In this document: positions 1 to 64,000 of the stretch, in pieces
Position numbering within the stretch: position 1 is the first letter of the stretch
Layout: every line of letters starts with the position of its first letter
Origin: Minisyncoccota bacterium
GTDB taxonomy: Bacteria > Patescibacteriota > Minisyncoccia > Minisyncoccales > RBG-13-42-11
Length of the DNA: 64,000 bases
Direction: 5' to 3'
Assembly (NCBI GenBank): GCA_016782605.1
Contig: JADHYE010000001.1
Coordinates: 11,128-75,127, forward strand
The notes under the pieces: generated by a model
What the model was told of the DNA's origin: nothing
Databases searched by the model: none
Seen by the model: the letters and a program-made list of their open reading frames with translations, nothing else
Position numbers and translations under genes: made by a program

Positions 1-50
1 TTTCCGGGAAACTGGCAGAAAACGACATAATCGTAATCCTGAGCAAAGAG

Positions 51-1616
51 ATGGCTGACGCTTTCTTAAAAGAAAATCTTTTAAGCAAAATAGCAGCTAT
101 TTTCCCCTTCAGCCAAAGAAAGCTCAAAGAGGCCTTAAACGAAAAAAAAGAGCAATTAACCAAAACTTCCGGCCTCTGCCTGCTGATCGCCCTGACCAAA
201 CAAACAAGCTCAAAAGAAAAAGAAATGATGGCTGGAAAGAAAAGCTTCAAAATGTTTTCTCTGGTCAAAGAGGTCTCCGTCCTCTTTTCCCGCTTCGCTT
301 CCATAGGAAACTCAGCTAAAGAAGTTTTTAATCGCCGAGCTTTTATTCGTAAAAGCGAAGGCAAAGAAGAGATTTATCTCTTCGCTCCCCTGCTCAAACT
401 GGTCAAAAAAGCAAAGCTTCCAAAGCCTTCCTTCAGAATAAAAATACCTTTCAGAAAACCGCAGATAAAAATAGCAAAACTTAAATTATCTCTGCCGAAA
501 ATAAAAGTGCCGAATTTCAGCAAAAAAATAATCCTGATTTTAGCCTTAATCGCCTTCCTGGCTTTGGGCTTCTTCATTTTCCAAAATGAAGAAGAAAATG
601 ACATCCAAGAATACCAAAAACAGCTCAACCAGATTCAAGAAAAAATACACCAGGCAGAATCGTATCTGATTATCGCTGATTTCAATCCGCAGGCCAAAGA
701 AAACGCCAATAACATATATAAAGAGATCTGGGACGAGCTTTCCTCCCTGGAAAATATTTCATTGAATTTGCCCAAAACTGTCGCCAGCCAAGTCCAAGTT
801 TTAAGAAACACGGTTTCAGAAGATCTTTCTAAGTTGAACAATTTCGTACAAATACCAAAGCCAGAAGAAGTTTTTAAGTTTGAAGCGAAAACATTCATTC
901 CCCAGAAAATGATTTCATTTAACAATGAAATATATTGTTTCAGCTCTTTATCGAAAAACATACTTAAAATAAACCAGGAAAACAAAGACGAAATCCTGCA
1001 AATCAACGAGAAAATAAAATCAGCAACCCTGCTCTCAGATTCAATACTTTTTTTCTCAAAACCGAACAAACTAATTAATCTGAAAAACAGCCAATTCAGC
1101 GAAGCAATATTCCTTAAAGAGCCTTCAAATGACTTTGACTTTAACGCTTTGTCCTCTTTTCGCTCAAGCCTTTACTTTCTGGAAACCAAAAGCAATTCGA
1201 TTATAAGGTACCCTTTCTCCCAAGATCTAAGCTGGGGGAATCCTGAAGCCTGGATTTCTCCGGAAACAAAAACTGCTGTTGAGTTCAAATCAATAGCAGT
1301 TGACGGTTCTGTTTGGATTTTAACGAAGGAAAACACGATTGAAAGGTACTACAACGGCAAACTGCAAGAGACGATAAATATACAAACTTTTCCTTTCGTA
1401 AAAAACCTTTCAAAAATATTCACTTCCAACCAGCTCCAATATTTATATATCCTGGAGCCGGAGCAAAAAAGAATAATCATCTTAAATAAATCAGGACAAA
1501 CAATCAGACAATACCAAAGCGACAAATTCGACAATCTCTTGGACTTTTCAATTTCCCAAGACGGAAAAACAATCTGGCTTTTAAATGGCTTAACGCTTTA
1601 TAAACTAAATCTCTAA
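51..1616 (+). CDS. hypothetical membrane-anchored protein
   Basis: 521-aa ORF. One hydrophobic helix (KKIILILALIAFLALGFFIF). The C-terminal half has repeated strand-like segments. No family recognised. Confidence 0.5.
   Translation: MADAFLKENLLSKIAAIFPFSQRKLKEALNEKKEQLTKTSGLCLLIALTKQTSSKEKEMMAGKKSFKMFSLVKEVSVLFSRFASIGNSAKEVFNRRAFIRKSEGKEEIYLFAPLLKLVKKAKLPKPSFRIKIPFRKPQIKIAKLKLSLPKIKVPNFSKKIILILALIAFLALGFFIFQNEEENDIQEYQKQLNQIQEKIHQAESYLIIADFNPQAKENANNIYKEIWDELSSLENISLNLPKTVASQVQVLRNTVSEDLSKLNNFVQIPKPEEVFKFEAKTFIPQKMISFNNEIYCFSSLSKNILKINQENKDEILQINEKIKSATLLSDSILFFSKPNKLINLKNSQFSEAIFLKEPSNDFDFNALSSFRSSLYFLETKSNSIIRYPFSQDLSWGNPEAWISPETKTAVEFKSIAVDGSVWILTKENTIERYYNGKLQETINIQTFPFVKNLSKIFTSNQLQYLYILEPEQKRIIILNKSGQTIRQYQSDKFDNLLDFSISQDGKTIWLLNGLTLYKLNL
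354..388. repeat. short palindrome module (CGAAGG..GAAGAG-ATTTAT-CTCTTCG) lying in frame inside the 51-1616 ORF
   Basis: gcgaaggcaaagaagagatttatctcttcgctcc encodes ..SEGKEEIYLFAP... The same module occurs intergenically at 10881-10907, with relatives at 15161-15191 and 63936-63966. Confidence 0.5.
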
Positions 1617-1620
1617 AAGA

Positions 1621-1657
1621 AAAAGGGTGGCCGGAAAAAGACACCAGCCACCCTAAA
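1621..1657 (-). terminator. intrinsic terminator-like hairpin downstream of the 1739-2383 gene
   Basis: Minus strand reads GGGTGGCTGG-loop-CCGGCCACCC followed by TTTTTCTTTT. Confidence 0.55.
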
Positions 1658-1738
1658 TAGATTCACAGGTGTTGACTAGAGTTAGCCATTTTTAAGCCAA
1701 TGGCTATATGGACGACCGTCGAGAGCGATGAACGCTCT

Positions 1739-2383
1739 TCAAGTTGCGCGTAGATGCGACAACAGTAACGGCGCCGACATAGACGATCTGGCTATTACTT
1801 CGGAAATACCATCAAATGTAATGCAATTACCAGAACAGGCTATAACTTCATGGCTTAAACTCTCACGGAAAAACATACCCGCGACAAATGCGCAGTCAAC
1901 CGAAACATCAGGGTGAAGCAGCCCGTGGCTTGTTGTTGTAGTAAGGCCGGGGCTGAACATTGGTGAATTGTCATGCATGGCAGAAGCCAGGTAGAGGGCA
2001 ACAAAATCGGCAGAAACGTTATCTGAATTCGCCGTAAGTCCTTGCTGCCCAATGGATACTCCTCCTTGCGTCATAGGCCGGAACACTGCAGCTCCCAGGG
2101 AGTCGGCTGTCGAACCGAATTGTATATAGTTTATGGAGCCGGAAAGCAAAACACCAGCGAGGTTCCTGCTTGACATATTTGATACCGACGGTGTGTAAGC
2201 GGAACCCAGGCCGTCAACAGGAATAGTGGCTACTGTCGGCCCACCATAGTCAGTTGGAACCATTTCGGGCGCGGCCGCTACCAGCCTTGGAGCAGCCATC
2301 GTCACGCATATGACGAAAACCAGAACAAGAATGCATACGAGAGACAATATTTTTCTCACTATGCTTATGACCCCCTTTTTCAT
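1739..2383 (-). CDS. hypothetical secreted or membrane-anchored protein, compositionally atypical (GC-richer)
   Basis: 214-aa ORF with a signal-peptide/TM-like N-terminus (ILSLVCILVLVFVICVTMAAP). A hand count of 1741-1800 gives 30/60 G+C, against 20/60 at 421-480. No family recognised. Confidence 0.4.
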   Translation of the reverse strand: MKKGVISIVRKILSLVCILVLVFVICVTMAAPRLVAAAPEMVPTDYGGPTVATIPVDGLGSAYTPSVSNMSSRNLAGVLLSGSINYIQFGSTADSLGAAVFRPMTQGGVSIGQQGLTANSDNVSADFVALYLASAMHDNSPMFSPGLTTTTSHGLLHPDVSVDCAFVAGMFFRESLSHEVIACSGNCITFDGISEVIARSSMSAPLLLSHLRAT

Positions 2384-2536
2384 TTTTTCAGTCTCTTCCT
2401 GAAAGTCAGTATTACTTTTCTATATAATCACCCCCTTTTGTGAATCATTATGAAGTTGACAAAGCCAAAATTAGGCTACTAATTATATACATACGCTTAA
2501 ATAAAGCTATTGTCAATAGAAATTGTGGAAAAATAA

Positions 2537-2572
2537 ATTAAAAACAGCGCCTCTCAAAAAGCGCTGTTTCTA
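2537..2572 (-). terminator. intrinsic terminator after rplL
   Basis: Minus strand reads AAACAGCGC-TTTTTGAGAG-GCGCTGTTT followed by a T-run. Confidence 0.7.
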
Positions 2573-2585
2573 ATTCAAAGATAAT

Positions 2586-3002
2586 TTATTTCAATTCCAC
2601 TTTAGCTCCGGCCTCTTCAAACTTTTTCTTTAGTTCGTCAGCTTCTTCTTTCTTAGCATTCTCTTTGACTACCTGAGGGCCGGAAGCAGCTGCGTCAACC
2701 AGATCTTTAGCTTCTTTCAGTCCTTTCTGAGTGGCATCTCTGACAACTTTTATCACTTCAATCTTCTTTTCGCCGACAGCCGTTAAAACAACGTTGAACT
2801 CGCTCTTTTCTTCTTCTGCAGCTACGCCGGGAGCGGCAGCAACAGGAACAACAGCAACGGGAGCTAAAGCTGATACTCCAAACTTCTTTTCCAAAATCTT
2901 AACCAATTCAGCCAAGTCCAAAACAGACATCTTTTCAATTTCTTCAACTAGTTTTTTAAACTTTTCAGGAATCTTTACTTCTTTTTTTGTTTCTTCTGCC
3001 AT
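2586..3002 (-). CDS. rplL: 50S ribosomal protein L7/L12
   Basis: 138 aa. N-terminal dimerisation helix, Ala/Pro/Val hinge, and C-terminal domain ending ...[10 protein letters not shown]. Directly downstream of rplJ. Confidence 0.95.
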
Positions 3003-3074
3003 ATTATTTGTCGATGAAGTTTCCCCCTTCGGGGTTTGCCTTCATCTTCACTTTCGTTTTTGCTCTGCAAAAAC

Positions 3075-3587
3075 TTAGTTTTTAATTATAGTTAATAAAT
3101 ATACCAGACCTTTAAGATTATATTGCAAAGAATATACAAGGTTTGAAACCGGAGCAGAAATGCTGCCCACCAGTTTTGCCAGAAGCTCTGGCTTTGTCGG
3201 AAGCTGAGCCAAAGCAATTATGTCCTCTTTATCTTTAAATGATCCTTCAACAAATCCGCCCAAAATCTTCAAATTCTCATTAGCCAACCCTGACTGATAA
3301 ACTGTTTTTGCCGGCATTATTTCGTCTTCAAATCCGAAAACCAAACCTATTTCCTCTTTGTATTTGTTCTTGTTAAAATCCAGCTTCTTTTCCTTTAAAG
3401 CTTTTTCTATCAATGTTTTCTTAGCTACCTGCAAATTACCTCCAATCTCTTTCAGTTTCTTCCTTAAATCAGACATATCTTTCACTTTTAAACCGGCAAT
3501 GCTAATAAAAATCATTGCTTTCTGCTTGGCAATTTTATCTTTCAAATCTTCAAGTATTTTTTGTTTTTGCAGTTTGGTTTGAGCCAT
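3075..3587 (-). CDS. rplJ: 50S ribosomal protein L10
   Basis: 170 aa with L10-like sequence (MAQTKLQKQKILEDLKDKI...), immediately upstream of rplL. Confidence 0.9.
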   Translation of the reverse strand: MAQTKLQKQKILEDLKDKIAKQKAMIFISIAGLKVKDMSDLRKKLKEIGGNLQVAKKTLIEKALKEKKLDFNKNKYKEEIGLVFGFEDEIMPAKTVYQSGLANENLKILGGFVEGSFKDKEDIIALAQLPTKPELLAKLVGSISAPVSNLVYSLQYNLKGLVYLLTIIKN

Positions 3588-3850
3588 AGTGGTAATACTT
3601 AATTAATCGCGGCACGCGTCGCTTACGCTCCGCTAACACCGCTCTTTAGAAGACGAACGCAGTGAGGCGGGAAAAGAGATTTATCTCTTTGACCACTCTC
3701 GGTGCTCAATGAAGCTAAAGCTTCATTCCCCTTTCCGACATGGAATGGTTCTACTGAAACAAAAATGTCTGCTTTCCGCAGACAAAAATCAAGAAAAACT
3801 TAAAACTTTTCCTCGGCGGGTCTTATGGACGCCCACTGTCTGCGGATAAT
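3588..3850 (-). repeat. composite structured leader repeat F1, directly upstream of the rplJ ATG
   Basis: Shares the start-proximal block GCCGCGAyyTAATTArGTATTACCAyTATG and ..AAAGAGCGG.. with 33576-33870 and 57643-57794. Shares an 89-nt block (3639-3727) with 33651-33739. Confidence 0.6.
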
Positions 3851-3934
3851 ACTAATTTATTATATATCCAGAATCTTGTCAAGTGTTTCAAAAAGAGTAA
3901 GGGATCCGGTATTAAGGGCTCCCTTATGATAAAC

Positions 3935-3943
3935 ATTATACCA
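3935..3943 (-). promoter_or_regulatory. extended -10 promoter element (TGGTATAAT), candidate rplJ-rplL promoter
   Basis: Minus strand reads CCTGGTATAATG. The -35 is weak. It would give a leader of about 340 nt. Confidence 0.35.
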
Positions 3944-3992
3944 GGCATCTTTTAGTGACCTAATAATACGTATTTTAGAATTTTTGTCAAGG

Positions 3993-5021
3993 TTATTTGA
4001 AATACTTTACCTTAGCCGTATTGTGTTCGTCCAAGGTTTTGCTAAAAATAGTTTCTCCTTCCCTGGTGGAAAGATAATACCAGTAATCGCTATCTTGAAG
4101 ATAAACAGCAGCGATAATGCTTTCAAGTCCAGGATTACAAATCGGACCCAAGGGAAGCCCTTTGTATTTGTAAGTATTGTAGGGAGAATCAATTTCTGTA
4201 CCAGAAGCGATCTCTGATCTCATTTCGTCAAACGTCCAGTTTTCTTTTCCTAAGATATAAGCAATGGTGGCGCAGCTGCGCAAGGGTTCGCTATTCTCAA
4301 TCTTTCCCCAGAAAATGCCAGAAACTATTTTTTTGTCCTCCAAAGTTATTACTTCCTTCTCAAGAATACTAGCCATGGTCACTATTTCAAAAATAGTTTT
4401 GCCTTGTTTCTTAATTTCCTCTCTTAATTCAGAATTCAATTTCTTATCGAAATTAATAAGCATTTTTTCAACAACGCTTTCCATGCTTTCTTTGCTGGTT
4501 TTCTCGTAAGTATCGGGAAAAAGATATCCTTCCAGACTTAAATTCTCAGGCTTATCTCTAAGAAAAGCAAAATCAGCAGAAAAATCTTTTGAAGAAGAAC
4601 CGGTTATCGGAGAACCGACCAATCCAAAAAAATCATCAGCCCCAAATAAACCTTTGCTTTCAAAATAAGAAGCGATATCCCTTAAACTCCATCCTTCAAT
4701 AATAGTGATCTTTTCCTTTATGACATTGCCGGAAAAAAGCTTGTCAGCAATCTGAGGCATATTCATTGAAGGAGACAAAATATATTCTCCTGCTTTTAAA
4801 TAAGAAGCCATTCCCACAGTCAAAACATAAACCCGGAAAACAGGAGACCACCTTATCAATCCCTGATTTTCCAAATTCAAGCCGATGTCCCTTGAACCCT
4901 GACCCTTTTCCACGCTGAAAATAACTTCTTTTTCAGAATTCTGTTCTACGGGCAAAATAACCAGCCAGGAAGCAATCAGAACAATAATAACGACAATAAT
5001 TAAAATTAAAGATTTTTTCAC
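3993..5021 (-). CDS. mltG: endolytic murein transglycosylase, YceG/MltG family
   Basis: N-terminal TM helix followed by a YceG-like domain. The ORF-track start (5033, TTG) lies inside repeat A1. GTG at 5021-5019 gives MKKSLILII.... Confidence 0.8.
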   Translation of the reverse strand: MKKSLILIIVVIIVLIASWLVILPVEQNSEKEVIFSVEKGQGSRDIGLNLENQGLIRWSPVFRVYVLTVGMASYLKAGEYILSPSMNMPQIADKLFSGNVIKEKITIIEGWSLRDIASYFESKGLFGADDFFGLVGSPITGSSSKDFSADFAFLRDKPENLSLEGYLFPDTYEKTSKESMESVVEKMLINFDKKLNSELREEIKKQGKTIFEIVTMASILEKEVITLEDKKIVSGIFWGKIENSEPLRSCATIAYILGKENWTFDEMRSEIASGTEIDSPYNTYKYKGLPLGPICNPGLESIIAAVYLQDSDYWYYLSTREGETIFSKTLDEHNTAKVKYFK

Positions 5022-5152
5022 CCCGTATATCAACCTCCAAGCATTTTCAATGCGAAAATATCCTGAAGGCTGTCTTTATTTAATAATATATTCAACATAA
5101 TAACTTTGTTTGAGATTTTAATACGAAGTATTCTGGAAGTTGTATTACGGGG
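5021..5152 (-). mobile_element. family A hairpin (MITE-like) element, copy A1
   Basis: 132 bp. Arms are ccccgtatatcaacctccaag / ctggaagttgtattacgggg. Flanking direct repeat ttca at 5017-5020 and 5153-5156 (TGAA in gene sense). Lies between the pcm stop and the mltG start. Confidence 0.7.
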
Positions 5153-5153
5153 T

Positions 5154-5789
5154 TCATTTTTTCAATAAAGGAACGAAAATAAACCCTGGATGTTCTTTTT
5201 CTTCAAAATCAGTTTCGTTCTTTTTAATTAAAAGCCAGATTGAAGAATCAACCGGAGCAACAATCCTGCCTCCGATTTTCAGCTGCTTTTTCCAAGAATC
5301 GGGAATATTAACAGCACTAGCAGATGCTAAAATCTTGTCAAACCCTTCGACAAACTCAGGGTGAGAGGAGATATTGGGATAACCGTTGTTTCCGTCAAGA
5401 CAGAAAAACTGAACAATCCCCTTTTTAACGAAATTATATTTTGAAACGTTTTTCTCGCCAAAGTCCTTCAATTCCTGGATTATATCAAGGGAAATAACCT
5501 TTCCTTTTTTACCGACAATTTCAGCTAACAAAGCGCTGGTCCAGCCAGAGCCTGAACCAACATCCAAAACCTTATCCCCTTCATGCAAATCCAGCAATTC
5601 CATCATAAAAGCAACAACCAAAGGCTGAGAAATGGTCTGGCCGAATCCTATAGGCAAAGCCTCGTTGATCTCTGCTAAATTCTTTGAGTCTTCCGGCAAA
5701 AAATCGCTTCTCTTTATTTTTTTAAAAGCTTCTATCACTTTCGGCGTTTTCAGCCAGTTATCTTTAATTAGCTCTTCAATAAGCGGCAT
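5154..5789 (-). CDS. pcm: protein-L-isoaspartate O-methyltransferase
   Basis: 211 aa with a SAM-binding motif (VLDVGSGSGW) and a GQTISQP motif typical of Pcm. Confidence 0.85.
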   Translation of the reverse strand: MPLIEELIKDNWLKTPKVIEAFKKIKRSDFLPEDSKNLAEINEALPIGFGQTISQPLVVAFMMELLDLHEGDKVLDVGSGSGWTSALLAEIVGKKGKVISLDIIQELKDFGEKNVSKYNFVKKGIVQFFCLDGNNGYPNISSHPEFVEGFDKILASASAVNIPDSWKKQLKIGGRIVAPVDSSIWLLIKKNETDFEEKEHPGFIFVPLLKK

Positions 5790-5790
5790 A

Positions 5791-5860
5791 CTAGGTAGTA
5801 GAAATTCGACAAATTTATTTTTCTTTGCTGCCAGGCAGCAGTCGAATTTTCACTACCTGG
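5791..5860 (-). mobile_element. family B hairpin (MITE-like) element, copy B1
   Basis: 70 bp. Arms are ctaggtagtagaaattcgac / gtcgaattttcactacctgg. Flanked by cata at 5787-5790 and 5861-5864 (TATG in gene sense). 5789-5787 is the pcm ATG. Confidence 0.7.
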
Positions 5861-6312
5861 CATAGTTTTTGTGGTAAACTCATTTTATCAATAAATAGTA
5901 TTCCGTCCAAGTGGTCAATCTCGTGCTGGAAAACCCTGGCTGACAATCCATCAACTTTCATTTTGATTTTTTCCCCCTGCAGATTAAGAAACTCCAGTTC
6001 CACTTCCTTAGCTCTTTTAATCTTTAAAAACAAACCAGGAAAACTCAAGCATCCCTCTTCCATGACTTCTGTCTTTCTGCTTTTCCGCACGATCTTTGGA
6101 TTTATGAAAACTTGCGACTTTCCTTCAAAAAAAGCAGCGATTATGCTTTTTGATTCGCCGATCTGAGAAGCAGCCAATCCAATGCCGTCTTTTTCCATCA
6201 TTATCTTTTTCATTTCTTCGGCCAATATCTTCACCTCCTCGGTTATCTCCTTGATCGCAGAAGATTTCTTTCTCAGTATTGGATTTGGATATTCTAATAT
6301 TTGCTTACTCAT
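5815..6312 (-). CDS. def: peptide deformylase
   Basis: EGCLSFPG and QHEIDHLDG metal-site motifs. The last ~15 codons (CQVVKIRLLPGSKEK*) and the stop codon are encoded by element B1. Confidence 0.9.
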   Translation of the reverse strand: MSKQILEYPNPILRKKSSAIKEITEEVKILAEEMKKIMMEKDGIGLAASQIGESKSIIAAFFEGKSQVFINPKIVRKSRKTEVMEEGCLSFPGLFLKIKRAKEVELEFLNLQGEKIKMKVDGLSARVFQHEIDHLDGILFIDKMSLPQKLCQVVKIRLLPGSKEK

Positions 6313-7534
6313 GTCTTCTTAATGCATCAACTGGTTTTAATTTAGCAGCTGTCCTGGCCGGCAGAACTCCGGAAACGCAACCGATAATAAAAGAAAAAAC
6401 CAAGCCGAAAACAACCAAACCGAGGTTTACCGAAGCAGTAAAATAGAAAACAGGATGCACCTGTCCATAGAATTCAATACCTTTGGCCAGTAAGGAACCG
6501 AGCAGAGTGCCGCCTATCCCTCCAATTAAACCGACAATGCCCGCTTCAAAAAGAAATATCAAAAGGATAGCTGAGTTTTTCGCTCCAATTGCCTTCATGA
6601 TACCTATTTCTTTAGTCCTTTCTCTGACCGAAGTAAACATGCTGTTAGTAATTCCGATGCCCCCGACAATAATGGCAATGCTGGCAAAAGCAAAAATGAC
6701 CATCTGAATTATGCCCAAAATATTGCCGGCTATCGCCCCCATTTTTTCGGAAGTGATAACGGAAAAATCAGCCTCGTCGGTTCCTGACCTTCTCTTTCTT
6801 GTTTCGCTTAAGGCTTCTTCAATTTTTTGAGCCACGACATTCTCATCCACTCCGTCTTCAAGCTTAACCATGGCATAAGCAGCAGTGCCCCGCTTTTCTC
6901 CGGTAACGTCCTGGTAGACTTTCATATCCATATATACCATACTGTCGTCCTGCTTGCTGCCCAAGGAATCGAGCACTCCTGCCACCTGGAATTTTCTTCC
7001 CTTTATCGTTATTTCCGAACCGGCTTTCACTTCCTTTGAGAAAATTTCAGTGGCCACCTGGGAACCGATTAAAACTTCGTTTCCTTTGCTCGGCCACCTT
7101 CCTTCGGTCAAACTCCAGCCCTGAAAAATGCTCAAAATATCCAAACCTTCCTTCCACGGATCATAGCCGGCGATGGCTATTTGCTTTGATTCTTCCTTAA
7201 ACCTGGCAATAGCTCCGGTATAAGAAAATCCCAAAACCTTGTCTACGCCTTCTGCTTTTTTAATCGCTTCAATGTCTTCTTTCTGCAGCTTTGCGCCACC
7301 GAACATCATGGACGTAAGAAGATCTTCATCGCTGCCCGGCATAACCATAACCATTTCTCCGCCCATGGCCTGCAGCTGCTGGTTTATCGTTGATTTCAAT
7401 CCTTCTGACAGAGAAAGCAGGGAAATTATTAAAAAAACGCCAATGACAATGCCTAAAATAGTAAGAAAACTTCTCAATGACCTTGTTCTGATATTTCTGA
7501 CGGCAATATTAAAATATTCTTTTAATTCTTCCAT
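6305..7534 (-). CDS. ABC transporter permease, MacB/FtsX type
   Basis: 409 aa. N-terminal TM helix, large extracytoplasmic domain, three C-terminal TM helices. Overlaps the neighbouring ATPase gene. Confidence 0.85.
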   Translation of the reverse strand: MEELKEYFNIAVRNIRTRSLRSFLTILGIVIGVFLIISLLSLSEGLKSTINQQLQAMGGEMVMVMPGSDEDLLTSMMFGGAKLQKEDIEAIKKAEGVDKVLGFSYTGAIARFKEESKQIAIAGYDPWKEGLDILSIFQGWSLTEGRWPSKGNEVLIGSQVATEIFSKEVKAGSEITIKGRKFQVAGVLDSLGSKQDDSMVYMDMKVYQDVTGEKRGTAAYAMVKLEDGVDENVVAQKIEEALSETRKRRSGTDEADFSVITSEKMGAIAGNILGIIQMVIFAFASIAIIVGGIGITNSMFTSVRERTKEIGIMKAIGAKNSAILLIFLFEAGIVGLIGGIGGTLLGSLLAKGIEFYGQVHPVFYFTASVNLGLVVFGLVFSFIIGCVSGVLPARTAAKLKPVDALRRHE

Positions 7535-8235
7535 AAATAGTCTTTGGCAGTGGAATGGTTTTCAACTATCATGCCGTCTTCAATGTTTACTACCTGTTCG
7601 GCATAATTGGCGATCTTTGCATCATGGGTGACTACGACAACGGTCTTGCCCTCATTCTTGTGAAAATCGGTCAGCACTTCCATTATCTTTTCCCCGGTAA
7701 CAGAATCCAAATTTCCCGTCGGCTCGTCAGCGATAATCACTTCGGGATGATTGGCAAAAGCCCTGGCAATAGCCACTCTCTGGCGTTCGCCTCCGGAAAG
7801 CTCTCCTGGCCCATGGAAAATCCTATCCTCCAAATCAACGGAAACTAAAATGTCTTTTGCCCTCTTTTTTCTTTCTTCCTGGGCTATACCCTGAAAAGTC
7901 ATGGGTAGCATTACGTTTTCAATAGCTGAAAGATTAGAAAGTAAATTGAATTCCTGAAAAATAAAACCGAGTATCTTACCACGAAATTGAGCCAGTTGGC
8001 TTTCTGCCATTAAAGAAATGTCTTTGCCTTTTAAAAAAACTTTTCCCTTTGTCGGCGAATCCAAACAGCCGATAATATTTAAAAGAGTTGATTTGCCCGA
8101 GCCCGAAGACCCCATAATCGCCACAAAAGCGCCTGGAAAAATTTCCAGGCTCAATCCTCTTAAAGCGTGAACTTCTGTCTTTCCTAATTCGTAAGTTCTC
8201 CAGACATTATCCAGTTTAATAATTGGCTCTGCCAT
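7522..8235 (-). CDS. ABC transporter ATP-binding protein (MacB/LolD-like)
   Basis: Walker A GSSGSGKST, signature LSGGERQR, Walker B IIADEPTGNLD. Confidence 0.9.
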   Translation of the reverse strand: MAEPIIKLDNVWRTYELGKTEVHALRGLSLEIFPGAFVAIMGSSGSGKSTLLNIIGCLDSPTKGKVFLKGKDISLMAESQLAQFRGKILGFIFQEFNLLSNLSAIENVMLPMTFQGIAQEERKKRAKDILVSVDLEDRIFHGPGELSGGERQRVAIARAFANHPEVIIADEPTGNLDSVTGEKIMEVLTDFHKNEGKTVVVVTHDAKIANYAEQVVNIEDGMIVENHSTAKDYLWKN

Positions 8236-9776
8236 TATCTTAAAATTACTTTTTCTCCCTGCTCCAAACCAGAAACAATCTCCACCATATCATTACTACC
8301 TTTTAACCCGACTTCAATATCTTTTTCCTGAACGTTTCCGTCAACAAGAATTTCAACAAAATCTCTGGAATCCCTCGTACGGATTGCATCCTCAGGAAGA
8401 ATCAAAACATTGTCTTTTGTTTGGGCTTTAATGACAATATCAGCTGACATGCCAGACCTTATGCCTTCTGGAGTATCTTCAAATCCAATAATCGTCTCGT
8501 AATAAACCACTCCGTCAACTATTTTCTCCGCCGGGCTTATTAAAATAATCTTTCCTGTAAAAGTTTTTCCAGAAAAAGCAACCAAAGAAATATCAACAGA
8601 ATTACCGACAGCAATCTTAACCACGTCTTCTTCGTAAATATCTACTTTTATCTCGTAGGAAGCTGTTGGCAAAAGCACTATTACCGCTTCCTGTGAACCT
8701 GCTTGCGCTGACTCGCCTTCATTTTTATTTATCTCAGCAATCTTTCCTTCTACCGGACTGATAATCTTTGACTGCTCAATCTCGTTCTGATAAAGCTGCA
8801 CTTTAGTCAAAGCCTGCTTTACCTGGGTTGAATATAAATCAACGTCTACTTGTTTAGGATCGCCCGCCACCAGATCAAAATTATTCTCTGCTTCCTGGAG
8901 ACTTGCTCTCATCGTTTCAACGCCGGCTTCTGCAGAATAGATTGCCTGCTGATTGGTAATGATACTAGCTAAAGCAGTGTTAATATTTGTTTTTAAAGTA
9001 TCCAAAGAAGCTCTGTCAGCTGCTGAAACCTTGCTTTTATAAACAGGGGCTGTATCAACGACAGAACGTATTGTTTCTAGATGCAAAAATGTCTTCTCAA
9101 GATAATCTTTCATTATGGCCAAAGAAGCTTTGATATTTTCATTGGTCGGATTGGCTGCTAACGCATCTAAATTGCTTTCTGTCGCTTTTTCTACGCTTTC
9201 TATAGTATCCCTGGCTATCATTATTTTTCCGGCATCTGAATCAAAAGTACCAACATAACTGATGACAAACTGCTTCACAAAAACCAAAGCATTGTAAATG
9301 GAAGGATAAGAACTGTCCAAAACAGTCATGGCTGTCTGAAAGCTTTGCTGCAGATCATCTTGAGAGTTTTTAAAGGCAATTTGGGCGTTGTTAAGTTGTG
9401 CCTGGGAGATTTTAACTTCTTCAGTGCTAGCTCCTTCCAGCAGCTTTGTCAGATTTAACTGAGCTATCTCATAAGCAGCTCTCGCTTCCTGAAGCTGAAT
9501 ATTAATATCAGCTGTATCCAATATAGCCAATTCTTGTCCGGCCTGCACTTCATCGCCCACAGCAACATAAATCTTTTCAATTTTCCCGGTATTGCCGAAA
9601 TTAAGACTCAGCTTCTCTCCCTTTTCTACCTGTCCTGTTTCAAAAATCTCCTGACTGACGGTTCCTAAGGTTACTTCAACCAAATTAAACTCAGGCTTCT
9701 TTTCTTTCAAGAAAACCTGATAAACGAAAACTACTAGAACGATTACTGCGCCGATTATTAATATTTGTCTTTTCAT
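8235..9776 (-). CDS. HlyD/MacA-family periplasmic adaptor protein
   Basis: 513 aa. N-terminal TM helix, long coiled-coil region, C-terminal beta-barrel-like region. Forms an operon with the MacB-like pair. Confidence 0.7.
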   Translation of the reverse strand: MKRQILIIGAVIVLVVFVYQVFLKEKKPEFNLVEVTLGTVSQEIFETGQVEKGEKLSLNFGNTGKIEKIYVAVGDEVQAGQELAILDTADINIQLQEARAAYEIAQLNLTKLLEGASTEEVKISQAQLNNAQIAFKNSQDDLQQSFQTAMTVLDSSYPSIYNALVFVKQFVISYVGTFDSDAGKIMIARDTIESVEKATESNLDALAANPTNENIKASLAIMKDYLEKTFLHLETIRSVVDTAPVYKSKVSAADRASLDTLKTNINTALASIITNQQAIYSAEAGVETMRASLQEAENNFDLVAGDPKQVDVDLYSTQVKQALTKVQLYQNEIEQSKIISPVEGKIAEINKNEGESAQAGSQEAVIVLLPTASYEIKVDIYEEDVVKIAVGNSVDISLVAFSGKTFTGKIILISPAEKIVDGVVYYETIIGFEDTPEGIRSGMSADIVIKAQTKDNVLILPEDAIRTRDSRDFVEILVDGNVQEKDIEVGLKGSNDMVEIVSGLEQGEKVILR

Positions 9777-10084
9777 ATGTTTTGCTTAATTATTATTTGA
9801 TGCCAGTCCTCGTAGCAATATATTCCCTGGAACATCCAACCGACGAGAAAACCGGCAGAAAGGGTAAAAAACAAAGGCGAAAATCGATATTTCTTTCTTA
9901 AAAAAAATATAAGAAAGCACAATAAAGTCATTGAAATCAGCCAGTGATGCAAATGAATATGCCATCCCCACACATTAAAAGCCAAACTAAACAAGCCGAT
10001 ATCTCCTGTTTTTTCTCCGGCTAAAAACTTGCCAGTAAAATATCCAGCTGATGAACCTGTAAAAAATCCTAATAAAGTTCCCAT
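9773..10084 (-). CDS. small hypothetical membrane protein
   Basis: 103 aa, hydrophobic. Overlaps the adaptor gene start by 4 nt. Confidence 0.4.
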   Translation of the reverse strand: MGTLLGFFTGSSAGYFTGKFLAGEKTGDIGLFSLAFNVWGWHIHLHHWLISMTLLCFLIFFLRKKYRFSPLFFTLSAGFLVGWMFQGIYCYEDWHQIIIKQNI

Positions 10085-10091
10085 ATTTTTG

Positions 10092-10163
10092 CGGGGGCGC
10101 CAGGATTCGAACCTAGAACAGAAATTTTGGAGATTCCCATGATAGCCATTTCACCACGCCCCC
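10092..10163 (-). tRNA. trnW: tRNA-Trp (anticodon CCA)
   Basis: 72 nt, hand-folded. Acceptor GGGGGCG/CGCCCCC, anticodon loop CTCCAAA, T-loop TTCGAAT. No encoded CCA. Confidence 0.85.
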
Positions 10164-10167
10164 GTAT

Positions 10168-10500
10168 TTACATATTTCGTCTTGCGCAAAAAGCGTACTG
10201 CAAGAAATAATCATCAAGGTCTTTAAGCGAACTATTGTATTCTTTGCCACCGGTAACAGCATCGCAAAATAATTCTTTTACTCTGGCAATTTCCCTAATT
10301 CTTCCACTCAATCTTGGATCTATAAGAGTCAAATCAAACAACTCCAAAGCCCTGGCAACTGCTCCCCAAAAAGTATCTTCATCTTCCCCCTGCCATTTTC
10401 TAGCCCTGCTAACCTCACTACCGATATTAGCCATTTGCTCAATTAATGAAAGCTTGAACCATCTCCCCGATGAAAGGTCTTTGTGCAAGGTTTTTGTCAT
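10168..10500 (-). CDS. hypothetical helical protein
   Basis: 110-aa ORF. Overlaps the upstream ORF by 4 nt (ATGA-type coupling). Family not recognised with certainty. Confidence 0.4.
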   Translation of the reverse strand: MTKTLHKDLSSGRWFKLSLIEQMANIGSEVSRARKWQGEDEDTFWGAVARALELFDLTLIDPRLSGRIREIARVKELFCDAVTGGKEYNSSLKDLDDYFLQYAFCARRNM

Positions 10501-10847
10501 TGTGAAATTAATTTCTCTACGATATTTCTAATTTTATTCTGGATTTCTGGATTATCAACACTACGAGAACGATTGCCGAATGACGGTTTCAGATTAATAA
10601 CCGAATCGAATTCTATCATTTCTTCTTTATTTTTTCCCGGATATATATTTATCCCCCATGTGCTTTCGCGCCTTGATGTTTCCTTTTCCATTAATATTGC
10701 TTCTTCGTCAGCATGCATTTCTCCGCCCACGGCCATTATCCCCTGATCAATATCAACAACCGCTTTTATCAAATCGCCAAACTGCTCTTTTGCCATGTCA
10801 ATAAGCTCTTTTTTACTTATTGGATCTTTAATAATTTTTATCTCCAT
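10497..10847 (-). CDS. hypothetical protein (resembles the DUF5674-type family, from memory)
   Basis: ORF 10497-10877. The likely start is MEIKIIKDPISKKEL... at 10847. Contains conserved-looking MAVGGEMHADEE and GNRSRSV segments. Confidence 0.45.
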   Translation of the reverse strand: MEIKIIKDPISKKELIDMAKEQFGDLIKAVVDIDQGIMAVGGEMHADEEAILMEKETSRRESTWGINIYPGKNKEEMIEFDSVINLKPSFGNRSRSVDNPEIQNKIRNIVEKLISQ

Positions 10848-10942
10848 ATTGCTTATTTGCTTGCCGAGCTGCAGCAAGATAGAAGAAGAGATTTATCTCT
10901 TCGCTTCTTTGTGAAAACTAACTAAAAAGCACTTATATGAAT

Positions 10943-10970
10943 ATTATATCTAAAAAATAGATTATTACAA
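10943..10970 (-). promoter_or_regulatory. sigma70-like promoter TTGTAA-N16-TATAAT
   Basis: -35 at 10970-10965 and -10 at 10948-10943 on the minus strand, upstream of the 10847/10500 gene pair. Confidence 0.5.
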
Positions 10971-11107
10971 GCAATTTTTCTGTATTAATGTTTATTTAAT
11001 AAACACTAAAAAACCGTCTTCTTGAGAAAACGGCCGAAATCGGCTCCCCTGGTTGGACGATGCCTGTCCTGAGTCGCATCGAAGGGTTAGAACCTGGTTA
11101 AGAACTG

Positions 11108-11287
11108 CTAATTGGTCTTTTTAATTTTTTTTCTCATGGCTAATAAACCAATAGTAATAAATAATACTCCTGTCAATATCCATAATAGTGATGCAACTCC
11201 CGACATAACAGCTGCTCCAATAACAATCCAAATAACTCCGATAGCTATGTGAATTTGAAAAGGAAATTCTCTTTTTTGTTTTTCCAT
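11108..11287 (-). CDS. small hypothetical membrane protein (59 aa)
   Basis: Hand translation gives MEKQKREFPFQIHIAIGVIWIVIGAAVMSGVASLLWILTGVLFITIGLLAMRKKIKKTN*. Two hydrophobic helices. Below the ORF-track size cutoff. Confidence 0.3.
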   Translation of the reverse strand: MEKQKREFPFQIHIAIGVIWIVIGAAVMSGVASLLWILTGVLFITIGLLAMRKKIKKTN

Positions 11288-11380
11288 ATGTTTAAAAATT
11301 AATTATTTATTCCTTTTTCAATTCTACCAAAAAACCGCCCAAAACAATAGACGGAATAGCTACATCTCCATTGTTCGATT

Positions 11381-11920
11381 CTATTTTGTAAAAGGTAAAT
11401 TTGTTATTATTCTTGTAATCGCTGGGTGTTGGCTACAAAGTCTATATTGAAGTAATTTTATCACTATAAAAAAATCTTCTATTTCTGAAGTTAGTTTTTC
11501 TGGCCCAGTAAATATTTCTTTCGCCTCTTCAAGTGTGTGTTTAAAATACTCGCCAAGTTTTTCAGTATTAACCTTATTCTTTAAATAAGCTATGATTTTT
11601 TTAAACTCTCCATCATCGAGCCAAATCCCTTTACATTTGTTACAAAAATCTACTCTAACATCAGAACCTCCATAATGAACCTCATATAAATTCACTTTAC
11701 ACGTGGGGCAGATTTTTGAGGAATGAGAAGGTTGAAATTTCTCACTGTCTTTCCAAAGGTCAATATCTAACCATTTTAAAAATTGGTCTTCTTCATCTTT
11801 TGCTTTTCTTAACTCATCCTGATTAAACCAAATTCCTTTACATTGACTACACCTCTCTATTTGGTTTTTATTAAAAGTGATTTTTTCTAACGTTTCTTGT
11901 TTACAATTTGGACAATTCAT
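11381..11920 (-). CDS. zinc-ribbon protein (two CxxC...CxxC modules)
   Basis: 179 aa with CPNC...CSQC and CPTC...CNKC followed by GIWF/GIWL motifs (TFIIB-type zinc ribbon). Confidence 0.6.
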   Translation of the reverse strand: MNCPNCKQETLEKITFNKNQIERCSQCKGIWFNQDELRKAKDEEDQFLKWLDIDLWKDSEKFQPSHSSKICPTCKVNLYEVHYGGSDVRVDFCNKCKGIWLDDGEFKKIIAYLKNKVNTEKLGEYFKHTLEEAKEIFTGPEKLTSEIEDFFIVIKLLQYRLCSQHPAITRIITNLPFTK

Positions 11921-12037
11921 ATAATTATATTTTTAAAAAAATAATCTTTTAATCAGTATACCAAAAAACCGCCACCGCCGAAAGGCGGATTGGCGATTTT
12001 TATCGTGGCTTGCCCTGAGCGAGCGAAGCGAGTCGAA

Positions 12038-12065
12038 TGGGCTCCGGAGGTAGGATTCGAACCTC
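12038..12065 (-). other. orphan tRNA 3'-end fragment (T-loop, acceptor strand and encoded CCA)
   Basis: Minus strand reads GAGGTTCGAATCCTACCTCCGGAGCCCA. No matching 5' acceptor strand, D-arm or anticodon arm lies upstream. Confidence 0.45.
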
Positions 12066-12111
12066 TATTATTTTATGTTTATTATTTCCTCAAGCTCAAG
12101 ACAAAAAGCGC

Positions 12112-12276
12112 CTAACGCTTCCCTTCTTTGTGCAAGGTATGCTTTCTGCACCATTTGCAGAATTTCTTAAAACCCAACTTCTTCTCAACAGCTTCCTTTG
12201 ATTTCTTAGTAAAGTAATTAACCCTTTTGCATTCCTGGCATTGAAGTTTAGTAAATGGTCTTTTTTTAGCTGCCAT
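12112..12276 (-). CDS. rpmG: 50S ribosomal protein L33
   Basis: Hand translation gives MAAKKRPFTKLQCQECKRVNYFTKKSKEAVEKKLGFKKFCKWCRKHTLHKEGKR* (54 aa, CxxC...CxxC). Below the ORF-track cutoff. Confidence 0.85.
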   Translation of the reverse strand: MAAKKRPFTKLQCQECKRVNYFTKKSKEAVEKKLGFKKFCKWCRKHTLHKEGKR

Positions 12277-12348
12277 ATGTTTTTATTGTTATTATTTGAT
12301 AAGGCGATGAAGATAAATCTTCATCTTCTCTCTTCTTTGCGACTCGAG

Positions 12349-12421
12349 AGCCTGAGGCCGGGATTGAACCGGCGGCCTCGTCTTTACCAAAGACGTGCTC
12401 TACCAACTGAGCTACCCAGGC
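12349..12421 (-). tRNA. trnT: tRNA-Thr (anticodon GGT)
   Basis: 73 nt. Acceptor GCCTGGG/CTCAGGC, anticodon arm CGTCT-TTGGTAA-AGACG, T-loop TTCAATC. Confidence 0.85.
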
Positions 12422-12433
12422 AAAAAATAACAG

Positions 12434-12518
12434 TGGGTGTGGTCGGAGTCGAACCGACGGGATCTAATAAGACAGCGGTTTTACAGACCGTTCCCGCCCC
12501 CTACGGGACTACACACCC
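12434..12518 (-). tRNA. trnY: tRNA-Tyr (anticodon GTA), long variable arm
   Basis: 85 nt. Acceptor GGGTGTG/CACACCC, anticodon loop CTGTAAA, T-loop TTCGACT. Confidence 0.8.
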
Positions 12519-12690
12519 TTTTCAGATAATAATCTTTTTGCTCTTTTTAAGTGCTTTGTATTGCCAAATCCGATTTCGTTTATATACCGATGTAAATCTA
12601 ATTAATATATAATTCTATCAATTCATCCTGTTTTTTCTGTTCTTCTTCAATTGTCCATCGTCGAGCCATTATTTAATTTTACTATAAAAA

Positions 12691-13347
12691 TTATAATTTT
12701 CCAATTGATTTGCCGTATTTTCTCCTCCAGGCTTCTATCATTTTGTGATTACCCGAAACCAAAACTTTAGGTACCCGCCATTTCTGGAAAACTTCAGGCC
12801 TGGTGTATTGCGGATATTCCATAAATCCCTTTTCCTTAGTTATCCTTTCTTTCAATAAAGCAGGTTTGCCCAAAACTCCAGGTATTAACCTTGTTATGGT
12901 TTCCATAACTATCATTCCAGGCAACTCCCCTCCCATCAAGTCGTAGTCGCCAACTGACAACTCCATATCAGCAATGTGTTTGGCTACTCTTTCATCAACC
13001 CCTTCATACCGGCCGCAAATCATAATTATCTGGTTTAATTTTGACAACTGATAAGCTGTTTTCTGATTGAATTTCTTTCCCCGGGGAGTAAATAATATGA
13101 CTTTTGTTTTGCCTTTGCCTTTTATCTTTCTAACAGCTTTATATATGGACTCTACCTTCAAAACCATACCCAGCCCTCCGCCAAAAGGCCTATCATCAAC
13201 TGTTTTGCGCTGATCTTTGGCCCAGTCCCTCAAATTATGGACATTTATCTTAATCAATTTCTTTTCCCTGGCTTTCTTAATAAAAGACTCCTTCAGATAA
13301 GAATCGAATATTTGGGGAAAGATTGTAATAATATCAAATTTAAGCAT
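12691..13347 (-). CDS. trmD: tRNA (guanine37-N1)-methyltransferase
   Basis: 218 aa, TrmD-like throughout (MLKFDIITIFPQIF..., GGELPGM). Confidence 0.9.
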   Translation of the reverse strand: MLKFDIITIFPQIFDSYLKESFIKKAREKKLIKINVHNLRDWAKDQRKTVDDRPFGGGLGMVLKVESIYKAVRKIKGKGKTKVILFTPRGKKFNQKTAYQLSKLNQIIMICGRYEGVDERVAKHIADMELSVGDYDLMGGELPGMIVMETITRLIPGVLGKPALLKERITKEKGFMEYPQYTRPEVFQKWRVPKVLVSGNHKMIEAWRRKYGKSIGKL

Positions 13348-13348
13348 A

Positions 13349-13480
13349 CCCTGTATATCAACATCCAGGCATTTTCAATGCGAAAACACCCTGAAGATTG
13401 TCTTTATTTAATAATATATTTAACATAATAACTTTGTTTGAGATTTTAATACGAAGTATTCTGGATGTTGTATTACGGGG
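13349..13480 (-). mobile_element. family A element, copy A2
   Basis: 132 bp, flanked by cata at 13345-13348 and 13481-13484. 13347-13345 is the trmD ATG. Confidence 0.7.
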
Positions 13481-13544
13481 CATAAAAACAAAAACGGCCT
13501 ATTTTGAACAATAGCACCGTTTTTGCACTCTGTAAACTTAGAGT

Positions 13545-13856
13545 TTACAGTTTTAAATCTTCAATAGATTCAGACTTCCTTTCTCTCGTTGGCCTGCCGC
13601 CTTCTGGCTCTTCGATCTTCAAATTCACTCTTGCGTGATTTTTAAGACCGACAATTCTTACCAGATTTCTGATAGATCTGGCGGTAGAACCTTCTTTGCC
13701 GATAATCTGGCCCATGTCTTCAGGGTTCACTTTCAAAGAAAGCAGAACTCCCATCTCGTCAACCGTACGGTCAACTTTAACATCTCCAGGATTGTCGACT
13801 AAAGCTTTAATGAGATATTCAAGGAATTCTTTATCGTTTCCTTTTGTATCAGCCAT
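13545..13856 (-). CDS. KH-domain RNA-binding protein (KhpA/YlqC-like)
   Basis: 103 aa with a GxxG motif (IIGKEGSTARSIRNL). Conserved position between rpsP and trmD. Confidence 0.8.
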   Translation of the reverse strand: MADTKGNDKEFLEYLIKALVDNPGDVKVDRTVDEMGVLLSLKVNPEDMGQIIGKEGSTARSIRNLVRIVGLKNHARVNLKIEEPEGGRPTRERKSESIEDLKL

Positions 13857-13947
13857 AGTTCTTTCTGAGTTTTAGTAATTACTGATATTTATTCGTTTCT
13901 AGTAGCGCCGACCTTTCAATAAATCTGAAATGTAGCTACTGATTAGT

Positions 13948-13975
13948 ATTATATTCATTTGAACCATTTTGTCAA
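13948..13975 (-). promoter_or_regulatory. sigma70-like promoter TTGACA-N16-TATAAT
   Basis: -35 at 13975-13970 and -10 at 13953-13948 on the minus strand, upstream of the KH-domain gene. Confidence 0.6.
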
Positions 13976-13981
13976 GAAAAC

Positions 13982-14440
13982 TCATTTTTCAACTTCTTTT
14001 TTCTCTTTAACCTTCTCTTCTTTTTTCTCTTCGGCAGGTTCAGTTTTAATTTCTTCAACAGCCGCTTCAGCCGGCGCTACAACTTCAGCTTGTTTAGGCG
14101 AAGCCTCAACAGGTTTCTCAACAGGTTTCTCTTCGTGCCTCTCCGGCACATCCGCCGGAGAGGCGGACTTTTTTGATTTTTTATGCAAAGCAATCTTTTT
14201 CCCTTCAATGATTTTCTGAGAAATCAGCATATTATGGATGGTTTCAGAAGGATGGGCGCCGACTGAAATCCAGTATTTTATCCTTTCTGCCTTTAATTTC
14301 TTCTCTTTTGTCAAAGGATTATAAAAACCGACTTCTTCAATATATCTTCCTGAAGTCGAAGATTTCTCTTTTTCGACCACCACTATCTTGAATGATGGCT
14401 GATTCTTTTTTCCTGTTCTTAATAATCTAATAACTAACAT
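13982..14440 (-). CDS. rpsP: 30S ribosomal protein S16 with a Lys/Glu/Pro-rich C-terminal extension
   Basis: N-terminus MLVIRLLRTGKKNQPSFKIVV... is canonical S16. About 70 extra low-complexity residues follow. Confidence 0.9.
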   Translation of the reverse strand: MLVIRLLRTGKKNQPSFKIVVVEKEKSSTSGRYIEEVGFYNPLTKEKKLKAERIKYWISVGAHPSETIHNMLISQKIIEGKKIALHKKSKKSASPADVPERHEEKPVEKPVEASPKQAEVVAPAEAAVEEIKTEPAEEKKEEKVKEKKEVEK

Positions 14441-14447
14441 ATATATA

Positions 14448-15137
14448 TTACCAATGTTTGACTGCTAAAGCGTTTTTCGCTGCCTCAACTTCTGCTTCTT
14501 GTTTTGAAGATCCTTTGCCTTCGGCCACTAAATCCTTATCAAGGAAAACGCCGATAACGAAATTCTTTGCGTGATCCGGCCCGTGTTCTTTCAAAACTTT
14601 ATAGGTCGGAGTAATGCCCACTCTTTCTTGGGCTGCTTCCTGGAAAGTGGATTTAGCATCCCTGAAAAGACCTTTCTCAATGATTTCCGGCAATTTAACG
14701 ATTAAATTCTTTTTAATGAATTTTTCGCATGCTTTATAGCCTGAATCAAGGTAAGCTGAACCGATAAACGCTTCAAAAGTGTTGGCCAGGATATAATCCC
14801 TTGATTTGCCTGTTTCTTTCATTTCTCCTTTTGAAAGAAGCAAAAAATCATTAAAGCCCAATTCCTTAGCAACCTCAGCAAGCATTTTAGCATTAACCAG
14901 AGAAGCGCGCCAGTTGGTCAATTCGCCTTCCGGCTTTTTGGGATATTTGACAAAAAGGTGTTCGGTAATAATAAGTTCCAAAACCGCATCTCCCAAAAAT
15001 TCCAGTCTTTCATTGTTATCCAGATTGGCTTTCGGATTCTCGTTCAGATAGGAGCGATGGCAAAAAGCCTGAATCAATAAATCCTTGTTTTTGAATTTAA
15101 AATTTAATTGCTTTTCCAATATTGAAAAATCATTCAT
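14448..15137 (-). CDS. rnc: ribonuclease III
   Basis: Signature NERLEFLGDAVLE and a C-terminal dsRBD (..GSSKQEAEVEAAKNAL). Confidence 0.9.
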   Translation of the reverse strand: MNDFSILEKQLNFKFKNKDLLIQAFCHRSYLNENPKANLDNNERLEFLGDAVLELIITEHLFVKYPKKPEGELTNWRASLVNAKMLAEVAKELGFNDFLLLSKGEMKETGKSRDYILANTFEAFIGSAYLDSGYKACEKFIKKNLIVKLPEIIEKGLFRDAKSTFQEAAQERVGITPTYKVLKEHGPDHAKNFVIGVFLDKDLVAEGKGSSKQEAEVEAAKNALAVKHW

Positions 15138-15267
15138 ATACCGAGTCCGCCCAAGGCGGGCGAAGGTGAAGAAGAGGTTTACCTCTTCGACTTACTTTTC
15201 TAATACCGAGTCCGCCCAAGGCGGGCGAAGGTGAAGAAGAGGTTTACCTCTTCGACTTACTTTTCTA
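15138..15267 (-). repeat. perfect 65-bp tandem duplication (2 units) of a two-hairpin intergenic module that includes the nusB stop codon
   Basis: 15138-15202 and 15203-15267 are identical by eye. Each unit contains GTCCGCC-caa-GGCGGGC and GAAGAGG-ttta-CCTCTTC hairpins plus ..cttacttttcta (the last nusB codons). Confidence 0.8.
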
Positions 15268-15676
15268 ATTCTTTATAAACGGTCCCCAAAACGCCATTGA
15301 TAAACCTGCCAGAACTCTCTCCGCCAAAAGATTTAGCCAGCTCAATGGCTTCGTTAATAGCCACTTTTGGAGGAACCTCTTCTTTATTAGAATACAGTAA
15401 TTCAAAAAGTCCCATCCTCAGAATATTCCTGTCAACAACCGTTATCTGGCTTATCGGCCATTCAGGGGCTGCCTGTTCAATAATCTTATCCAGCTTTGAA
15501 AGGTGCTTAACTACTCCGGTAATTATCTGCCAGACCAGGCTTAAGTCCTCCAAACCAGGACCGAACTCTTTGATGTTCTTTTCAACTATCTTTTCCAAAT
15601 CATTTTTCCTGCCGCTAAAATCCCACTCGTAAAGAGACTGCATAGCAATACTTCTTGATAAATGACGACTAGCCAT
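15257..15676 (-). CDS. nusB: transcription antitermination factor NusB
   Basis: 139 aa, NusB-like ([14 protein letters not shown]..., [13 protein letters not shown]). Confidence 0.85.
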
Positions 15677-15693
15677 AATAAAATAACAATTAA

Positions 15694-15978
15694 CTATTTT
15701 TTGCTGAGACCTTCCCAGCTCAAAGGTTTTTTAGCTGAAGCTTTTTCATCCTTACCCTCAATCTCCTTTTCTTTCTTTTTTCTTGCTTTTCGGTCCAGCT
15801 TCTTTAAAACGTCAATCACTTCAACTCCCTTGTAATATCCGCAATTCAAACAAACAACGTGGGGCAAAACAGGTTTGCCGCATTTTACACACTTAGTTAA
15901 AACAGGCGCCTTTATGTGAATATGCATGCGGCGCTTGTTTCTTCTTGATTTGGTGTGTTTTTGTTTTGGAACAGCCAT
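15694..15978 (-). CDS. rpmF: 50S ribosomal protein L32 with a Lys-rich C-terminal extension
   Basis: [17 protein letters not shown]... and a zinc ribbon CVKCG...CLNCG. Confidence 0.8.
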
Positions 15979-15999
15979 ATCAATAAATATATTAACACA

Positions 16000-16626
16000 T
16001 CAATTAAATTTCTGCAATGGTTTAAAGGACATTCTGTGTATTTTACAGGGCCCGTGCTTTTTCAGTTGAATCTTGTGAAGCTTAGTGGGATATCCTTTGT
16101 GCTTATTAAAGCCGTACTTAGGATATTTTTTATCGTACCTGTCCATTATCCTGTCACGCGCCACTTTAGCAATAATTGAGGCGGCAGCGCAGGAAAACAC
16201 TTTATCGTCAGCTCCGACAATCAGCTTGTGATTAAAAGATTTCAGTTTATCAGAATTCAAATGGTTGCCGTCAACTAACAAAAAATCTGGTTTGAACTTC
16301 AAGCTCTTCAAGCTTTTCTCCATAGCCAGTTCAGCAGCGTTTTTAATATTAATTCTGTCAATCATACTTTCAGAAACCCTGCCTATCCCCCACCTGATAT
16401 TTTTATTCTTAGTCAAAAGCTTAAACAGTTTTTCTCTATTTTTAGAAGAAAGCTTTTTTGAATCTTTTACTTCCTGGAAAAGTTTTGAATCCAATGTCCT
16501 AACTAAAACTGCAGCTGCGGTCACGGGTCCTGCCAGAGGACCACGGCCTGCTTCGTCCAAGCCAACCACAAACTTAAAGCCCTTTTTACGTAATCTTCTC
16601 TCTTCTTGAAAAAATCCTTGTTTCAT
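16000..16626 (-). CDS. rnhB: ribonuclease HII
   Basis: GLDEAGRGPLAGPV motif. Start moved to Met-39 of the track ORF (16626), because the upstream part overlaps dnaE. Confidence 0.85.
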   Translation of the reverse strand: MKQGFFQEERRLRKKGFKFVVGLDEAGRGPLAGPVTAAAVLVRTLDSKLFQEVKDSKKLSSKNREKLFKLLTKNKNIRWGIGRVSESMIDRINIKNAAELAMEKSLKSLKFKPDFLLVDGNHLNSDKLKSFNHKLIVGADDKVFSCAAASIIAKVARDRIMDRYDKKYPKYGFNKHKGYPTKLHKIQLKKHGPCKIHRMSFKPLQKFN

Positions 16627-16656
16627 AATATACTTAGATAATACTAACACAAAGTC

Positions 16657-19600
16657 ATGAAATTTACCCAGCACCACTTTCCAAAGGAAAAATCTATTCC
16701 CCAAGAAAAAGCCACAAAAAGTGGTGCGGTGTTTACTCATTTACACGTCCACTCCCACTACAGCCTATTGGATGGCTTACCGAAAATCGACCAACTTTTG
16801 GATTACGTAAAAGAACTGGGCATGGACTCTGTCGCTATCACTGACCACGGCAACATCTACGCTGCCGTGGAGTTTTATAAGAAGGCAAAAGAAAAAGGCA
16901 TAAAGCCGATTATCGGATGCGAGATGTATACGGCCCTTGAAAAGATGGCTGACAAAAGGCCAAATATTGACGACAAAAGACACCACCTTGTTTTATTGGT
17001 TAAAAACGAAAAGGGCTACAAGAATTTGGTAAAACTGATAACTAAAGCCCACTTGGACGGATTCTATTATAAGCCGAGGATCGACGATGAACTGCTCAGC
17101 CAATATTCCGAAGGCCTTATCGGCCTTTCTGCTTGTTTGGCCGGAAAAATACCAAAACTGATTCTGGCAAAAAAAATGGAAGAAGCTGAAAAAGTCGCCA
17201 AAAATTATCAGAAGATTTTTGGAAAAGATAATTTTTATCTTGACATACAGCACCATCCCAATTCCGCTGACCAAAAAACAGCAAACAAAGGATTAATCGA
17301 GCTTTCCAAAAAAACAGGCATTCCCTTGGTCGCTACCAATGACGTCCATTACTTGAGACCGGAAGACTCTGATGCCCAAGACATATTAATGTTAATCAAT
17401 ACAGGTTCTGACCCCAATGATCCTGAAAGATTAAGCTTGAAAATGGATGACTTTTCAATGAGAAGCCCGGAACAAATGGCAAAAGATTTCAAAGATCTGC
17501 CGGAAGCCATTGAAAACACGCAGAAAATCGCTGACCTTTGCAACTTCCAATTTGAACTGGATAAAGTAAAGCTTCCCCAATTTGCCGTACCAACCGGAGA
17601 AGATCCGAATACGTATATAGAAAAACTCTGCCAAAAAGGGCTGACTTCAAAATTCGGGGAAAAACCGGAAAAAGAAGTTATTGAAAGGATGAATTACGAA
17701 CTTTCCGTAATCAAACAAACAGGCTTTACTTCATATTTTTTAATTGTCCAGGATTTTGTCAACTGGGCCAAAGAAAACAGAATTGTTGTCGGGCCTGGCC
17801 GGGGCAGCGTCGGCGGATCTTTGGTCGCCTATCTTCTAAATATTACCAATATTGACCCTTTAAAGTACGATCTTTTATTTGAAAGATTTTTGAATCCGGA
17901 AAGAATTTCCATGCCTGATATTGATTTAGATTTTACAGACAGAAGAAGGGACGAAGTGATCCAGTATGTCAGCCAAAAATACGGCCGGGACAAAGTGGCC
18001 CAGATCATAACATTCGGGACCATGGCAGCCAGAGCAGTAGTCAGGGATGTTGGCAGAGCCATGGGACAACCTTACAGCTTTTGCGATCAGATTGCTAAAA
18101 TGATTCCTTTCGGCATGACGCTTGATGAAACGATGAAAAAAGTAAGCGAATTCAGTTCTTTATATGAATCAGACCAAGAAGCTAGAAAACTGATTGACGC
18201 TGCCAAAAAGTTGGAAGGAGTGGCCCGCCACGCCTCAACCCATGCCTGCGGAGTGGTAATCTCAAATACTCCTTTGGACGAAATCGTGCCTCTGCAGCAC
18301 CCTACCCAGAATGACCAAAACATTGTCACCCAGTATGAAATGCATTCTATTGAAGACTTGGGAATCTTGAAAATGGACTTTTTGGGATTGAAAAACCTGA
18401 CCATTATTGAAGACACCCTTTCCAGAATCTACGTCATTCATGGAACAAACCTTAATATTGAAAAGATTCCGACAGACGACAAAAAAACATACAAGCTTTT
18501 TCAAACCGGAGGAACAGTCGGCGTATTCCAGCTTGAGTCGGACGGCATGAGAAGATATCTAAAACAATTAAAGCCGACTGAGTTCGAAGACATTATTGCC
18601 ATGGTAGCGCTTTACCGCCCTGGCCCGATGCAGTTAATTCCCGACTATATCAGCAGAAAAAACAAAAAACAGAAAATAGAATACTTCCATCCTAAGTTGA
18701 AACCGATCCTGGAGAAAACCTACGGCATTGCCGTTTATCAAGAACAGATTATGCGAATCGCCAAAGATATGGCAGGATTCACATTAGCTGAAGCTGACGT
18801 TCTCAGAAAGGCAATCGGCAAAAAGATAAAAGAGCTTTTAATGTCTCAAAAGGAAAAATTCATAGCAGGAATGAAAAAAAACGAGATAAGCGAAAACATT
18901 GCCCAGCAAATCTGGTATTGGATTGAACCTTTCGCCAGCTACAGTTTTAACAGAAGCCATGCTGCTGCCTATGCCACTATCGCCTATCAGACAGCTTATT
19001 TGAAAACCCACTTCCCTGCAGAATTCATGTCGTCTCTTCTGACTTCAGAGAGAAACGATATTGAAAGAATCGCTGTCTTGATCGAAGAATGCAAGAAAAT
19101 GGGCCTGACCGTTCTGCCGCCGGATATAAATGAAAGTTTCACCTTTTTCAGCGTGGTGCCGAAAAAGAACCAGATAAGATTCGGGCTTTCAGCGATTAAA
19201 AATGTCGGTTCTAATATCGTGGAAGTGGTGGTCAATGAAAGAAAAGCAAACGGCCCTTTCATTTCAATCGATGATTTCCTTACCAGAACCAGCTCAAGAG
19301 ATCTCAATAAGAAGTCTTTGGAGAGTTTAATAAAAACCGGAGTTTTTGATAAAATGGCAGAAAGAAACCAGATGCTCTCTAACATTGAAAAGATTCTGGA
19401 ATACGCCAGAGAAAGCCAAAAAACCAAGACTAACGGCCAGACAGGCCTGTTTGACGGAATGAGTTTTAACAACCATATTCATTTGCCAGACACTACCCCA
19501 GCTTCGGAAAAAGAAAGATTGACCTGGGAAAAGGAACTGCTGGGACTCTTTATCAGCTCCCATCCTTTAAACGGATTCGAAAAGCTCCTGGAAAAGAAAG

Positions 19601-19905
19601 TGGTTTCCATAGCCAAGCTTTCAGGCAATGGCTTAAGAAGAAACGCCAGAGTCAAAATTGGAGGCATTATTTCGAATATTAAAAAAATAATAACCAGGAC
19701 GGGCAAACCAATGCTTTTTGTAAACGTGGAAGATTTAAGCAGCAAAATGGAAGTGATCGTCTTTCCGAACATAATCGCTAGAAACCCGTCAATTTTCCAG
19801 GAAAATAAGATTGTCATGGTTTCAGGCAGACTTGATTCAAAAGATGGCATCCAAAAAATAATCTGCGAAGAAATCGAAGAGATATTAGATATAAAAGAAA
19901 ATTAA
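16657..19905 (+). CDS. dnaE: DNA polymerase III alpha subunit
   Basis: 1082 aa. PHP domain HLHVHSHYSLLDG, polymerase core, OB-fold C-terminus. Confidence 0.95.
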   Translation: MKFTQHHFPKEKSIPQEKATKSGAVFTHLHVHSHYSLLDGLPKIDQLLDYVKELGMDSVAITDHGNIYAAVEFYKKAKEKGIKPIIGCEMYTALEKMADKRPNIDDKRHHLVLLVKNEKGYKNLVKLITKAHLDGFYYKPRIDDELLSQYSEGLIGLSACLAGKIPKLILAKKMEEAEKVAKNYQKIFGKDNFYLDIQHHPNSADQKTANKGLIELSKKTGIPLVATNDVHYLRPEDSDAQDILMLINTGSDPNDPERLSLKMDDFSMRSPEQMAKDFKDLPEAIENTQKIADLCNFQFELDKVKLPQFAVPTGEDPNTYIEKLCQKGLTSKFGEKPEKEVIERMNYELSVIKQTGFTSYFLIVQDFVNWAKENRIVVGPGRGSVGGSLVAYLLNITNIDPLKYDLLFERFLNPERISMPDIDLDFTDRRRDEVIQYVSQKYGRDKVAQIITFGTMAARAVVRDVGRAMGQPYSFCDQIAKMIPFGMTLDETMKKVSEFSSLYESDQEARKLIDAAKKLEGVARHASTHACGVVISNTPLDEIVPLQHPTQNDQNIVTQYEMHSIEDLGILKMDFLGLKNLTIIEDTLSRIYVIHGTNLNIEKIPTDDKKTYKLFQTGGTVGVFQLESDGMRRYLKQLKPTEFEDIIAMVALYRPGPMQLIPDYISRKNKKQKIEYFHPKLKPILEKTYGIAVYQEQIMRIAKDMAGFTLAEADVLRKAIGKKIKELLMSQKEKFIAGMKKNEISENIAQQIWYWIEPFASYSFNRSHAAAYATIAYQTAYLKTHFPAEFMSSLLTSERNDIERIAVLIEECKKMGLTVLPPDINESFTFFSVVPKKNQIRFGLSAIKNVGSNIVEVVVNERKANGPFISIDDFLTRTSSRDLNKKSLESLIKTGVFDKMAERNQMLSNIEKILEYARESQKTKTNGQTGLFDGMSFNNHIHLPDTTPASEKERLTWEKELLGLFISSHPLNGFEKLLEKKVVSIAKLSGNGLRRNARVKIGGIISNIKKIITRTGKPMLFVNVEDLSSKMEVIVFPNIIARNPSIFQENKIVMVSGRLDSKDGIQKIICEEIEEILDIKEN

Positions 19906-19976
19906 TATATCTCTTCTCCGCCTTCATTCCGTTACCGCGGAACTTGGCAATAGAAGAAATCGTTGAATCATAATAT

Positions 19977-21668
19977 ATGAAAATTGAAACAATACGCCAT
20001 TCTTTAGCCCACATATTAGCTTTTGCTGTCTGGGAACTGAATCCCAAGGTTAAGTTCGGCATGGGACCGGCAATTGAAAACGGCTTTTATTATGATTTTG
20101 ATTCTTCTTTCGTGCCGAAAGACTTGCCAAAAATAGAAAAAAGAATGAAAGAGCTGATAAAACAGAATATTTTATTTAAAAAGAAAATAATTACAAAAAC
20201 AGAGGCCAAAAAGATTTTTAAAGGACAGCCATACAAGCTGGAACTGATTAATGAATTGCCTGATAGCAAAGCCACTATTTATCAAAGCGGGAAATTCATT
20301 GATTTGTGCAAAGGACCCCACATTAAATCAACCAATGAAATAGACCCTGAATCTTTTAAATTGACAAAAATAGCTGGCGCATATTGGAAAGGTTCTGAAA
20401 AAAACCAGATGCTGACCAGAATCTACGGCTTGGCATTTACAAATAAAAAAGAATTGGCCCTTCGTCTTCAAAAAGAAGCTGAAGCTGAAAAAAGGGACCA
20501 CCGTCTTTTGGGACAAAAATTAGGATTGTTTCTTTTTGACGAGGAAGTCGGAGCCGGCCTGCCCATCTGGAAACCGAAAGGAACCATATTAAGGCAAATT
20601 ATCGAAGACTACCTGCACAAAGAATTAAGCTCGCAAGGCTACCAGTGGATAACCAGCCCCCATATCGGAAAATTAGAGCTTTGGAAAACTTCGGGCCATT
20701 GGAACCATTACCGCGAAAACATGTATTCCCCCATTAAAATCGAGGAAGAAGAATATATGTTAAAGCCGATGAACTGCCCTTTTGCTGTAAAGATTTACAA
20801 GTCAGAGATAAGAAGCTATAAAGACTTGCCGATAAAATATGCGGAATTGGGAACGGTTTACCGCTACGAAAGGTCAGGGGTGCTGCACGGCTTAACCCGA
20901 GTCAGGGGCTTTACCCAGGACGATGCCCACATTATCTGCACGCCGGACCAATTATCAAAAGAGATAGAAAACCTTTTGAAATTTAGCTTTAAAATATTAA
21001 AGACTTTCGGATTTAAAGACTATGACATTTATCTTTCCACAAGGCCGGAAAAATATGCGGGAAACTTAAAAGACTGGGAAAAAGCAACCAATGTTTTAAA
21101 ATATGCTCTTCAGAAATTAAAGCTGAAATGGCAGTTAGACCAAGGAGGAGGAGTGTTTTACGGACCGAAAATAGATATAAAAATTAAAGATTCTCTGGGC
21201 AGGCCTTGGCAATGCACGACAGTCCAGATTGACTTCAATTTGACCGAACGTTTCGATATAGCGTATATCAACGAAAAAGGAAAAAAGCAAAAACCTTTCA
21301 TGATTCATCGGGCTATCCTAGGTTCGCTTGAAAGGTTTATCGGAGTTTTGCTTGAACATTATGCCGGCTCTATGCCTTTATGGCTATCCCCCGAACAAAT
21401 CTGGGTTATTCCTTTGGGAGCAAAACATGAAAAATACGCAAAAATAATTACCGAAACCCTGCGAGCTGCCGGTTTTAGAACGCAACTCAAAAACGAAAAC
21501 GAAACCGTTTCAAAGAAAATCCGTACAGGAGAAATGCAAAAAATCCCCTATCTTTTGGTAGTCGGCGATAAAGAAATGAAAGCTAAATCAGTCAGAGTAA
21601 GGGAAAGACAAAAAGGAGATATCGGCGAAATAAAAGTCAATAAATTTATTGAAAAAATTAAAAAATAA
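19977..21668 (+). CDS. thrS: threonine--tRNA ligase (no N-terminal TGS domain)
   Basis: 563 aa. Begins at the editing-domain HxxxH region (IRHSLAHILA), followed by the class II core and an anticodon-binding domain. Confidence 0.9.
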   Translation: MKIETIRHSLAHILAFAVWELNPKVKFGMGPAIENGFYYDFDSSFVPKDLPKIEKRMKELIKQNILFKKKIITKTEAKKIFKGQPYKLELINELPDSKATIYQSGKFIDLCKGPHIKSTNEIDPESFKLTKIAGAYWKGSEKNQMLTRIYGLAFTNKKELALRLQKEAEAEKRDHRLLGQKLGLFLFDEEVGAGLPIWKPKGTILRQIIEDYLHKELSSQGYQWITSPHIGKLELWKTSGHWNHYRENMYSPIKIEEEEYMLKPMNCPFAVKIYKSEIRSYKDLPIKYAELGTVYRYERSGVLHGLTRVRGFTQDDAHIICTPDQLSKEIENLLKFSFKILKTFGFKDYDIYLSTRPEKYAGNLKDWEKATNVLKYALQKLKLKWQLDQGGGVFYGPKIDIKIKDSLGRPWQCTTVQIDFNLTERFDIAYINEKGKKQKPFMIHRAILGSLERFIGVLLEHYAGSMPLWLSPEQIWVIPLGAKHEKYAKIITETLRAAGFRTQLKNENETVSKKIRTGEMQKIPYLLVVGDKEMKAKSVRVRERQKGDIGEIKVNKFIEKIKK

Positions 21669-21675
21669 TAACCTT

Positions 21676-23268
21676 ATGTCGGAATTATCCCAACAAACGC
21701 AAAAGCTAATTCAAAAATACCAGACCTGGCAAGATTCTTTACAGCCTAAACCGGAAATACCAACTATCCATGTTGACGAAGTTGCTTCAGCTGTTGCTGC
21801 TTTCTATGAAAAAATAAGAGGCGTCGTAGACTGGCGGGAAGAACATTTAATGAGAAGAGCAGCCATTGAAAGAATGTTAAAAAGAAGATTGCTTTTGACC
21901 AAAGACAGCCAGGAGGTTACTGAACCTTTAATACTGGAACTGATCAGAAGCGGACATTTCCCCAATGACAGAATACCGGAAACAGTGATCAGCCAAGTAA
22001 AGAAAATAATAGAAAAGTACGTCTTTATCTTGGAAAACGCTCCCCCGGCTCCAGCTGAAAAAATGAAAGCCCAGCTTTACGACTGGCTTTTATCGATTGC
22101 CGCCTGCGAAATAGAAGAAGAGCTTATTCCGCCTCACCGGGAAAGAGCGCTGATCGATTATATGACAGAAGCAATGACAGAAAAGATACAATTGAACAAC
22201 GGTATTTCTGAGGAACAAAAAAACATCTATATCCATATCGCCGTCCAAAGAGCTCTTTTCAAGCTGGATAATCCGATAATCATCTACAATCTTTTAAAAA
22301 GGCAGTATCCCCAGTGGCACGATCTGAAAAACGGAGACTCCCCGCTTCCGGAAATATCCCAAAATATTTATTCAAGCTGGAAAACTTTTGAAAAATATCT
22401 AAAACAACGCCTTTCGGAAAAATTCTATAAAGTTTGCGAAAGATACGATACTGCTTATTTGGTTCTGGGAGACGTAATTTCCGAAGAGCCGATGACCGCC
22501 CAGGAAAAGCTGTCTATACCAGAAGAGATGGAAAACAAAATATCAGCTGCTTACAAAAAAAGGTTAAAAACCCTGAAAAAGAGAATCAACCGGGCAGCTA
22601 TTTACGCCACTATTTCCATATTCGTCACCAAAATACTTTTGGCGTTGGCGATTGAGGTGCCTTTTGACAGATATGTAACCGGACAATTCAGCTACCAGGC
22701 ATTGGCTTTCAATATTCTGATCCCCGCCCTTTTAATGCTATTTCTAATCTCGACCATCAGGCCCCCTAAAAAGGAAAATCTGCAGCAGGTTGTCATGGAA
22801 ATAATGAAGATAGCCTACTCAACAGAAAGTAAAGACGTGTACACGATAAAAATCCCAAGAAAAAGAGGCTGGCTGATGAATGCCTTTATCACCAGTTTTT
22901 ATTCTTTCGGTTTTCTGACCTCTTTCGGATTAATAATCTTGGGCTTGTACAAATTGGACTTTGGCATACTTTCCATGATAATCTTCCTTGTCTTCATTTC
23001 CTTGATTTCTTTTGCCGGAACAAAACTCAGGGAAAGGTCACGCGAACTGGAAATAATGGAAAGAAAAGAATCGTTCCTAATGTTTATCATTGATCTTTTC
23101 TCTCTGCCGATCATCCGCATGGGCAAATGGCTTTCAGGCCAATGGGCAAAATACAACGTAATTGTCGTCTTTTTCAACTTTCTCATCGACATGCCACTGC
23201 AAACCTTTATTGAATTTCTGGAAAAATGGCGCGAATTCCTTAAAGAAAAGAAGGAAGAAATACACTAA
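21676..23268 (+). CDS. hypothetical multi-pass membrane protein
   Basis: Long ORF. Start moved to Met-10 (21676), just after the thrS stop. Several C-terminal TM helices. Confidence 0.5.
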   Translation: MSELSQQTQKLIQKYQTWQDSLQPKPEIPTIHVDEVASAVAAFYEKIRGVVDWREEHLMRRAAIERMLKRRLLLTKDSQEVTEPLILELIRSGHFPNDRIPETVISQVKKIIEKYVFILENAPPAPAEKMKAQLYDWLLSIAACEIEEELIPPHRERALIDYMTEAMTEKIQLNNGISEEQKNIYIHIAVQRALFKLDNPIIIYNLLKRQYPQWHDLKNGDSPLPEISQNIYSSWKTFEKYLKQRLSEKFYKVCERYDTAYLVLGDVISEEPMTAQEKLSIPEEMENKISAAYKKRLKTLKKRINRAAIYATISIFVTKILLALAIEVPFDRYVTGQFSYQALAFNILIPALLMLFLISTIRPPKKENLQQVVMEIMKIAYSTESKDVYTIKIPRKRGWLMNAFITSFYSFGFLTSFGLIILGLYKLDFGILSMIIFLVFISLISFAGTKLRERSRELEIMERKESFLMFIIDLFSLPIIRMGKWLSGQWAKYNVIVVFFNFLIDMPLQTFIEFLEKWREFLKEKKEEIH

Positions 23269-23289
23269 TTAAGAATTACAAATATGGAA

Positions 23290-23315
23290 AGCGGCCTTGA
23301 GAAGGCCGTTTTGCT
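23290..23315 (+). terminator. intrinsic terminator-like hairpin
   Basis: GCGGCCTT-gag-AAGGCCGTTTTG. Confidence 0.55.
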
Positions 23316-23332
23316 GTTATAGAATAAAAGAT

Positions 23333-24391
23333 ATGCTAAAGTACCAAATCATCACTTTCGGTTGCCAGATGAATAAAGCGGATTCAGAAAGAATTGCCAC
23401 GACATTAGAAAAGAAGGGCTATAAGCCGACAAAAGACTCAAACAAAGCCAATCTGGTTTTAATTAACATGTGCTCTGTCAGACAGTCAGCAGTCGATAGG
23501 GTCTATGGTAAAATCAACAATTTGAAAAAGATTAAAGTAAAAAATCCAAAACTTAAAACTATTCTTACTGGCTGTATTCTTAAAAAAGACAAAAGAAAGT
23601 TTGAAAAGTTTTTCGATGAAATTTGGAGCAATAAGAACCATTTCAAAGAAAAAGCCAAATGTCAAAACAAGTCCTTAGCTTTCGTGCCAATTTCCAACGG
23701 CTGCAATAATGCCTGTACTTACTGCGTTGTCCCATATACCAGAGGCGCTTTGAACTGCCGAAGCCATAAAGAAATACTGAAAGAAGCTAAAAGTTTTATT
23801 AAAAAAGGATTAAACCCCATTAGAAATGCGATTTCTAACGGGGCAAGGGAAATCTGGCTTTTGGGGCAGAACGTTAACGATTATCATTCGCCAACGAATA
23901 AAACAATAAATTTTGCCAGGCTTTTGGATCTGATAAATGACATTCCAGGAAACTTTAGGATTCTCTTCACATCTCCCCATCCCAAGAACTTTTCCGACGA
24001 ATTGATTGAGTCTTTAGATCGCTGCCAGAAATTCGGCAATTACCTTAACATACCCGTCCAATCGGGAAATGACCAGATATTAAAGAAAATGAACCGTAAT
24101 TATACGGCCAAAGAATATAGAAAGCTAATAGAAAAAATAAAGAAAAAGATACCGAAAATAAAGTTATCTACCGATATTATCGTCGGCTTTCCAGGAGAAA
24201 CCAAAAAACAGTTCCAAGATACGGTAAAACTGTTTAAAGAGATTAAATTTAACTGGGCCTATATTTCAAAATACTCTCCTCGTCCAGGCACCGCTGCCTT
24301 TAAATTAAAAGATGACATCTCCCTGTCAGAAAAAAAGAAAAGAGAAACCATTTTAAGAGAAATTTTAAAAAAAGCATGGAAAATAAACTAA
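23333..24391 (+). CDS. miaB: radical-SAM methylthiotransferase (MiaB-like)
   Basis: MTTase N-domain (IITFGCQMN) and radical SAM CNNACTYC. Start at MLKYQIITFG. Contains an 11-aa insertion encoded by a palindrome. Confidence 0.8.
   Translation: MLKYQIITFGCQMNKADSERIATTLEKKGYKPTKDSNKANLVLINMCSVRQSAVDRVYGKINNLKKIKVKNPKLKTILTGCILKKDKRKFEKFFDEIWSNKNHFKEKAKCQNKSLAFVPISNGCNNACTYCVVPYTRGALNCRSHKEILKEAKSFIKKGLNPIRNAISNGAREIWLLGQNVNDYHSPTNKTINFARLLDLINDIPGNFRILFTSPHPKNFSDELIESLDRCQKFGNYLNIPVQSGNDQILKKMNRNYTAKEYRKLIEKIKKKIPKIKLSTDIIVGFPGETKKQFQDTVKLFKEIKFNWAYISKYSPRPGTAAFKLKDDISLSEKKKRETILREILKKAWKIN
23815..23843. repeat. 29-bp palindrome with family-C-type arms, in frame inside miaB
   Basis: CCCCATTAGAAAT-GCG-ATTTCTAACGGGG encodes ..PIRNAISNG... 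The arms match C1 and C2 (CCCCrTTAGAAgT). Confidence 0.7.
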
Positions 24392-25260
24392 TCGTCATAT
24401 TGGGACCGACGGCTTCCGGCAAGTCGGATTTGGCCGTTAAAATAGCCAGAAAAATCAAAGCTGAAGTCATATCTGCTGATTCTAGGCAAGTCTACAAGGG
24501 AATGGATATTGGCAGCGGCAAGATAACCAAAAAAGAAATGAAAGGCATCCCCCACCACCTGCTAAACGTTGCTTCACCCAAAAAAAGATTCACGGTCAGC
24601 CAATATCAAATATTAGCAAAAAAAGCAATAAACAAAGTTTTAAAGAAAGGAAAAATCCCAATTTTATGCGGCGGAAGCGGCTTTTACATTCAAGCAGTAA
24701 TCGACGGTATAGCTATTCCAGAAGTAAAACCAGATTATACCTTAAGAATAAAACTTGAAAAGTTTACAACTGAAGAGTTATTCAAAGAATTAAAAAAACT
24801 GGACAAAGAAAGGGCGAAAAACATTGATAAAAACAACAGAAGAAGACTGATTAGAGCTTTGGAGATAGCGATTAAAACAAAAAAACCTATTCCTTCTTTA
24901 AAAAAGAATCCCCTAGCCTATCCTGTTTTGATTATCGGCATTCAAAAAGAAAAAGAAGAACTAAAAAAACTAATACAAAAAAGACTCTCAAAAAGATTAA
25001 AACAAGGAATGATTGAGGAGACAAAGAAACTCCATAAATCAGGAATCTCTTGGCAAAGACTGGAAGAATTTGGCCTGGAATACCGCTTTATCGCTCAATA
25101 TCTCCAGAATAAGATAAACTATGAAGAAGTGGTAGAACGCATACAGAAAGAAAGCGAACAGTTTGTTAAACGCCAAATGACCTGGTTTAAAAGAGATAAA
25201 CGTATTAACTGGATTAAAAACTATTCTGAAGTTGAAAAATTGATAAAAGAATTTATATAA
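24376..25260 (+). CDS. miaA: tRNA dimethylallyltransferase
   Basis: P-loop GPTASGKS and ..SADSRQVYKGMDIG. Confidence 0.9.
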   Translation: MENKLIVILGPTASGKSDLAVKIARKIKAEVISADSRQVYKGMDIGSGKITKKEMKGIPHHLLNVASPKKRFTVSQYQILAKKAINKVLKKGKIPILCGGSGFYIQAVIDGIAIPEVKPDYTLRIKLEKFTTEELFKELKKLDKERAKNIDKNNRRRLIRALEIAIKTKKPIPSLKKNPLAYPVLIIGIQKEKEELKKLIQKRLSKRLKQGMIEETKKLHKSGISWQRLEEFGLEYRFIAQYLQNKINYEEVVERIQKESEQFVKRQMTWFKRDKRINWIKNYSEVEKLIKEFI

Positions 25261-25346
25261 AAATATATTTATTATCCAAATTTAAAGGGCTAAGTTTTAT
25301 ACTTGATACTTAGCCCTCCGATGTTCATCTACCCAGATGTCTGGTT

Positions 25347-25532
25347 CTATAAAACCTGACAAATCTGATTAGTAGGTACAAAAAGATTAATTTCATCGGT
25401 TATCCCTGGGATTCCGGTCTTTACAATAACCGACTCAAGGCCGATGAAAACTACTTCTCCGATTTGTGGATGGGCATCGGTGAACATACGGCGGAATGTT
25501 GCCAAACCGCCCACTTTAAGATTTTGTGGCAC
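25347..25532 (-). CDS. small hypothetical protein (61 aa) with consensus expression signals
   Basis: GTG start at 25532, 8 nt after AAGGAGG (25547-25541). The ORF-track start at 25541 overlaps the SD. No family recognised. Confidence 0.45.
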   Translation of the reverse strand: MPQNLKVGGLATFRRMFTDAHPQIGEVVFIGLESVIVKTGIPGITDEINLFVPTNQICQVL

Positions 25533-25556
25533 GAATACCACCTCCTTATATATTAA

Positions 25557-25584
25557 ATTATACTACTTTTTTCTACTTTGTCAA
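25557..25584 (-). promoter_or_regulatory. consensus sigma70 promoter TTGACA-N16-TATAAT
   Basis: -35 at 25584-25579 and -10 at 25562-25557 on the minus strand, followed by the SD AAGGAGGTG. Confidence 0.65.
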
Positions 25585-25653
25585 CCCGGTAGTAGGTTTT
25601 GGACTCATTCGCCGAAGGCGAATAAAAGAAAGCGTGGCTTTGTCCAAAATTCA

Positions 25654-27087
25654 CTACCGTGTCAATATAGCTTTGAGAAGCTTATTAACTGTCTGGGGAT
25701 TGGCTTTTCCCTTTGATTTTGCCATAACTTGGCCGACTAAAAACTGAAGGACACTTTCTTTGCCCCCTTGATAATCTTGAACTACTTTTTGGTTTTCAGA
25801 AATTACTTCTTTAATAATCTTCTCAATTTCAGCTTCATCGCTAATTTGAACCAAACCTTCCTCTTGTATAATCTGCGAAGGGTCTTTCCTATTTTTTAAC
25901 ATCTCCTCCAAAACCATCTTTGCTCCCTTGCTTGAAATTTTATCTTCGGGAATGGAAATAATAAATTTAGCAAAAAGCTCCAGTGAAGGCCTATTCGGAA
26001 TATTATTTTTCTTCATTAGTCCTGGTAAGTCAGTAATCAGATAATTAGTAGCTCGCTTAATTGCTTTTACTAATTCCTTTTTTGAAACGGAAGCTTTAAT
26101 TTCTTGAATAACTCCCTCAAAATATTCCCCTAAATTCTTATTGTATACGAAAATATTAACGCTATTTTTATCCAATCCGTATTCTTTTAATAATCTTTCC
26201 TTTCTTTTCTGAGGAAGTTCGGGAATTTCATCTCTAATCTCTTCTATTTCCTTTTTAGTAAAATGCAGAGGCGGTAAGTCGGGCTCTGGAAAATATCGAT
26301 AATCATGAGCTTCTTCTTTCTGCCTTTGACTAAAGGTTACTTCTTTAATATCGTCCCATCCCCTAGTTTCTTGGATAATCTTTTCTCCTTTATTTAATAA
26401 ATCAATCTGCCTTTTAATCTCATAATCAATTGAGTGTTCTACTGACCTGAAAGAATTGAGGTTTTTAATCTCAACTTTTGTCCCCAATTCCTTTCCCTTG
26501 GTTACAGAAATATTCACTTCCACCCTCATCTGTCCCTTTTCCATATCAGCATCAGAAATATCCAAATAATGCACGATTAAATGAAGCTCTTCGGCAAATT
26601 CCTTTGCTTCTTTGGCTGAAGAAATATCAGGTTCTGTCACTAACTCCATCAAAGGAATGCCGGCTCTGTTAAAATCAACCAGAGAATAATCAGCTCCTTG
26701 AGGATGTAAAAGCTTACCCGTATCTTCTTCCAGATGAATCCTTCTGATTTTTATTTTTTTCCCCCCAATTTCTAAAAATCCTTCTTTACAGAAAGGCTGA
26801 TGCCATTGAGAGATCTGATAACCCTTTGGTAAATCAGGATAAAAATAACTTTTTCGCTCAAATTTTGAATATTCGGCAATCTGACAGTTTAAAGCTAAAC
26901 CAGTCTTTATCACCTTTTTTACAGCTTCCTCGTTAATGACCGGCAAAGTACCAGGATGACCCATACAAACAGGACAAACATTAACATTGGGCTGTTTTTC
27001 ATCTGGATCATTTAAACAACCACAAAACATCTTAGTTTTGGTTTTTAATTCAATGTGTATTTCAAGACCGATTGTCGGCTTATACAT
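25654..27087 (-). CDS. gatB: Asp/Glu-tRNA amidotransferase subunit B
   Basis: MYKPTIGLEIHIEL... N-terminus. Start moved to Met-21 of the track ORF. Confidence 0.9.
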   Translation of the reverse strand: MYKPTIGLEIHIELKTKTKMFCGCLNDPDEKQPNVNVCPVCMGHPGTLPVINEEAVKKVIKTGLALNCQIAEYSKFERKSYFYPDLPKGYQISQWHQPFCKEGFLEIGGKKIKIRRIHLEEDTGKLLHPQGADYSLVDFNRAGIPLMELVTEPDISSAKEAKEFAEELHLIVHYLDISDADMEKGQMRVEVNISVTKGKELGTKVEIKNLNSFRSVEHSIDYEIKRQIDLLNKGEKIIQETRGWDDIKEVTFSQRQKEEAHDYRYFPEPDLPPLHFTKKEIEEIRDEIPELPQKRKERLLKEYGLDKNSVNIFVYNKNLGEYFEGVIQEIKASVSKKELVKAIKRATNYLITDLPGLMKKNNIPNRPSLELFAKFIISIPEDKISSKGAKMVLEEMLKNRKDPSQIIQEEGLVQISDEAEIEKIIKEVISENQKVVQDYQGGKESVLQFLVGQVMAKSKGKANPQTVNKLLKAILTR

Positions 27088-27091
27088 AGAT

Positions 27092-27790
27092 TTACTCAGT
27101 TTTTCTCCAATCTTCTTTGGCTGAAATATCTTTTCCTTTTTCTTCATTAACTATTTCCACTCCGGAACTAGTGCCGATAATATCAGCTCCAGCTTTAATC
27201 ATCATTTCCAAATCAGCAAGAGTCCTAATAAAGCCTGCTACTTTAACCAGTATGCCGGGAGCTGATTCGCGCATTATCCTGACGTGCTTTGCTTTTTCAG
27301 CTAGTTCTGAATGGTCTAAAGGATCTTCAACCGTGGCTGTCTTAACACAAATTGCCCTAGCTTCCTTGACAATCTCTGAAGCTTTTTTAATTTCCTCGTC
27401 AGTCAAATAGCCAGAGCCGATTATCACTTTTGTCGGCAAAACAGCACAAATCTCTTTCAAATCAGACAAAACCTCGTCATATTTACCGTTCTTGAAATCA
27501 TCTATCTTCATTACCACGTCAACCTCGTCAGACCAATCTTCTTTAGCTCTCAAAACCTTTTTCATCCTGATTTCATGAGGGCTGGCTCCTGTTGGCTCAT
27601 CAATCAAAGTGGTAACCTTAACATCGCTGTCTAACAATGATTCTTTGGCTAATTTGGTGTGTTCTGGATAAACGCAAAGTCCCCGGAAACCGTATTCTCT
27701 TGTTTCCTGGCAAACCTTCTTAATCTCCTGTTCTAAAGCTCCTTTTTTAAGAAATGTCTGGTCTATTAATTTAGCTGTGTTTGGCTGCAT
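27092..27790 (-). CDS. DeoC/LacD-family aldolase (deoxyribose-phosphate aldolase-like)
   Basis: 232 aa. ..IDQTFLK.. start and an ICVKTAT segment in the position of the Schiff-base lysine motif. Confidence 0.65.
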   Translation of the reverse strand: MQPNTAKLIDQTFLKKGALEQEIKKVCQETREYGFRGLCVYPEHTKLAKESLLDSDVKVTTLIDEPTGASPHEIRMKKVLRAKEDWSDEVDVVMKIDDFKNGKYDEVLSDLKEICAVLPTKVIIGSGYLTDEEIKKASEIVKEARAICVKTATVEDPLDHSELAEKAKHVRIMRESAPGILVKVAGFIRTLADLEMMIKAGADIIGTSSGVEIVNEEKGKDISAKEDWRKTE

Positions 27791-28565
27791 AATAAACGTT
27801 TTTTAATAATAAGGCGACTGTTAAGGGGCCCAAGCCTCCTGGCACTGGTGTTAAAAAATCAGCTTTGCCAGCTACGCTTTTTCTGTCCACATCCCCTACT
27901 ACTTTTTTATTCTTCAAAACAACAATGCCTCCATCAATCAAAACAACACCTTTTTTAATCATATCCCCTTTTATATAATTAGGAAATCCACAAGCTGAAA
28001 TAACAATATCAGCTGATTTAATCTCAGGGCTTTTCCTGTTTTTAAGATAACTAATTTTAATTCTCTCTTTTATAAGAGAAGATTTTAGAACATTGCCGAA
28101 AAAATCAGAATTAACCAAAGCAATAATCTTTTTACCTTTAAGGTTTTTGGATGAATCTTTTAAGGCGATAAGAATGGCCGAAATCAAAGGAGAAGAAAAA
28201 TGTGTTTTCTTCTGGAAACCGTCAACATCTTTGTGAAAATCTATCTTTTCTGTAATCTTCCTTGCTTTTAACTTAGAGGGTAATGGCAATTGGACAATGA
28301 TTCCTGCAACGTCTTTATCTTTATTCAATGCTTCAATCTGCCGCACAATCTCTTTTTCCTTAACTTTGCTGTTAAATTTAGAATAGAGAATTCCAATACC
28401 CACTTCTTCAGCCGCCCTTTTTTTGTTCCTAATAAAAAGCTCTGAAGCAGGATCTTTTCCGACTGAAATTACCGCCAGCTTTAATTTCATTCTTTCTTTC
28501 CTGATTCTTTTTTTCAAATCCGACAAGATTTTATCCGCTTTCTTTTTACCATCGAAAATTATCAT
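27771..28565 (-). CDS. folD: bifunctional methylenetetrahydrofolate dehydrogenase/cyclohydrolase
   Basis: ..IIVQLPLP.. and ..TPVPGGLGPLTVA.. motifs. Confidence 0.85.
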   Translation of the reverse strand: MIIFDGKKKADKILSDLKKRIRKERMKLKLAVISVGKDPASELFIRNKKRAAEEVGIGILYSKFNSKVKEKEIVRQIEALNKDKDVAGIIVQLPLPSKLKARKITEKIDFHKDVDGFQKKTHFSSPLISAILIALKDSSKNLKGKKIIALVNSDFFGNVLKSSLIKERIKISYLKNRKSPEIKSADIVISACGFPNYIKGDMIKKGVVLIDGGIVVLKNKKVVGDVDRKSVAGKADFLTPVPGGLGPLTVALLLKNVYYAAKHS

Positions 28566-28597
28566 AAATTGAAGATTTATTAAAATCTTAGATGAGT

Positions 28598-29872
28598 TTA
28601 AAATTTGAACTCATCGTAAATGGGAAACTTCTTGGTTATTCTTTCCACCTCGCTCTTAATCAAATTTTTAATTTTCCGGCTATCAATATTTTTAATAAGC
28701 TTGACGATAAGGCGAGTAATCTCCCTTGATTCTTTCTCTTCCAAGCCCCTAGTGGTGATTGCCGGCGTTCCCAACCTAATACCCGAAGGAAAATAAGGAG
28801 GTTTTTTATCAAAAGGAATGGCGCTTCTGTTAACGTAAATGCCAACCTTATCCAATTCGTTCTGAATTTCCTTCGAGCCAACGCTAAAAGGAGAAACGTC
28901 TATTACCATCAAATGATTATCTGTTCCCCCGCTGATTACCCTGATTCCCTGCTTCTGGAATTCATCAGCCATGGCTTTGGCATTCAGAATAATCTGTTTT
29001 TGGTACTTCCTAAAAGAGGGTTTCATTGCTTCCAAAAAGCAAACAGCTTTAGCAGCAATAACATGTTCCATCGGCCCACCCTGGATACCAGGAAAAACAG
29101 CTTTGTCGATTTTTTGCGCTAAATTTAATTTGCTCTTAAGATTAAATCTGTCTTTAATTTTGCAAAGAATCAGTCCTCCGCGAGGGCCCCTAAGAGTTTT
29201 ATGAGTAGTCGTTGTCACGATATCGCACCAGGGGAAAGGATTGGGATGAACACCAGCAATAACCAAACCGGCGATATGAGCGATATCAGCCATTAAATAT
29301 GCTTTAGCTTTATCAGCAATCTTCCTGAACGCTTTAAAATCAAGAGTTCTTGAATATGAGGTTGTGCTGACAATGATTAATTTCGGCTTGAACTTTAAAG
29401 CTATTTTTTTCACTTCTTTCAAATCAATCTTTTCCGTTTCCCGATCAACCCCGTAATGGGAAAAATTATACAATTTTCCGGAAAAATTAACCGGCGAGCC
29501 GTGCGTCAGATGACCACCAGCCGACAAATCAATGCCCAGTACTCTATCCTTATAGTCCAACAACGCTAAATAAACGGCTGCATTCGCCTGGGAACCAGAA
29601 TGGGGCTGAACATTGGCATGTTCTGCCCCAAACAACTTCTTGGCCCTTTCTATGGCTGTCTGTTCAACCTCATCAATGAATTCATTGCCGCTGTAATACC
29701 TTTTATATGGATAACCTTCAGAATATTTATTGCTCAAAGGCGTGCCCATAACAGACAAGACCTCAGGACTGGCGTAATTTTCCGAGGGAATCAAAACAAG
29801 GCCCTGTTTCTGGCGCAAAATCTCCTTTTTAACCAAGTTATATATTTTAGAATCTGATTTTAAAAGCTTCAT
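28598..29872 (-). CDS. glyA: serine hydroxymethyltransferase
   Basis: 424 aa with the PLP-lysine motif TTTTHKTLRGPRGG. Confidence 0.95.
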   Translation of the reverse strand: MKLLKSDSKIYNLVKKEILRQKQGLVLIPSENYASPEVLSVMGTPLSNKYSEGYPYKRYYSGNEFIDEVEQTAIERAKKLFGAEHANVQPHSGSQANAAVYLALLDYKDRVLGIDLSAGGHLTHGSPVNFSGKLYNFSHYGVDRETEKIDLKEVKKIALKFKPKLIIVSTTSYSRTLDFKAFRKIADKAKAYLMADIAHIAGLVIAGVHPNPFPWCDIVTTTTHKTLRGPRGGLILCKIKDRFNLKSKLNLAQKIDKAVFPGIQGGPMEHVIAAKAVCFLEAMKPSFRKYQKQIILNAKAMADEFQKQGIRVISGGTDNHLMVIDVSPFSVGSKEIQNELDKVGIYVNRSAIPFDKKPPYFPSGIRLGTPAITTRGLEEKESREITRLIVKLIKNIDSRKIKNLIKSEVERITKKFPIYDEFKF

Positions 29873-29889
29873 TTCACTTCCCTAATTTT

Positions 29890-30408
29890 TTAAGATTTTT
29901 CTCGAATTTTTCTTTCCAAGGTTACAAAGTTATATTTATAAGAATTATCTTTATCAGGGTTATTTTCAATTCTTCCAATTTCTATCCAATCATTCCAATC
30001 AAATTCTGGGAAATAAGCATCAGCTTCGAACTCTCCCTCAATTAAAGTTAGATACATTCTATCGGCTAATAGTAAAAATTGACGATAAATTGACACTCCG
30101 CCACAAATCATTACCTCATCAAAATTTTTGGCAGCTTCTAACGCCCCTTCTATTGAATGAGTAACTAAGCAATCAGGTGGAATAAAATTTTTATCCAAAG
30201 TTAAAATAATATTAGTCCGCCCTGGTAACGGCTTACCGATGGATTCAAAAGTTTTTTGCCCCATAATTACTGGTTTCCCCATAGTCAGTTGACGAAAATG
30301 TTTCATATCGGCCGGCAAATTCCAAGGCAACTTATTTTTGATACCAACTACCCAATTATTACCTACGGCTGCAATTATTGAAATTAGACACTTGTCCTTT
30401 TTTTTCAT
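29890..30408 (-). CDS. folA: dihydrofolate reductase
   Basis: 172 aa with ..LPW.. and ..GRKTFESIG-like (GQKTFESIGKPLPGR) motifs. Confidence 0.85.
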   Translation of the reverse strand: MKKKDKCLISIIAAVGNNWVVGIKNKLPWNLPADMKHFRQLTMGKPVIMGQKTFESIGKPLPGRTNIILTLDKNFIPPDCLVTHSIEGALEAAKNFDEVMICGGVSIYRQFLLLADRMYLTLIEGEFEADAYFPEFDWNDWIEIGRIENNPDKDNSYKYNFVTLERKIREKS

Positions 30409-30487
30409 TATATGATATTATATCCTAAGGTTAGAAAATATACAACGTTAAAAATCTTATTTTTTAAATTTAGATTAAATTCTTATT

Positions 30488-31030
30488 ATGAATAAAAAAC
30501 ACAAATGCATTATATTAAACTATTCAGAGCTTAAAAGGGTTGTTGATGCCCACAAAACTTTAGAGCATAAAATTATCTGCACTGTTGGTTCCTGGGATAT
30601 GCTTCATATAGGGCACTTGCGTTATCTTATTAAAGCGAAGGGACAAGGCGATGTGCTCGTTGTAGGAGTGGATAATGATAGGGGAATAAAGTTGTATAAA
30701 AAGAATGAGTTGAGACCTGTTATCCCCCAAGAAGAAAGAATGGAAATGCTTAGTTATCAAGACTGTGTTGACTACGTTACCTTGATAGAGGATATAGATG
30801 ATAACGGCGAATGGCAGTATGAATTAATAAAGACAATAAAACCCCATCTTTTTGTCACAACCACGGACAGCTACCCAGAAGAACAAATTAAAGATATTGG
30901 GCTACACGTTGATAATGTTTTAATTTTGCCAAGACAGGCAGAAAACACTTCGACTACACAAATTATAGAAAGAATGATAAAAAAACATTTAGAAGTAATG
31001 CTCTCTAATATAACAAAGAAAGGAAAATGA
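30488..31030 (+). CDS. cytidylyl/adenylyltransferase-family nucleotidyltransferase
   Basis: HIGH-type motif GSWDMLHIGHLRYL. Substrate unknown. Confidence 0.6.
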   Translation: MNKKHKCIILNYSELKRVVDAHKTLEHKIICTVGSWDMLHIGHLRYLIKAKGQGDVLVVGVDNDRGIKLYKKNELRPVIPQEERMEMLSYQDCVDYVTLIEDIDDNGEWQYELIKTIKPHLFVTTTDSYPEEQIKDIGLHVDNVLILPRQAENTSTTQIIERMIKKHLEVMLSNITKKGK

Positions 31031-31467
31031 AAAAGTTTGTTAATATAAAAAATGCAAGACGCGGAGAATATCGAAAAGTAATAAAGGAAATAGCCCTAAA
31101 GGGCGAATGTCCTTTCTGCCCAGAAAATTTCAAATATCACAAAAAACCAATCTTCAAACGAAAGGAAGATTGGTTTTTAACAAATGATAGCTGGCCCTAT
31201 AAAAATACCAGTTGCCATCTTATTATCTTGGGGAAAAAACATAAAGAAAAATTTCAAGAATTAACAAAAAAAGATTTAGAATCTGTAGCTTACTTAACTC
31301 GCTGGGCAATTAAAAAATACAAAATTAAAGGAGGTGGATTGGCGATAAGATTTGGCAATACGGATTTTACTGGAGCTTCCGTTACTCATATTCACTTCCA
31401 CTTAATTTCACCAAAAATAGATAAAAAAACAAAATACGCAAAAACAGTGAATTTTCCTATAGGATAA
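31027..31467 (+). CDS. HIT-superfamily nucleotide hydrolase/transferase
   Basis: CPFCPEN zinc-type motif and histidine triad THIHFHLI. Overlaps the upstream gene by 4 nt. Confidence 0.6.
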   Translation: MKKFVNIKNARRGEYRKVIKEIALKGECPFCPENFKYHKKPIFKRKEDWFLTNDSWPYKNTSCHLIILGKKHKEKFQELTKKDLESVAYLTRWAIKKYKIKGGGLAIRFGNTDFTGASVTHIHFHLISPKIDKKTKYAKTVNFPIG

Positions 31468-31469
31468 AT

Positions 31470-32291
31470 TCAAACAGCTATCTCCCCTTTAATCGGTGGA
31501 TAAGGATTATATCCCTCAAGTTGAAAATTTTCATAATCAAAATCAAAGATGTTTTTTATTTTAGGGTTAAGAATCATTTTAGGTAAAGGTCTGGGTTCGC
31601 GGGTTAATTGAAGTTTAACTTGTTCAATATGGTTGAGATAAAGATGGGTGTCAGATAAGGTATGCACAAATTCATAGGCTTTTAATCCAGTAACCTGTGC
31701 CATCATCATCAACAATAAAGAATAAGAAGCGATATTAAAGGGGATACCAAGGAAAACGTCGCAGCTCCGCTGAAAAAGATGCAAAGATAATTTTCCCTGT
31801 ACGTGAAAAAATTTAAAAAAACAGTGGCAAGGAGCAACAAAAACTTTATCAACATCTTCCGGATCCCAAGAGGTAACAACTAAACGTCGGGAATCAGGAA
31901 AATTTTTAAGCTCTTCAATAACATTTGATATTTGGTCAATTACTCTACCGTCTCGAGTTTTCCAACAACGCCATTTCTCGCCGTAAATCGGACCCAGTTC
32001 ACCAGGAGGCAAATTATACTTAGCCGTAGCCTCTGGCATTGCCCACTCATCCCAAATTGTCACTCCATGGTCTTGCAAATACTTTACATTGGTATCTCCT
32101 CGTAAAAACCATAATAATTCATAAATAATTGATTTTAAGGACATCTTTTTTGTGGTAAGTAAAGGGAAACCATCATCCATTTTAAATCGCATCTGATAAC
32201 CACAAACAGCAATATTCCCTATGCCTTGTGGGTCGTTTTTTCTTTCTCCATTTTCTAAAACATATTTTAATAAATCTAAATACTGCTTCAT
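31470..32291 (-). CDS. thyA: thymidylate synthase (ThyA type)
   Basis: Collinear with E. coli ThyA. Catalytic APCH, QRSCD, FNIASY and DTHLY are present. The NDRTGTGT loop reads NDPQGIGN here. Confidence 0.9.
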
Positions 32292-32297
32292 GATTTT

Positions 32298-33149
32298 TTA
32301 TTGTAAAAGATTTTGAGGAATATGTATAATTTCGACCCCAGCTGCCTCTAAGGTTTTTCTCCCATCAAGATTTGAAGCTCCTTCAGAAAAATAGACTTCC
32401 TTAATCCCAGCCCAAGCAATAAGTTTTGCACACAATGAACAGGGAAAATGAGTAAGATAAAGAAATAAACCCTCTAATTTAATTCCGTTTTTAGCGGATT
32501 CGGAAATAAGTTTTTGCTCGGCATGAATAGTTGGAGAAAAATCTTGTTTCTCCCCGGCTTGAAAAAAATCTCTTACTGAGCCAACCTGATAAGGAGTACT
32601 ATCGTTTGGTACCCCTTGGTTATAAGAACGAGCTATTATTTTTTTATTCTTTAGCAAGACCGCTCCAATTTGACGCCACCAATCACTACTTTTTTGAGCT
32701 TCTTTATAAGCTTCTTTCATTATTTCTATGTCAAAATTATCCGTCGAAACCTTAATATCGTCTATCGGTAAATCGGCCACAACTTTTTCCTTATCCCATC
32801 GAAGAAAAACTGATTCCCATTCTATGTTTTCTCCTTTTAAATATTTTTCTTCCAAATTTCGGGAAATTTCGTCTTGGATAAGAATGATTTCTTTGCCCTT
32901 CAGCTCTCCAATGCTGTTTTTGGAAAGAATTGAAACATTTTTAAAATCGAATTTTTCTAATAAATCCTTCACTGTATTTACATCTAAAGAAGCAATATCC
33001 TGTTTAATATCAGAAAGTTCTTTTTGAAAAGTTTCATCAATGATATATATATTAGAAATTCTATCTAATTTTTTTTTAAAAAAATCTAAATAACCCTTAT
33101 GGATTACAGGAATATGAATAATGAGATTTTTATTTCTCATAAAATACAA
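32298..33149 (-). CDS. dCMP deaminase domain fused to an N-terminal domain of unknown function
   Basis: The C-terminal half has zinc motifs HAE...PCSLC. The first ~140 aa are unassigned. Confidence 0.7.
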   Translation of the reverse strand: MYFMRNKNLIIHIPVIHKGYLDFFKKKLDRISNIYIIDETFQKELSDIKQDIASLDVNTVKDLLEKFDFKNVSILSKNSIGELKGKEIILIQDEISRNLEEKYLKGENIEWESVFLRWDKEKVVADLPIDDIKVSTDNFDIEIMKEAYKEAQKSSDWWRQIGAVLLKNKKIIARSYNQGVPNDSTPYQVGSVRDFFQAGEKQDFSPTIHAEQKLISESAKNGIKLEGLFLYLTHFPCSLCAKLIAWAGIKEVYFSEGASNLDGRKTLEAAGVEIIHIPQNLLQ

Positions 33150-33152
33150 GTA

Positions 33153-33575
33153 TCACTCAATGGTAATGCCCATGTTCTTAGCCGTACCCTCAATTATTTT
33201 CATTGCCTGTTCGATGTCATCTGCGTTCAAATCAGGCATCTTTTTCAAAGCTATTTCTTTCAATTGTGCCCTTGAAATCTTGGCCACTTTAGTTTTATTG
33301 GGAGTGCCAGAGCCCTTTTCAATGCCAGCTGCTTTTTTCAATAATTCGGAAGCTGGCGGCTGCTTCAAGATAAAAGTATAGGTTCTGTCCTCAAAAACCG
33401 TGATTTCAACCGGAATAACGAAACCCTGGTTGTTTTTGGTCGCATCGTTGAACCTCTGGCAGAACTCGGATATGTTCACTCCGTATTGAGCCAAAACAGG
33501 ACCGACCGGAGGAGCCGGAGTCGCCAGAGCTGCTTTAATTTGAAGTTTTACGATTGCTTTTACTTTTTTTGCCAT
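33153..33575 (-). CDS. rplK: 50S ribosomal protein L11
   Basis: 140 aa. [26 protein letters not shown].. is canonical L11. Confidence 0.95.
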
Positions 33576-33870
33576 AGTGGTAATACCTAATTAAGTCGCG
33601 GCTCGCGCATATTATATATTAATATATTGCCTTCGGCGAATGTGCTACTGCCGCTCTTTAGAAGACGAACGCAGTGAGGCGGGAAAAAAGATTTATCTCT
33701 TTGACCACTCTCGGTGCTCAATGAAGCTAAAGCTTCATTTCGGTCTGCGCTTCCGTGAACGGAAGCTTGCCTTCTAACGTTTTCCACCTCATCGGCGGAA
33801 ATCCTGTTTTCCTATACGGAAGAACCTGATGGTTCTTCCGACCCATCTCCGATATGGGATACTATTACGT
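33576..33870 (-). repeat. composite structured leader repeat F2, directly upstream of the rplK ATG
   Basis: Shares the start-proximal block with F1 and F3, block 33651-33739 with F1, and block 33807-33868 with F3 (57726-57787). Confidence 0.6.
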
Positions 33871-34031
33871 TAATTATTAATTGTTCAAGCGAGGCAACAA
33901 GTTTTAAAGTAGCTCTCGGAAGCCTATTTGCATGGTTCGCCGGAAGCGAAAATAGGCTGAGAGCGCAACTCCCAAAATCTCGCAGGGATTTTGAGAAGCG
34001 GTACTTTCAAAACTTAGTTGCCGAGCACCCC

Positions 34032-34577
34032 TTATAGTTTCTTTATCTGTAAAGAATCCAGTTCAACGGGAGTATCTCTGCCAAACATATTAACCAATAC
34101 CTTTACCTTTCCCCTCTCCTGGTCAACCTCTGAAACCTTTCCGTCAAAATCCTTGAATGGGCCGTCAATAATTTTAACCAAATCCCCTGGCTTGGCTTCT
34201 ATCTTGAAATGCGGCTCATCTCCGGCAATACGCTTCTTTAAAGTTTCAATCTCTTCTACGGAAACTGGCACTGGTGTTGTGCCTGCTCCGACAAAACCAG
34301 TAACATTAGGCGTGTTTCTAACCACGTACCAGGAATCATCGGTCACGATCATTTCCACCAAAACGTAGCCAGGATAAATCTTTTCTTCTATCGTTTTTCT
34401 TTTGCCGTTCTTAATCTTAATCTTTTTCTCTTTGGGAACGATGACGTTGAATATCTTGTCTTCCATGCCCAAAGATTCAACCCTTTGCTTTAAAGCTTTG
34501 GCCACAGCGTCCTCATACCCGGAATAAGTATGGAGAACATACCAATTTTTTTCTGTGCTGATTTGCTGTTTTGGCAT
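34032..34577 (-). CDS. nusG: transcription termination/antitermination factor NusG
   Basis: NGN domain (WYVLHTYSGYE) and a KOW motif (GDLVKIIDGPFKDFDGKV). Confidence 0.9.
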   Translation of the reverse strand: MPKQQISTEKNWYVLHTYSGYEDAVAKALKQRVESLGMEDKIFNVIVPKEKKIKIKNGKRKTIEEKIYPGYVLVEMIVTDDSWYVVRNTPNVTGFVGAGTTPVPVSVEEIETLKKRIAGDEPHFKIEAKPGDLVKIIDGPFKDFDGKVSEVDQERGKVKVLVNMFGRDTPVELDSLQIKKL

Positions 34578-34582
34578 ATAAT

Positions 34583-34777
34583 TTAAAAAACAAACTTCTC
34601 CAGCAAAGTGGTAAACAAAACGTCAAGCCCTCCCAAATAGGCAGCGACAACCGCTGAAACACCGACCACAATCAAAGTGTATCTTATGGTCGTTTCTCTG
34701 GTCGGCCAATTAACCTTCCTCATCTCCAATCTTACTTCTTTTAAAAAAGTAATAAGTTTATTAATAATTTTTCCCAT
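34583..34777 (-). CDS. secE: preprotein translocase subunit SecE
   Basis: Single TM helix with ..EMRKVNWPTR.. motif. Start moved to MGKIINK... Lies upstream of nusG. Confidence 0.75.
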   Translation of the reverse strand: MGKIINKLITFLKEVRLEMRKVNWPTRETTIRYTLIVVGVSAVVAAYLGGLDVLFTTLLEKFVF

Positions 34778-34845
34778 GTTTTTGAGTCTAAAAAACGGCC
34801 TAACGGCCACAAGTTAAACTTAGCCGAAAACAAACTAGATGTCAA

Positions 34846-34930
34846 CCCCGCACCACTTTGCAGAAGAAATCTTCTTTTTAATATTTTGAAACAACTAATG
34901 AGATTTAAGTTGCATCAAAGTGGTGCGGGG
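34846..34930. mobile_element. family C-like hairpin element, copy C3
   Basis: 85 bp with perfect 15-bp arms ccccgcaccactttg / caaagtggtgcgggg. Flanked by tcaa at 34842-34845 and 34931-34934. Confidence 0.65.
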
Positions 34931-34939
34931 TCAAGGTTT

Positions 34940-36871
34940 CTAAATGTCTAAATTCTTAACGCCTTTGGCATGCGTCTGGATGAATTTCTTTCGGGGCAGC
35001 ACTTCATCTCCCATCAAGATATCGAAAATTCTGTCAGCTTCCTTGACATCTTCAATATCTACCCTTAATAAAGTCCTTTTTTCAGGATTCATGGTGGTTT
35101 CCCAAAGCTGATCCGGATTCATTTCTCCCAAACCCTTGTATCTTTGTATCGAAACATTCAAGATTTTCTCTTTCTTCAATTTCATTAAAACCTTGTCTTT
35201 TTCCTCTTCGGTATATGCATATTCTATCTTTTTGCCTGACTGTAAACGGTAAAGAGGAGGCTGAGCAATATATATGAAGCCTTTTTCAATCAGCAGCTTG
35301 AAATAGCGGTAAAAAAGAGTTAAAAGAAGAGTTCTTATATGGGAACCGTCAACATCAGCATCAGTCATTATAATAATGCGGTGGTATCTGGCCTTTTCAA
35401 TTTTAAAATCATCAGCCACTGCCGTACCCAAAGCAATGATCAATGATTTTATCTCTTTGGAAGAAAGCATCTTGTCCAGACGGGCGCGCTCAACATTCAA
35501 TATCTTTCCCCTTAAAGGCAGAATAGCCTGGAATCTTCTGTCCCTAGCCTGGCGAGAACTGCCGCCAGCTGACTCACCCTCAACTATGTAAAGTTCTGAG
35601 TCTTCGGGATTTCGAGAACTGCAGTCAGCCAATTTGCCCGGCAAAGCCAATCCCTCTAATGCTCCCTTGCGCAAAACAGTCTCACGCGCCACCCTAGCTG
35701 CTTTCCTGGCTTTTGAAGAAAGAATACATTTTTCAATAATCGCCCGGGCATCCTGCGGATTCCTTTCCAAAAAATCAGTCAGGGTTTCCGAAACAACTGC
35801 TTCCACTGCTGTTTTGGCCTCAGGATTACCTAACTTTGCTTTGGTCTGTCCTTCAAATTGCGGCTCTTTGATTTTTACGGAAACCACGCCGGTAAATCCC
35901 TCTCTGACGTCTTCACCCGACAAATTCTCATCGCTTTCTTTAAGAATGCCGTTCTTTTTGGCGTAATCGTTAAAAGTCCTGGTTAAAGCGGTTCTAAAGC
36001 CGGTCAAGTGATTTCCCCCCTCTCCGGTAAAAATGTTATTGGCAAAACTTTCTTCAAAACATTCATATTCTTCAGTATATTGGAAAGCTGCCTCAACCAG
36101 AATTCCTTCTTTTTCCCCGATACCGTAATAGATATTGGGATGGCGCTTAACCACGTCTCTGGTCAGATATTTGACGTATGAAGACAGTCCGCCCTCAAAA
36201 TAAAAAGCGTAGAACTTTTCCGGTTTTTCCCTTTGGTCAATGGCAGTGATTCTTATCTTTTTTGTCAGGTAAGCCTGCTGCCTGAGATGTTTCAGAATCT
36301 TATTAAAATCGAATTTGATTTCGCTGAATATCTCAGGATCCGGTTCAAAGTAAACCGTGGTGCCTGTCTGCCTGCATTTGCCGTCTTTTTTAACGGCTGT
36401 TTTAGGCTTTCCTTTGGCATATTCCTGGCAATACCTAATGTTATCTCGGCAGACTTCAACCCTCATCCATTTTGAAAGCGCGCAGACCACGGAAACTCCC
36501 ACGCCGTGCAAACCGCCAGCCACCTGGTAAGCTTTGCCTCCGAATTTAGCTCCGGCATGCAATGTTGTCATTACGGTTTCCAAAGCTGATTTTTTAGTTT
36601 GCCAGTGCCTTTCAACCGGAATTCCCCTGCCATCGTCAGTTGTCTTCACTTTGTTGCCTGGCGAAAGAATAACTTCAATGTTTTTTGCATGCCCGGCCAT
36701 TGCCTCATCCAAACTGTTATCAATGCATTCCCAAATCAAATGATGAAGTCCCTCTGGACCGGTTGAACCGATATACATGCCGGGCCTTTTCCTGACAGGA
36801 TCAAGGCCTTCCAAAACATAAATGTCTTTGGCAGTATAATCTTTTTCAGTTTTTTTAGGTTTTTGTAGCAT
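34940..36871 (-). CDS. gyrB: DNA gyrase subunit B
   Basis: GHKL ATPase and TOPRIM (EGESAGGS) domains. The ORF-track start (36898) runs into repeat A3. ATG at 36871 gives MLQKPKKTEKDYTAKDIYVLEGL.... Confidence 0.95.
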   Translation of the reverse strand: MLQKPKKTEKDYTAKDIYVLEGLDPVRKRPGMYIGSTGPEGLHHLIWECIDNSLDEAMAGHAKNIEVILSPGNKVKTTDDGRGIPVERHWQTKKSALETVMTTLHAGAKFGGKAYQVAGGLHGVGVSVVCALSKWMRVEVCRDNIRYCQEYAKGKPKTAVKKDGKCRQTGTTVYFEPDPEIFSEIKFDFNKILKHLRQQAYLTKKIRITAIDQREKPEKFYAFYFEGGLSSYVKYLTRDVVKRHPNIYYGIGEKEGILVEAAFQYTEEYECFEESFANNIFTGEGGNHLTGFRTALTRTFNDYAKKNGILKESDENLSGEDVREGFTGVVSVKIKEPQFEGQTKAKLGNPEAKTAVEAVVSETLTDFLERNPQDARAIIEKCILSSKARKAARVARETVLRKGALEGLALPGKLADCSSRNPEDSELYIVEGESAGGSSRQARDRRFQAILPLRGKILNVERARLDKMLSSKEIKSLIIALGTAVADDFKIEKARYHRIIIMTDADVDGSHIRTLLLTLFYRYFKLLIEKGFIYIAQPPLYRLQSGKKIEYAYTEEEKDKVLMKLKKEKILNVSIQRYKGLGEMNPDQLWETTMNPEKRTLLRVDIEDVKEADRIFDILMGDEVLPRKKFIQTHAKGVKNLDI

Positions 36872-36872
36872 A

Positions 36873-46035: not shown

Positions 46036-47112
46036 TTAAAATAATCTGGCAACGTCTTTTATCGTCACCAAAACCATTAATAAAAGTAATAAACTGAAAA
46101 ATACAGCTGTTATGTTCTGCTCCACTTTTTCGCTAATCGGCCTTCTCCTGATAGCTTCAATCCCCAGAAATAATATCTTGCCTCCGTCAACTGCTGGAAT
46201 GGGCAGAATATTGAAAATAGCGATATAAATGGCCACTATGCCGACAAATTGCAGAAAATAATTCGTTCCCATCTGGCTAGCCTGAGTAAAAAGATGAACG
46301 ACCCCTACCGGACCCATCAGTTCAACTCCCGAAGACTGGCCTTGAACAATATTGCTTATCACTTGGCCGTAACCTTTAATTATTGCTCCTGTCATATTAA
46401 CCGTTGCCACCAATCCCTGCCAAGGAGCCTGGTACCAGGAAAAAGACTGCATTGCTGTTCTGACTAAAGCTACGCCCAAAGGACCTTCTCCTGCTGGCGG
46501 CGAAACTCGAGGTACGACTTTGACGTCAAAAACTTCATTCCCCCTTTCAACCGTCAAAACAATCTCTTCTCCTAAATGAGTATTACTGAACTCCTGCACT
46601 TCCCGTATTTTACCAACAGCCAATTGCTCCTCGCTAATTGCCATTCCTTTTATCGTATCCCCAGGTTGTAAGCCAGCAAGTTTTGCCGGAGAGCCAGCAG
46701 AAATGCTAGCAATCTGCACTCTTGGATTAACTAAACCAGAAGCTTCATCGTCTACAGCCACTGCTGTTCCTAAATTGAAAACAATAGCAAATAGAATTGC
46801 TGCCACTATCCAAAAAGAAAGCACTCCGGCAAAAGCAATTAAAGCCCTTTTCCAGACAGCCTGACCTGAAAAACTGCGAGGGTCATTTACCTGACCTATT
46901 TCGCCCGGCATTTTTACGAAAGCACCTAGGGGCAGAAGATTTAAAGAATAAATAGTATCGCCAATTTTTTTTCCGAATATCCTGGGAGGGAAACCTATGC
47001 CAAATTCTTCAACTTTTACTCCGAATTTCTTTGCTACGATAAAATGGCCGAATTCGTGAAGAGTTACTAGCCCTATTAAGCTTAAAGAAGCGATAAGAAT
47101 TGTTAAAAACAT
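46036..47112 (-). CDS. rseP: site-2 (RseP-type, M50) zinc metalloprotease
   Basis: HEFGHF motif, PDZ-like segment, several TM helices. Confidence 0.85.
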   Translation of the reverse strand: MFLTILIASLSLIGLVTLHEFGHFIVAKKFGVKVEEFGIGFPPRIFGKKIGDTIYSLNLLPLGAFVKMPGEIGQVNDPRSFSGQAVWKRALIAFAGVLSFWIVAAILFAIVFNLGTAVAVDDEASGLVNPRVQIASISAGSPAKLAGLQPGDTIKGMAISEEQLAVGKIREVQEFSNTHLGEEIVLTVERGNEVFDVKVVPRVSPPAGEGPLGVALVRTAMQSFSWYQAPWQGLVATVNMTGAIIKGYGQVISNIVQGQSSGVELMGPVGVVHLFTQASQMGTNYFLQFVGIVAIYIAIFNILPIPAVDGGKILFLGIEAIRRRPISEKVEQNITAVFFSLLLLLMVLVTIKDVARLF

Positions 47113-47113
47113 A

Positions 47114-47245
47114 CCCTGTATATCAACATCCAGGCATTTTCAATGCGAAAACACCCTGAAGATTGTCTTTATTTAATAATATATTTAACATAATAACTTT
47201 GTTTGAGATTTTAATACGAAGTATTCTGGATGTTGTATCACGGGG
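47114..47245 (-). mobile_element. family A element, copy A5
   Basis: 132 bp, flanked by cata at 47110-47113 and 47246-47249. 47112-47110 is the rseP ATG. Confidence 0.7.
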
Positions 47246-47249
47246 CATA

Positions 47250-47810
47250 TTATTCTGATATTTCTTTTTTCTTATTCTCTCCCATTTCTTCTATCTTTTT
47301 ATTGTAATCGTCAACCAACTCCTGAAGCTCGTCTTTAGCCCGGAACTTGTCATCCTCCCTGATTTCTCCCTGTTTTGTTTTATCCTGGATTTCACTCCAA
47401 ACCTCTTCCCTCCACTTTCTAATAGTCCTTCTTGACTGTTCTTCTTTTTCCGCAATGGTCCTGGTTAAATTCTTCCTGTATTCTTCGTTCAAAGGCGGCA
47501 AATTAATCCTGACTGCATCCTTGTCAACAATTGGATTAGCGCCGATTCCCGTCTTTTCCAAAGCTGAAACAATGCCTTCGATATAAGACTTATCCCAAGG
47601 CTGAATTAAAATCTGCTTTGCCTCAGGTGTAGAAATGGCAGCCAATTGTTTTAAAGGAAACTTCTGGCCGAAACAGTCAACAACAACATCCTCCACCAAA
47701 GAAGGCGTTGCCCTGCTGGTACGAATCTTATTCATTTCCTTTTCTAAAAAGCCGATTACCTTGTCTAATTCCGGTTTAATATTTTGAATGATTGTTTTGT
47801 AGCTATCCAT
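47250..47810 (-). CDS. frr: ribosome recycling factor
   Basis: 186 aa, Frr-like throughout (..IRTSRATPSLVE..). Confidence 0.95.
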   Translation of the reverse strand: MDSYKTIIQNIKPELDKVIGFLEKEMNKIRTSRATPSLVEDVVVDCFGQKFPLKQLAAISTPEAKQILIQPWDKSYIEGIVSALEKTGIGANPIVDKDAVRINLPPLNEEYRKNLTRTIAEKEEQSRRTIRKWREEVWSEIQDKTKQGEIREDDKFRAKDELQELVDDYNKKIEEMGENKKKEISE

Positions 47811-47811
47811 A

Positions 47812-47943
47812 CCCTGTGTATCAACATCCAGGCATTTTCAATGCGAAAACATCCTGAAGATTGTTTTTATTTAATAATATATTTAACATAATAACTTTGT
47901 TTGAGATTTTAATACGAAGTATTCTGGATGTTGTATTACGGGG
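47812..47943 (-). mobile_element. family A element, copy A6
   Basis: 132 bp, flanked by cata at 47808-47811 and 47944-47947. 47810-47808 is the frr ATG. Confidence 0.7.
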
Positions 47944-47951
47944 CATAAAAA

Positions 47952-48842
47952 TTACATTTCCATTACCAGTCTTTCCAGAGCCAATCTGGCGTTAACATTG
48001 GTCTGGGCAAGCAGTAATTTTGTCGTTTGAATTAGATTAATAATATTTTTTAATTTATCAGCTGAATAACTTTTAAAGCTAATATCGGAATTGCCAGAAG
48101 AAAAACGGGCAAGCAGAATGTCCCTGAAATAATTAAGCCAGACATCCAGGGTTTTTTGCGTTTCTATCGGCTCTTCGCTCAAATCTTTTACGTACTGGAA
48201 ACGGGAATAAAGCATTGATTTTGAAAGATTTTTAACTTCTTCTATTTTTTTCTTGAACGCTCCAACCGCTTTTTTATCGGAAACGAAATCCATAACCAGT
48301 CCCGGTTTCCCAGAAGAAATGGAAGAAAGCTCTTCTGCCTCTTTTTTCAAAAACCCTTTGTCTAATAGATAGCGATTGATTTCTTCTTCTTTGACCGGAT
48401 TAAACTTTACAACCTGAACGCGGGAAAGAATGGTCGGTAAAAGATAATGTATTTTGTCGCTGATTAAGATTAAAACGCTGTCACCCCTCGGCTCTTCCAA
48501 TGTTTTTAAAAGCGCTGTCTGTGCCTCCTGATTCATTAAGTGGGCATTATCTATAACAGCTGCTTTCACCGAATTAAAAGAGCTTTTAAGCGAAAATCTG
48601 CGAATCAAATCCCTTATCTGGGAAATCTTTATCTCTTTTTCCTCAGGCGTAACAAGAACAAAATCTGGATGATTGCCAAAATCCTTACTGACTTTATCGC
48701 CAAAAAGCAGCGAAACCCATTGTAAAGCCAAAGTCCTTTTCCCTAATTTTTCGGAACCGGCAAATAAATAAGCGTGGGAAAAAGTCTTAGTCTCAGCCAA
48801 TTTTTTCAAAAGATTCCATTGTTTTTGGTGTCCGACCAACAT
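47952..48842 (-). CDS. holB: DNA polymerase III delta-prime-like clamp-loader subunit
   Basis: AAA+-like with a degenerate P-loop (GSEKLGKRT), LLKTLEEP and SRVQ motifs. Confidence 0.7.
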   Translation of the reverse strand: MLVGHQKQWNLLKKLAETKTFSHAYLFAGSEKLGKRTLALQWVSLLFGDKVSKDFGNHPDFVLVTPEEKEIKISQIRDLIRRFSLKSSFNSVKAAVIDNAHLMNQEAQTALLKTLEEPRGDSVLILISDKIHYLLPTILSRVQVVKFNPVKEEEINRYLLDKGFLKKEAEELSSISSGKPGLVMDFVSDKKAVGAFKKKIEEVKNLSKSMLYSRFQYVKDLSEEPIETQKTLDVWLNYFRDILLARFSSGNSDISFKSYSADKLKNIINLIQTTKLLLAQTNVNARLALERLVMEM

Positions 48843-48845
48843 AGC

Positions 48846-49847
48846 TTATCTTTTATTCATTATGCTCTTTTTGTAAACATCAAGGTTTTCCAAAACTACG
48901 CCCGTTCCTTTGGCCACGCAAAGCAAAGGGTCTTCAGCCAGAAAGCAAGGGACGCCTGTTTCCCGGGAAATCATTTCTGTAATATTTCTTAACAATGCGC
49001 CGCCACCAGAAACGATCATGCCTTTGTCGATTATGTCGGCTGACAATTCAGGCGGCGTATCCCTTAATACAGTTTTAATAACATGGATAATATCTCCCAA
49101 GATTTCAGAGATCGCTTCGGCAATTTCGTTGGAAGAAATTTTAACTGTCCGGGGCAAACCGGAAACCAAATCCCTGCCGCGAATTTCTATAAATCTTGGC
49201 TCTTTTTCCGGTATAGCTGTACCTATTTTCATTTTAACCTCCTCTGCTGTCTGTTCTCCGATAGCTAAATTGTATTTTTTCTTTATATAATCTGAAATGG
49301 CAAAATCCATTTTGTCTCCGCCGATCCTGATAGAATTACAAGTGACTATTCCCCCCAAAGATATGACAGCTATTTCAGAAGTCCCGCCGCCGATATCAAC
49401 AATCATATTGCCAGAACAGGAATTAATCGGAATGCCAGCGCCAATGGCTGCTAAAATCGGCTCTTTTGCCAAATATGCCTGTTTGGCACCCGCATTCAAA
49501 GCAGCTTCAATTACCGCTCTTTTCTCGGTTGAGGTAATGCCAGCTGGCACGCCTATCATTAATTCAGGTTTTAAGAAACGCCAAAAACCGCATACTTTAT
49601 CAATAAAATGCCTTAGCATTGCCTGAGTCACCCTGAAATCAGCAATCACCCCGTCTTTTAAAGGACGATAAACCCTAATTGTGTCTGGAGTACGACCGAT
49701 CATTTCTTTTGCTTCTTCCCCGATTGCCAGAATTCTGTTCTCTTCTAGGGCAACAGCAACAACTGAAGGCTCTTGCAAAACCACTCCTTTACCGGGAAGA
49801 AAAACCAAAGAATTGGCAGTACCCAAATCTATACCTATTTTTCTCAT
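48846..49847 (-). CDS. MreB/actin-like protein (paralog 2)
   Basis: DLGTANS and DIGGGTSE motifs. 333 aa. Confidence 0.85.
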   Translation of the reverse strand: MRKIGIDLGTANSLVFLPGKGVVLQEPSVVAVALEENRILAIGEEAKEMIGRTPDTIRVYRPLKDGVIADFRVTQAMLRHFIDKVCGFWRFLKPELMIGVPAGITSTEKRAVIEAALNAGAKQAYLAKEPILAAIGAGIPINSCSGNMIVDIGGGTSEIAVISLGGIVTCNSIRIGGDKMDFAISDYIKKKYNLAIGEQTAEEVKMKIGTAIPEKEPRFIEIRGRDLVSGLPRTVKISSNEIAEAISEILGDIIHVIKTVLRDTPPELSADIIDKGMIVSGGGALLRNITEMISRETGVPCFLAEDPLLCVAKGTGVVLENLDVYKKSIMNKR

Positions 49848-49877
49848 AAATATATTAACAATTAATTCAAATCTATC

Positions 49878-51074
49878 TTATCTTAATTCCCGTCTTTTGA
49901 CAAATATACCAACTATCAAAACTACAATAACTACGAAAATACCGCCGAAAATAAACACTAAATCATATCCCAGAAAACCAATAAGCAAGCCGGAAACCAA
50001 AGCTCCTAAAGCAACGCCTAAAGGAGCAAAAACAGTATCAATGGCACTGGCTTCTTCCGGCTCTGTCTTAAAGCTTCTGGAGACCAATCCTGAACGGCCA
50101 GAATTGCAAATTAAAGCGCCAGCAGAACGTAAAACATTAATCAGCAAAACGCTGAAAAAATTCAAAAAGCCACTAGCTAGACCAAAGACAATCGATAATA
50201 GTCCAGCAATTAATCCGCCCCGAAAAATACTTGCTCTACTATTGCTCTTTTCTAAATATTTAATAAGTAAGAAAGATAAGGGAAGAAACAAAACTGAAAA
50301 AACTGAAATAAAAATCAGAATTAAATTCTGCGACCAGACCAATTGCTCTTTTAAAAATAAAACGAAGAAAGCATGGTAAAAACCGGCCAAAAGCAAAACG
50401 GAAAAAGAAATCAAAAGAAAAGGCAGAATACTTCTCTTTTTTAAAAGTTGAAAAATCTTTTGGTAGTTATTCTGGGAATCCCTGACCTTAAAGCCTGCAT
50501 CCGTTAAAGTTCTCGCTGGTTTCCTTAGTTTAAAAAAGCAAAAAAAGGCGGTAAAAAGATGAAGTGCCATGCTTAAAATAAACACGCCGACAAAATTAAA
50601 CTGCCAGACAAAAAAAGCGCCGATAGCCGGAGCAATGGCATCAGCATAAAAAGGAGCAGAATAAAACCAACCGAAAGACCTGTCAGCATTCTCTAAAGGA
50701 AAACCCATTAAAATAGACCTAATTGAAACAAAAAACAAGGCAGCAGAAACCCCTAGCAAAACCTGCCAGAAATAAAACAATGCCTGGTTTTGAATTAAAA
50801 TCATACCCAGAGCGTAAAGAGCGTAACCAAAAATTCCAATAGCTGAAAGTATGGCCGGATTAATCTTGTGATTCAAAAAACCGGCAATCGGAGCGAATAA
50901 AGCAAGAGGCAAATAAATAAGCAGAAAAGCATAACCAACCTCAGGTAAAGACAAACCACGAGTAACCAAAAACAAAGGGAAATACAAAGAAAATGTTTTG
51001 TAGCCAAACAATAAAAAGAAATGGACTATGGTTGCGTCCATGGTTATCTTTTCTATCTTGGGAATGAAAAACAT
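49878..51074 (-). CDS. MFS-type transporter (putative)
   Basis: 398 aa with about 12 hydrophobic segments. Confidence 0.55.
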   Translation of the reverse strand: MFFIPKIEKITMDATIVHFFLLFGYKTFSLYFPLFLVTRGLSLPEVGYAFLLIYLPLALFAPIAGFLNHKINPAILSAIGIFGYALYALGMILIQNQALFYFWQVLLGVSAALFFVSIRSILMGFPLENADRSFGWFYSAPFYADAIAPAIGAFFVWQFNFVGVFILSMALHLFTAFFCFFKLRKPARTLTDAGFKVRDSQNNYQKIFQLLKKRSILPFLLISFSVLLLAGFYHAFFVLFLKEQLVWSQNLILIFISVFSVLFLPLSFLLIKYLEKSNSRASIFRGGLIAGLLSIVFGLASGFLNFFSVLLINVLRSAGALICNSGRSGLVSRSFKTEPEEASAIDTVFAPLGVALGALVSGLLIGFLGYDLVFIFGGIFVVIVVLIVGIFVKRRELR

Positions 51075-51090
51075 ATTCAGTTATTCTAGC

Positions 51091-51129
51091 AAAAAAAATA
51101 GCGGGTAGCCATTACAATTGACTACCCGC
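51091..51129 (-). terminator. strong intrinsic terminator after the 51135-51893 gene
   Basis: Minus strand reads GCGGGTAG-tcaattgtaatgg-CTACCCGC followed by TATTTTTTTT. Confidence 0.8.
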
Positions 51130-51134
51130 ACTGC

Positions 51135-51893
51135 TCACAGAGCAGATAACTTCTCCTCAACTCCACTGATGTGGAATTTAGCACTCAGCCCAGTCTCCTT
51201 CTGAGACCTCTCATATAACTTTATGGCCGTTCTGTACTCCGTCTTTGCTCTTCGTGTCTCTCCGATTTCCCTAAGGGCATCGGCCTTGTTCTGTTTGGCA
51301 TGCCCCGCTGTTCGGAGATCTCCCTTTGCCAAAGCAGTCTTATGCACCTTTTCGCACACTTGAACACTCTCAGCGAACCTTCCCTCACGACGAAGGGTAA
51401 TGGCCTTGGTATTCCAAACCGATGGCTCTTCGGAGAATGATGCAACAGCCTTATTGATAACTGACCAAGTCTCTGGCTTTTTATCTAAAAGCCAAAGTGC
51501 CAAGGGCAGCCCATTCAAACAGGAAATTTTCCTGCTTTTGTTTCTGGTATTAAGAGCTTCCCGAAACGAAAGCTCTGCTAGTTTAAGGTTGCCCTTCCTG
51601 GTTGCGACCGGGCCTTTGATTGAGATATAATAGTAATCCCATCCCAATATCCGGTTAGCCTCGGCAATCTCTTCTTTGCCGGTTAAACTTACTTTGTTCT
51701 TCTTGATCAAGGCAACTGACTCATCATATTTACCATCTGCATACAATTTCTTAGCCAGTTTCAAGATCTTTTGGGCCGGCATCGCTTTGGCAATTTCCTG
51801 CTCTTTTTTAAAGAACAGATAAACCATTGCATTGCAACCGGTAACAAAGCCCAATAGCAAGATAAATCCTGCTGAAAGAAAAAACTCTGCCAT
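51135..51893 (-). CDS. membrane-anchored TPR-like repeat protein, GC-richer than its surroundings
   Basis: 252 aa with an N-terminal TM helix and helical repeats. Preceded by AAAGGAGGTG (51908-51899), 5 nt before the ATG. Confidence 0.45.
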   Translation of the reverse strand: MAEFFLSAGFILLLGFVTGCNAMVYLFFKKEQEIAKAMPAQKILKLAKKLYADGKYDESVALIKKNKVSLTGKEEIAEANRILGWDYYYISIKGPVATRKGNLKLAELSFREALNTRNKSRKISCLNGLPLALWLLDKKPETWSVINKAVASFSEEPSVWNTKAITLRREGRFAESVQVCEKVHKTALAKGDLRTAGHAKQNKADALREIGETRRAKTEYRTAIKLYERSQKETGLSAKFHISGVEEKLSAL

Positions 51894-52066
51894 CTCGGCA
51901 CCTCCTTTCTTTATTTCTTATCTTTCGTTAATATATTAATCAAATCCTTACCTTGCAGGATATAATATGAATTCAACCTCCATCTCTCTTCTCTGCTCCT
52001 CACCATATATATCAACCCATATTGGACATAAAATGAACCACCGCTCCCCTCCTTCTACAATCACAT

Positions 52067-52095
52067 ATATTACCACGCTCTTTCCAAAATGTCAA
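52067..52095 (-). promoter_or_regulatory. consensus sigma70 promoter TTGACA-N17-TAATAT
   Basis: -35 at 52095-52090 and -10 at 52072-52067 on the minus strand. Would give a leader of about 170 nt to the 51893 ATG. TTGA of the -35 is also the flanking repeat of element C2. Confidence 0.6.
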
Positions 52096-52165
52096 CCCCA
52101 TTAGAAGTCCGCCTTGCCGGAGGCATGGCGACAGCCACCAAGGGGGCAGCTTACTTCTAACGGAG
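52096..52165. mobile_element. family C hairpin element, copy C2
   Basis: 70 bp. Arms are ccccattagaagt / acttctaacggag with a GC-rich interior. Flanked by tcaa at 52092-52095 and 52166-52169. Confidence 0.6.
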
Positions 52166-52177
52166 TCAAGATTGAGG

Positions 52178-52183
52178 TATAAT
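52178..52183 (+). promoter_or_regulatory. -10 hexamer TATAAT placing a predicted TSS on the A of the upstream duplicated ATG (52190)
   Basis: TATAAT-AATCAT-ATG. The -35 is weak. Confidence 0.35.
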
Positions 52184-52192
52184 AATCATATG

Positions 52193-52264
52193 CCAGGTAG
52201 TGAAAATTCAACCACTGCCGCGGCAGTGAAAAAAATAATAATTTGTCGAATTTCTACTACCTAG
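52193..52264 (+). mobile_element. family B element, copy B3 (inverted relative to B1 and B2, matching its plus-strand gene)
   Basis: 72 bp, flanked by tatg at 52189-52192 and 52265-52268. 52266-52268 is the ATG of the 52266-53570 gene. Confidence 0.7.
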
Positions 52265-52265
52265 T

Positions 52266-53570
52266 ATGACCAAAAAGACAAAAACAATACTGTTTTTAGC
52301 CTGCTTACTTGCATTCATCCTGTTAGCTCCCTCAATAGTCCTGTACTCCCAAGGATACAGAATTGATTTTAATCCTCCAGAAGGCGGAAAAATGATTACC
52401 CAAACCGGAGGCCTTTTTTTGAAAGTCACGCCCAAACAAACAGATATTTATATTGACGGCAAACCTAAAAAAAGAACTGATTTTCTATTCGGTTCTGTTT
52501 TAATTGAAAACCTCATTCCTGGAAAGTACAAAGTAGAAATCAAAAAATTAACCAGCCAGGAAGAATACTATCCCTGGGAGAAAAACCTGGAAATACGGGA
52601 AAAACAGGTAACTGAAGCCAAGAACGTTGTCCTTTTCCCGAAAAACGTTAATTTCAACGTCTTATCAACCAACGTAGAACAGCTTTGGCTTTCTCTGGAC
52701 CAAAAGAAACTAATCTTAAAGGAAAATGAAAAAGCCAGCTGGTCCTTAAAGCTTTACGACCCGGAAAAGAATATAAAAAGCTATTTAATAAGCGACGAGG
52801 ATTTCTTCACGAAAGAACCCCAATTAATCAATCTGAAATTCTCGGGAGACTCAAGAAGTATTAATCTGGAAGTCAGCATAAAAGAAGCAATACAATCTTT
52901 TTCTCTGCAACTTGACCAAGCAAAACCAACTTTAAATAAAAAAACAGCAGCCACAACGACAACTGGAAACGCTGCTATCTCGCAACAAGCAGGCAATGAT
53001 ATATATTATCTGGACAGTTTCGGCTATCTTTTCAGGAATAAAGAAAAGCTGGCAGAAACTCCCTTTCAAACAAAACAAGAAACAGAATATGCTTTAGATA
53101 TTTTCAACGGCAACATATTCTTAAAAGAAAACGACAAACTGTACAAATTCAATTACAATCTGAAAACATTTGAACATTTCTTTGACGGAATCAATATCTT
53201 AAAGCTTTCTCCGGACAATAAAAAACTGCTTTACGCTTCAAACAATGAAATGTGGATTCTTTTCCTGGAAGACAAAATCGACCAGCCGCAGAAAAAATCA
53301 GGAGAGAAAATCTTTTTAATCCGCTTATCAGACCAAATCACAAGCATCTCCTGGATAAACGACAATTACCTGGCTTTTCTTGCCGGCAATACCGTTAAAA
53401 TCATTGAAATAGACGACAGGGACAGAATAAACGTTATAGACATCTTTGAAACAAAAAACCTCCCTCAAGAAGGAAGCATTAATGAAATGTCCTGGAACAG
53501 GTTTGACAATAAAATCTATCTCTTGGACGAAAACGGCTATTTATATAGCTCTAACGTCCTGCTCCCGTAA
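52266..53570 (+). CDS. hypothetical membrane-anchored protein with a PEGA-like domain and a C-terminal propeller-like region
   Basis: 434 aa. N-terminal TM helix, and TDIYIDGKPKKRT...PGKYKVEIKK resembling PEGA. Confidence 0.5.
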   Translation: MTKKTKTILFLACLLAFILLAPSIVLYSQGYRIDFNPPEGGKMITQTGGLFLKVTPKQTDIYIDGKPKKRTDFLFGSVLIENLIPGKYKVEIKKLTSQEEYYPWEKNLEIREKQVTEAKNVVLFPKNVNFNVLSTNVEQLWLSLDQKKLILKENEKASWSLKLYDPEKNIKSYLISDEDFFTKEPQLINLKFSGDSRSINLEVSIKEAIQSFSLQLDQAKPTLNKKTAATTTTGNAAISQQAGNDIYYLDSFGYLFRNKEKLAETPFQTKQETEYALDIFNGNIFLKENDKLYKFNYNLKTFEHFFDGINILKLSPDNKKLLYASNNEMWILFLEDKIDQPQKKSGEKIFLIRLSDQITSISWINDNYLAFLAGNTVKIIEIDDRDRINVIDIFETKNLPQEGSINEMSWNRFDNKIYLLDENGYLYSSNVLLP

Positions 53571-54269
53571 TTTGATTTTCTTTTTAAAAGCTTCCCAGCC
53601 CATTTCTCCGGTATTGGCTATAACGCAAACTTCCTTGAACTGGCAATAACGACACTGCCAATTATCGGGGTAATCCGATAATCTGTCGGGAATAACGTTC
53701 TTATCAATCTTCTTTCTAATACCAGCCAAAAAGTCCAAAAGAGAAAGGGCGCATTTTTTATCGTATTTTACGACAAAATCCTTCAGCTGCTGGTTATCTT
53801 TATTAACGTAAAGCAGTATTCCTTTAGGAATCTTAAAATAATGGAGATAAAGCTGAAGCTGAGCAATATTTTCCTCCTTTGGCTCAGTTAACTTACCAAA
53901 AATCATGCTGTTCATACTTTTAATATCCAAAACATATAGTTCCTTGCCATCGCTGATTATGGCATCAGCCCTGCCTGAAATCAGTTCCTGAGGAGGAATA
54001 TTAACTTCGGCAGCCACCACATGGATTTCCCTGGTGCTCAAAAGCGGCTTCATAATAAGCTGATGGATGTGGTCGCCATGGTCAAACAGCCTTAGAATAT
54101 TGGCCTCCATCTCCTTTCTGGGAACATTCTTGAACTTAAAAAACAAAGCTCTGCCGCATTTGCCTGCGTCAGTAATATAAAAGTGATGCTGCTCTTTATC
54201 TCTTTGCCTGTCCAAATAGAATTTATCGATTATATCTTTAAGAAACATAGAGTTTATCTCTTCTGCCAC
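53541..54269 (-). CDS. PD-(D/E)XK nuclease with a Cas4-like 4-Cys arrangement
   Basis: One N-terminal Cys (DAGKCGRA), a D..DIK catalytic-type motif, QLQLY, and C-terminal CRYCQFKEVC (Cx2Cx5C). Confidence 0.6.
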   Translation of the reverse strand: MAEEINSMFLKDIIDKFYLDRQRDKEQHHFYITDAGKCGRALFFKFKNVPRKEMEANILRLFDHGDHIHQLIMKPLLSTREIHVVAAEVNIPPQELISGRADAIISDGKELYVLDIKSMNSMIFGKLTEPKEENIAQLQLYLHYFKIPKGILLYVNKDNQQLKDFVVKYDKKCALSLLDFLAGIRKKIDKNVIPDRLSDYPDNWQCRYCQFKEVCVIANTGEMGWEAFKKKIKLREQDVRAI

Positions 54270-54739
54270 TGAGGAGCACGACGAGCGCGCTTCAATCCGA
54301 ACTTCTTTCTTTCCCTCATCCTCGGGTCTCTTTTCAAAAAACCAGCTTTTTTCAACTGTTTCCTCAATTCTGGATCGAATAAAACTAAAGCGCGAGTTAA
54401 ACCGTGCCTGACAGCTTCAGCCTGGGAAGTCGTCCCTCCCCCTTTAACTTTTACTGAAACCTGAAATTTGTCAGAATAATCAGTCAAAATCAAAGGAGAA
54501 AAAATAATACGCTGAAGGTATTTTGTCGGAAAATAATTTTCAAAAGTCCTTGTATTTATTAAAAAGGTCTTTTCTTTTTGAACAGAAATTCTCACCCTGG
54601 CTACAGCTGTCTTTCTCCTGCCTATGCCCTCAAAATACCTGGCTACTTTAGGTTTAACTGTTACTTTGGCAGTTTTTTTAGCTGGAGCTTTTTTGACTTT
54701 CTTTACTGTTTCTTTTTTTGTTTTTTTAGCCTTTGGCAT
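54254..54739 (-). CDS. rpsI: 30S ribosomal protein S9 with a Lys-rich N-terminal extension
   Basis: C-terminus ..RERKKFGLKRARRAPQWQKR is canonical S9. The ORF-track start (54760) runs into repeat A7. ATG at 54739 gives MPKAKKTKK... Confidence 0.9.
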   Translation of the reverse strand: MPKAKKTKKETVKKVKKAPAKKTAKVTVKPKVARYFEGIGRRKTAVARVRISVQKEKTFLINTRTFENYFPTKYLQRIIFSPLILTDYSDKFQVSVKVKGGGTTSQAEAVRHGLTRALVLFDPELRKQLKKAGFLKRDPRMRERKKFGLKRARRAPQWQKR

Positions 54740-54740
54740 A

Positions 54741-54872
54741 CCCCGTATATCAACATCCAAGCATTTTCAATGCGAAAACACTCTGAAGGCTGTTTTTATT
54801 TAATAATATATTCAACATAATAACTTTGTTTGATATTTTAATACGAAGTATTCTGGATGTTGTATTACAGGG
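54741..54872 (-). mobile_element. family A element, copy A7
   Basis: 132 bp, flanked by cata at 54737-54740 and 54873-54876. The rplM stop codon (54867-54865) lies inside the element. Confidence 0.7.
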
Positions 54873-55215
54873 CATATTTTAATCTTTTAATCATTTTTGC
54901 TCTTAATTTATTCTTGGGCAGCATGCCAAAAACCGCTTTCCTCAAAACTTCTTCCGGATTCTTCTCAAATAACTTCTCCAAAGTTATCTCCTTCAAGCTT
55001 CCCAGATATCCAGAATGACGGTAGTATTTCTTCTGTTTGGCTTTTTTGCCGGTGAATTTCAACTTATCAACGTTTTGGACAATAACAACATCGCCGATAT
55101 CTTTGTACGGCGCAAAGTCTGCTTTCTGTTTCCCCCTCAAAAGCAAAGCTATTTCAACAGCCAGTCTGCCTAAAACCTTATCAGTAGCGTCTATTTTGTG
55201 GGTTTTGCGTTCCAT
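54865..55215 (-). CDS. rplM: 50S ribosomal protein L13
   Basis: 116 aa, L13-like (..VLGRLAVEIALLLRGK..). The last residues (..YAL*) are encoded by TATG plus element A7. Confidence 0.9.
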   Translation of the reverse strand: MERKTHKIDATDKVLGRLAVEIALLLRGKQKADFAPYKDIGDVVIVQNVDKLKFTGKKAKQKKYYRHSGYLGSLKEITLEKLFEKNPEEVLRKAVFGMLPKNKLRAKMIKRLKYAL

Positions 55216-55217
55216 AG

Positions 55218-55568
55218 TTATTTAACCAATTCTATTATGGCTATTTTGGCAGCATCTACTTTTCTTTGGCCAAGCTTAATAATCCTGGTATATCCTCCTT
55301 TTCTTTCTTTGAATCTCGGGGCGATCTCATCAACCAATTTCTTAACCACTTTTCCAGTAAAAAACTTTGCCAATAATCTGCGCGAAGCCAAAGTGCCGAC
55401 TTTCGCTTTGGTAATCTTTTTTTCAACGAAAGAGGAAACCTCTTTTGCCTTAGCTTCTGTTGTTTTAACTTTTTCTTTCAATATCAAAGCAGCAGCTAAA
55501 GATCTTAAAAGAGCGTTTCTTTGGTCTTTTTCCCTATTTAGTTTTTTCCCTTTTTTTCTTTTTCTCAT
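55218..55568 (-). CDS. rplQ: 50S ribosomal protein L17
   Basis: 116 aa with ..GYTRIIKLG.R..D.A..A.IEL typical of L17. Confidence 0.9.
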   Translation of the reverse strand: MRKRKKGKKLNREKDQRNALLRSLAAALILKEKVKTTEAKAKEVSSFVEKKITKAKVGTLASRRLLAKFFTGKVVKKLVDEIAPRFKERKGGYTRIIKLGQRKVDAAKIAIIELVK

Positions 55569-56364
55569 TTTTTACTTTTTTGCTTACTGCTTTCTTTTCT
55601 TTTTTCGGCTTCTTGGCCGCTTTTTTCTTTTCTTTGTCTTCCGGTTCTACAGATGCAGCTTTCGGCTGGAAAGCTGTAGCCAGCAACGAAAAGTGGCTAA
55701 TCAAAATTTCCGAAGCCTGATAAAATGCCTGTTCCGGATCGATAATGCCGTCTGTTTCAATTTCCAGAAACAATCTGTCAAAGTCAGTTCTTTCTCCGAC
55801 ACGCATATTCTCAACCCTGGAACTTACCCTTTTTACAGGAGTAAAGCTGGCATCCAGCAGAATAGCTCCTATCTCTAATTTTTCAGGCATGGAGCCTGCT
55901 GTTTTTTTCCTTGTTTCGCGGCTGGAATAGCCAATTCCCTTTTCAATCTGGATTTCCATTTCCAGTTCAGCGGATTTTGAATTCAAAGTGGCAATATGGC
56001 AGTTTTTATTTACCAATTCCACTTGGCTGGGCAGCTTGAAATCAAAGCCCTTCACTGCTTTTTCTCCCTTAACTTTCAGGGTCGCTTTCTGTGGCTCGTC
56101 GCTAAAAAGCTTAAATCTCAATTGCTTCAAATTAAGCATTATAGTGATAACGTCTTCTAAAACTCCTGAAATCGTTGAGAACTCATGGGAAACTCCCTTG
56201 ATTTTGACTTGGGTAATAGCAGCTCCTTCAAGCGAAGAAAGCAAAACCCTTCTCAAAGAATTGCCGACGGTTACTCCGTAGCCAGGACGCAAAGCTTCTA
56301 TTTCAAAAACAGCTTTGTTCCCTTCTTTTTTAACTATTTTGGGAGCGTGAGGTAAATTAATCAT
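55534..56364 (-). CDS. rpoA: DNA-directed RNA polymerase alpha subunit, N-terminal domain only, plus a Lys-rich tail
   Basis: About 235-aa alpha-NTD (..GNSLRRVLLSSL..) followed by a ~40-aa KKEK-rich tail. No alpha-CTD-like sequence. Confidence 0.9.
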   Translation of the reverse strand: MINLPHAPKIVKKEGNKAVFEIEALRPGYGVTVGNSLRRVLLSSLEGAAITQVKIKGVSHEFSTISGVLEDVITIMLNLKQLRFKLFSDEPQKATLKVKGEKAVKGFDFKLPSQVELVNKNCHIATLNSKSAELEMEIQIEKGIGYSSRETRKKTAGSMPEKLEIGAILLDASFTPVKRVSSRVENMRVGERTDFDRLFLEIETDGIIDPEQAFYQASEILISHFSLLATAFQPKAASVEPEDKEKKKAAKKPKKEKKAVSKKVKNEKKKKREKTK

Positions 56365-56422
56365 ATAGCGAGTCCCGCAACAACGGGACGAAGGTTAAGA
56401 AGAGGATGAATTCCTCTTCGAT
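56365..56422 (-). repeat. two-hairpin intergenic module related to the nusB-rnc unit
   Basis: atagcgaGTCCCGcaacaaCGGGACgaaggttaaGAAGAGGatgaattCCTCTTCgattta fills the whole rpsD-rpoA spacer. Same architecture as 15138-15202 with different stem sequences. Confidence 0.6.
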
Positions 56423-57052
56423 TTATTTTGAGTAAAACTCGAAAATTGCGGAGAGTTCTGCCGGTGGGACAGCCTCTTCTAAATTTGGTGAATCGATGAC
56501 CTTTGCCTCCAGCTTCTCAGCGTCTAATTTGAGCCAAGACGGAGGATTATATTTTTTTAAAGTAGATGATAATTTCTGGAAAATTGTTTTTTTTAAAGAA
56601 TTGGGGTTAACGCTTATTTTGTCCCCTTTCTTAACCAGATAGCTGGAAATATTAATCGGCCTGTCGTTAACCATAAGATGGCTGTGGGAAACCATTTGTC
56701 TGGCAGCAAATTTGGAAGGAGCGAAACCTAATCTGAAAACTACATTGTCCAAGCGGCTCTCCAAAGTTTTAATTAAAGCAGCGCCGGCATCCGTCACCTT
56801 TCCCCTGGCCTTTAAAATATCTTTGACGTAGTTCCTGAATTGCTTCTCTTCCAAATTATACCAGTTCTTTAATTTTTGTTTTTCCCTTAATTCTTTACCG
56901 TATTCAGAAAGCGATTTCACTCTTTTTTTAGCTTTTGGCCCTGGCGGATAAGGTTTTTTGATCATTGGGCATTTCTGCGATGAGCACCTTTCGCCTCTCA
57001 AAAAAAGCTTAATTCCTGCACGACGGCAAATTTTGCATTTAGAAACATTCAT
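56423..57052 (-). CDS. rpsD: 30S ribosomal protein S4
   Basis: 209 aa with an N-terminal zinc-ribbon-like CKICRR..C segment and an S4 domain. Confidence 0.95.
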   Translation of the reverse strand: MNVSKCKICRRAGIKLFLRGERCSSQKCPMIKKPYPPGPKAKKRVKSLSEYGKELREKQKLKNWYNLEEKQFRNYVKDILKARGKVTDAGAALIKTLESRLDNVVFRLGFAPSKFAARQMVSHSHLMVNDRPINISSYLVKKGDKISVNPNSLKKTIFQKLSSTLKKYNPPSWLKLDAEKLEAKVIDSPNLEEAVPPAELSAIFEFYSK

Positions 57053-57053
57053 A

Positions 57054-57185
57054 CCCTGTATATCAACATCCAGGCATTTTCAATGCGAAAATATCCTGAA
57101 GGCTGTCTTTATTTAATAATATATTTAACATAATAACTTTGTTTGATATTTTAATACGAAGTATTCTGGATGTTGTATTACAAGG
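57054..57185 (-). mobile_element. family A element, copy A8
   Basis: 132 bp, flanked by cata at 57050-57053 and 57186-57189. 57052-57050 is the rpsD ATG. Confidence 0.7.
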
Positions 57186-57192
57186 CATAAGT

Positions 57193-57642
57193 TTATACCC
57201 TTCTTACTTTTGGCTTACGACAGCCGTTATGCGGAACTGGAGTCATATCCTTAATTGAAACTATTTCCAAACCCCTGGCAGCCAATGACCTAATAGCTGA
57301 ATCTCTGCCAGAACCTATCCCCTTTACGAAAATCTCTATCTTTTCAATCCCTATTTTCTCGGCAATCTGGACGATTGCTTCAGCTACCTTGGAAGCAGCA
57401 AAAGGCGTTGCTTTTTTTGCTCCTTTGAAACCGATATTGCCAGCGCTAGTCCAGCCCAAAACATTACCCTTTGGATCTGTCAAAGTAAGGATGGTGTTGT
57501 TATAAGAAGAAGCAATGTAAATTCTGCCCTCTTGTATCCTTTTAAGGGTTTCTTTGGCCTGCTCTTTCACTTTCGTTTCCATGGCTTCACCTTCTTTCAA
57601 AATCTCTTCTTCAGTTTGTCGTATAACACGTTTTTTACCCAT
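57193..57642 (-). CDS. rpsK: 30S ribosomal protein S11
   Basis: C-terminus ..DMTPVPHNGCRKPKVRRV is canonical S11. Confidence 0.95.
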   Translation of the reverse strand: MGKKRVIRQTEEEILKEGEAMETKVKEQAKETLKRIQEGRIYIASSYNNTILTLTDPKGNVLGWTSAGNIGFKGAKKATPFAASKVAEAIVQIAEKIGIEKIEIFVKGIGSGRDSAIRSLAARGLEIVSIKDMTPVPHNGCRKPKVRRV

Positions 57643-57794
57643 AATGGTAATACCTAATTAGGTCGCGGCACGTCCCACTTGCAGCGGGACTAACACCGCT
57701 CTTTAAAAACCCTCGGTTTTTAATATTTTCCTACACGGAAGAACCAAAGGGTTCTTCCGACCCATCTCCGATATGGGACGTTATTACTGAATTA
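57643..57794 (-). repeat. composite structured leader repeat F3, filling the rpsM-rpsK spacer
   Basis: 152 nt. Contains hairpins CCCAT..ATGGG, GGAAGAACC..GGTTCTTCC, AAAAACC..GGTTTTT and GTCCCGC..GTGGGAC, and ends ..GCCGCGACCTAATTAGGTATTACCATTATG. Confidence 0.6.
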
Positions 57795-58184
57795 TTATGT
57801 AGGTCCCGGAGGCGGCTTTCTGCCAGAACCAACTGTCTTTCTTATATTTCCCCTGGCAGTTCTCGTATTGGTTTTGGTTCTCTGCCCCCGCACAGGCAGG
57901 CCTTTAATGTGCCTGATGCCTATCCAGGTTCCTGCGTCCTTCAACCTTTTAATATTCATCATAATTTCTCTTTTCAAATCGCCCTCTGTCTTATAATTCT
58001 TCTCAATAATGTCTTTTAAGGTAGACACTTCCTGAGTGGTCAATTCTGAAGCTTTTTTTGTTTCTCCAATACCAGCTTCCTCTAAAATTTTCTTGCTCAA
58101 AGAGCGGCCTATTCCGAAAATATAGGTTAGGGCTATTTGTATTTGTTTTTTTTCAGGGATGTTAATCCCGGCAATACGTGGCAT
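57795..58184 (-). CDS. rpsM: 30S ribosomal protein S13
   Basis: MPRIAGINIPEKK.. is canonical S13. Confidence 0.95.
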   Translation of the reverse strand: MPRIAGINIPEKKQIQIALTYIFGIGRSLSKKILEEAGIGETKKASELTTQEVSTLKDIIEKNYKTEGDLKREIMMNIKRLKDAGTWIGIRHIKGLPVRGQRTKTNTRTARGNIRKTVGSGRKPPPGPT

Positions 58185-58189
58185 AAGTT

Positions 58190-58306
58190 TTATCCTTGAC
58201 GCTGCTTATGTTTGGGATTTTTTTTGCAAATAACATAAATTCGTCCTGATCTTCGGACGATTTTACAGTCTTTGCAAATTTTCTTGACCGATGGACGTAC
58301 TTTCAT
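58190..58306 (-). CDS. rpmJ: 50S ribosomal protein L36
   Basis: Hand translation gives [38 protein letters not shown] (38 aa). Below the ORF-track cutoff. Confidence 0.85.
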
Positions 58307-58339
58307 AATAAAAAAACAATAATGACTTATTGCGCGAAA

Positions 58340-58555
58340 CTATTTTCCGCGGTATGTTATTCTTCCTTTTTTCAGATCATAGGGGCTTAATTCAACCGTC
58401 ACCCTGTCGCCCGGCAAAACCTTTATCCTGAACATCCTTAATTTACCTGCCAAATGGCACGAAACCTCCTCCCCGTCATCCAGCTTAACTTTAAAATGCG
58501 TGCTGGGAAGAGCTTCTGTGATTATTCCGGTTTTTATTAAGTCATTCTTATCCAT
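58340..58555 (-). CDS. infA: translation initiation factor IF-1
   Basis: 71 aa with an S1-like fold sequence (..[19 protein letters not shown]..). Confidence 0.95.
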
Positions 58556-58603
58556 TAAATAGGCAATTTTTTAGTTTATCAGAAATTAGTTATTTGGTCA
58601 ATG

Positions 58604-59905
58604 CTAATCAATGACCAGATTGAATTTAATCTTACTTAGGTCTTCTGGCACCTTATTGACCCAGAATGGCCAAAACTTGACGCTGGCCCTGGTAATCTTA
58701 GGATAGTTTTCCAAGAAGAGCTTAGCCTCGAGCAAAGACTTTCCTTTTAAGGCGTTTTTAAAGCTGAAAATGTCAACGTCAGCATAGATTTTAGCTGAAA
58801 TTGTCAAAGAAACAGCAATTTTGCCGGTCTCTAAATCAACATCGTCAATAGAATAATTTATTTTCAAACTTTCCTCATAAAGCTTTTTATCCTGGGGAAT
58901 TTGAAAAGTAATCGCTTCTTTAACGTAATTCCTAATATCTTCTTTCTTAAACACTACGACTTGGCATTGCGCTTTCACCTGATAATTAAAGTCTTTTGCT
59001 TCTGTTTCAGCAGAAGTCAAAGAAAAGTTCTCAATAATTTCTGTCTGGATGCTGTCTGGCAAATAATCGAACTTGGAAGAAATCGCTTCTGACTGCAGTT
59101 CTTTCTGCAGCAGTTCATTGCATTCTTTCTCCGCTTGTTTTGTTAAAGTTTCTTCAGCTTGAGATAAATCCTTTTCTGTCACTTTAGCAATTTCTTCATG
59201 GAAGCCGCCTGCCATTGCTTCAAAAGATTCGCCGTAGAATTTAGTATACCTGTCTGTGCCGGCAAATCCCGGTACGGAGAACTTGGTCAAAGCGATATTG
59301 TATTCTTCGCCAGGCTGATCTGCCACCACTTTTACATCTATTTCTCCTGGAACAAGCTTTCCTTTCTCATAAGTACCTCCAGGAACAGTAACTTTGATTG
59401 GCGTGCGGAATACCTTTCCGTCAGCTGAAACAAAACGGGTAGTGGCTATTAAAACCTGCTGCGAAGTTGAATAGGCATTGTACACTTTTATTGTGCCTTG
59501 CGCCTTCTCCTCTTTCATAATTTTACCGGAAGCCGGAAAAGTCTGAACAATGGTTTTTTCTTTCTGAAGCGTTTCTGCCGGAATAATCTTTAAAAGAGAA
59601 TCAATAGCTGTTGCGTTTTTGTCGATATTCGTTTCTTCTATAAGATTAAAAACTTCTGTCTCCGGCCAAACGCTTATTTCAGCTTTAGACAAAGCAATGT
59701 AGCAAAACGCTCCCAATAAAACCAAAAAAAGCAAAGAAAAAGTCAAACCCTTTTTAAAGGGTGGATTAGGAGCTTTTTTAGGAAAACCCCACAAAGGAAC
59801 CTTGGGCTTTTGCTCTAGTTCTATCTTTACTTCTGGCTCTTTGTGCTCCTCCTTTTTTTTCTCTTTTTTCGAAGGAGGGAAAACGTCTATTACTTTTTTG
59901 CTCAT
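58604..59905 (-). CDS. hypothetical membrane-anchored protein
   Basis: 433-aa ORF with a Lys-rich N-terminus and one TM helix. No family recognised. Confidence 0.45.
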   Translation of the reverse strand: MSKKVIDVFPPSKKEKKKEEHKEPEVKIELEQKPKVPLWGFPKKAPNPPFKKGLTFSLLFLVLLGAFCYIALSKAEISVWPETEVFNLIEETNIDKNATAIDSLLKIIPAETLQKEKTIVQTFPASGKIMKEEKAQGTIKVYNAYSTSQQVLIATTRFVSADGKVFRTPIKVTVPGGTYEKGKLVPGEIDVKVVADQPGEEYNIALTKFSVPGFAGTDRYTKFYGESFEAMAGGFHEEIAKVTEKDLSQAEETLTKQAEKECNELLQKELQSEAISSKFDYLPDSIQTEIIENFSLTSAETEAKDFNYQVKAQCQVVVFKKEDIRNYVKEAITFQIPQDKKLYEESLKINYSIDDVDLETGKIAVSLTISAKIYADVDIFSFKNALKGKSLLEAKLFLENYPKITRASVKFWPFWVNKVPEDLSKIKFNLVID

Positions 59906-59906
59906 A

Positions 59907-59979
59907 CCAGGTAGTAGAAATTCGACTAATTAAACATTATTATCACTGCCGCGGTAGTGGTCGAATTTTCACTACCTGG
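59907..59979 (-). mobile_element. family B element, copy B2
   Basis: 73 bp, flanked by cata at 59903-59906 and 59980-59983. 59905-59903 is the ATG of the 58604-59905 gene. Confidence 0.7.
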
Positions 59980-59988
59980 CATAATAAT

Positions 59989-59994
59989 ATTATA
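59989..59994 (-). promoter_or_regulatory. -10 hexamer TATAAT placing a predicted TSS on the A of the upstream duplicated ATG (59982)
   Basis: Minus strand reads TATAAT-ATTATT-ATG. Same 6-nt spacing as at 52178-52192. Confidence 0.35.
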
Positions 59995-60006
59995 CACTAT
60001 TTATGC

Positions 60007-61665
60007 TTATTCCAAAACAGCTCTGATCCTTCTAATGCCAGCGCTGGAAGATTCTTCCTTAACAATCTTGAAATGGCCGAGCTCGCCAGTGCGGCGAACG
60101 TGAGGTCCGCCGCATATTTCCTTTGAAAAATCGCTGATACTGTAAACTTTTACTTTCTCTTCATATTTATCTTCGAAAACTCCGGTCGCTCCCTTCCCCT
60201 TCGCTTCCTCTAAACTCATTTTTTCACAGACCACAGGCAAATCCTCTTTGATTTTCTGGTTAACAATCTCTTCAACTTCTTTAATCTCTTTTTCTGTCAT
60301 CTTTCCTGGATGAACAAAATCAAATCTTAATCTCTCAGTTGTGATATTGCTTCCTTTTTGAGAAACCTGGTTGCCTAAAACCTGCCTCAAGGCAGCTAAC
60401 AACAAATGATTAGCAGTGTGATATTCAACTACTTGCTCAGAATTATCAGCTAATCCTCCTTTGAACATGCCAGAAGAAGAAGTTCTTGAAAGGTCCTGAT
60501 GTTCTTTGAACTTTTTATTAAATTCTTCCACGTTAATATCCCTCCCTCTTTCTTTAGCCAATTCTAAGGTCAATTCTAAAGGAAACCCGTAACTGGTATA
60601 TAATTCAAAAGCGTCTGTGCCTTTTTCAAACTGTTTCAATCCCTCCTCTAATGTCTTCTCAAATTTCTCCTCTTCATTTTGAATTGCTGTTAAAATATCA
60701 GTTTCTTTTGATTTCAACTCAGGATAAACATCTGTGTACATTTCAATCGCTTTTTGAGCTAAAGGAATCAAGAAATTCTCCGGCAAATTAAGCAGTTTGC
60801 CATATCTTATCGCCCTCCTTAAAACTCTTCTCAAAACGTATCCTCTTTCAACATTAGAAGGTAGAATCCCGTCTGAAATTAAAAAAACCGAGCCCTTAAC
60901 ATGATCAGAGATAATTCTTTTTGCTCTTTCATTATCACCCGGAATCTCATTAATAATCGGTAAAAACAAATCAGTCTCAAAAACTGATTTTTTGCCCTGA
61001 ACAACCGTTGCTAATCTCTCTAATCCCATACCAGTATCAACGCCTTTCTGTTTTAAAGAAGTAAGTTTTCCTGTTTTATCCTGGTAATATTCGTTAAATA
61101 CCAGATTCCAAACTTCAATACCGTTAAAATGAATTTCAGTTGTCGGGCCGCAAGGCCCCTCTTCGCCTGTCGGTCCCCAGAAATTATCTTCCCTGCCGCA
61201 CTTTTTAATTTTATTCTCCGGAACACCAAGTTTTTGCCAAATCTCAGATGACTCTTTATCCTCAGAGACCTTCCCATCTCCTTCAAAAACAGTAAAAACA
61301 GCCTTATCTAATGGCAGTTTCAACTCTTTAAAAAGAAATTCATAAGCCAATTTTATCGCTTCCTTTTTAAAATATCCTCCGAAAGAAAAATTTCCAAGCA
61401 TTTCCAAAAAAGTCAAATGGCTATCATCTCCCACCTCTTCAATATCTGACGTCCTGAAGCACTTCTGGCAGGAACAGACATTCTGGCCAAGAGGAGATTT
61501 TTCACCGAGATAATACGGCTTGAACTGCTGCATGCCGGCCGTAGTAAACAAAACACTTGTGTCAGTCGGTATAAGCGAAGAGGAAGGCACTATTTTGTGT
61601 CCCTTTTTTTCAAAAAATTCTAAAAACTTTCTCCTCAGGTCTTTTGAGTTCATTAAAGTTTCCAT
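60007..61665 (-). CDS. alaS: alanine--tRNA ligase, short form lacking the usual C-terminal region (552 aa)
   Basis: Class II AlaRS catalytic domain, then editing-type HxxxH (HTANHLLLAAL) and CGGPHV motifs. Much shorter than typical bacterial AlaRS. Confidence 0.85.
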   Translation of the reverse strand: METLMNSKDLRRKFLEFFEKKGHKIVPSSSLIPTDTSVLFTTAGMQQFKPYYLGEKSPLGQNVCSCQKCFRTSDIEEVGDDSHLTFLEMLGNFSFGGYFKKEAIKLAYEFLFKELKLPLDKAVFTVFEGDGKVSEDKESSEIWQKLGVPENKIKKCGREDNFWGPTGEEGPCGPTTEIHFNGIEVWNLVFNEYYQDKTGKLTSLKQKGVDTGMGLERLATVVQGKKSVFETDLFLPIINEIPGDNERAKRIISDHVKGSVFLISDGILPSNVERGYVLRRVLRRAIRYGKLLNLPENFLIPLAQKAIEMYTDVYPELKSKETDILTAIQNEEEKFEKTLEEGLKQFEKGTDAFELYTSYGFPLELTLELAKERGRDINVEEFNKKFKEHQDLSRTSSSGMFKGGLADNSEQVVEYHTANHLLLAALRQVLGNQVSQKGSNITTERLRFDFVHPGKMTEKEIKEVEEIVNQKIKEDLPVVCEKMSLEEAKGKGATGVFEDKYEEKVKVYSISDFSKEICGGPHVRRTGELGHFKIVKEESSSAGIRRIRAVLE

Positions 61666-62177
61666 TAGCTGTATCTGTCAGCTACTGATGAAGCAGCGAA
61701 AGATTCCGGCTTGATTTTCGGCTCAAAACCGTTCCCTTTTATCAAACCGGTAACCTCTTTAATCATGTCCCTAGTTTTTCCGTTCTCACCGACATCGGCA
61801 TGAATGTAGCGAAACTGATAGTTAAGATTTGCTTTTCCGGGCTTTTGAATCACCTTTTCAAAGCTTTCTCTCAGATATAAAGCAAATTGGCAGGAAAGAT
61901 AAACTTCTTCTAAAATTCTCTGTTTCCAGTTATAGAAAATCCTTCCTTTATAATCTATCTTTTTAAGAAAAAATCTGCCCCCCTCGCCCACTCTCAAAAC
62001 AACTACTGCCAAAGGAAAATGCGGCTCTGTACCGGAGGAGGAATCGCAACCAACGATAACATCGTAAAACTTTTCAGGTTTTTCGGAAATATAATTAATT
62101 ATCTCCTCAAGCACCTTCTCAATCTTAAGATCGCCCTTGGTCGGATTAAAAAAATAGCCGTTTAGAATCTTATCCAT
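61665..62177 (-). CDS. RNase H-fold protein of the YkuK/DUF458 type (putative)
   Basis: 170 aa with ..VGCDSS.. and ..HADVGENG.. segments. Stop overlaps the alaS ATG (TAATG). Confidence 0.5.
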   Translation of the reverse strand: MDKILNGYFFNPTKGDLKIEKVLEEIINYISEKPEKFYDVIVGCDSSSGTEPHFPLAVVVLRVGEGGRFFLKKIDYKGRIFYNWKQRILEEVYLSCQFALYLRESFEKVIQKPGKANLNYQFRYIHADVGENGKTRDMIKEVTGLIKGNGFEPKIKPESFAASSVADRYS

Positions 62178-62215
62178 AATTTAATGGTTAAAAATAACAA
62201 AAATACCCAATAAGG

Positions 62216-62947
62216 TCAACTTTTCCTCACGCTCTCAATAAAGTCTTTGGCGTTCAGAGAGGCTGCGCCGATTAAAGCGCCGTTTATACCATCAACAGCA
62301 ACAAACTCTTGAATGTTCCTGCTGTTTACGCTCCCGCCGTACAATATCCTCAATTTCTGAGCAATATTTTTACCAAATAATTTAAACAAATTCTCCCGAA
62401 TAAAAGCTGCTCCTTGTTCAGCTTGTTTTGGAGTAGCTACTTTTCCTCCTTTTGTCGTACTTATCGCCCAAACAGGCTCGTAAACAACAACTAAATTCTT
62501 AACCTCATTTTTATTAATTCCAGATAAAGCTATTTCTAGCTGTTTCTTGATTTCTTTGAATTCCTGCTTCTGATTCTTGCTCTTGCTACCAATACAAAGA
62601 ATTGGCTTCAAACCAGCTTTTAAAACCGCCTTTAATTTCCTATTAACTATTTCATCTGTCTCTTTCAGAACTTCTCTTCTCTTAGAATGGCCAAGAATGA
62701 CATATTTTACACCAATGCTTTTCAACATTAAAGGAGAAATTTCCCCGGTAAAAGGCCCTCCGCAACAAAAACAATCCTGGGCTCCCAGTTCCAAACCGGG
62801 ACTGAGAGAAGCAATATATAAAAAAGGAGGGCAGATAACCACCTCTGCTTTTTTAATGTTTTTTACCCCTTTAGCAACAGAATTAAAAAGCTTTTTAGCT
62901 TCTGTCAAACTTTTAGGGTTGCATTTCCAGTTTGCGACAATCAACAT
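62216..62947 (-). CDS. tpiA: triosephosphate isomerase
   Basis: ..IVANWKCN.., ..ILGHSKRR.. and ..VVYEPVWAIST.. motifs. Confidence 0.9.
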   Translation of the reverse strand: MLIVANWKCNPKSLTEAKKLFNSVAKGVKNIKKAEVVICPPFLYIASLSPGLELGAQDCFCCGGPFTGEISPLMLKSIGVKYVILGHSKRREVLKETDEIVNRKLKAVLKAGLKPILCIGSKSKNQKQEFKEIKKQLEIALSGINKNEVKNLVVVYEPVWAISTTKGGKVATPKQAEQGAAFIRENLFKLFGKNIAQKLRILYGGSVNSRNIQEFVAVDGINGALIGAASLNAKDFIESVRKS

Positions 62948-62973
62948 AATCGTTGTTTTATTATAGAACTTTT

Positions 62974-63720
62974 TTAAGCTTCTGTTAATATTTTGCAGCC
63001 CTTTTCCGCTACAACAATAGTATGTTCAAAATGGCAGGATAAAGAATTATCAGCAGTTTTATAAGCGTGCCCGTCAGAAGCCAATTTGATTTTCCAGTCG
63101 CCTACGGCCAGCATCGGCTCAATGCAGAAAACCATTCCTTCTTTTATTTCAGGACCGCTCCTTCTTTTTCCGTAATTCAATATTTGCGGCTCTTCGTGAA
63201 CTTCTCTGCCAATTCCATGACCGCATAAGTCCTGTATAACGCTGAATCCCTGCGACTCAGCAAATCTCTGGATAGTATTGCCAATATCGCCAAAAGTATT
63301 GCCCGGCCTGACTTTTTTCAACCCTCTCTTTAAAGCTTTCTTCGTTGTGCGGATAAGCCTAGAAACTTCAGAGCTAACCTTGCCGACGGGCAAAGTCACT
63401 GCCATATCAGTATGAAAACCCTTATAAAGCATTCCTAAATCAAGGGAAATTATCTCTCCCTCTTTCAAGACACGATCTGAAGGAATAGCATGGACTATTT
63501 CCTCGTTTATCGAAGTACACAAACAATTAGGATAACCATCGTGTCCCTTAAAAGAACATTTTCCTCCGGATTTTAAAATCAGACTCTCGCTGAGCCTGTC
63601 TAATTCTTTAGTGGTAATTCCTGGCTTCACTTTCTTCTCCAACTCCTGCATAATCTTTGCCAGAATTTTACCGCCTGCTGCCATTATCTTAATTTCCTCT
63701 TTTGTTTTTATCGGAATCAT
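62974..63720 (-). CDS. map: type I methionine aminopeptidase
   Basis: 248 aa with the usual metal-ligand context (..ISLDLG.., ..GHGIG.., ..FCIEP.., ..HFEHT..). Confidence 0.95.
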   Translation of the reverse strand: MIPIKTKEEIKIMAAGGKILAKIMQELEKKVKPGITTKELDRLSESLILKSGGKCSFKGHDGYPNCLCTSINEEIVHAIPSDRVLKEGEIISLDLGMLYKGFHTDMAVTLPVGKVSSEVSRLIRTTKKALKRGLKKVRPGNTFGDIGNTIQRFAESQGFSVIQDLCGHGIGREVHEEPQILNYGKRRSGPEIKEGMVFCIEPMLAVGDWKIKLASDGHAYKTADNSLSCHFEHTIVVAEKGCKILTEA

Positions 63721-63831
63721 TTACCAAGTTTTTATTTATAAGTTCGATGAGATGAATCTCATTTCTCGCTCAATTTATATTTATCTCTCAAACGCGAAAT
63801 GAAATAAATATTTCATTGAGCAAACGCAGGT

Positions 63832-63901
63832 GGAAAAGAAGCTTTAGCTTCTTTGACCAAGCCGAGCTTCCGAAAGAGTCAAAGAGATAAATCTCTTTTC
63901 C
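63832..63901. repeat. 70-bp double-hairpin module (family G), inverted relative to its copies inside F1 and F2
   Basis: GGAAAAGAAGCTTTAGCTTCTTTGAC...GTCAAAGAGATAAATCTCTTTTCC. Homologous blocks lie at ~3669-3730 and ~33681-33739 on the opposite strand. Confidence 0.5.
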
Positions 63902-63966
63902 ATCTTTGTTTTCGCTATGCGAAAACTTGATAAACGAAGATGAAGAAGAGGATTTGTCCTCTTCGC

Positions 63967-64000
63967 TTACAGAGCTTTTAAAATATCTTTAAAAACATCT
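63967..64000 (-). CDS. 3' end of a gene truncated by the window edge (adenylate kinase expected by synteny)
   Basis: Minus strand reads ..DVFKDILKAL*. It lies upstream of map, as adk does in spc-operon order. Synteny guess only. Confidence 0.3.
   Translation of the reverse strand, partial: DVFKDILKAL

Follow-up and report, generated by a model that had tools for sequence, protein, structure and literature searches.

Gene organization around rplK and rplJ-rplL

The region analyzed here, a 64,000-nucleotide stretch from a Minisyncoccota bacterium referred to as the window, carries secE, nusG and rplK on the minus strand some 30 kb away from rplJ and rplL. The first group consists of secE (34583-34810; Pfam SecE, 3e-19), nusG (34032-34577; NusG, 5e-30; KOW, 8e-9; 90% identity to Nealsonbacteria locus L001) and rplK, which encodes L11 and is the final ribosomal gene of the unit (33153-33575; L11, 2e-29; L11_N, 4e-24). 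For secE we place the start at GTG 34810, with the alternative ATG at 34777 being the start used in the initial annotation. The order gyrB-secE-nusG-rplK is kept in CPR-type loci that reach far enough upstream, and a 456-nt spacer (33576-34031, minus strand), a lineage-specific mosaic of repeat modules, separates nusG from rplK in the window.

Downstream of rplK lie a dCMP deaminase fusion gene (32298-33149, minus strand) and thyA (31470-32291, minus strand; Pfam, 6e-109), the latter a member of a dTMP/folate cluster in which Pfam matches also identify folA (29890-30408), glyA (28598-29872) and folD (27771-28565). The genes from secE to the fusion agree with the initial annotation, which had described secE-nusG-rplK as leading directly into a dCMP-deaminase fusion and not into rplA-rplJ-rplL. 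The TTG start of the fusion lies 3 nt past the rplK stop and its first ATG 12 nt past; given intergenic gaps of 3 nt after rplK and 6 nt before thyA, and the lack of a predicted terminator, rplK is probably co-transcribed with the fusion gene and thyA. The deaminase match (dCMP_cyt_deam_1, 2e-20) covers only residues 140-255, and the N-terminal part is an uncharacterized 139-aa domain that has no match in Pfam or the PDB and is kept in relatives L004 (48% identity) and L008 (59%). In the closest relative, L001, the sequence after rplK matches the deaminase only weakly and over a short stretch (~134 residues at 24% identity), which suggests that the fusion is missing there.

The second group, also on the minus strand, begins behind mltG (YceG; 3993-5021; Pfam YceG, 8.5e-71, called at 3993-5033). 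Start-codon geometry makes GTG 5021 the probable mltG start, and the alternative TTG at 5033 falls within a repeat element. A promoter scan placed a promoter-like site (TTGACA-17-TAAATT) at 3882-3854, followed by an L10(L12)4 leader (3863-3751; RF00557) in which a terminator scan found an attenuator hairpin and U-run (3784-3766). An insertion of ~165 nt composed of two repeat modules, D3 and D5 (3588-3750), separates this leader from the ATG of rplJ, which encodes L10 (3075-3587; Ribosomal_L10, 7e-18). Next is rplL, encoding L7/L12 (2586-3002; Ribosomal_L12, 6e-25; L12_N, 2e-16), and an intrinsic-terminator-like hairpin with a 20-bp stem and a T-run (2534-2577). The initial annotation placed rplJ-rplL here, 30 kb from rplK and behind mltG, and the Pfam matches confirm these genes.

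The window leader scored 40.9 bits against RF00557 (E = 3e-5), just under the gathering score of 44; two relatives clear that score with the same leader, L089 at 50.4 bits and L085 at 44.7 bits. Its core, UCCG.AGACAG.GGG ... CCCGCCGAGGA, is invariant in six loci of alignment A2, which also keep the GUCUGCG hairpin and subsequent U-run; the same alignment shows the leader directly next to the rplJ ATG, with no insertion, in L092, L085, L089 and L081. By these predictions, rplJ-rplL is a self-contained unit with its own putative promoter, L10 leader and terminator.

The order HlyD-ABC-FtsX-def-PCMT-mltG-rplJ-rplL is common to relatives. Metagenome relatives with enough sequence also keep a convergent gene after mltG-rplJ-rplL, and in none of them does rpoB lie downstream of rplL. 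Neither rpoB nor rpoC was found within the window, whose sole ORF longer than 700 aa is dnaE (1082 aa), or in the next 10 kb to the left, which contig L097 from this organism covers. Instead, rplL is followed by an orphan ORF (1739-2383, minus strand; 214 aa, or 206 aa in the ENA call) with a hydrophobic N-terminus and no Pfam match, beyond which lies a convergent gene that is cut by the window's left edge. The initial annotation had called this gene foreign-looking, and its GC content (0.496 vs 0.387 for the window), patchy presence and single database match support that description. It occurs in only two close relatives, L092 and L082, at 38-49% identity between flanking genes that are 84-99% identical, is missing from L081, L088, L090 and L091, and has one match, 100% identical, among 5.8 billion proteins. 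The interval between rplL and the convergent gene carries the orphan ORF as a variable insert.

Search for an L1 gene

In the bacterial ribosome, L1 forms a mobile stalk that aids tRNA release from the E site, and in other bacteria it autoregulates the L11 operon. Searching a six-frame translation of the window with E. coli L1 (tblastn/phmmer) returned a best E above 1, and an L1 HMM built from 39 sequences, 10 of them CPR L1 proteins, gave a best E of 8.6 over the full 64 kb. As positive controls, the same HMM detected L1 at E < 1e-5 in 39 loci with rplA beside rplK. In a set of 80 rplK loci, rplA directly followed rplK in these 39 and in none of the other 41, nor does it in the window. In the synteny comparison with relatives that had been proposed as a check, 36 of the 41 loci have at least 1 kb of sequence downstream of rplK, and all 36 are without rplA there. 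We also considered a remnant or pseudogene of rplA after rplK and rejected it, as the L1 HMM found nothing on six-frame fragments of at least 25 aa in the window; in the 41 L1-less loci it gave nothing better than E ~0.5.

Additional contigs of the same organism in ENA assemblies ERZ24794672, ERZ24794676 and ERZ24794679 were reached through the orphan ORF and a repeat-encoded peptide. They contributed ~34 kb in which no rplA was found, bringing the DNA of this organism inspected for L1 to ~98 kb (window, L097, L099 and L101). The initial annotation had reported no L1 gene in the window and cautioned that loss from the genome could not be concluded from 64 kb. Both statements hold: what we observe directly is absence from ~98 kb, and absence from the whole genome is taken from the literature on the clade. 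One of these contigs, L099 (99.96% identical to the window over a 17-kb overlap), contains the genes for S5 (321-812) and L15 (817-1263) with no L30 gene in the 4-nt gap between them; since S5 directly adjoins L15, L30 is absent there. Absence of L30 is a trait across the CPR.

Placement within the Parcubacteria

The best genome matches were Candidatus Nealsonbacteria MAGs (L11, 85% and 83% identity; NusG, 90% and 83%), whose lineage is Patescibacteria, Parcubacteria group. In a neighbor-joining tree of NusG and L11 (two proteins, ~320 residues), the window falls within a clade of L1-less loci, beside Nealsonbacteria L001. All L1-less loci belong to this one clade except L076, a Berkelbacteria locus that is also without rplA adjacent to rplK. 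Because L1-bearing L037 sits near the base of the clade, the tree is compatible with loss of rplA once or a few times. An unusual L1 has been reported from Berkelbacteria (bioRxiv 10.1101/2022.01.07.475337), so a missing rplA beside rplK does not by itself prove absence of the gene.

The literature on this group is consistent with the placement. Every member of OD1-L1 is without rpL1, from which the group takes its name (PMC5220378; bioRxiv 10.1101/2022.01.07.475337), and this absence has been confirmed on complete CPR genomes (bioRxiv 10.1101/2022.01.07.475337); the loss is documented since 2015 (Brown et al. 2015, as cited in PMC5220378 and bioRxiv 10.1101/2022.01.07.475337). A closed 1.16-Mb Ca. 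Nealsonbacteria genome, DGGOD1a (CP092821), is likewise reported to have no L1 (bioRxiv 10.1101/2022.04.20.488981). The initial annotation's suggestion that the absence would fit L1 loss in Parcubacteria-type CPR lineages is supported by the Nealsonbacteria matches, the L1-less clade and the OD1-L1 literature. In the window, a Shine-Dalgarno core precedes 6 of 57 genes, which equals the random expectation of 10.6% and leaves no Shine-Dalgarno signal. This matches a reported overlap between Parcubacteria without an anti-Shine-Dalgarno motif and the L1-missing group.

Comparison with L1-bearing relatives shows where the gene is missing. The order rplK-rplA-deaminase occurs in L1-bearing CPR loci L028, L036, L039, L042 and L065, and in L080 after a ~0.9-kb gap, such that the deaminase fusion in the window occupies the site of rplA. 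The 10 kb around rplK contain neither rplJ nor rplL in any CPR locus examined. The cluster had been described as broken; rplK and rplJ-rplL do lie apart, but this is no local rearrangement, since L1-bearing Parcubacteria share the separation. For the same reason, the split between rplK(A) and rplJL predates the loss of L1. Taken together, the window very probably derives from a Nealsonbacteria-like Parcubacterium of the OD1-L1 lineage in which rplA was lost in an ancestor and the rplKA/rplJL split is older still.

We weighed this reading against several others. Relocation of rplA to a site elsewhere in the genome, with a normal L1 stalk, would accord with the ~98 kb of this organism seen so far and with the precedent of Berkelbacteria L076, whose rplK has no rplA beside it although L1 is reported from that lineage. 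It is nonetheless very unlikely: where L1 was found, it directly followed rplK in 39 of 39 loci (loci chosen via rplK), the window lies deep in a clade without rplA at that site (one L1-bearing locus, L037, being near the base), L1 is missing from a closed genome assigned to the same candidate phylum, and the literature defines the group by its absence. We consider it hardly credible that sequences were joined chimerically behind rplK or rplL. Such assembly or binning artefacts can in principle affect MAG contigs, but no sign of one was found here: the rplK-deaminase junction recurs in eight independent relatives (L001, L003, L005, L007, L008, L013, L018 and L025), the mltG-rplJ-rplL-orf214-convergent gene arrangement is present at 99.98-100% identity in two independent ENA assemblies of this organism from other samples (L097, L098) and at ~90% in L092, and GC content and GC skew are continuous over both junctions.

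Replacement of L1 by an unrecognizably divergent or fused analogue is similarly improbable in the extreme. The obvious candidate is the 139-aa N-domain of the deaminase fusion, which stands at the former rplA position, has no Pfam or PDB relative and is conserved in L004 and L008. Against this, profile-profile comparison of the domain with L1 (hhalign) gave a probability of 0.1% and an E of 0.42, the closest relative appears to be without the fusion, and the domain is joined to a dTMP-synthesis enzyme inside a dTMP gene cluster. Ancestral loss of rplA in the OD1-L1 lineage remains our preferred account.

Repeat elements at start codons

The 456-nt nusG-rplK spacer folds at -163 kcal/mol (z = -7.1) and consists of modules D5 (33576-33607), D3 (33644-33739) and D8 (33807-33868) and a long hairpin (33869-34031), all on the minus strand. 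Copies of these modules, 88-99% identical, also lie upstream of both rplJ and rpsK. Rfam returned nothing for the spacer, even with E allowed up to 10, and a conserved rplK/L1 leader was rejected as an explanation: the nusG-rplK spacer measures only ~7-20 nt in the closest relatives, L001-L003, and the modules that make up the window's spacer are repeated elsewhere in the window. On these grounds we treat it as recent insertions. Related cassettes have recently been inserted before rplK, rplJ and rpsK; the one between rpsM and rpsK, 149 nt long, is carried by the window and by L099 but not by L100 of the same population.

The cassette before the rplK and rplJ starts combines a 96-nt module, whose two copies (3632-3727 before rplJ, 33644-33739 before rplK) share 96-99% identity, with a start-proximal module of ~30 nt that is also found at rpsK. 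One could read it as a shared cis-regulatory RNA that re-couples L11 and L10/L12 expression, a speculation to which we give little credence. If true, it would restore coupling of the stalk-base proteins in a lineage that lost L1-based rplK feedback.

The genome is also rich in short repeat elements placed exactly at start codons, resembling mycobacterial MIRUs. The element is ~135 nt long with 20-nt terminal inverted repeats, and all eight copies in the window and one in L101 stop short of a start codon by 10 nt, or by 8 nt in the mltG copy. An empty site in L085/L086 indicates an ATG duplicated around a 134-nt insert. A 41-codon upstream ORF is intact in six of seven close window copies and in the L101 copy, a diverged copy at gyrB retains an in-frame 46-codon ORF, and the stop codon of the upstream ORF falls 10 nt upstream of the ATG, or 8 nt upstream of the mltG GTG. 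These elements belong to a family specific to this genome, for which ~1.1 Mb of relatives gave one marginal match; this, along with the population polymorphism of the related rpsM-rpsK cassette, points to the start-codon repeats being mobile.

Mycobacterial MIRUs are short repeats at start codons with an internal ORF that ends beside the host-gene start (PMC12548453). The elements here share the start-codon insertion and internal ORF, and by analogy translational coupling would preserve host expression. They differ in that the MIRU ORF overlaps the host start by 4 nt whereas the element ORF stops 10 nt short of the ATG, and in that their host, unlike those of MIRUs, is a CPR bacterium without Shine-Dalgarno usage. 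The likeness is one of layout; a sequence relationship is not expected. Start-codon-targeting, MIRU-like elements with upstream ORFs may offer a general way to spread in such genomes without silencing genes, a proposal we find more likely than the cis-regulatory RNA.

Discussion

In E. coli the canonical order is secE-nusG-rplKAJL-rpoBC, and L1 autoregulates the L11 operon (PMC3616713). The window resembles this region in its contiguous secE-nusG-rplK and in its adjacent rplJ-rplL preceded by a leader of the L10(L12)4-interacting type, which is among the three r-protein leaders that are widely distributed (PMC3616713). It differs in having no rplA, rplJL 30 kb off behind mltG, no rpoBC after rplL and dTMP-synthesis genes after rplK. 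With rplA missing there is no L1 repressor, and presumably no leader for it to bind either. The L11 gene is also uncoupled from the L10/L12 genes in Methanococcus vannielii, where rplK lies away from a co-transcribed rplA-rplJ-rplL (PMC3616713); there, however, the split falls between rplK and rplA and L1 is kept, whereas in Parcubacteria it falls between rplA and rplJ and L1 is gone in this clade. With OD1-L1 the window shares its Nealsonbacteria-like placement, the absence of rplA from the ancestral site and inspected DNA, the lack of L30 between S5 and L15, and the lack of Shine-Dalgarno usage, and we found no difference that speaks against membership.

We envisage that in Parcubacteria generally the classical secE-nusG-rplKAJL-rpoBC block had already been split, with gyrB-secE-nusG-rplK-rplA placed before a dCMP-deaminase/thyA dTMP-synthesis cluster and rplJ-rplL separate behind mltG. 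In the L1-less clade, rplA would then have been cleanly removed from between rplK and the deaminase gene, leaving no pseudogene. The rplJL genes would run from their own promoter under control of the conserved L10(L12)4-binding attenuator leader and end at the strong terminator. The ribosome would function without the protein of the L1 stalk, which may be tolerable for slow-growing episymbionts.

The missing rplA and split cluster are thus real, but they are an already described hallmark of L1-less Parcubacteria, which belong to the ultra-small CPR bacteria, and the observation is correct and ordinary. The L1-less Parcubacteria ribosome is a true oddity to which the window adds another member. 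The window also shows the locus itself, with rplA cut from a conserved rplK-rplA-deaminase context and rplJL already independent with its L10 leader kept; this detail, including the separation of rplJL in L1-bearing Parcubacteria, was not found in the OD1-L1 literature cited here. Only the side observation has discovery potential: several repeat families sit at start codons, one with a conserved upstream ORF and one polymorphic in the population. These repeats may represent the CPR equivalent of MIRUs and could help in studying how translation initiates without Shine-Dalgarno sequences.

Gene order at the rplK and rplJL loci

Pfam identities and gene order agree with the initial annotation that secE (34583-34810), nusG (34032-34577) and rplK (33153-33575), all on the minus strand, are followed by a dCMP-deaminase fusion gene and not by rplA-rplJ-rplL. 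This gene (32298-33149, minus, Pfam) lies in a dTMP/folate cluster and encodes a 283-aa dCMP/cytidine deaminase fusion whose deaminase domain forms the C-terminal half. Its earliest possible start is 3 nt from the rplK stop and it is separated from thyA (31470-32291, Pfam) by 6 nt, gaps so short that rplK is likely co-transcribed with the two dTMP genes; no terminator was predicted behind rplK. The N-terminal domain of the fusion (139 aa; 32733-33149, minus) is kept in two related rplK loci, L004 (48% identity) and L008 (59%), with an invariant IPVIHKG motif, and has no relative in Pfam or the PDB. We considered it as a diverged L1 at the former rplA site and rejected this, as hhalign against an L1 profile returned a probability of 0.1%.

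At the other locus, rplJ (3075-3587, minus) and rplL (2586-3002, minus) lie downstream of mltG/YceG (3993-5033, minus), all three assigned by Pfam. Behind rplL come a strong terminator-like hairpin (2577-2534), a 214-aa ORF and the 3′ part of a convergent 705-aa gene, which continues beyond the left window edge; as first noted, rpoB and rpoC do not follow. Almost all ORFs of the window could be annotated, and rpoB, rpoC and rplA are not among them. The further ORFs are ordinary housekeeping genes, including dnaE, thrS, gatCAB, pheST, gyrB, alaS, folD-glyA-folA and rpsM-rpsK-rpsD-rpoA-rplQ-rplM-rpsI. Two full-length MreB paralogues lie less than 5 kb apart (43738-44790 and 48846-49847; Pfam MreB_Mbl, 1e-133 and 3e-138), and within the nusB-rnc spacer a 65-nt unit is duplicated in tandem in perfect register (15133-15262, 97% identity), the duplication containing two GC-rich hairpins. 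In other bacteria tRNA-Trp and tRNA-Thr/Tyr are usual neighbours of tuf and secE. Here they lie at 10091-10163 and 12348-12516, 22-24 kb from secE, in unrelated surroundings (DUF5674, a zinc-ribbon protein, trmD), which means that the classical region is broken up at more than one point.

The window's L10 matched sixteen metagenome loci, none of which has rpoB after rplL or contains L1, and those extending far enough share the order HlyD-ABC-FtsX-def-PCMT-mltG, spacer, rplJ-rplL, convergent large gene. The 214-aa ORF (1739-2383, minus), which has a hydrophobic N-terminus and no family match, occurs only in the two closest of these, L092 and L082, at 38-49% identity, while its flanking genes are 84-99% identical there; L092 shows ~90-93% nucleotide identity to the window. 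It is missing from L081, L088, L090 and L091. With a GC content of 0.496 against 0.387 for the window, this narrow spread and a single, identical match in a collection of 5.8 billion proteins, the description "foreign-looking" was fair, and we regard it as a fast-evolving or acquired orphan gene; it carries its own promoter-like and terminator-like signals. An SD-like AGGA also stands at this ORF, in an otherwise SD-less genome.

L1 is missing from the DNA examined

We searched for L1 using the E. coli protein and found only noise in the window by tblastn and phmmer. Among 80 rplK loci drawn from one-genome-per-species contigs, the same query placed rplA directly after rplK in 38, including ten CPR loci with matches of 38-50% identity. 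An HMM built from these 38 sequences plus E. coli L1 picked up 39 loci with L1 (E<1e-5), gave nothing better than ~E 0.5 in the other 41 and reached a best E of 8.6 on the window. The positive controls in close relatives make this negative meaningful for the DNA examined, and the window thus holds no L1 gene, as had been stated from its sequence. In total, ~98 kb of the organism was inspected for L1, comprising the window and its ENA contigs L097, L099 and L101.

The best rplK loci come from Candidatus Nealsonbacteria MAGs (Patescibacteria, Parcubacteria group), with L001 sharing 85% (L11), 90% (NusG) and 83% (GyrB) identity with the window and L002 83%, 83% and 77%. The order gyrB-secE-nusG-rplK is kept across the CPR-type loci that reach far enough upstream, and 36 of the 41 rplA-less loci carry at least 1 kb after rplK. 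When NusG and L11 were used for a neighbour-joining tree, the L1-less loci included in it formed a single clade except for L076 (Berkelbacteria); the window lies deep within this clade beside L001, and the L1-bearing L037 lies near its base.

Parcubacteria-type loci that retain L1 (L028, L036, L039, L042, L065) show the order rplK-rplA-dCMP deaminase, as does L080 after a ~0.9-kb gap; the L1-less loci L001, L003, L005, L007, L008, L013, L018, L025 and others read rplK-dCMP deaminase. The loss of L1 thus removed a single gene cleanly, just before the deaminase gene. With rplA lost, rplK cannot be under the L1 feedback known from other bacteria. Neither rplJ nor rplL lies within 10 kb of rplK in any CPR locus, L1-bearing or L1-less; non-CPR controls (e.g. 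cyanobacteria, Firmicutes) have the classical rplK-rplA-rplJ-rplL order. Because no CPR locus, even with L1, joins the two pairs, the rplKA/rplJL split is ancestral and predates L1 loss. The separation read as a "broken" rplKAJL cluster in the initial annotation is therefore real, but the break came before L1 was lost and is common to L1-bearing CPR loci.

Two other explanations were weighed. If rplA had merely moved elsewhere in the genome, it could lie beyond the ~98 kb covered; this is unlikely given a whole clade of L1-less loci and the closed 1.16-Mb Ca. Nealsonbacteria genome DGGOD1a, which is reported to be without L1 (bioRxiv 10.1101/2022.04.20.488981). That misassembly produced the breaks is excluded in practice, as the junctions on the rplJL side are found again in independently assembled contigs of this organism (L097, L098), and relatives repeat those on both the rplK and the rplJL side.

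Leader and spacer modules

Three r-protein leaders are known to be widespread in bacteria, including the L10(L12)4 leader and an L1-binding leader (PMC3616713). The window appears to retain the former. Before rplJ lie a sigma-70-like promoter (3882-3854) and, at 3863-3751, a hit of 40.9 bits to the L10 leader RF00557 (gathering score 44, E 3e-5) that takes in an attenuator hairpin and U-run at 3784-3766. Orthologous leaders in relatives exceed the gathering score (50.4 bits in L089, 44.7 bits in L085), and the core motif and terminator are conserved across six aligned loci. With a promoter-like site, conserved leader and attenuator of its own, rplJL appears, as judged from sequence, to be a separate unit under autoregulation. 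The leader abuts the rplJ ATG in relatives, whereas in the window an insertion of ~165 nt lies between them.

The nusG-rplK spacer (33576-34031, 456 nt) has extensive predicted structure (-163 kcal/mol, z = -7.1) and matches no Rfam family; the closest relatives have ~7-20 nt between these genes, without the spacer. It is a mosaic of modules found again elsewhere in the window: a 96-nt module has a copy upstream of rplJ (3632-3727; 96-99% identity), a 62-nt module is common to the nusG-rplK and rpsM-rpsK spacers (~90% identity), and a ~30-nt module stands directly 5′ of the ATG of rplK, rplJ and rpsK. The module-bearing 5′ regions of rplJ and rpsK span 3588-3750 and 57644-57792. These modules are recent insertions, and close relatives are without them. 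Both the window and L099 carry the 149-nt rpsM-rpsK cassette, but the contig L100, which comes from the same population and shows 99.9% identity otherwise, does not, so the cassette is a presence/absence polymorphism.

Repeats inserted at start codons

A further repeat family, D1 (~135 nt, with 20-nt terminal inverted repeats), has seven close copies in the window (5020-5157, 13342-13487, 41785-41929, 47107-47252, 47803-47950, 54735-54878, 57046-57192), one diverged copy upstream of gyrB (36867-37022) and one in L101 (9998-10141). It is specific to this genome, with one marginal match in ~1.1 Mb of related loci. The insertion point is exactly a start codon for every copy, and comparison with the empty site of L085/L086 places the element exactly at the trmD ATG and shows that this ATG was duplicated. 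The duplicated ATG stands at the beginning of six of the seven close copies in the window and of the copy in L101, all of which carry an intact 41-codon ORF (MPRNTTSRILRIKISNKVIMLNILLNKDNLQGVFALKMPGC); the diverged copy has an in-frame 46-codon ORF with the same geometry. Copies end in a start codon 10 nt past the internal stop (TGA-TATACAGGGT-ATG), or 8 nt at the mltG GTG. The elements also shift some gene starts, probably to GTG 5021 for mltG, ATG 54739 for rpsI and ATG 36871 for gyrB; the L099 gene call agrees on the S9 (rpsI) start.

Mycobacterial interspersed repetitive units (MIRUs) are described as inserting at start codons, which couples translation of the host gene to that of their internal ORF (PMC12548453). 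D1 appears to follow the same logic of start codon and internal ORF, here in an SD-less CPR genome, and a shallow literature search found no description of such elements in CPR bacteria. Further intergenic repeat families occur at 5787-5864, 59903-59983 and upstream of 52266, and at 43323-43461 and 63717-63839, the latter two with copies in L101 (1906-2044, 14630-14752). One intergenic family gives three genes an identical 25-nt 5′ flank (ATTTGTCGAATTTCTACTACCTAGT-ATG), and the def ORF ends in its copy at 5815-5864.

Relation to known L1-less lineages

Within Parcubacteria, the "OD1-L1" group is defined by the absence of rpL1 (PMC5220378, which quotes Brown et al. 2015); this absence was re-confirmed on 897 CPR genomes, 69 of them complete, in work that also reports an overlap between the L1-missing group and lineages without the anti-Shine-Dalgarno motif (bioRxiv 10.1101/2022.01.07.475337). 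The suggested fit to loss of L1 in some Parcubacteria-type CPR lineages holds with the Nealsonbacteria-like placement and this literature. L30, also proposed for checking, is missing: in L099, which matches the window at 99.96% identity across 17 kb, rpsE (S5) and rplO (L15) adjoin with 4 nt between them just past the right window edge (L099 321-1263), and the absence of L30 is a CPR-wide trait. No Shine-Dalgarno signal is seen across the window's 57 gene starts, the cores GGAG/GAGG/AGGA occurring at -20 to -4 in 6 genes, as at random (10.6%). An A/T-rich hexamer resembling a -10 box lies a few nt before many of the starts, a hint that these mRNAs are leaderless or have short leaders. Both the missing L30 and the missing Shine-Dalgarno signal fit the OD1-L1 group, and with its literature they make the L1-less layout a re-observation of a published trait. 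The ancestral rplKA/rplJL split, the clean excision of rplA before the deaminase gene and the apparently retained L10 leader are minor descriptive additions; the repeat elements at start codons are the part deserving separate attention.

Follow-up and report, generated by a model that had tools for sequence, protein, structure and literature searches.

Why would one sequence stand directly before the start codons of three ribosomal-protein (r-protein) genes, rplJ, rplK and rpsK? In the 64,000-nt stretch of DNA analyzed here (the window), these minus-strand genes are located by Pfam matches (L10, 3075-3587; L11, 33153-33575; S11, 57193-57642), and the three minus-strand gaps upstream of them are termed F1, F2 and F3, respectively. 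A first-pass annotation had left two options for this sequence, a mobile composite repeat or a regulatory or processing RNA used in common by r-protein genes. Comparison of the window with contigs from relatives (labeled L003-L030) favors the former: F1, F2 and F3 are probably copies of one lineage-specific, modular, hairpin-rich interspersed repeat family rather than a common r-protein regulator. The family is likely to have spread within the uncultivated CPR lineage that NCBI names 'Candidatus Pacebacteria', the relatives of which are named Nealsonbacteria. Its mobility is suggested by the distribution of the copies.

Sequence shared by the three upstream regions

Aligned with MAFFT, the three upstream regions reveal a common 3' module of ~62 nt ending at the ATG, which, together with exact matches, bears out the first-pass annotation. 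TAAAGAGCGGYRKTAG occurs exactly three times, once each in F1, F2 and F3 (0.21 expected), and GCCGCGANNTAATTARGTATTACCAYTATG occurs exactly twice (0 expected by chance), its F1 version having a 1-nt deletion. The YRTTAG motif assigned to all three regions is not general, as F2 has CAGTAG. A 96-nt block (3632-3727 and 33644-33739), previously delimited as an 89-nt insert, is 96% identical between F1 and F2, and F2 and F3 share 62-73 nt at 87-89% identity (33807-33879 and 57726-57797), with both hairpins of the proposed 5' block inside. BLAST E-values among the shared blocks range from 1e-8 to 1e-34. The shared modules may resemble the 16S 515-536 segment.

All three regions fold much better than shuffled sequence (z = -3.5 to -6.4), in line with the earlier description of a highly structured leader, and the largest ORF-free gaps in the window are indeed those of 405 nt and 456 nt. 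A coding explanation for the repeat was rejected because ORF 33587-33787 is spurious and the sole ATG-initiated frame of F3 is missing in L004 and L007.

Modular architecture and RNA structure

Members of the family are non-coding, hairpin-rich and ~140-300 nt in length. The modules follow the order 5' arm and hp1, hp2, a GTRTAGGAAAA motif, optional variable hairpins or cassette B, hp3, module C and an AU-rich 3' tail (TAATTARGTATTACCAYT). Module C is a stem with a variable tip, mostly a GNRA loop (GUAA, GCAA or GAGA). The three copies in the window and their surroundings consist of the following features.

3588..3648, minus strand: F1 module C, with a GCGGU/GCCGC stem, a GUAA-tipped hairpin and an AU-rich tail (TTAATTAAGTATTACCACT) abutting the rplJ ATG (alignment)
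3649..3727, minus strand: F1 module B, a two-hairpin cassette (GAAGCTTTAGCTTC and AAAGAGATAAATCTCTTT; identity with F2, comparison with L007)
3728..3760, minus strand: F1 5' arm (TTTCAGTAGAACC) and first hairpin (TTCCATGTCGGAAAGGGGAA) of module A (matches to L007 396-437 and to the 5' ends of F3 and F2)
3751..3863, minus strand: match to the L10 leader (RF00557 in Rfam), outside the repeat, including a terminator-like hairpin (3766-3784) (cmscan and terminator scan)
3854..3882, minus strand: promoter-like site TTGACA-17-TAAATT, upstream of the L10 leader (consensus scan)
33576..33660, minus strand: F2 module C, with an enlarged tip hairpin and a tail abutting the rplK ATG (alignment, exact match, covariance model)
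33661..33739, minus strand: F2 module B (96% identity with the F1 block)
33740..33806, minus strand: F2 linker, with two additional hairpins, single-copy in all data fetched (fold; BLAST without another copy)
33807..33879, minus strand: F2 module A, with the 5' arm, hp1 (CCCAT..ATGGG) and hp2 (GGAAGAACC..GGTTCTTCC) (identity with 57726-57797)
33880..34031, minus strand: a separate palindromic block directly after the nusG stop codon (sequence and fold)
57643..57705, minus strand: F3 module C, with a distinct tip hairpin (GUCCCGCUGCAAGUGGGAC) and a tail abutting the rpsK ATG (alignment and fold)
57706..57735, minus strand: F3 linker, GTGTAGGAAAATA and hp3 (AAAAACC-GAG-GGTTTTT) (fold, family comparison)
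57736..57794, minus strand: F3 module A (5' arm, hp1, hp2), beginning at the rpsM stop codon (alignment)

The covariance model matches F1 at 3585-3759 with 98.6 bits. Contrary to the first-pass annotation, F1 has not lost the 5' module entirely: comparison with L007 shows that the 5' arm and first hairpin are kept (3728-3760). At this site, module B of F1 stands in for hp2 and the linker of the L007 version; the same site thus holds different internal cassettes, indicating module exchange. A B-like copy also occurs in reverse orientation at 63832-63901. Across the family, five module arrangements are seen, making it a composite with a variable interior between conserved end modules, as BOX-type repeats require.

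A-linker-C: F3, L003 and L004
A-extra hairpin-linker-C: L005 and L007
hp1-B-C: F1
A-hairpins-B-C: F2
Variant 3' module: L016

The proposed stems are paired in 99.4% of their cells, compared with 43-50% when the partners are slid. Compensatory changes occur in seven pairs, and there are 11 G·U cells versus 1 mismatch. The stems covary and, judging by the G·U pairs, it is the sense strand that folds, which makes the element a structured unit.

Consensus scanning detects no promoter-like (sigma-70-like) sites on the sense strand inside the repeat, and delivery of a promoter by the element was rejected on this ground. Terminator scanning gives just two candidates, the L10 leader hairpin and a site within the palindromic block preceding F2. 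BLAST finds no second copy of that block (33880..34031) in the data fetched, and relatives, which have 4-7 nt at the site, do not carry it. The tail was likewise rejected as a Shine-Dalgarno sequence, as some copies have AGG and others AAG.

A probable L10 leader upstream of rplJ

The F1 interval first proposed (3588-3850) is a chimera, the repeat occupying only ~3588-3760 and the L10 leader 3751-3863. RF00557 matches the non-shared part of F1 only, upstream of rplJ-rplL, with 40.9 bits against a gathering threshold of 44 (E=1e-5) and a match that spans the full model (1-138). The same leader (CCGCAGACAG...CCGAGG, then a hairpin and U-run) precedes rplJ in L006, L007, L008, L009 and L030, and a TTGACA box is found at the equivalent place in these relatives. 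The 3751-3863 segment is probably a true L10 leader, a near-threshold match that relatives keep. Modules B and C, in contrast, lie outside the RF00557 match and are missing in relatives. Because the leader constitutes the 5' part of F1 and is kept in relatives, the repeat sits downstream of it; a location downstream of the leader's terminator hairpin would leave attenuation control untouched.

The first-pass annotation had also raised the possibility that each region belongs to a distinct known Rfam leader, yet only the 5' part of F1 found such a match. Beyond it, Rfam searches of F1, F2 and F3 at E<=10 give nothing credible, the remaining matches being far below gathering scores with E>1, and at the gathering threshold the whole window yields tRNAs only.

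Filled and empty sites in relatives

The same gene junctions occur with and without the element. At rplK, 456 nt separate the gene from nusG in the window, whereas nine contigs (L016-L021, L027-L029), with L11 91-95% identical, have a nusG-rplK spacing of 4-7 nt. The rplJ site contains the element in the window and in L007 (L10 91% identical) and lacks it in L008 and L009 (L10 87%), L006 (86%) and L030 (85%), where the ATG comes directly after the L10 leader. The rpsK site is empty in L003, where the rpsM-rpsK gap is 4 nt (TAA-TATT-ATG) and the site reads TAATATTATG. Copies at other sites are as follows.

L003: before a 440-aa non-ribosomal membrane-protein gene
L004: between rplE and rpsZ
L005: antisense, between dnaB and recR
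L016: divergent and antisense, between an unknown gene and a radical-SAM gene

These filled and empty orthologous sites, the copies at non-orthologous and non-ribosomal sites or in antisense, and the module swaps support the mobile composite repeat. The copy in L016 was added by the covariance model, an nhmmer profile search having found no further copies. Related DNA examined comprises only ~230 kb, and genome and metagenome collections were scanned with a strict module C pattern, by which divergent copies are under-sampled. Two scans of viral contigs with module C motifs gave chance 16-mer matches or none.

Copies occupy at least seven independent sites. A plain repeat had been expected to lie mostly away from r-protein genes, and this holds in part: such copies exist, but four of the seven sites are still r-protein gene starts. 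Five of the seven copies are in gene sense, and the tail falls exactly at the ATG in four of these five. These proportions (four r-protein starts, five sense copies, four ending at the ATG) count against a plain-repeat reading. The association with r-protein genes would be due mostly to the position of the window and to where insertions are tolerated.

Copies lie within the few nucleotides that separate a preceding stop codon (or the L10 attenuator) from the following ATG, and would presumably be transcribed within the operon mRNA; their 5' flanks differ from site to site. When filled and empty versions of the rpsK, rplK and rplJ sites are compared, no target-site duplication is seen (0-1 nt possible). 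Terminal inverted repeats are unconvincing (GTAATA at the 5' end and TATTAC at the 3' end, 6-7 nt, degenerate in F1 and L003). A Pfam scan of 40 of the 74 ORFs called in the window gives no transposase domain, and these include no Y1 transposase (RAYT/TnpA) of the type associated with REP/BIME palindromes and IS200/IS605-derived PATEs.

The element might persist because it is near-neutral for expression, bringing neither promoter nor terminator. It would fold on the sense strand into self-contained local hairpins, and the unstructured AU-rich tail may leave the start codon roughly as accessible as at uninterrupted sites: the modeled unpaired fraction from -20 to +13 is 0.50-0.68 at copies and 0.39-0.65 at empty sites.

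Relation to known elements

By analogy, the family most resembles modular BOX-type or MITE-like repeats. Pneumococcal BOX elements have the structure boxA-boxB(n)-boxC and are 67-637 bp (Croucher et al., 2011; PMC3049150). Both BOX and F elements are small non-coding intergenic repeats of variable length with exchangeable modules and extensive secondary structure, are co-transcribed with their neighbors and are lineage-restricted. One BOX element lies between two T-box riboswitches upstream of trp and abolishes neither (PMC3049150), which parallels the location of F1 between the L10 leader and rplJ. However, terminal inverted repeats and target-site duplications, which are typical of BOX elements, were not found in F, and F elements belong to a different phylum and abut start codons; the likeness is one of organization.

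Correia, ERIC and MITE-like repeats, which lie in transcribed spacers and can be processed or alter mRNA stability (PMC3049150), are likewise short, structured, multi-copy and present or absent among relatives. The F family has the MITE traits of small size, lack of coding capacity, multiple copies and filled/empty polymorphism, but no clear terminal inverted repeats or target-site duplications, and its 3' end is conserved whereas its 5' end is variable or truncated. Putative mobile promoters are reused 5' regions before non-homologous genes (Matus-Garcia et al., 2012; PMC3488235), and resemble the F family in that near-identical upstream sequence precedes non-homologous genes in one genome; in contrast, no sigma-70-like promoter was detected inside F elements, and F2 and F3 lie inside operons rather than at their heads. 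Modules A, B and C do not show the traits of r-protein leaders, namely presence at orthologous operons and operon specificity.

The window also has at least three further repeat families at the start codons of various genes. Two of them, D1 and G, have 20-nt terminal inverted repeats and (T)ATG direct repeats and fit the Correia/ERIC/MITE-like class well. Within D1 lies a uORF of 41 codons, running from the duplicated ATG to a stop 10 nt short of the real ATG.

Possible functions of the repeat

It is rather unlikely that the element is a mobile yet functional 5'-UTR cassette, acting as a 5'-end stabilizer, as an RNase processing site that uncouples cistrons, or as a landing pad for genes without Shine-Dalgarno sequences. 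As the empty sites have no Shine-Dalgarno sequence and stop-start spacings of 4-7 nt, insertion would break translational coupling and call for some substitute; in four of the five sense copies the tail, which folding predicts to be unpaired, lies exactly at the ATG. Folding is also sense-strand-specific, with mostly GNRA-looped tips, and an RNase III gene is present in the window. The element is also more conserved than flanking coding sequence: F1 and L007 are identical at 62 of 62 positions of module C, whereas the adjacent rplJ coding sequence is only 90% identical, which points to constraint or gene conversion, unneeded by pure junk. Recent spread or gene conversion could, however, also give high identity among copies, the two antisense copies have the same structure but serve no downstream gene, and the tail has no conserved Shine-Dalgarno sequence.

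A broader and quite speculative idea, which we consider improbable, is that F, D1 and G are start-codon-homing mobile 5'-UTR cassettes of CPR bacteria, which insert precisely at stop/start junctions of coupled genes and bring their own means for downstream translation (for F, the unstructured landing tail; for D1, the uORF), some copies, notably r-protein ones, having been recruited for uncoupling or tuning translation.

That r-protein genes share a cis-regulatory or processing RNA, through which a common factor would coordinate synthesis of L10, L11 and S11, is very improbable and, although the three window copies and that of L004 (rpsZ) precede r-protein genes, the sense-strand structure is conserved and covarying, and module C is more conserved than neighboring coding DNA, it is largely refuted by relatives whose same genes (r-proteins 85-95% identical) have no element, by the 15 tightly packed r-protein genes of the S10/spc operon in the window's own genome, which contain no copy, by copies before a non-ribosomal gene and antisense at two non-ribosomal sites, and by the retention of rplJ's own L10 leader.

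Implications for compact CPR genomes

The preferred reading, a repeat family, would remove a false lead, there being no universal r-protein leader here, and rplJ of this CPR lineage appears to bear an L10-type leader like that of other bacteria. A streamlined CPR genome can be densely colonized by several families of structured repeats. As repeats at stop/start junctions must interrupt translational coupling, the lineage provides a natural test case for tolerance of insertions in compact genomes. Most spacers of >100 nt in the window are filled by structured repeats, and metagenome assemblies are broken by them; at F3, the assembly breaks at module A in contigs L013 and L014.

Sequence shared before rplJ, rplK and rpsK

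The lineage under study belongs to the uncultivated CPR/Patescibacteria (proteins identical to its L10 and L11 are assigned by NCBI to a 'Candidatus Pacebacteria bacterium' MAG; close relatives carry the name Nealsonbacteria). Three copies of the F-family repeat, F1, F2 and F3, lie directly upstream of ribosomal protein (r-protein) genes identified by Pfam:

Genes preceded by F copies in the window
3075-3587, minus strand, L10 gene (rplJ), preceded by F1
33153-33575, minus strand, L11 gene (rplK), preceded by F2
57193-57642, minus strand, S11 gene (rpsK), preceded by F3

Alignment of the upstream regions in gene sense bears out the common 3' end described in the first-pass annotation, with minor consensus corrections only: TAAAGAGCGG, a variable hairpin, GCCGCGA and TAATTARGTATTACCAYT-ATG follow in this order. 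The putative ends of the family are TTCAGTAATAAC...GGTATTACCAYT. F2 and F3 also share the reported 5' block with hairpins CCCAT..ATGGG and GGAAGAACC..GGTTCTTCC, and the block common to F1 and F2 is 96 nt long at 96% identity. Two pattern searches found 2 and 3 matches, versus 0 and 0.21 expected by chance, the three copies fold much better than shuffled sequence (z = -3.5 to -6.4), and the largest ORF-free gaps of the window are indeed 405 nt and 456 nt. The initial observation is therefore confirmed.

The elements are described here as module A (5' arm with hairpins hp1 and hp2), module B (an exchangeable two-hairpin cassette), a further hairpin hp3, and module C (a 3' stem with variable tip and an AU-rich tail).

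F1 and the L10 leader

F1 is a chimera of the L10 leader and the repeat. In a sensitive Rfam scan, a full-length L10 leader (RF00557) is found at 3751-3863 with 40.9 bits, versus a gathering score of 44 (E=1e-5). A promoter-like site is predicted 5' of this leader and a terminator-like hairpin with a U-run (3766-3784) at its 3' end; the shared repeat sequence sits downstream. The same scan gave no match for F2 and F3.

Filled and empty sites in relatives

Orthologous loci were compared with those of relatives, with about 230 kb of related sequence covered in all:

State of the three sites (L numbers are relatives' contigs)
rplK, filled: window, 456 nt
rplK, empty: L016-L021 and L027-L029 (nine contigs, L11 91-95% identical), 4-7 nt from nusG stop to rplK ATG
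rplJ, filled: window and L007 (L10 91% identical)
rplJ, empty: L008 and L009 (87%), L006 (86%) and L030 (85%), ATG directly after the L10 leader
rpsK, filled: window
rpsK, empty: L003, rpsM-rpsK junction TAA-TATT-ATG

At rplJ, the insert of L007 is built as hp1-hp2-extra hairpin-hp3-C and that of the window as hp1-B-C, so that the same insertion has a different internal cassette in each lineage. Directly 3' of the nusG stop, the window holds a 150-nt palindromic block (33880-34031; GGCAACTAAGTTTTGAAAGTA...TACTTTAAAACTTGTTGCC) that has no other copy in any sequence fetched and is missing from the relatives too, so that the F2 gap combines two or more distinct insertions.

Downstream of rplK lie dCMP/dCTP deaminase and thymidylate-synthesis genes (32298-33149; also L016, L018 and L020), not rplA, and no L1 gene adjoins rplK in any relative examined. 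rplJ-rplL is located apart from rplK, after mltG. In relatives, the interval from mltG to the rplJ promoter includes one or two short ORFs of 123-141 aa whose products look secreted (L006, 8808-9791); the window has none there (3864-3992).

F copies elsewhere

Genome and metagenome collections were scanned with the module C pattern; three further copies were found (L003, L004 and L005), and since an exact match of 24-25 nt within the tail was needed, divergent copies are under-sampled in this count. A covariance model built on five short-form copies recovered all known copies and one divergent copy in L016.

Additional F copies
L003 (from the MAG that also holds L006 and L016), upstream of a non-ribosomal gene of 440 aa adjoining alaS; the window has a family G repeat there instead
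L004, rplE-rpsZ spacer; the window's own genome has a D1-like element there instead
L005, antisense, filling the spacer from dnaB stop to recR start
L016, divergent, antisense, between a gene of unknown function and a radical-SAM gene; the window counterpart of this spacer is 15 nt

Counted together, the seven independent insertion sites comprise four starts of r-protein genes and three other positions, with two copies in antisense orientation. Two assemblies terminate exactly at F3. A module-B-like piece occurs in reverse orientation at 63832-63901, plus strand (equivalent to 8277-8346 in contig L012), within the 280-nt adk-map spacer, which holds several other hairpins; two short-read contigs, L010 and L011, break off some 100 nt before map.

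Structure and nature of the F family

In the five-copy alignment, standard pairs make up 99.4% of pair cells, versus 43-50% with partners slid, compensatory changes occur at seven pairs, located in hp2, in hp3 and at the tip of module C, and G·U cells number 11 versus 1 mismatch. The pairing and the excess of G·U over mismatch indicate that the gene-sense strand folds, as RNA or single-stranded DNA. Most tips of module C form GNRA loops (GUAA, GCAA, GAGA). Two stretches present in every F copy's module C (for instance, 57643-57672), GTGCCGCG and GGTATTACC, may resemble a sense part and an antisense part, respectively, of the universal 16S 515-536 segment, GTGCCAGCAGCCGCGGTAATAC, and the D1 inverted repeat also holds CGTAATAC; such likeness could easily be chance.

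The F family is best explained as a modular, structured, non-autonomous interspersed repeat. Clear terminal inverted repeats are absent from its ends, duplication of the target was not found, and no transposase domain occurs among 40 ORFs scanned. Among known systems, pneumococcal BOX elements come closest: they have a modular A-Bn-C build of 67-637 bp, fold tightly and are co-transcribed, and one of them is lodged between two T-box riboswitches (PMC3049150). A narrow search found no literature tying CPR/Patescibacteria to such repeats, and only this and the absent Rfam match speak for novelty of the family.

There is a small probability that F is instead a functional cassette. Module C is identical between the window and L007 (62/62), versus 90% for the adjoining rplJ coding sequence, which points to constraint or gene conversion. 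A dedicated r-protein regulator, one of the readings first proposed, agrees with the four r-protein gene starts, but is effectively excluded by the empty orthologous sites, the non-ribosomal and antisense copies, and 15 r-protein genes without a copy, namely the packed genes of the S10/spc cluster within the 10 kb that follow the right end of the window.

As an interspersed repeat, F would be co-transcribed with the operons entered; no sense-strand sigma-70-like promoter was found inside the repeats, and terminator-like sites are limited to two, the hairpin of the L10 leader and a site within the single-copy palindromic block 5' of F2. Tolerance of F might result from local folding, from an initiation region left open and, at rplJ, from a position after the attenuator. 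Over the stretch from 20 nt before the start codon to 13 nt into the gene, the predicted unpaired fraction is 0.50-0.68 in F copies, 0.39-0.65 at empty sites and 0.23-0.31 for D1 and G; the modelled accessibility of the start region in F copies is near that of empty sites, unlike D1 and G. The ending of F at the ATG is partly geometric, as the sole permissive DNA between coupled genes is 4-7 nt, yet abutment is exact in four copies, which suggests a genuine preference for sites just 5' of (T)ATG. D1 and G have the same preference, visible as TATG duplication.

Other repeat families at start codons

Start codons in the window are crowded with further repeat families, D1, G and E:

Copies of the D1, G and E families
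D1, seven copies of about 140 nt: 5020-5152, 13345-13484, 41787-41927, 47110-47252, 47808-47947, 54737-54878 and 57050-57189
D1, divergent copy: 36869-37030
D1 in L012: 1-57 and 3652-3796, before rpsS and rpsZ
G, three copies of about 80 nt: 5787-5864 (minus strand), 59903-59990 (minus strand) and 52182-52268 (plus strand)
E, small hairpin CGAAGAGRTAAAYCTCTTC, in many cases with another GC-rich hairpin after it, in spacers: 15133-15269, 56361-56429, 10883-10928, 364-409 and 63935-63996

D1 and G are analogous to Correia and ERIC-type MITEs. D1 is bounded by terminal inverted repeats of 20 nt, outside which lie direct (T)ATG...TATG repeats, and the 3' ATG serves as start codon for the gene that follows (in the window mltG, trmD, a hypothetical gene, rseP, frr, rpsI, rpsD and gyrB). 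In six of the seven copies, the 5' ATG opens a 41-codon uORF through the element, with a TGA stop whose last base is 10 nt ahead of the real ATG, a layout that hints at termination-reinitiation coupling. At D1 5' ends (41915-41925 and similar), upstream genes such as gatA stop at TAA within the inverted repeat (GTAATAC), and in L016 gatA and the gene after it overlap by 14 nt; the insertions have therefore changed the final few codons of the genes that precede them. The gyrB gene of L020 holds an intein.

G ends in inverted repeats of about 20 nt (CCAGGTAGTG.../...CTACTACCTAG) with TATG on each side, and its orientation tracks the downstream gene, including the plus-strand copy before a plus-strand gene. 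The G copy at the site occupied by an F-type element in L003 fills the alaS-membrane-protein spacer. No D1, G, E or B was found in 49 kb of a relative MAG, and the pattern looks like a lineage-specific burst of interspersed repeats. The E repeat at 15133-15269 consists of two tandem units before rnc, and the copy at 56361-56429 precedes rpoA; one CGAAGAGRTAAAYCTCTTC copy falls within a 521-aa ORF of unknown function.

Follow-up and report, generated by a model that had tools for sequence, protein, structure and literature searches.

Upstream of rplJ (site F1), of rplK (site F2) and of map, the window (the whole 64,000-nt stretch of DNA analysed here) carries a double hairpin that had been noticed as a 70-bp module lying in both orientations. 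This arrangement immediately raises a question: is the module a mobile or recombining piece of DNA, or a signal read in the sense-strand RNA of the genes that it precedes?

The double hairpin is indeed present in both orientations, as the original prediction had it. Positions 3670-3693 of the plus strand and 63878-63901 of the minus strand share the exact 24-mer GGAAAAGAGATTTATCTCTTTGAC (blastn-short E 3e-8), and the hairpin GAAGCTAAAGCTTC lies on the plus strand at 3711 and 33723 and on the minus strand at 63838, giving three matches in the window versus 0.05 expected. When F1 (3669-3730) was aligned globally with the reverse complement of the map-leader module (63832-63901), 54 of 61 aligned columns were identical, with one 9-nt gap. 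The score was 77, compared with 34 for the forward orientation and with a mean of 5.5 and a maximum of 20 in 500 shuffles; the similarity thus holds in a proper alignment, which had been set beforehand as the refuting test. F2 matches the reverse complement of the map-leader module at 51 of 58 positions (global alignment), and F1 and F2 have in common a 96-nt stretch of 96% identity (repeat family D3) with the module inside it. F1, F2 and the map leader are each a convergent, tail-to-tail pair of two oriented hairpin units; what appears as opposite orientation is thus an exchange of the two hairpin identities with respect to the gene downstream. The parts of the three sites are as follows.

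3588..3765, minus strand: F1 composite block, between the terminator hairpin of the L10 leader and the rplJ start codon; absent in the close relative L037.
3661..3693, plus strand: F1 unit A, GTGAGGCGGGA, hairpin AAAGAGA-ttta-TCTCTTT (3673-3690), tag GAC; flank score 18.0.
3705..3730, minus (tagged) strand: F1 unit B, hairpin AATGAAGC-ttta-GCTTCATT (3708-3727), convergent with unit A.
33673..33705, plus strand: F2 unit A, hairpin AAAAAGA-ttta-TCTCTTT (33685-33702), one stem mismatch.
33717..33766, minus strand: F2 unit B, including the companion hairpin of the next line, linker GCGCAGACCGA, hairpin AATGAAGC-ttta-GCTTCATT (33720-33739), then GAG; flank score 14.8.
33749-33766, minus strand: companion hairpin of F2 unit B, GCTTCCG-ttca-CGGAAGC.
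63746..63763, minus (tagged) strand: family hairpin GATGAGA/TCTCAT(T), first in the chain upstream of map; L032 has a homologue at 1143-1160.
63798..63817, plus strand: companion hairpin (hpX) of the left map-leader unit, AATGAAAT-aaat-ATTTCATT; homologous block in L032 at 1120-1253.
63824..63857, plus strand: left unit of the map-leader pair, linker ACGCAGGTGGA, hairpin AAAGAAGC-ttta-GCTTCTTT (63835-63854), tag GAC; flank score 23.8.
63858..63877, no strand: spacer between the two map-leader tails, 20 nt; the F1 and F2 spacers are 9 nt shorter.
63878..63908, minus strand: right unit of the map-leader pair, CAAAGATGGA, hairpin AAAGAGA-ttta-TCTCTTT (63881-63898), tag GAC; flank score 20.1.
63908..63926, minus strand: companion hairpin of the right map-leader unit, GTTTTCGC-ata-GCGAAAAC; L020 is arranged alike.
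63933..63967, plus strand: further chain unit of the map leader, AACGAAGATGAA, hairpin GAAGAGGA-tttg-TCCTCTTC, then GCT; terminator-like on the minus strand.

Neither module hairpin is flagged as an intrinsic terminator, for which a U-tract has to come immediately after a G+C-rich stem, and only 63964-63945 on the minus strand passes a loose scan.

Each half of the module follows the pattern 5'-CGAAGRTGGA-[6-9 bp hairpin, 5' arm RAWGAR]-GAC-3'. A position-weight matrix reads ARCGAAGRTGGA-[hairpin]-GACTA; it was built from 78 oriented, high-scoring copies, a number that covers 34 scanned loci and the window. These copies show an oriented unit made up, in order, of an optional 3-5 bp helix (P1), GA, a variable companion hairpin, GAA, the linker G-R-T-G-G-A, a main hairpin and the tag GAC(TA). 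The repertoire of main hairpins is small (AAAGAGA, GAAGAGA, GATGAAC and similar arms, with TTTA or GAA loops); they are 17-21 nt long with stems of 6-9 bp, or ~35 nt with their flanks. A companion hairpin accompanies 49 of the 78 copies, with 35 distinct stems, and in 41 of these 49 its end lies at exactly 9 nt upstream. Full pairing of P1 is seen in 34 copies, versus 1.3 expected. A kink-turn, in which tandem G.A pairs follow a three-nucleotide bulge between a canonical and a non-canonical stem, was considered and rejected: tandem GA..GA flanks are present, but the 5' strand has no 3-nt bulge and the 3' strand has one extra base.

Almost all stem pairs (572/581, 98.5%) are Watson-Crick. The G.T wobble pairs number five on one strand and four on the other, with no strand bias, and the two strands fold equally well. 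The stems covary while the flanks stay fixed, and neither linker nor tag is palindromic. The pairing of the stems and the symmetry of the wobbles are evidence for a signature at the DNA level.

Comparison between genomes shows that units of 36-54 nt come and go as discrete blocks, in either orientation, with no target duplication exceeding 3 nt. The rplJ gene of L037 is 85% nucleotide-identical to that of the window, and its leader is without the whole 178-nt F1 block; family hairpins number 18 in the 64 kb of the window and none in the 22 kb of syntenic L037 sequence. L016 has units in its infA-rpmJ and tpiA/RNaseH-like spacers, both of which are empty in the window. Blocks of the F type recur in other genomes between recG/leuS, rpsG/fusA, pheS/pheT, PolX/NUDIX and other gene pairs, with the orientation relative to the genes reversed in L013, and the map-leader block recurs at ~90% identity between the mreB and holB orthologues of L032.

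These data bear directly on the reading of the module as a sense-strand cis-regulatory leader RNA of ribosomal-protein genes, namely an autoregulatory L10/L11 leader. The positions of F1 and F2 upstream of rplJ and rplK invite it, as does a nearby match to the Rfam L10_leader (RF00557; 3751-3863, 40.9 bits, below the gathering score of 44). However, the module at 3669-3730 lies outside this match, downstream of its terminator hairpin; the block is missing from the L037 leader, stands elsewhere between non-ribosomal genes and in reversed orientation, and the pair is inverted upstream of map. This reading is already contradicted, and we regard it as highly improbable.

The units are shown to occupy short gene spacers, often flush with stop and start codons, the loops of other repeats, and coding sequence in frame. 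In the window, the following features belong to such spacers and repeats.

10885..10902, plus strand: family hairpin GAAGAGA-ttta-TCTCTTC, 8 nt upstream of the start of a DUF5674 gene.
15133..15262, plus strand: two tandem 65-nt units located after the stop of nusB and before the start of RNase III (repeat family D8), each laid out as ACC-GA-[GTCCGCC..GCGGGC]-GAA-GGT-GAA-[GAAGAGG ttta CCTCTTC]-GAC.
56366..56422, plus strand: single unit that occupies the entire rpsD-rpoA spacer, flush with stop and start codons.
57703..57723, no strand: 'empty' backbone hairpin TTAAAAACC-ctc-GGTTTTTAA in the S13-S11 spacer; it carries a nested unit in other genomes.

The nesting inside other repeats that had been proposed is borne out by the last of these, since the backbone hairpin, empty here, has a unit in its loop in L005, L006, L017 and L022. 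The units join into dimers, tandem arrays and alternating chains, and the long 'leaders' of this genome are therefore mosaics of units; this too had been predicted, and it agrees with the shared blocks, the filled and empty spacers and the missing F1 block of L037.

Two copies in the window lie within coding sequence.

264..317, minus strand: intragenic 54-nt unit, in frame, VKEVSVLFSRFASIGNSA; flank score 21.1; missing from most orthologues.
333..386, plus strand: intragenic 54-nt unit, in frame, RRAFIRKSEGKEEIYLFA; 53/54 identical to the L038 copy at the same codon.

Alignment A1 has the inserts in only some orthologues, and intragenic sites with and without an insert were set side by side in nucleotide sequence. 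In three strains with 92% of alignment columns identical, one gene differs by five clean, scarless, in-frame indels of 48, 54, 54, 36 and 48 nt. No conserved target tetranucleotide was found at the five sites. One insert is 53/54 identical between genomes while its flanks are only 65-66% identical.

We propose that two copies of a miniature palindromic repeat, joined tail to tail as a heterodimer, make up the 70-bp module, and that this repeat spreads as DNA with the single unit as the mobile unit; we consider this probable. The choice of a DNA-level mobile or recombining module over a sense-strand RNA signal, made in the original prediction, is supported by presence and absence, non-orthologous contexts, polymorphic in-frame insertions and stem symmetry. 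The prediction attributed mobility to the 70-bp pair; the basic mobile unit is the single unit of 36-54 nt, and not the pair alone.

How widely is the repeat distributed? An exact 21-mer core was found at 34 loci in ~20 Patescibacteria MAGs, with family-like flanks in 33 of the loci, and was not found in viral contigs; in the window, 14 copies score, versus 0-6 in shuffles. The family populates the genomes of many Patescibacteria, which are ultrasmall and uncultured. The element is absent from Rfam, and we found no published description of it. Genomes with only 50-60% identity between orthologous proteins have this sequence in conserved form; such conservation, unusual for REPs, might instead be due to a host factor or function that is itself conserved.

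An exact 21-24-mer common to many genomes, in a group where pili and competence genes are prevalent, and its occurrence in both orientations and as inverted pairs might also be expected of a DNA-uptake-type signal, or of another double-stranded DNA site bound by a protein, whose enrichment would come from biased uptake or recombination and not from transposition. The variation, however, consists of indels of whole 36-54-nt units and not of a short motif gained by point mutation, and covarying stems within fixed flanks, together with a linker and tag that are not palindromic, also speak against such a site, which we judge very unlikely.

With respect to genes, 45 copies lie between co-directional, nine between convergent and six between divergent genes, and 12 of 32 start no more than ~10 nt from the stop codon of the preceding gene. 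These counts depend on crude ORF calls, which served to place genes in the loci retrieved by pattern scan. In co-directional spacers, 32 copies have the GA-tagged strand antisense to the genes and 13 have it sense (p = 0.007). The orientation independence that had been proposed is accordingly correct in that both orientations occur, but the choice is not fully free. This bias suggests either that selection acts on the RNA or that one replication strand is preferred, two causes that these counts do not separate.

The first of these causes is central to a reading in which the hairpins are primarily host RNA 'punctuation' of operons (3'-end stabilisers, RNase processing sites or weak terminators), spread by selection and recognised by a conserved Patescibacteria protein. 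The orientation bias, the copies that start just past a stop codon and abut the next start codon with their far end, the conservation across distant genomes, the resemblance of the tandem G-A flanks and covarying P1 helix to an RNA motif, and the passing of a loose terminator scan by sense-strand type-II copies are all in its favor. Nevertheless, it is the strand antisense to the flanking genes that mostly carries the G-A motif, and neither strand has an excess of G.U pairs; copies stand in frame in coding regions, in divergent spacers and within essential operons, where termination would be harmful; L037 does without any copy in 22 kb of syntenic sequence; and the U-tract is missing at the two hairpins of the module itself. 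Punctuation as the primary role is hence unlikely in our view. It could coexist with mobility.

Copies are also grouped. Dimers in opposite orientation are found at F1, F2, the map leader, L013, L028 and L020, and tandem arrays with periods of 61-93 nt in L023, L027 and the window (15133-15262). Such periods, together with one variable and one constant hairpin per unit, recall the guide-RNA arrays of a TIGR-Tas-like or CRISPR-like system, and CPR bacteria are reported to carry TIGR stem-loop arrays (PMC12045711). But no Nop-domain (Tas) or Cas gene is present in the window, most copies are scattered singly or as dimers between housekeeping genes, some are inside coding regions, and the units are almost fully base-paired without unpaired spacer segments. 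A guide-RNA origin is scarcely credible.

Returning to the mobile repeat, which enzyme might move it? None of the ~67 genes in the window, all of them housekeeping by Pfam, encodes a transposase, RAYT included. A tblastn search of 0.37 Mb with the TnpA proteins of IS200 and IS608 returned nothing credible, a weak test that covered a small part of each genome.

REPs are palindromic stem-loop units of 20-40 bp with an unpaired GTAG or CGTC tag at one end; their many dispersed copies are mostly extragenic, frequently form dimers in opposite orientation, and lie between co-directional or convergent genes near the 3' end of the upstream gene, and the RAYT (Y1 transposase) gene is REP-flanked (PMC3733652). 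The present family resembles REP/BIME in its short palindromic units, one end of which carries an unpaired tag, its many dispersed spacer copies, its opposite-orientation dimers (often heterodimers with 10-100 nt spacers) and alternating chains, and its preference for co-directional or convergent spacers near the upstream stop codon, with occasional intragenic copies. It differs in its GAC(TA) tag with a 10-nt linker, CGAAGRTGGA, the reverse complement (T)AGTC matching neither GTAG nor CGTC; in the second, hypervariable hairpin that the unit usually has at a fixed distance of 9 nt; in that no RAYT gene was found among the window genes or by tblastn over 0.37 Mb; in near-identical copies common to genomes with 50-60% protein identity; and in its hosts, tiny Patescibacteria genomes, for which we found no REP report.

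The closest parallel to the pair itself is the REPIN, reportedly a REP doublet that forms a hairpin, replicates as the inverted pair rather than as the single REP and is mobilised by RAYT. Likewise, the 70-bp module consists of two inverted units and a spacer, can be folded into one long hairpin on either strand, and is found in both orientations; unlike REPINs, single 36-54-nt units insert alone, the partners differ in sequence and no RAYT was found in the window or by tblastn over 0.37 Mb. The Rickettsia RPE, with other intragenic REPs, offers the parallel for the intragenic copies, being a palindromic repeat inserted in frame in protein-coding genes and present or absent among orthologues. 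The units here, which add 12-18 residues, are shorter (36-54 nt), belong to an unrelated host group and presumably to an unrelated sequence family, and vary even between strains that agree at 92% of aligned positions. Overall, the elements behave like REP/BIME and Rickettsia RPE, minus the GTAG/CGTC tag. BOX elements of Streptococcus pneumoniae are modular intergenic repeats of short structured modules in variable number that can repeat in tandem; the modular build would be alike, with module sequences that presumably differ. In IS200/IS605 elements, DNA that bears hairpins is likewise inserted and excised without target-site duplication. The mechanism here would be parallel to theirs, whereas no transposase gene was found in the window and no target tetranucleotide is conserved at five sites.

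Peel-and-paste transposition is a known route for the scarless insertion and excision of hairpin-ended DNA. By analogy, copies of the repeat would move as DNA, most plausibly as single-stranded hairpins, and a candidate handler would be an enzyme that recognises hairpins in the manner of REP/RAYT or of IS200/IS605 'peel-and-paste' systems. We only tentatively suggest a bolder version: a previously unrecognised, Patescibacteria-wide class of scarless hairpin transposons with one variable and one constant GA-tagged hairpin, handled by an enzyme other than a classical RAYT, spread horizontally and possibly co-opted at the RNA level. If true, such elements would pass horizontally among lineages of ultrasmall bacteria and reshape both operon spacers and protein sequences, and hosts may have co-opted them as RNA punctuation. 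Most copies are probably co-transcribed with the flanking genes, so stable mRNA hairpins should also form, and these may serve secondarily as 3'-end stabilisers or as insulators between cistrons.

The three sites at which the original prediction had placed a 70-bp double-hairpin module, one in the leader of map (63832-63901) and two inside the composite repeat blocks upstream of rplJ and rplK (F1, ~3669-3730, and F2, ~33681-33739, respectively), do carry homologous blocks. The 24-mer GGAAAAGAGATTTATCTCTTTGAC occurs at 3670-3693 (+) and, without a mismatch, at 63878-63901 (-) (E 3e-8), and the second hairpin, GAAGCTAAAGCTTC, is found at 3711 (+), 33723 (+) and 63838 (-), three matches with 0.05 expected. 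In a global alignment of F1 with the reverse complement of 63832-63901, 54 of 61 aligned columns are identical, with one 9-nt gap; the score of 77 compares with 34 for the forward orientation and with a mean of 5.5 and a maximum of 20 in 500 shuffles, and the similarity therefore holds in a proper alignment. F1 and F2 have 96 nt in common, at 96% identity. The downstream genes are all on the minus strand, and the pair is inverted relative to them, as had been predicted.

Genes downstream of the three sites
3075-3587, minus strand, rplJ
33153-33575, minus strand, rplK
62974-63720, minus strand, map

At each of the three sites two oriented hairpin units converge; the tagged (GA) strand gives a unit its orientation.

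Hairpin units in the window
F1 / F2, left unit, tagged strand plus: GGA[AAAGAGA ttta TCTCTTT]GAC
F1 / F2, right unit, tagged strand minus: CGA, AATGAAGC ttta GCTTCATT, GAG
Map leader, left unit, tagged strand plus: GGA, AAAGAAGC ttta GCTTCTTT, GAC
Map leader, right unit, tagged strand minus: GGA[AAAGAGA ttta TCTCTTT]GAC
63746-63964, five-unit hairpin chain of mixed orientation, upstream of map
15133-15262, two tandem units
56366-56422, one unit making up the whole rpsD-rpoA spacer

From a matrix of 78 oriented copies, the consensus is 5'-ARCGAAGRTGGA-[hairpin]-GACTA-3'. The main hairpin has a stem of 6-9 bp, with R-A-W-G-A-R as its 5' arm, and a loop that is TTTA in 52 of the 78 copies, GAA in 9 and GAAT in 3. 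A variable companion hairpin, with 35 distinct stem sequences, lies upstream in 49 of the 78, and in 41 of these 49 exactly 9 nt separate its 3' end from the main hairpin. All pairs of the flanking 3-bp helix (ACC/GGT, ATC/GAT or CCC/GGG) form in 34 copies, where shuffles give 1.3. With all its parts a unit measures about 54 nt; the short form, which is devoid of the companion hairpin, measures 36-43 nt.

Several other identities were considered and rejected. The position of GAAGGTGGA relative to start codons is wrong for a Shine-Dalgarno role, and its R position is variable (GATGGA). A short ORF through the element was discarded because the conserved feature is stem complementarity, not codons. 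If TTGAC at the 3' end of the hairpin is taken as a -35 element, no consistent -10 follows at 16-18 nt in the examples inspected, and a promoter scan found nothing at the module. The tandem GA flanks, as read from the sequence, have no 3-nt bulge as in a kink-turn, and by a terminator scan the module is not a canonical terminator. Rfam gave no family on the module in gathering or permissive E-value scans, the module lies outside the L10 leader, and the window has neither a Tas gene nor spacers as in a TIGR array (PMC12045711).

Comparison with loci from other genomes (L005-L040) makes the mobility of the units visible. The infA-rpmJ and tpiA/RNaseH-like spacers are short and empty in the window, and in L016, a relative with 47-78% protein identity, each is occupied by a full unit that directly abuts the next start codon. 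In L037, a close relative (rplJ 85% identical in nucleotide sequence), about 15 nt separate the terminator hairpin of the L10 leader from the start codon of rplJ; at this place the window is longer by 178 nucleotides (3588-3765), which are the F1 block with the module, and F1 is an insertion. Family hairpins number 0 in 22 kb of L037 versus 18 in the 64-kb window. Blocks of the F type recur elsewhere between unrelated genes, at 83-91% identity.

F-type blocks in other genomes
L013, recG/leuS, opposite orientation relative to the genes
L028, rpsG/fusA
L005, pheS/pheT
L022, PBP/unknown
L006, PolX/NUDIX
L017, radical-SAM/unknown

The map-leader block (63725-63857) likewise matches L032 at 89.7% over 136 nt, where the copy lies between the orthologues of mreB and holB; in the window only 3 nt separate these two genes. 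At 57703-57723 the window has the hairpin TTAAAAACC-ctc-GGTTTTTAA in intact form; in L005, L006, L017 and L022 its loop carries a 43-nt unit, which bears out the proposed nesting within other repeats. The leaders are mosaics, as had also been claimed.

Units are found inside coding sequence as well. The reading frame of ORF 3-1616 passes through two of them, and most of its homologues, which align over the full query, are without both 18-residue inserts, some having one and some having others elsewhere. In a nucleotide comparison with L037, 264-317 and 333-386 are inserts of precisely 54 nt. The homologous gene in three strains, L038, L039 and L040, in which 92% of aligned positions are identical, differs by five clean indels of 48, 54, 54, 36 and 48 nt, in both orientations, with a flanking duplication that never exceeds 3 nt and no target-site consensus at these five sites. 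The insert 333-386 and the L038 copy at the same codon are identical at 53 of 54 positions, the flanking coding DNA being 65-66% identical. The peptides that the element is predicted to contribute to the decorated proteins include VKEVSVLFSRFASIGNSA, RRAFIRKSEGKEEIYLFA and SRATAKGKEERLLSSP. Separately, the translation of the ORF at 2776-3375 of L021 holds KKEGEEGKSSSSPFA, corresponding to a family hairpin (2887-2906), apparently a further in-frame copy, in another gene.

The units have come and gone recently, as discrete blocks and without scars, their sequence is conserved far more strongly than the host genes, and their distribution is patchy; a mobile element that spreads horizontally or is continually re-copied behaves in this way. 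The predicted mobility of the 70-bp module is thus supported, with the qualification that what moves is the single 36-54-nt unit.

The pairing pattern points to the DNA level. Stems are 98.5% Watson-Crick (572 of 581 pairs), and among the nine non-canonical pairs G.T falls 5 times on the tagged strand and 4 times on the other. Selection on an RNA from one strand should give a G.U excess there, and none is seen; the wobble pairs give no indication of a functional strand. Both strands fold about equally, whether as two hairpins or as a single long one (z-scores from about -2.6 to -4). This symmetry in wobble pairs, the unit indels and the blocks between unrelated genes all support the predicted DNA-level mobile module.

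Orientation independence stands only in part: the pair is inverted and units occur in both orientations, but relative to transcription the orientation is biased rather than free. In co-directional spacers, the tagged strand is antisense in 32 copies and sense in 13 (binomial p = 0.007), a count that, like the positions below, rests on our own crude ORF calls in the pattern-scan loci. Of the 32 copies in the commoner orientation, 12 have a hairpin that starts no more than ~10 nt from the upstream stop codon, and the distance from hairpin to next start codon clusters at 32-40 nt, equal to linker plus companion hairpin, so that many spacers are a single unit. Copies between convergent genes number 9 and between divergent genes 6. 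The bias could reflect mRNA-level selection or a replication-strand preference.

Copies inside operons (S13-S11, S4-rpoA, S7-EF-G, pheS-pheT and infA-rpmJ) must be transcribed and will form stable hairpins. Possible effects are stabilisation of upstream mRNA or insulation of cistrons, both of which have been suggested for REPs (PMC3733652).

The units appear block-wise, without scars and in either orientation, in spacers, repeat loops and coding sequence. From what is established for REP/RAYT and IS200/IS605 systems, we infer that they may move as single-stranded hairpin DNA by means of a hairpin-specific enzyme. The window contains no transposase, all its genes being housekeeping by Pfam, and tblastn of 0.37 Mb with approximate IS200/IS608 TnpA sequences gave one weak spurious match, in an FtsA-like gene of L021. 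The mobilising enzyme, if found, could prove to be a hairpin-specific DNA-processing activity of a new kind.

The genomes of Patescibacteria (CPR) are considered streamlined and repeat-poor. In a one-genome-per-species collection, the 21-mer AAAGAGATTTATCTCTTTGAC has exact matches in 34 loci, 33 of which have family-like flanks, from ~20 MAGs labelled Nealsonbacteria, Parcubacteria group, Curtissbacteria, Patescibacteria group, 'uncultured Saccharibacteria' or 'bacterium'; several genomes hold multiple copies, some in tandem arrays. The single Campylobacterota match (L011) is without family flanks, and viral contigs gave no match to the 21-mer. In L010, ~930 nt between convergent genes (1927-2860) hold at least seven family hairpins in both orientations and no long ORF, a BIME-like cluster. 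Full-text searches and one paper on Patescibacteria gene exchange yielded no account of such repeats in this group. The family resembles REP/BIME elements in its tagged palindrome, opposite-orientation heterodimers, chains, proximity to upstream stop codons and intragenic copies (PMC3733652), and Rickettsia RPEs in its in-frame insertions; however, the tag is neither GTAG nor CGTC, and classical REP membership fails.

The family is thus unexpectedly active and widespread in supposedly streamlined genomes and alters protein sequences directly, although it introduces no new principle. In one genome, much of the non-coding DNA consists of this short hairpin element, with mosaic 'leaders' as the result. 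The element also adds peptides of 12-18 residues that differ between near-identical strains, giving a source of rapid genome and protein variation and a strain-level marker for an uncultured group. Long structured regions before Patescibacteria ribosomal-protein genes should accordingly not be taken for regulatory leaders unless relatives are compared. The repeats also appear to break assemblies: two short-read contigs on which the map protein is identical (L035, L036) end 100-104 nt upstream of map, exactly at the start of the repeat chain, and thus offer no upstream flank for comparison.

Other repeats were seen in the window. A second family consists of a ~140-nt block (81-92% identity) found before seven unrelated minus-strand genes, where its end coincides exactly with the start codon. 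Its two ends are imperfect inverted repeats of ~20 nt, CCCCGTAATACAACATCCAG ... CTGGATGTTGATATACAGGG; a MITE-like element and a structured 5' leader common to these genes are both possible readings. A third comprises blocks of 60-90 nt, GTATAATAATCATATGCCAGGTAGTGAAAATTC...GTCGAATTTCTACTACCTAG, forming a long hairpin. The ~30 nt that immediately precede the rplJ, rplK and rpsK start codons resemble one another (GCCGCGAnnTAATTAgGTATTACCAyTATG), which suggests that the composite blocks provide these genes with their translation-initiation region; no Shine-Dalgarno-like GGAGG is visible before the three starts or in the L037 rplJ leader.

Other repeats in the window
5017-5187, 13345-13515, 41787-41957, 47110-47280, 47808-47978, 54737-54907 and 57050-57220, second family
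Near 36984-37022, second family, partial copy
52177-52276 and 59895-59995, third family, just upstream of a start codon, sense orientation
5787-5864, third family
3576-3617, 33564-33605 and 57631-57672, similar pre-start segments (rplJ, rplK, rpsK)

A further module, TTTTCCTAyACGGAAGAACC....GGTTCTTCCGACCCATCTCCGATATGGGA, lies in the nusG-rplK and S13-S11 spacers (33807-33868 and 57726-57787, 89% identical), and also in L005, L006, L017 and L022, where it adjoins the nested unit. L037 has two small ORFs (123 and 141 aa, no Pfam match) at 14022-15005, between the L10 leader and yceG; the window counterpart is non-coding DNA only. The usual nusG-rplK-rplA-rplJ-rplL cluster is split: rplK (33153-33575) is followed by dCMP deaminase and thymidylate synthase, rplJ-rplL (2586-3587) lies 30 kb from rplK, and the L1 gene is absent from the window. 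Upstream of rpsM, 58152-58238 (-) matches the Rfam alpha-operon ribosome-binding site below the threshold (27.3 bits, gathering 38).

Follow-up and report, generated by a model that had tools for sequence, protein, structure and literature searches.

The window (the whole 64-kb stretch of DNA that was analysed) carries eight copies of a short hairpin element, all on the minus strand and each abutting the start of a gene (Table 1). We found all eight where the sequence-only reading had placed them, and its names for the downstream genes agree with those of NCBIfam (mltG, trmD, gyrB, rseP, frr, rpsI and rpsD), with profile matches beginning at residues 2–6 in mltG, trmD, gyrB and rpsD. Seven copies had been described as 132 bp long and near-identical; their pairwise identity is 92–99 %, with 16 variable positions. 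The parts that A3 has in common with these seven are limited to the termini and about 11 subterminal nt, and relatives of A3 at 88 % identity were found in L074 and L102.

In gene sense the termini read 5'-CCCCGTAATACAAC[A/T]TCCAG ... CTGGA[A/T]GTTGATATACGGGG-3', an arrangement of which none is expected by chance. The inverted termini are 20 nt long, and 17 of the 20 positions are paired in every copy. The predicted fold contains a 3×3 ATA/ATA mismatch (AUA/AUA in the RNA) and two 5-bp mini-hairpins, and buries the downstream AUG in the stem, all of which had been noticed by eye. When the window was searched with Rfam 15, only tRNAs reached the gathering score, and there was no match at E ≤1 across A5 and A6. 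The Shine-Dalgarno core precedes 5 of 63 window genes, which is the background rate and is in line with the earlier remark that most genes here lack the motif.

The flanking 4-bp repeats are likewise those first reported: TATG/TATG in six copies, AATG/TATG in A3 and TGAA/TGAA in A1. The further claim that the downstream repeat supplies the host start codon holds for the other copies but not for A1, where the GTG start of mltG consists of the element's last G and TG from the duplication. At two sites the upstream gene now ends within the 5' terminus of the element, gatA at a TAA in A4 (41917-41915) and rplM at a TAA in A7 (54867-54865).

Table 1. Elements, flanking features and upstream ORFs (uORFs) in the window
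Feature	Position	Strand	Details
A1	5021..5152	-	132 bp, non-autonomous; 5' terminus 5133-5152, 3' terminus 5021-5040
A1 flanks	5153-5156 and 5017-5020	-	Target duplication TGAA
A1 host mltG	5021-5019	-	Present GTG start
A1 upstream gene pcm	5156-5154		Stop TGA; overlap with old ATG (5157-5155) persists
A1 frame	5092..5157	-	21 codons from old mltG ATG, stopping inside element
A2	13349..13480	-	132 bp; duplication TATG; host trmD, ATG 13347-13345
uORF of A2	13358..13483	-	41 codons, upstream duplicate ATG to 3'-terminus TGA; stop 10 nt before host ATG
A3	36873..37019	-	147 bp, second subfamily; flanks AATG/TATG; host gyrB, ATG 36871-36869
uORF of A3	36882..37022	-	46 codons; end ...AFGSGS* resembles nuclease C-terminus
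A4	41791..41922	-	132 bp; duplication TATG; host ORF (176 aa), ATG 41789-41787
uORF of A4	41800..41925	-	41 codons
A5	47114..47245	-	132 bp; duplication TATG; host rseP, ATG 47112-47110
uORF of A5	47123..47248	-	41 codons
A6	47812..47943	-	132 bp; duplication TATG; host frr, ATG 47810-47808
uORF of A6	47821..47946	-	41 codons
A7	54741..54872	-	132 bp; duplication TATG; host rpsI, ATG 54739-54737
uORF of A7	54750..54875	-	41 codons
A8	57054..57185	-	132 bp; duplication TATG; host rpsD, ATG 57052-57050
uORF of A8	57063..57188	-	41 codons

Empty sites in related genomes

All eight window copies are recent insertions. Relatives with conserved synteny (identity of 95 % and 89 % in frr, 82–90 % in pcm) have a single, unbroken TATG at each of the eight orthologous junctions, TGAA in the case of A1, and within 20 kb of these junctions no element is present. 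The empty site of A1 is AAAAAATGAAAAAATC in L153, L154 and L155, and that of A2, with a single TATG, was found in L155. Sites corresponding to A3, A4, A6 and A7 are empty in both L132 and L133, and those of A5 and A8 in L132. In L152, the rpsD junction orthologous to that of A8 is occupied by a related 147-bp element. These empty sites, for which the sequence-only reading had proposed to look, support its view of MITE-like insertions in one orientation, each with a target duplication of 4 bp from which the gene takes its start codon.

The same comparison bears on an alternative without any insertion, in which the repeats would have been inherited from an ancestor as a conserved leader or a regulatory RNA of the host genes. 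The stem at the AUG could serve as a translational operator, but the empty sites at 8/8 junctions in close relatives refute this explanation, near-identical copies precede functionally unrelated genes and no Rfam family is matched, leaving it practically no probability.

A family of small elements in Patescibacteria

Approximately 60 elements of 63–351 bp, bounded by the same termini, were found in many Patescibacteria (CPR) MAGs and metagenomes. The termini are exactly 20 nt long, with A.A, T.T and A.A at positions 8–10 in all 37 distinct end pairs, and positions 4 and 15 covary (score 0.155 versus 0.068 when shuffled, a value reached by 0 of 500 shuffles). A duplication of 4 bp flanks 40 of 46 elements; it is most often TATG (31) and then ATGA (3), with CATG, AATG, TGAA, TGGA and CTTG seen once each. 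Because both flanks change together (TATG, ATGA, TGAA, TGGA, CATG), these are true duplications. Placement at start codons and orientation are kept in the other genomes: an ORF that begins in the duplication, and either has at least 60 codons or runs off the contig, comes directly after 43 of the 46 elements, and the orientation relative to the gene is always the same. Two elements of 68–69 bp lie on stop codons. Our search of the literature found no description of the family, which is apparently undescribed.

It had been suggested that a longer element with the same arms might carry a transposase. Longer elements do occur in other CPR genomes, but they encode a GIY-YIG nuclease of ~100 aa and no classical transposase. 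Members of 306–351 bp consist of a single ORF that opens at the duplicated host ATG and includes both termini; these supply its first seven codons and its stop, a TGA lying in the 3' terminus, 10 nt upstream of the host ATG. This frame is open from host ATG to terminal TGA in 13 of 16 ATG-flanked long copies (shuffle probability ≤0.002 each). At codon 9, 16 of 18 copies have an ATG or GTG, and the element may thus have a start of its own. The N-terminus encoded by the terminus, MP[SR]NTTS, occurs in at least 794 protein clusters.

The product is a 101-aa Slx1/UPF0213-like protein. The Pfam GIY-YIG domain (PF01541) matches at E-values of 2e-16 to 2.5e-18, covers residues 10–80 and is accompanied by no further domain. 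The closest solved protein, both by sequence and by fold, is the UPF0213 protein BH0048 (1zg2), followed by Slx1. In 120 homologues hardly any variation is seen at the GIY, YIG, Arg, His and Glu positions; Y12, Y14, Y25, G27, R35, H39 and E59 are invariant or nearly so, as is characteristic of the GIY-YIG superfamily.

One MAG holds two full copies, 97.7 % identical, at different genes, and a Portnoybacteria MAG holds a 315-bp copy together with four short elements that are internal deletions of it. The nuclease ORF in the long members and these deletion derivatives indicate that the window copies are MITE-like passengers. We therefore assign them, with a probability of roughly 0.8, to a family of tiny mobile elements widespread in Patescibacteria, as non-autonomous MITE-like members of which the full-length form is a GIY-YIG nuclease gene. 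A3 agrees with the full-length elements in the whole of its termini and in 31 nt of its 3' end, while the 132-bp type and the nuclease copies have only the 20-nt termini in common. None of 17 metagenome hits was a full-length copy with the ACATCC terminus variant of the 132-bp type.

The putative mobilizing enzyme

A full-length element would be essentially one gene, its 20-nt termini both enclosing and belonging to the nuclease ORF, and a nuclease-encoding copy at another place in the genome would mobilize the window copies in trans. The GIY-YIG protein would then be the mobilizing enzyme, including the cutting and joining of DNA. GIY-YIG enzymes are hydrolytic nucleases. We know of none with a transposase function, and the element encodes no joining activity; the proposed role therefore rests on the nuclease being the element's only gene. 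If the nuclease and a host ligase acted by cut-and-paste via non-palindromic 4-nt overhangs, this would account for the duplication and the fixed orientation, and precise excision would be possible.

The same background on GIY-YIG proteins is a point for a rival view, in which these are ordinary MITEs moved by a classical (e.g. DDE) transposase encoded elsewhere, and the GIY-YIG ORF of the long copies is either carried along as a passenger or has picked up the ends. A 4-bp duplication with 20-bp inverted ends is a hallmark of DDE transposition, and the 64-kb window contains no nuclease copy. However, none of the 60 elements with these ends exceeds 351 bp, the nuclease ORF crosses both termini and takes codons from each, and short elements are internal deletions of a nuclease copy in the same genome. 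Strict orientation on a non-palindromic 4-bp target would also be unusual for a symmetric DDE transpososome, and we regard this view as improbable.

Homing was also considered, in which repair of empty alleles cleaved by the nuclease would copy the element from an occupied allele. As with T4 seg and I-TevI, a selfish GIY-YIG nuclease gene lies between host genes and uses host expression signals, and the placement between tightly coupled genes resembles that of the free-standing T4 seg and mob genes. The GIY-YIG domain also has a match, though a weak one, to the group I intron endonuclease family (TIGR01453, 26 bits against a cut-off of 56). Unlike those systems, the present family has inverted termini, true 4-bp duplications and deletion derivatives, and its copies occur at many unrelated, non-homologous genes with no common flanks. 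The 101-aa protein lacks NUMOD or other DNA-binding modules, and its fold is nearest to Slx1/UPF0213 rather than I-TevI. It is thus not a homing gene of the I-TevI type, and spread by homing is very improbable.

To our knowledge, no recognized insertion-sequence family uses an enzyme of the Slx1-like GIY-YIG type. With mobilization by the nuclease as the preferred reading, we see about an even chance that the family is a new class of prokaryotic transposable element, whose sole gene is a ~100-aa Slx1-like GIY-YIG nuclease and which targets and takes over start codons. If so, its length of about 310 bp would make it the smallest known autonomous mobile element, and one whose ORF takes the host's start codon and initiation context and hands translation back via a stop in its 3' inverted repeat.

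Placement at start codons

Of the 67 starts called in the window, 46 are TATG; another 44 TATG sites are non-coding. As the sequence-only reading had stated, no copy lies at a TATG that is not a start. That all seven TATG-flanked copies lie at starts has a probability of about 7e-7 when measured against all 348 TATG sites and of about 0.009 against non-disruptive sites, so that the window by itself shows a modest preference for starts over other harmless TATG sites.

Insertion might instead occur at any TATG or AT-rich site, the survivors in gene-dense genomes being those that regenerate a start. Such a process would fit the high coding density of the window (89 %), where start codons make up half of the harmless TATG sites, the shifting place of the duplication around the ATG (NATG, ATGA, TGNN) and the two short elements on stop codons. 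We nevertheless consider this unlikely, given that the 44 non-coding, non-start sites are free of copies, that 43 of 46 elements across genomes are at starts, that orientation is invariant and that non-coding copies follow the same rule, though their persistence would need no start codon. Target choice is thus probably mechanistic rather than the outcome of selection.

Upstream ORFs and host gene translation

A frame that runs from the upstream duplicate ATG through the element, missed in the sequence-only reading, is kept as far as the terminal TGA in seven of the eight window copies, namely all those with NATG flanks (the six TATG copies and A3). The frame of A1 differs because its duplication is offset by 2 nt. 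The 41- and 46-codon window uORFs gave no family match and no GIY-YIG similarity. Eight of 26 independent short families have a uORF without interruption up to the terminal TGA, where about 1.2 would be expected.

Integration generates a 4-bp duplication centred on the host start codon, in fixed orientation relative to the gene and usually at TATG, the commonest start context in this lineage. With the start codon duplicated, element and host gene keep one each. The upstream copy retains the gene's native initiation context and opens the element's frame, which is the nuclease in full copies and the 41–46-codon uORF in window copies. The downstream copy restores the host start codon 10 nt past the terminal TGA, a stop that would be absent without the invariant ATA/ATA mismatch of the 3' terminus, and upstream genes that overlapped the old start are closed by the TAA of the 5' terminus. 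In the RNA, the termini would pair into a stem of ~20 bp burying both AUGs; ribosomes that initiate at the upstream AUG would open the stem and, after termination at the TGA, reinitiate on the host gene. The uORF and the scarcity of Shine-Dalgarno sequences fit such termination–reinitiation, which is most likely how the host genes are expressed. As the uORF is broken or short in 18 of the 26 short families, and A1 has no read-through frame, reinitiation is not obligatory.

Comparison with known elements

The window copies have the marks of MITEs, being small and multi-copy (seven of 132 bp, one of 147 bp), encoding no enzyme and having terminal inverted repeats, target duplications and empty sites. 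The resemblance to Neisseria Correia elements suggested earlier is only generic: both are non-coding, multi-copy sequences of ~130 bp with long-hairpin inverted repeats and a short target duplication, present in transcribed regions beside genes and, probably in the case of the window copies, derived from a longer coding element. It does not extend to membership. Correia elements duplicate TA, whereas the window elements duplicate 4 bp that include a start codon (mostly TATG), and their termini (CCCCGTAATACAAC...) are unrelated to the 26-bp Correia-type termini. The fixed orientation and position relative to the gene also set the family apart from Correia elements and other MITEs, as does its coding partner, a ~310-bp element with only a GIY-YIG gene rather than an IS with a DDE transposase.

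Palindromes derived from IS200/IS605 and REP/RAYT elements have no target duplication, a subterminal hairpin at each end and a fixed tetranucleotide at the left flank only. The present elements, with true duplications, mutually pairing ends and a GIY-YIG rather than an HUH enzyme, do not belong with them. Integron attC sites are similar in having two conserved paired boxes, an unpaired spacer and a central part of widely varying length, and the single-stranded hairpin is the likely recognized form. However, the termini ATACAAC / GTTGATA do not fit the RYYYAAC/GTTRRRY cores; there is no integrase or cassette array, a target duplication is present, and the elements lie upstream of housekeeping genes, with ribosomal and other core genes as neighbours.

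The nuclease belongs to the same protein family as UPF0213, YhbQ, BH0048 and COG2827, with a minimal GIY-YIG domain of ~100 aa. Bacterial stand-alone Slx1-like GIY-YIG proteins have been regarded as housekeeping nucleases or nucleases of unknown function (PMC1564403). The gene described here, in contrast, behaves as a mobile element, and both its first and its last residues are specified by the conserved inverted termini that flank it.

Finally, Rickettsia palindromic elements (RPEs) are small palindromic repeats of reduced genomes whose survival needs compatibility with host translation, and the present elements are like them in both respects. RPEs lie in frame within coding sequences, become part of the protein and have no known encoded enzyme, whereas the elements described here are placed ahead of the coding sequence, bring a stop codon of their own and reconstitute the start codon.

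Eight insertions with empty sites in related genomes

Repeat and terminus searches of the window, in which no chance matches are expected, recovered eight hairpin elements (A1–A8) at the positions assigned to them by the sequence-only reading, all on the minus strand, and no others. Seven form a 132 bp type, 92–99 % identical to one another with 16 variable positions; A3, at 147 bp, has only its ends in common with the other copies. Read in gene sense, every copy has the form CCCCGTAATACAAC[A/T]TCCAG ... CTGGA[A/T]GTTGATATACGGGG. The terminal stem with its 3×3 ATA/ATA internal loop and the two 5 bp mini-hairpins, first noticed in the sequence-only reading, are present in predicted RNA and DNA folds, and since the predicted stem reaches into the flanking TATG, the downstream AUG would be paired. 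At terminus positions 3–4 and their partners in A2 and A4–A8, the outer-stem differences are mostly C-to-T or G-to-A transitions, which leave T.G or C.A pairs, depending on the strand. Rfam contained no known RNA family matching the element, and promoter-like sites directed outward from it were not above the shuffled expectation.

The genes downstream were identified with NCBIfam as mltG, trmD, gyrB, rseP, frr, rpsI and rpsD, as previously proposed (A4 precedes an ORF), and profile matches beginning at residues 2–6 in four genes place the start codons truly at the element boundary. The reported absence of a Shine–Dalgarno signal also held, as a GGAG/GAGG/AGGA core was found upstream of 5 of 63 genes, the random rate.

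The organism is labelled 'Candidatus Pacebacteria bacterium' by NCBI, and its closest relatives are labelled Nealsonbacteria or Parcubacteria. Syntenic loci from relatives (L132 and L155, from one genome, L133, L153 and L154; frr 95 and 89 % identical, pcm 82–90 %) carry no element within 20 kb. The suggestion that the elements are insertions with empty sites in related genomes was borne out at all eight orthologous junctions, which consist of the window flanks joined by one copy of the tetranucleotide. This is a single TATG for A2–A8. The empty site of A1, AAAAAATGAAAAAATC, was predicted from the window and then found in the relatives. At the ancestral A1 junction, the mltG ATG overlaps the pcm stop (ATGA), and the tetranucleotide duplicated by the element is TGAA; after insertion the pcm stop is kept upstream and mltG starts at GTG, formed from the last G of the element and TG. 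The start codon was rebuilt in the same way by an element that inserted independently in another genome (L078, duplication TGGA). A more distant relative (L152) carries a 147 bp element at the rpsK–rpsD junction, orthologous to the A8 site and 85 % identical to the 132 bp type over 75 nt. This junction is occupied in L152 (S4 76 % identical) and empty in closer relatives (89 %), consistent with either recurrent insertion at this site or precise excision or loss.

A family of elements with shared ends

The genome-collection scan used an 18-mer pattern that proved too short, such that about half of its 120 loci were due to chance and ~45 were true elements. A metagenome scan for ACATCC, the terminus variant of the window's elements, added 14 further short elements (three matches were unrelated sequence) and yielded no full-length partner with this variant; such a partner would be expected to be a 306–315 bp copy with CCCCGTAATACAACATCCAG termini. 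Together, the scans gave 60 complete elements sharing the same 20 nt ends, from MAGs labelled Saccharibacteria, Portnoybacteria, Yanofskybacteria, Parcubacteria and other Patescibacteria, and from JGI metagenomes. Only copies truncated by a contig end were found in Kerfeldbacteria- and Doudnabacteria-labelled MAGs. The element interiors differ, and the lengths cluster at 63–69, 120–153, 220–229, 306–315 and 351 bp.

A 4 bp flanking repeat was present in 40 of 46 elements: TATG in 31, ATGA in three, and CATG, AATG, TGAA, TGGA and CTTG in one each. Because it varies, it is a true target duplication, outside the element proper. One MAG contains two full copies with 97.7 % identity that sit at different genes and are flanked by different duplications. 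Four elements of 120–127 bp in a Portnoybacteria MAG align to its 315 bp copy as internal deletions. A3, its relatives and the full copies have 31 nt of the 3′ end in common; the 132 bp type shares the termini alone with the full copies.

The inverted repeat is exactly 20 nt, paired at positions 1–7 and 11–20, and positions 8–10 are A.A, T.T and A.A in all 37 distinct end pairs. Both sides change jointly at positions 4 (A–T, C–G, G–C, T–A) and 15 (T–A, A–T), and this covariation exceeds all 500 shuffles and all slid controls. The TGA in the 3′ end exists because of the ATA/ATA mismatch, as the perfect complement, GTTGTATTAC, has no stop. In the 5′ end, GTAATAC supplies a TAA in another frame, which now closes gatA (A4) and rplM (A7) in the window, and the upstream gene at seven further loci.

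A different multi-copy, contig-end repeat was seen in Micrarchaeota MAGs (L007, L025, L050, L064, L073, L082, L091, L043, L049 and L092). It contains the inner-box 18-mer GTAATACAACTTCCAGTA, placed 17 nt inside the repeat's own end (TATAGCAATCCCATAAA...), and may reflect chance or a distant archaeal relative.

Placement at start codons

In other genomes, 43 of 46 elements are directly followed by an ORF whose start lies in the duplication and which either has at least 60 codons or runs off the contig; its orientation relative to the element never varies. The clear exceptions are two short forms with the duplication TAAA, located on the stop codon that ends a long ORF upstream (see table). TATG is the usual start context in this lineage, seen at 46 of 67 window genes (69 %), 17 of 23 in L132 and 15 of 25 in L133. 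The window also has 44 non-coding, non-start TATG sites, none of which holds a copy (P ~0.009 for 7/7). This value and the 43 of 46 elements elsewhere make the start-codon rule firm. Searches for an extended target motif beyond NATG revealed general A/T richness alone, and TATG is not avoided in the genome (363 observed versus 406 expected).

Selection, rather than targeting, is a live rival explanation for this placement. Yet a start codon brings no gain to non-coding copies, which obey the rule nonetheless, and the orientation is constant. For these reasons, we think that start-codon targeting is mechanistic.

Long members encode a GIY-YIG nuclease

In elements of 306–351 bp, the upstream duplicate ATG opens a frame that crosses the 5′ terminus (MP[SR]NTTS[SR]), continues through a domain of ~100 aa and ends in ...FG[ST]GS*, with its TGA inside the 3′ terminus, 9 nt from the element end and 10 nt upstream of the host ATG. 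The frame is fully open in 13 of 16 ATG-flanked long copies (shuffle probability ≤0.002 each). The product is a GIY-YIG nuclease (Pfam E values of 2e-16 to 2.5e-18, residues 10–80), closest among solved proteins to UPF0213 BH0048 and EF2693, then SLX1, by sequence. An AlphaFold model (pLDDT 81) matched BH0048 and then Slx1 before UvrC and I-TevI, and its first seven residues, encoded by the terminus, are disordered. Catalytic-motif positions are invariant or nearly so across 120 homologues.

At least 794 clusters of such nucleases are present in the protein database; the majority are 101 aa long with the same N-terminus and bear the annotation 'excinuclease ABC subunit C' or 'GIY-YIG nuclease family protein' in Patescibacteria or Nealsonbacteria. 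Existing gene calls place the host gene 10 nt past the nuclease stop and close the upstream gene in the 5′ terminus. Codon 9 is ATG or GTG in most nuclease ORFs, so it is not secure to say that the element itself lacks a start codon. As none of the 60 elements with these ends exceeds 351 bp, the nuclease is the sole protein encoded by the family. A look-up of one nuclease (P0115) for multiple loci returned one locus recurring in many samples, not many loci, and tblastn detected no nuclease copy in the window.

A proposed route to mobility

The nuclease belongs to the structure-specific Slx1 branch and amounts to a bare catalytic domain, with a basic helix at its C-terminus. Conservation of the internal loop and covariation in the stem point to folded ends, single-stranded or extruded, as the recognized form. 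We propose that the nuclease would make cuts with a 4 nt stagger immediately beyond both ends and at an empty target (form AAAATATGNNN), and that host ligase would seal the non-palindromic overhangs. Such a scheme, the weakest part of our interpretation, fits the data, as it would yield the duplication, the fixed orientation, a TATG inherited from donor to target and possibly precise excision. Holliday-junction-like cruciform resolution was rejected, since it would give hairpin-capped breaks and not excision.

The sequence-only reading compared the elements to MITEs such as the Correia elements; the window copies fit the definition of a MITE and are not Correia elements. They are not REP sequences. 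Single-strand transposition of the IS200/IS605 type is ruled out by the co-varying flanks, and integron attC identity by motif mismatch. By protein family, the nuclease of the full-length element belongs to the stand-alone Slx1-like GIY-YIG nucleases, which a 2006 survey handled as minimal, non-mobile proteins (PMC1564403). In the openly accessible literature that was searched, neither a GIY-YIG gene flanked by inverted repeats nor insertion specific to start codons turned up. If the nuclease mobilizes the element, it would represent a new enzymatic class among prokaryotic transposons and lower the minimum size of autonomous elements.

Consequences for host genes and genome annotation

The host gene is probably still expressed via translation from the upstream AUG through a short upstream frame (uORF). 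The native A/U-rich leader of the upstream AUG, or its coupling to the gene before it, would be preserved, and a ribosome initiating there would have to melt the 5′ stem arm. In seven of the eight window copies (A1 has no open uORF), it could translate 41 or 46 codons before meeting the TGA of the 3′ arm, where it would be let go 10 nt upstream of the host AUG. Open uORFs occur in 8 of 26 independent short families against ~1.2 expected, and are thus favoured, not required.

The elements occupy the one position where a 4 bp duplication rebuilds what insertion destroys, borrowing the translation start of the host, and show a way for a selfish element to persist in bacterial genomes of the most compact kind. 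Such elements probably account for hundreds of small CPR genes that carry the label 'excinuclease ABC subunit C' or 'GIY-YIG nuclease', and flanking genes are extended or mis-started by gene callers. A 679 bp contig from a short-read assembly of the same strain (L121, ERZ24794672) breaks inside A5 and A6, which flank frr, indicating that such repeats fragment CPR short-read assemblies. The elements are also natural experiments in initiation without Shine–Dalgarno sequences, and in termination–reinitiation, in uncultivated bacteria, and a 100 aa nuclease recognizing a defined hairpin or start context could serve as a tool.

Coordinates of related elements in other genomes and of further repeats in the window
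Feature	Location	Strand	Remarks
Stop-codon form	L013 7336-7403	reverse-strand coordinates	68-69 bp, 3′ end CTGGAAGATGATAT...
Stop-codon form	L055 2536-2604	reverse-strand coordinates	68-69 bp, 3′ end CTGGAAGATGATAT...
rpsK–rpsD element	L152 632-778		147 bp
GCCGCGACTTAATTAGGTATTACCACTATGG leader family	window 3576-3727, 33564-33868, 57631-57787	minus	rplJ, rplK, rpsK start codons
Short hairpin repeats, form GAAGAGATTTATCTCTTC	window 364-409, 10883-10928, 15133-15262		

Other repeats in the window

A second, unrelated repeat family in the window comprises a conserved leader, ending in the GCCGCGACTTAATTAGGTATTACCACTATGG motif, that reaches the start codons of three ribosomal protein genes. Over 96 nt, the copies at rplJ and rplK show 96 % identity, and the repeat could represent either a further element associated with start codons or a regulatory leader that the genes have in common. 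Among the short hairpin repeats, the interval 15133-15262 is a 65 nt tandem duplication.
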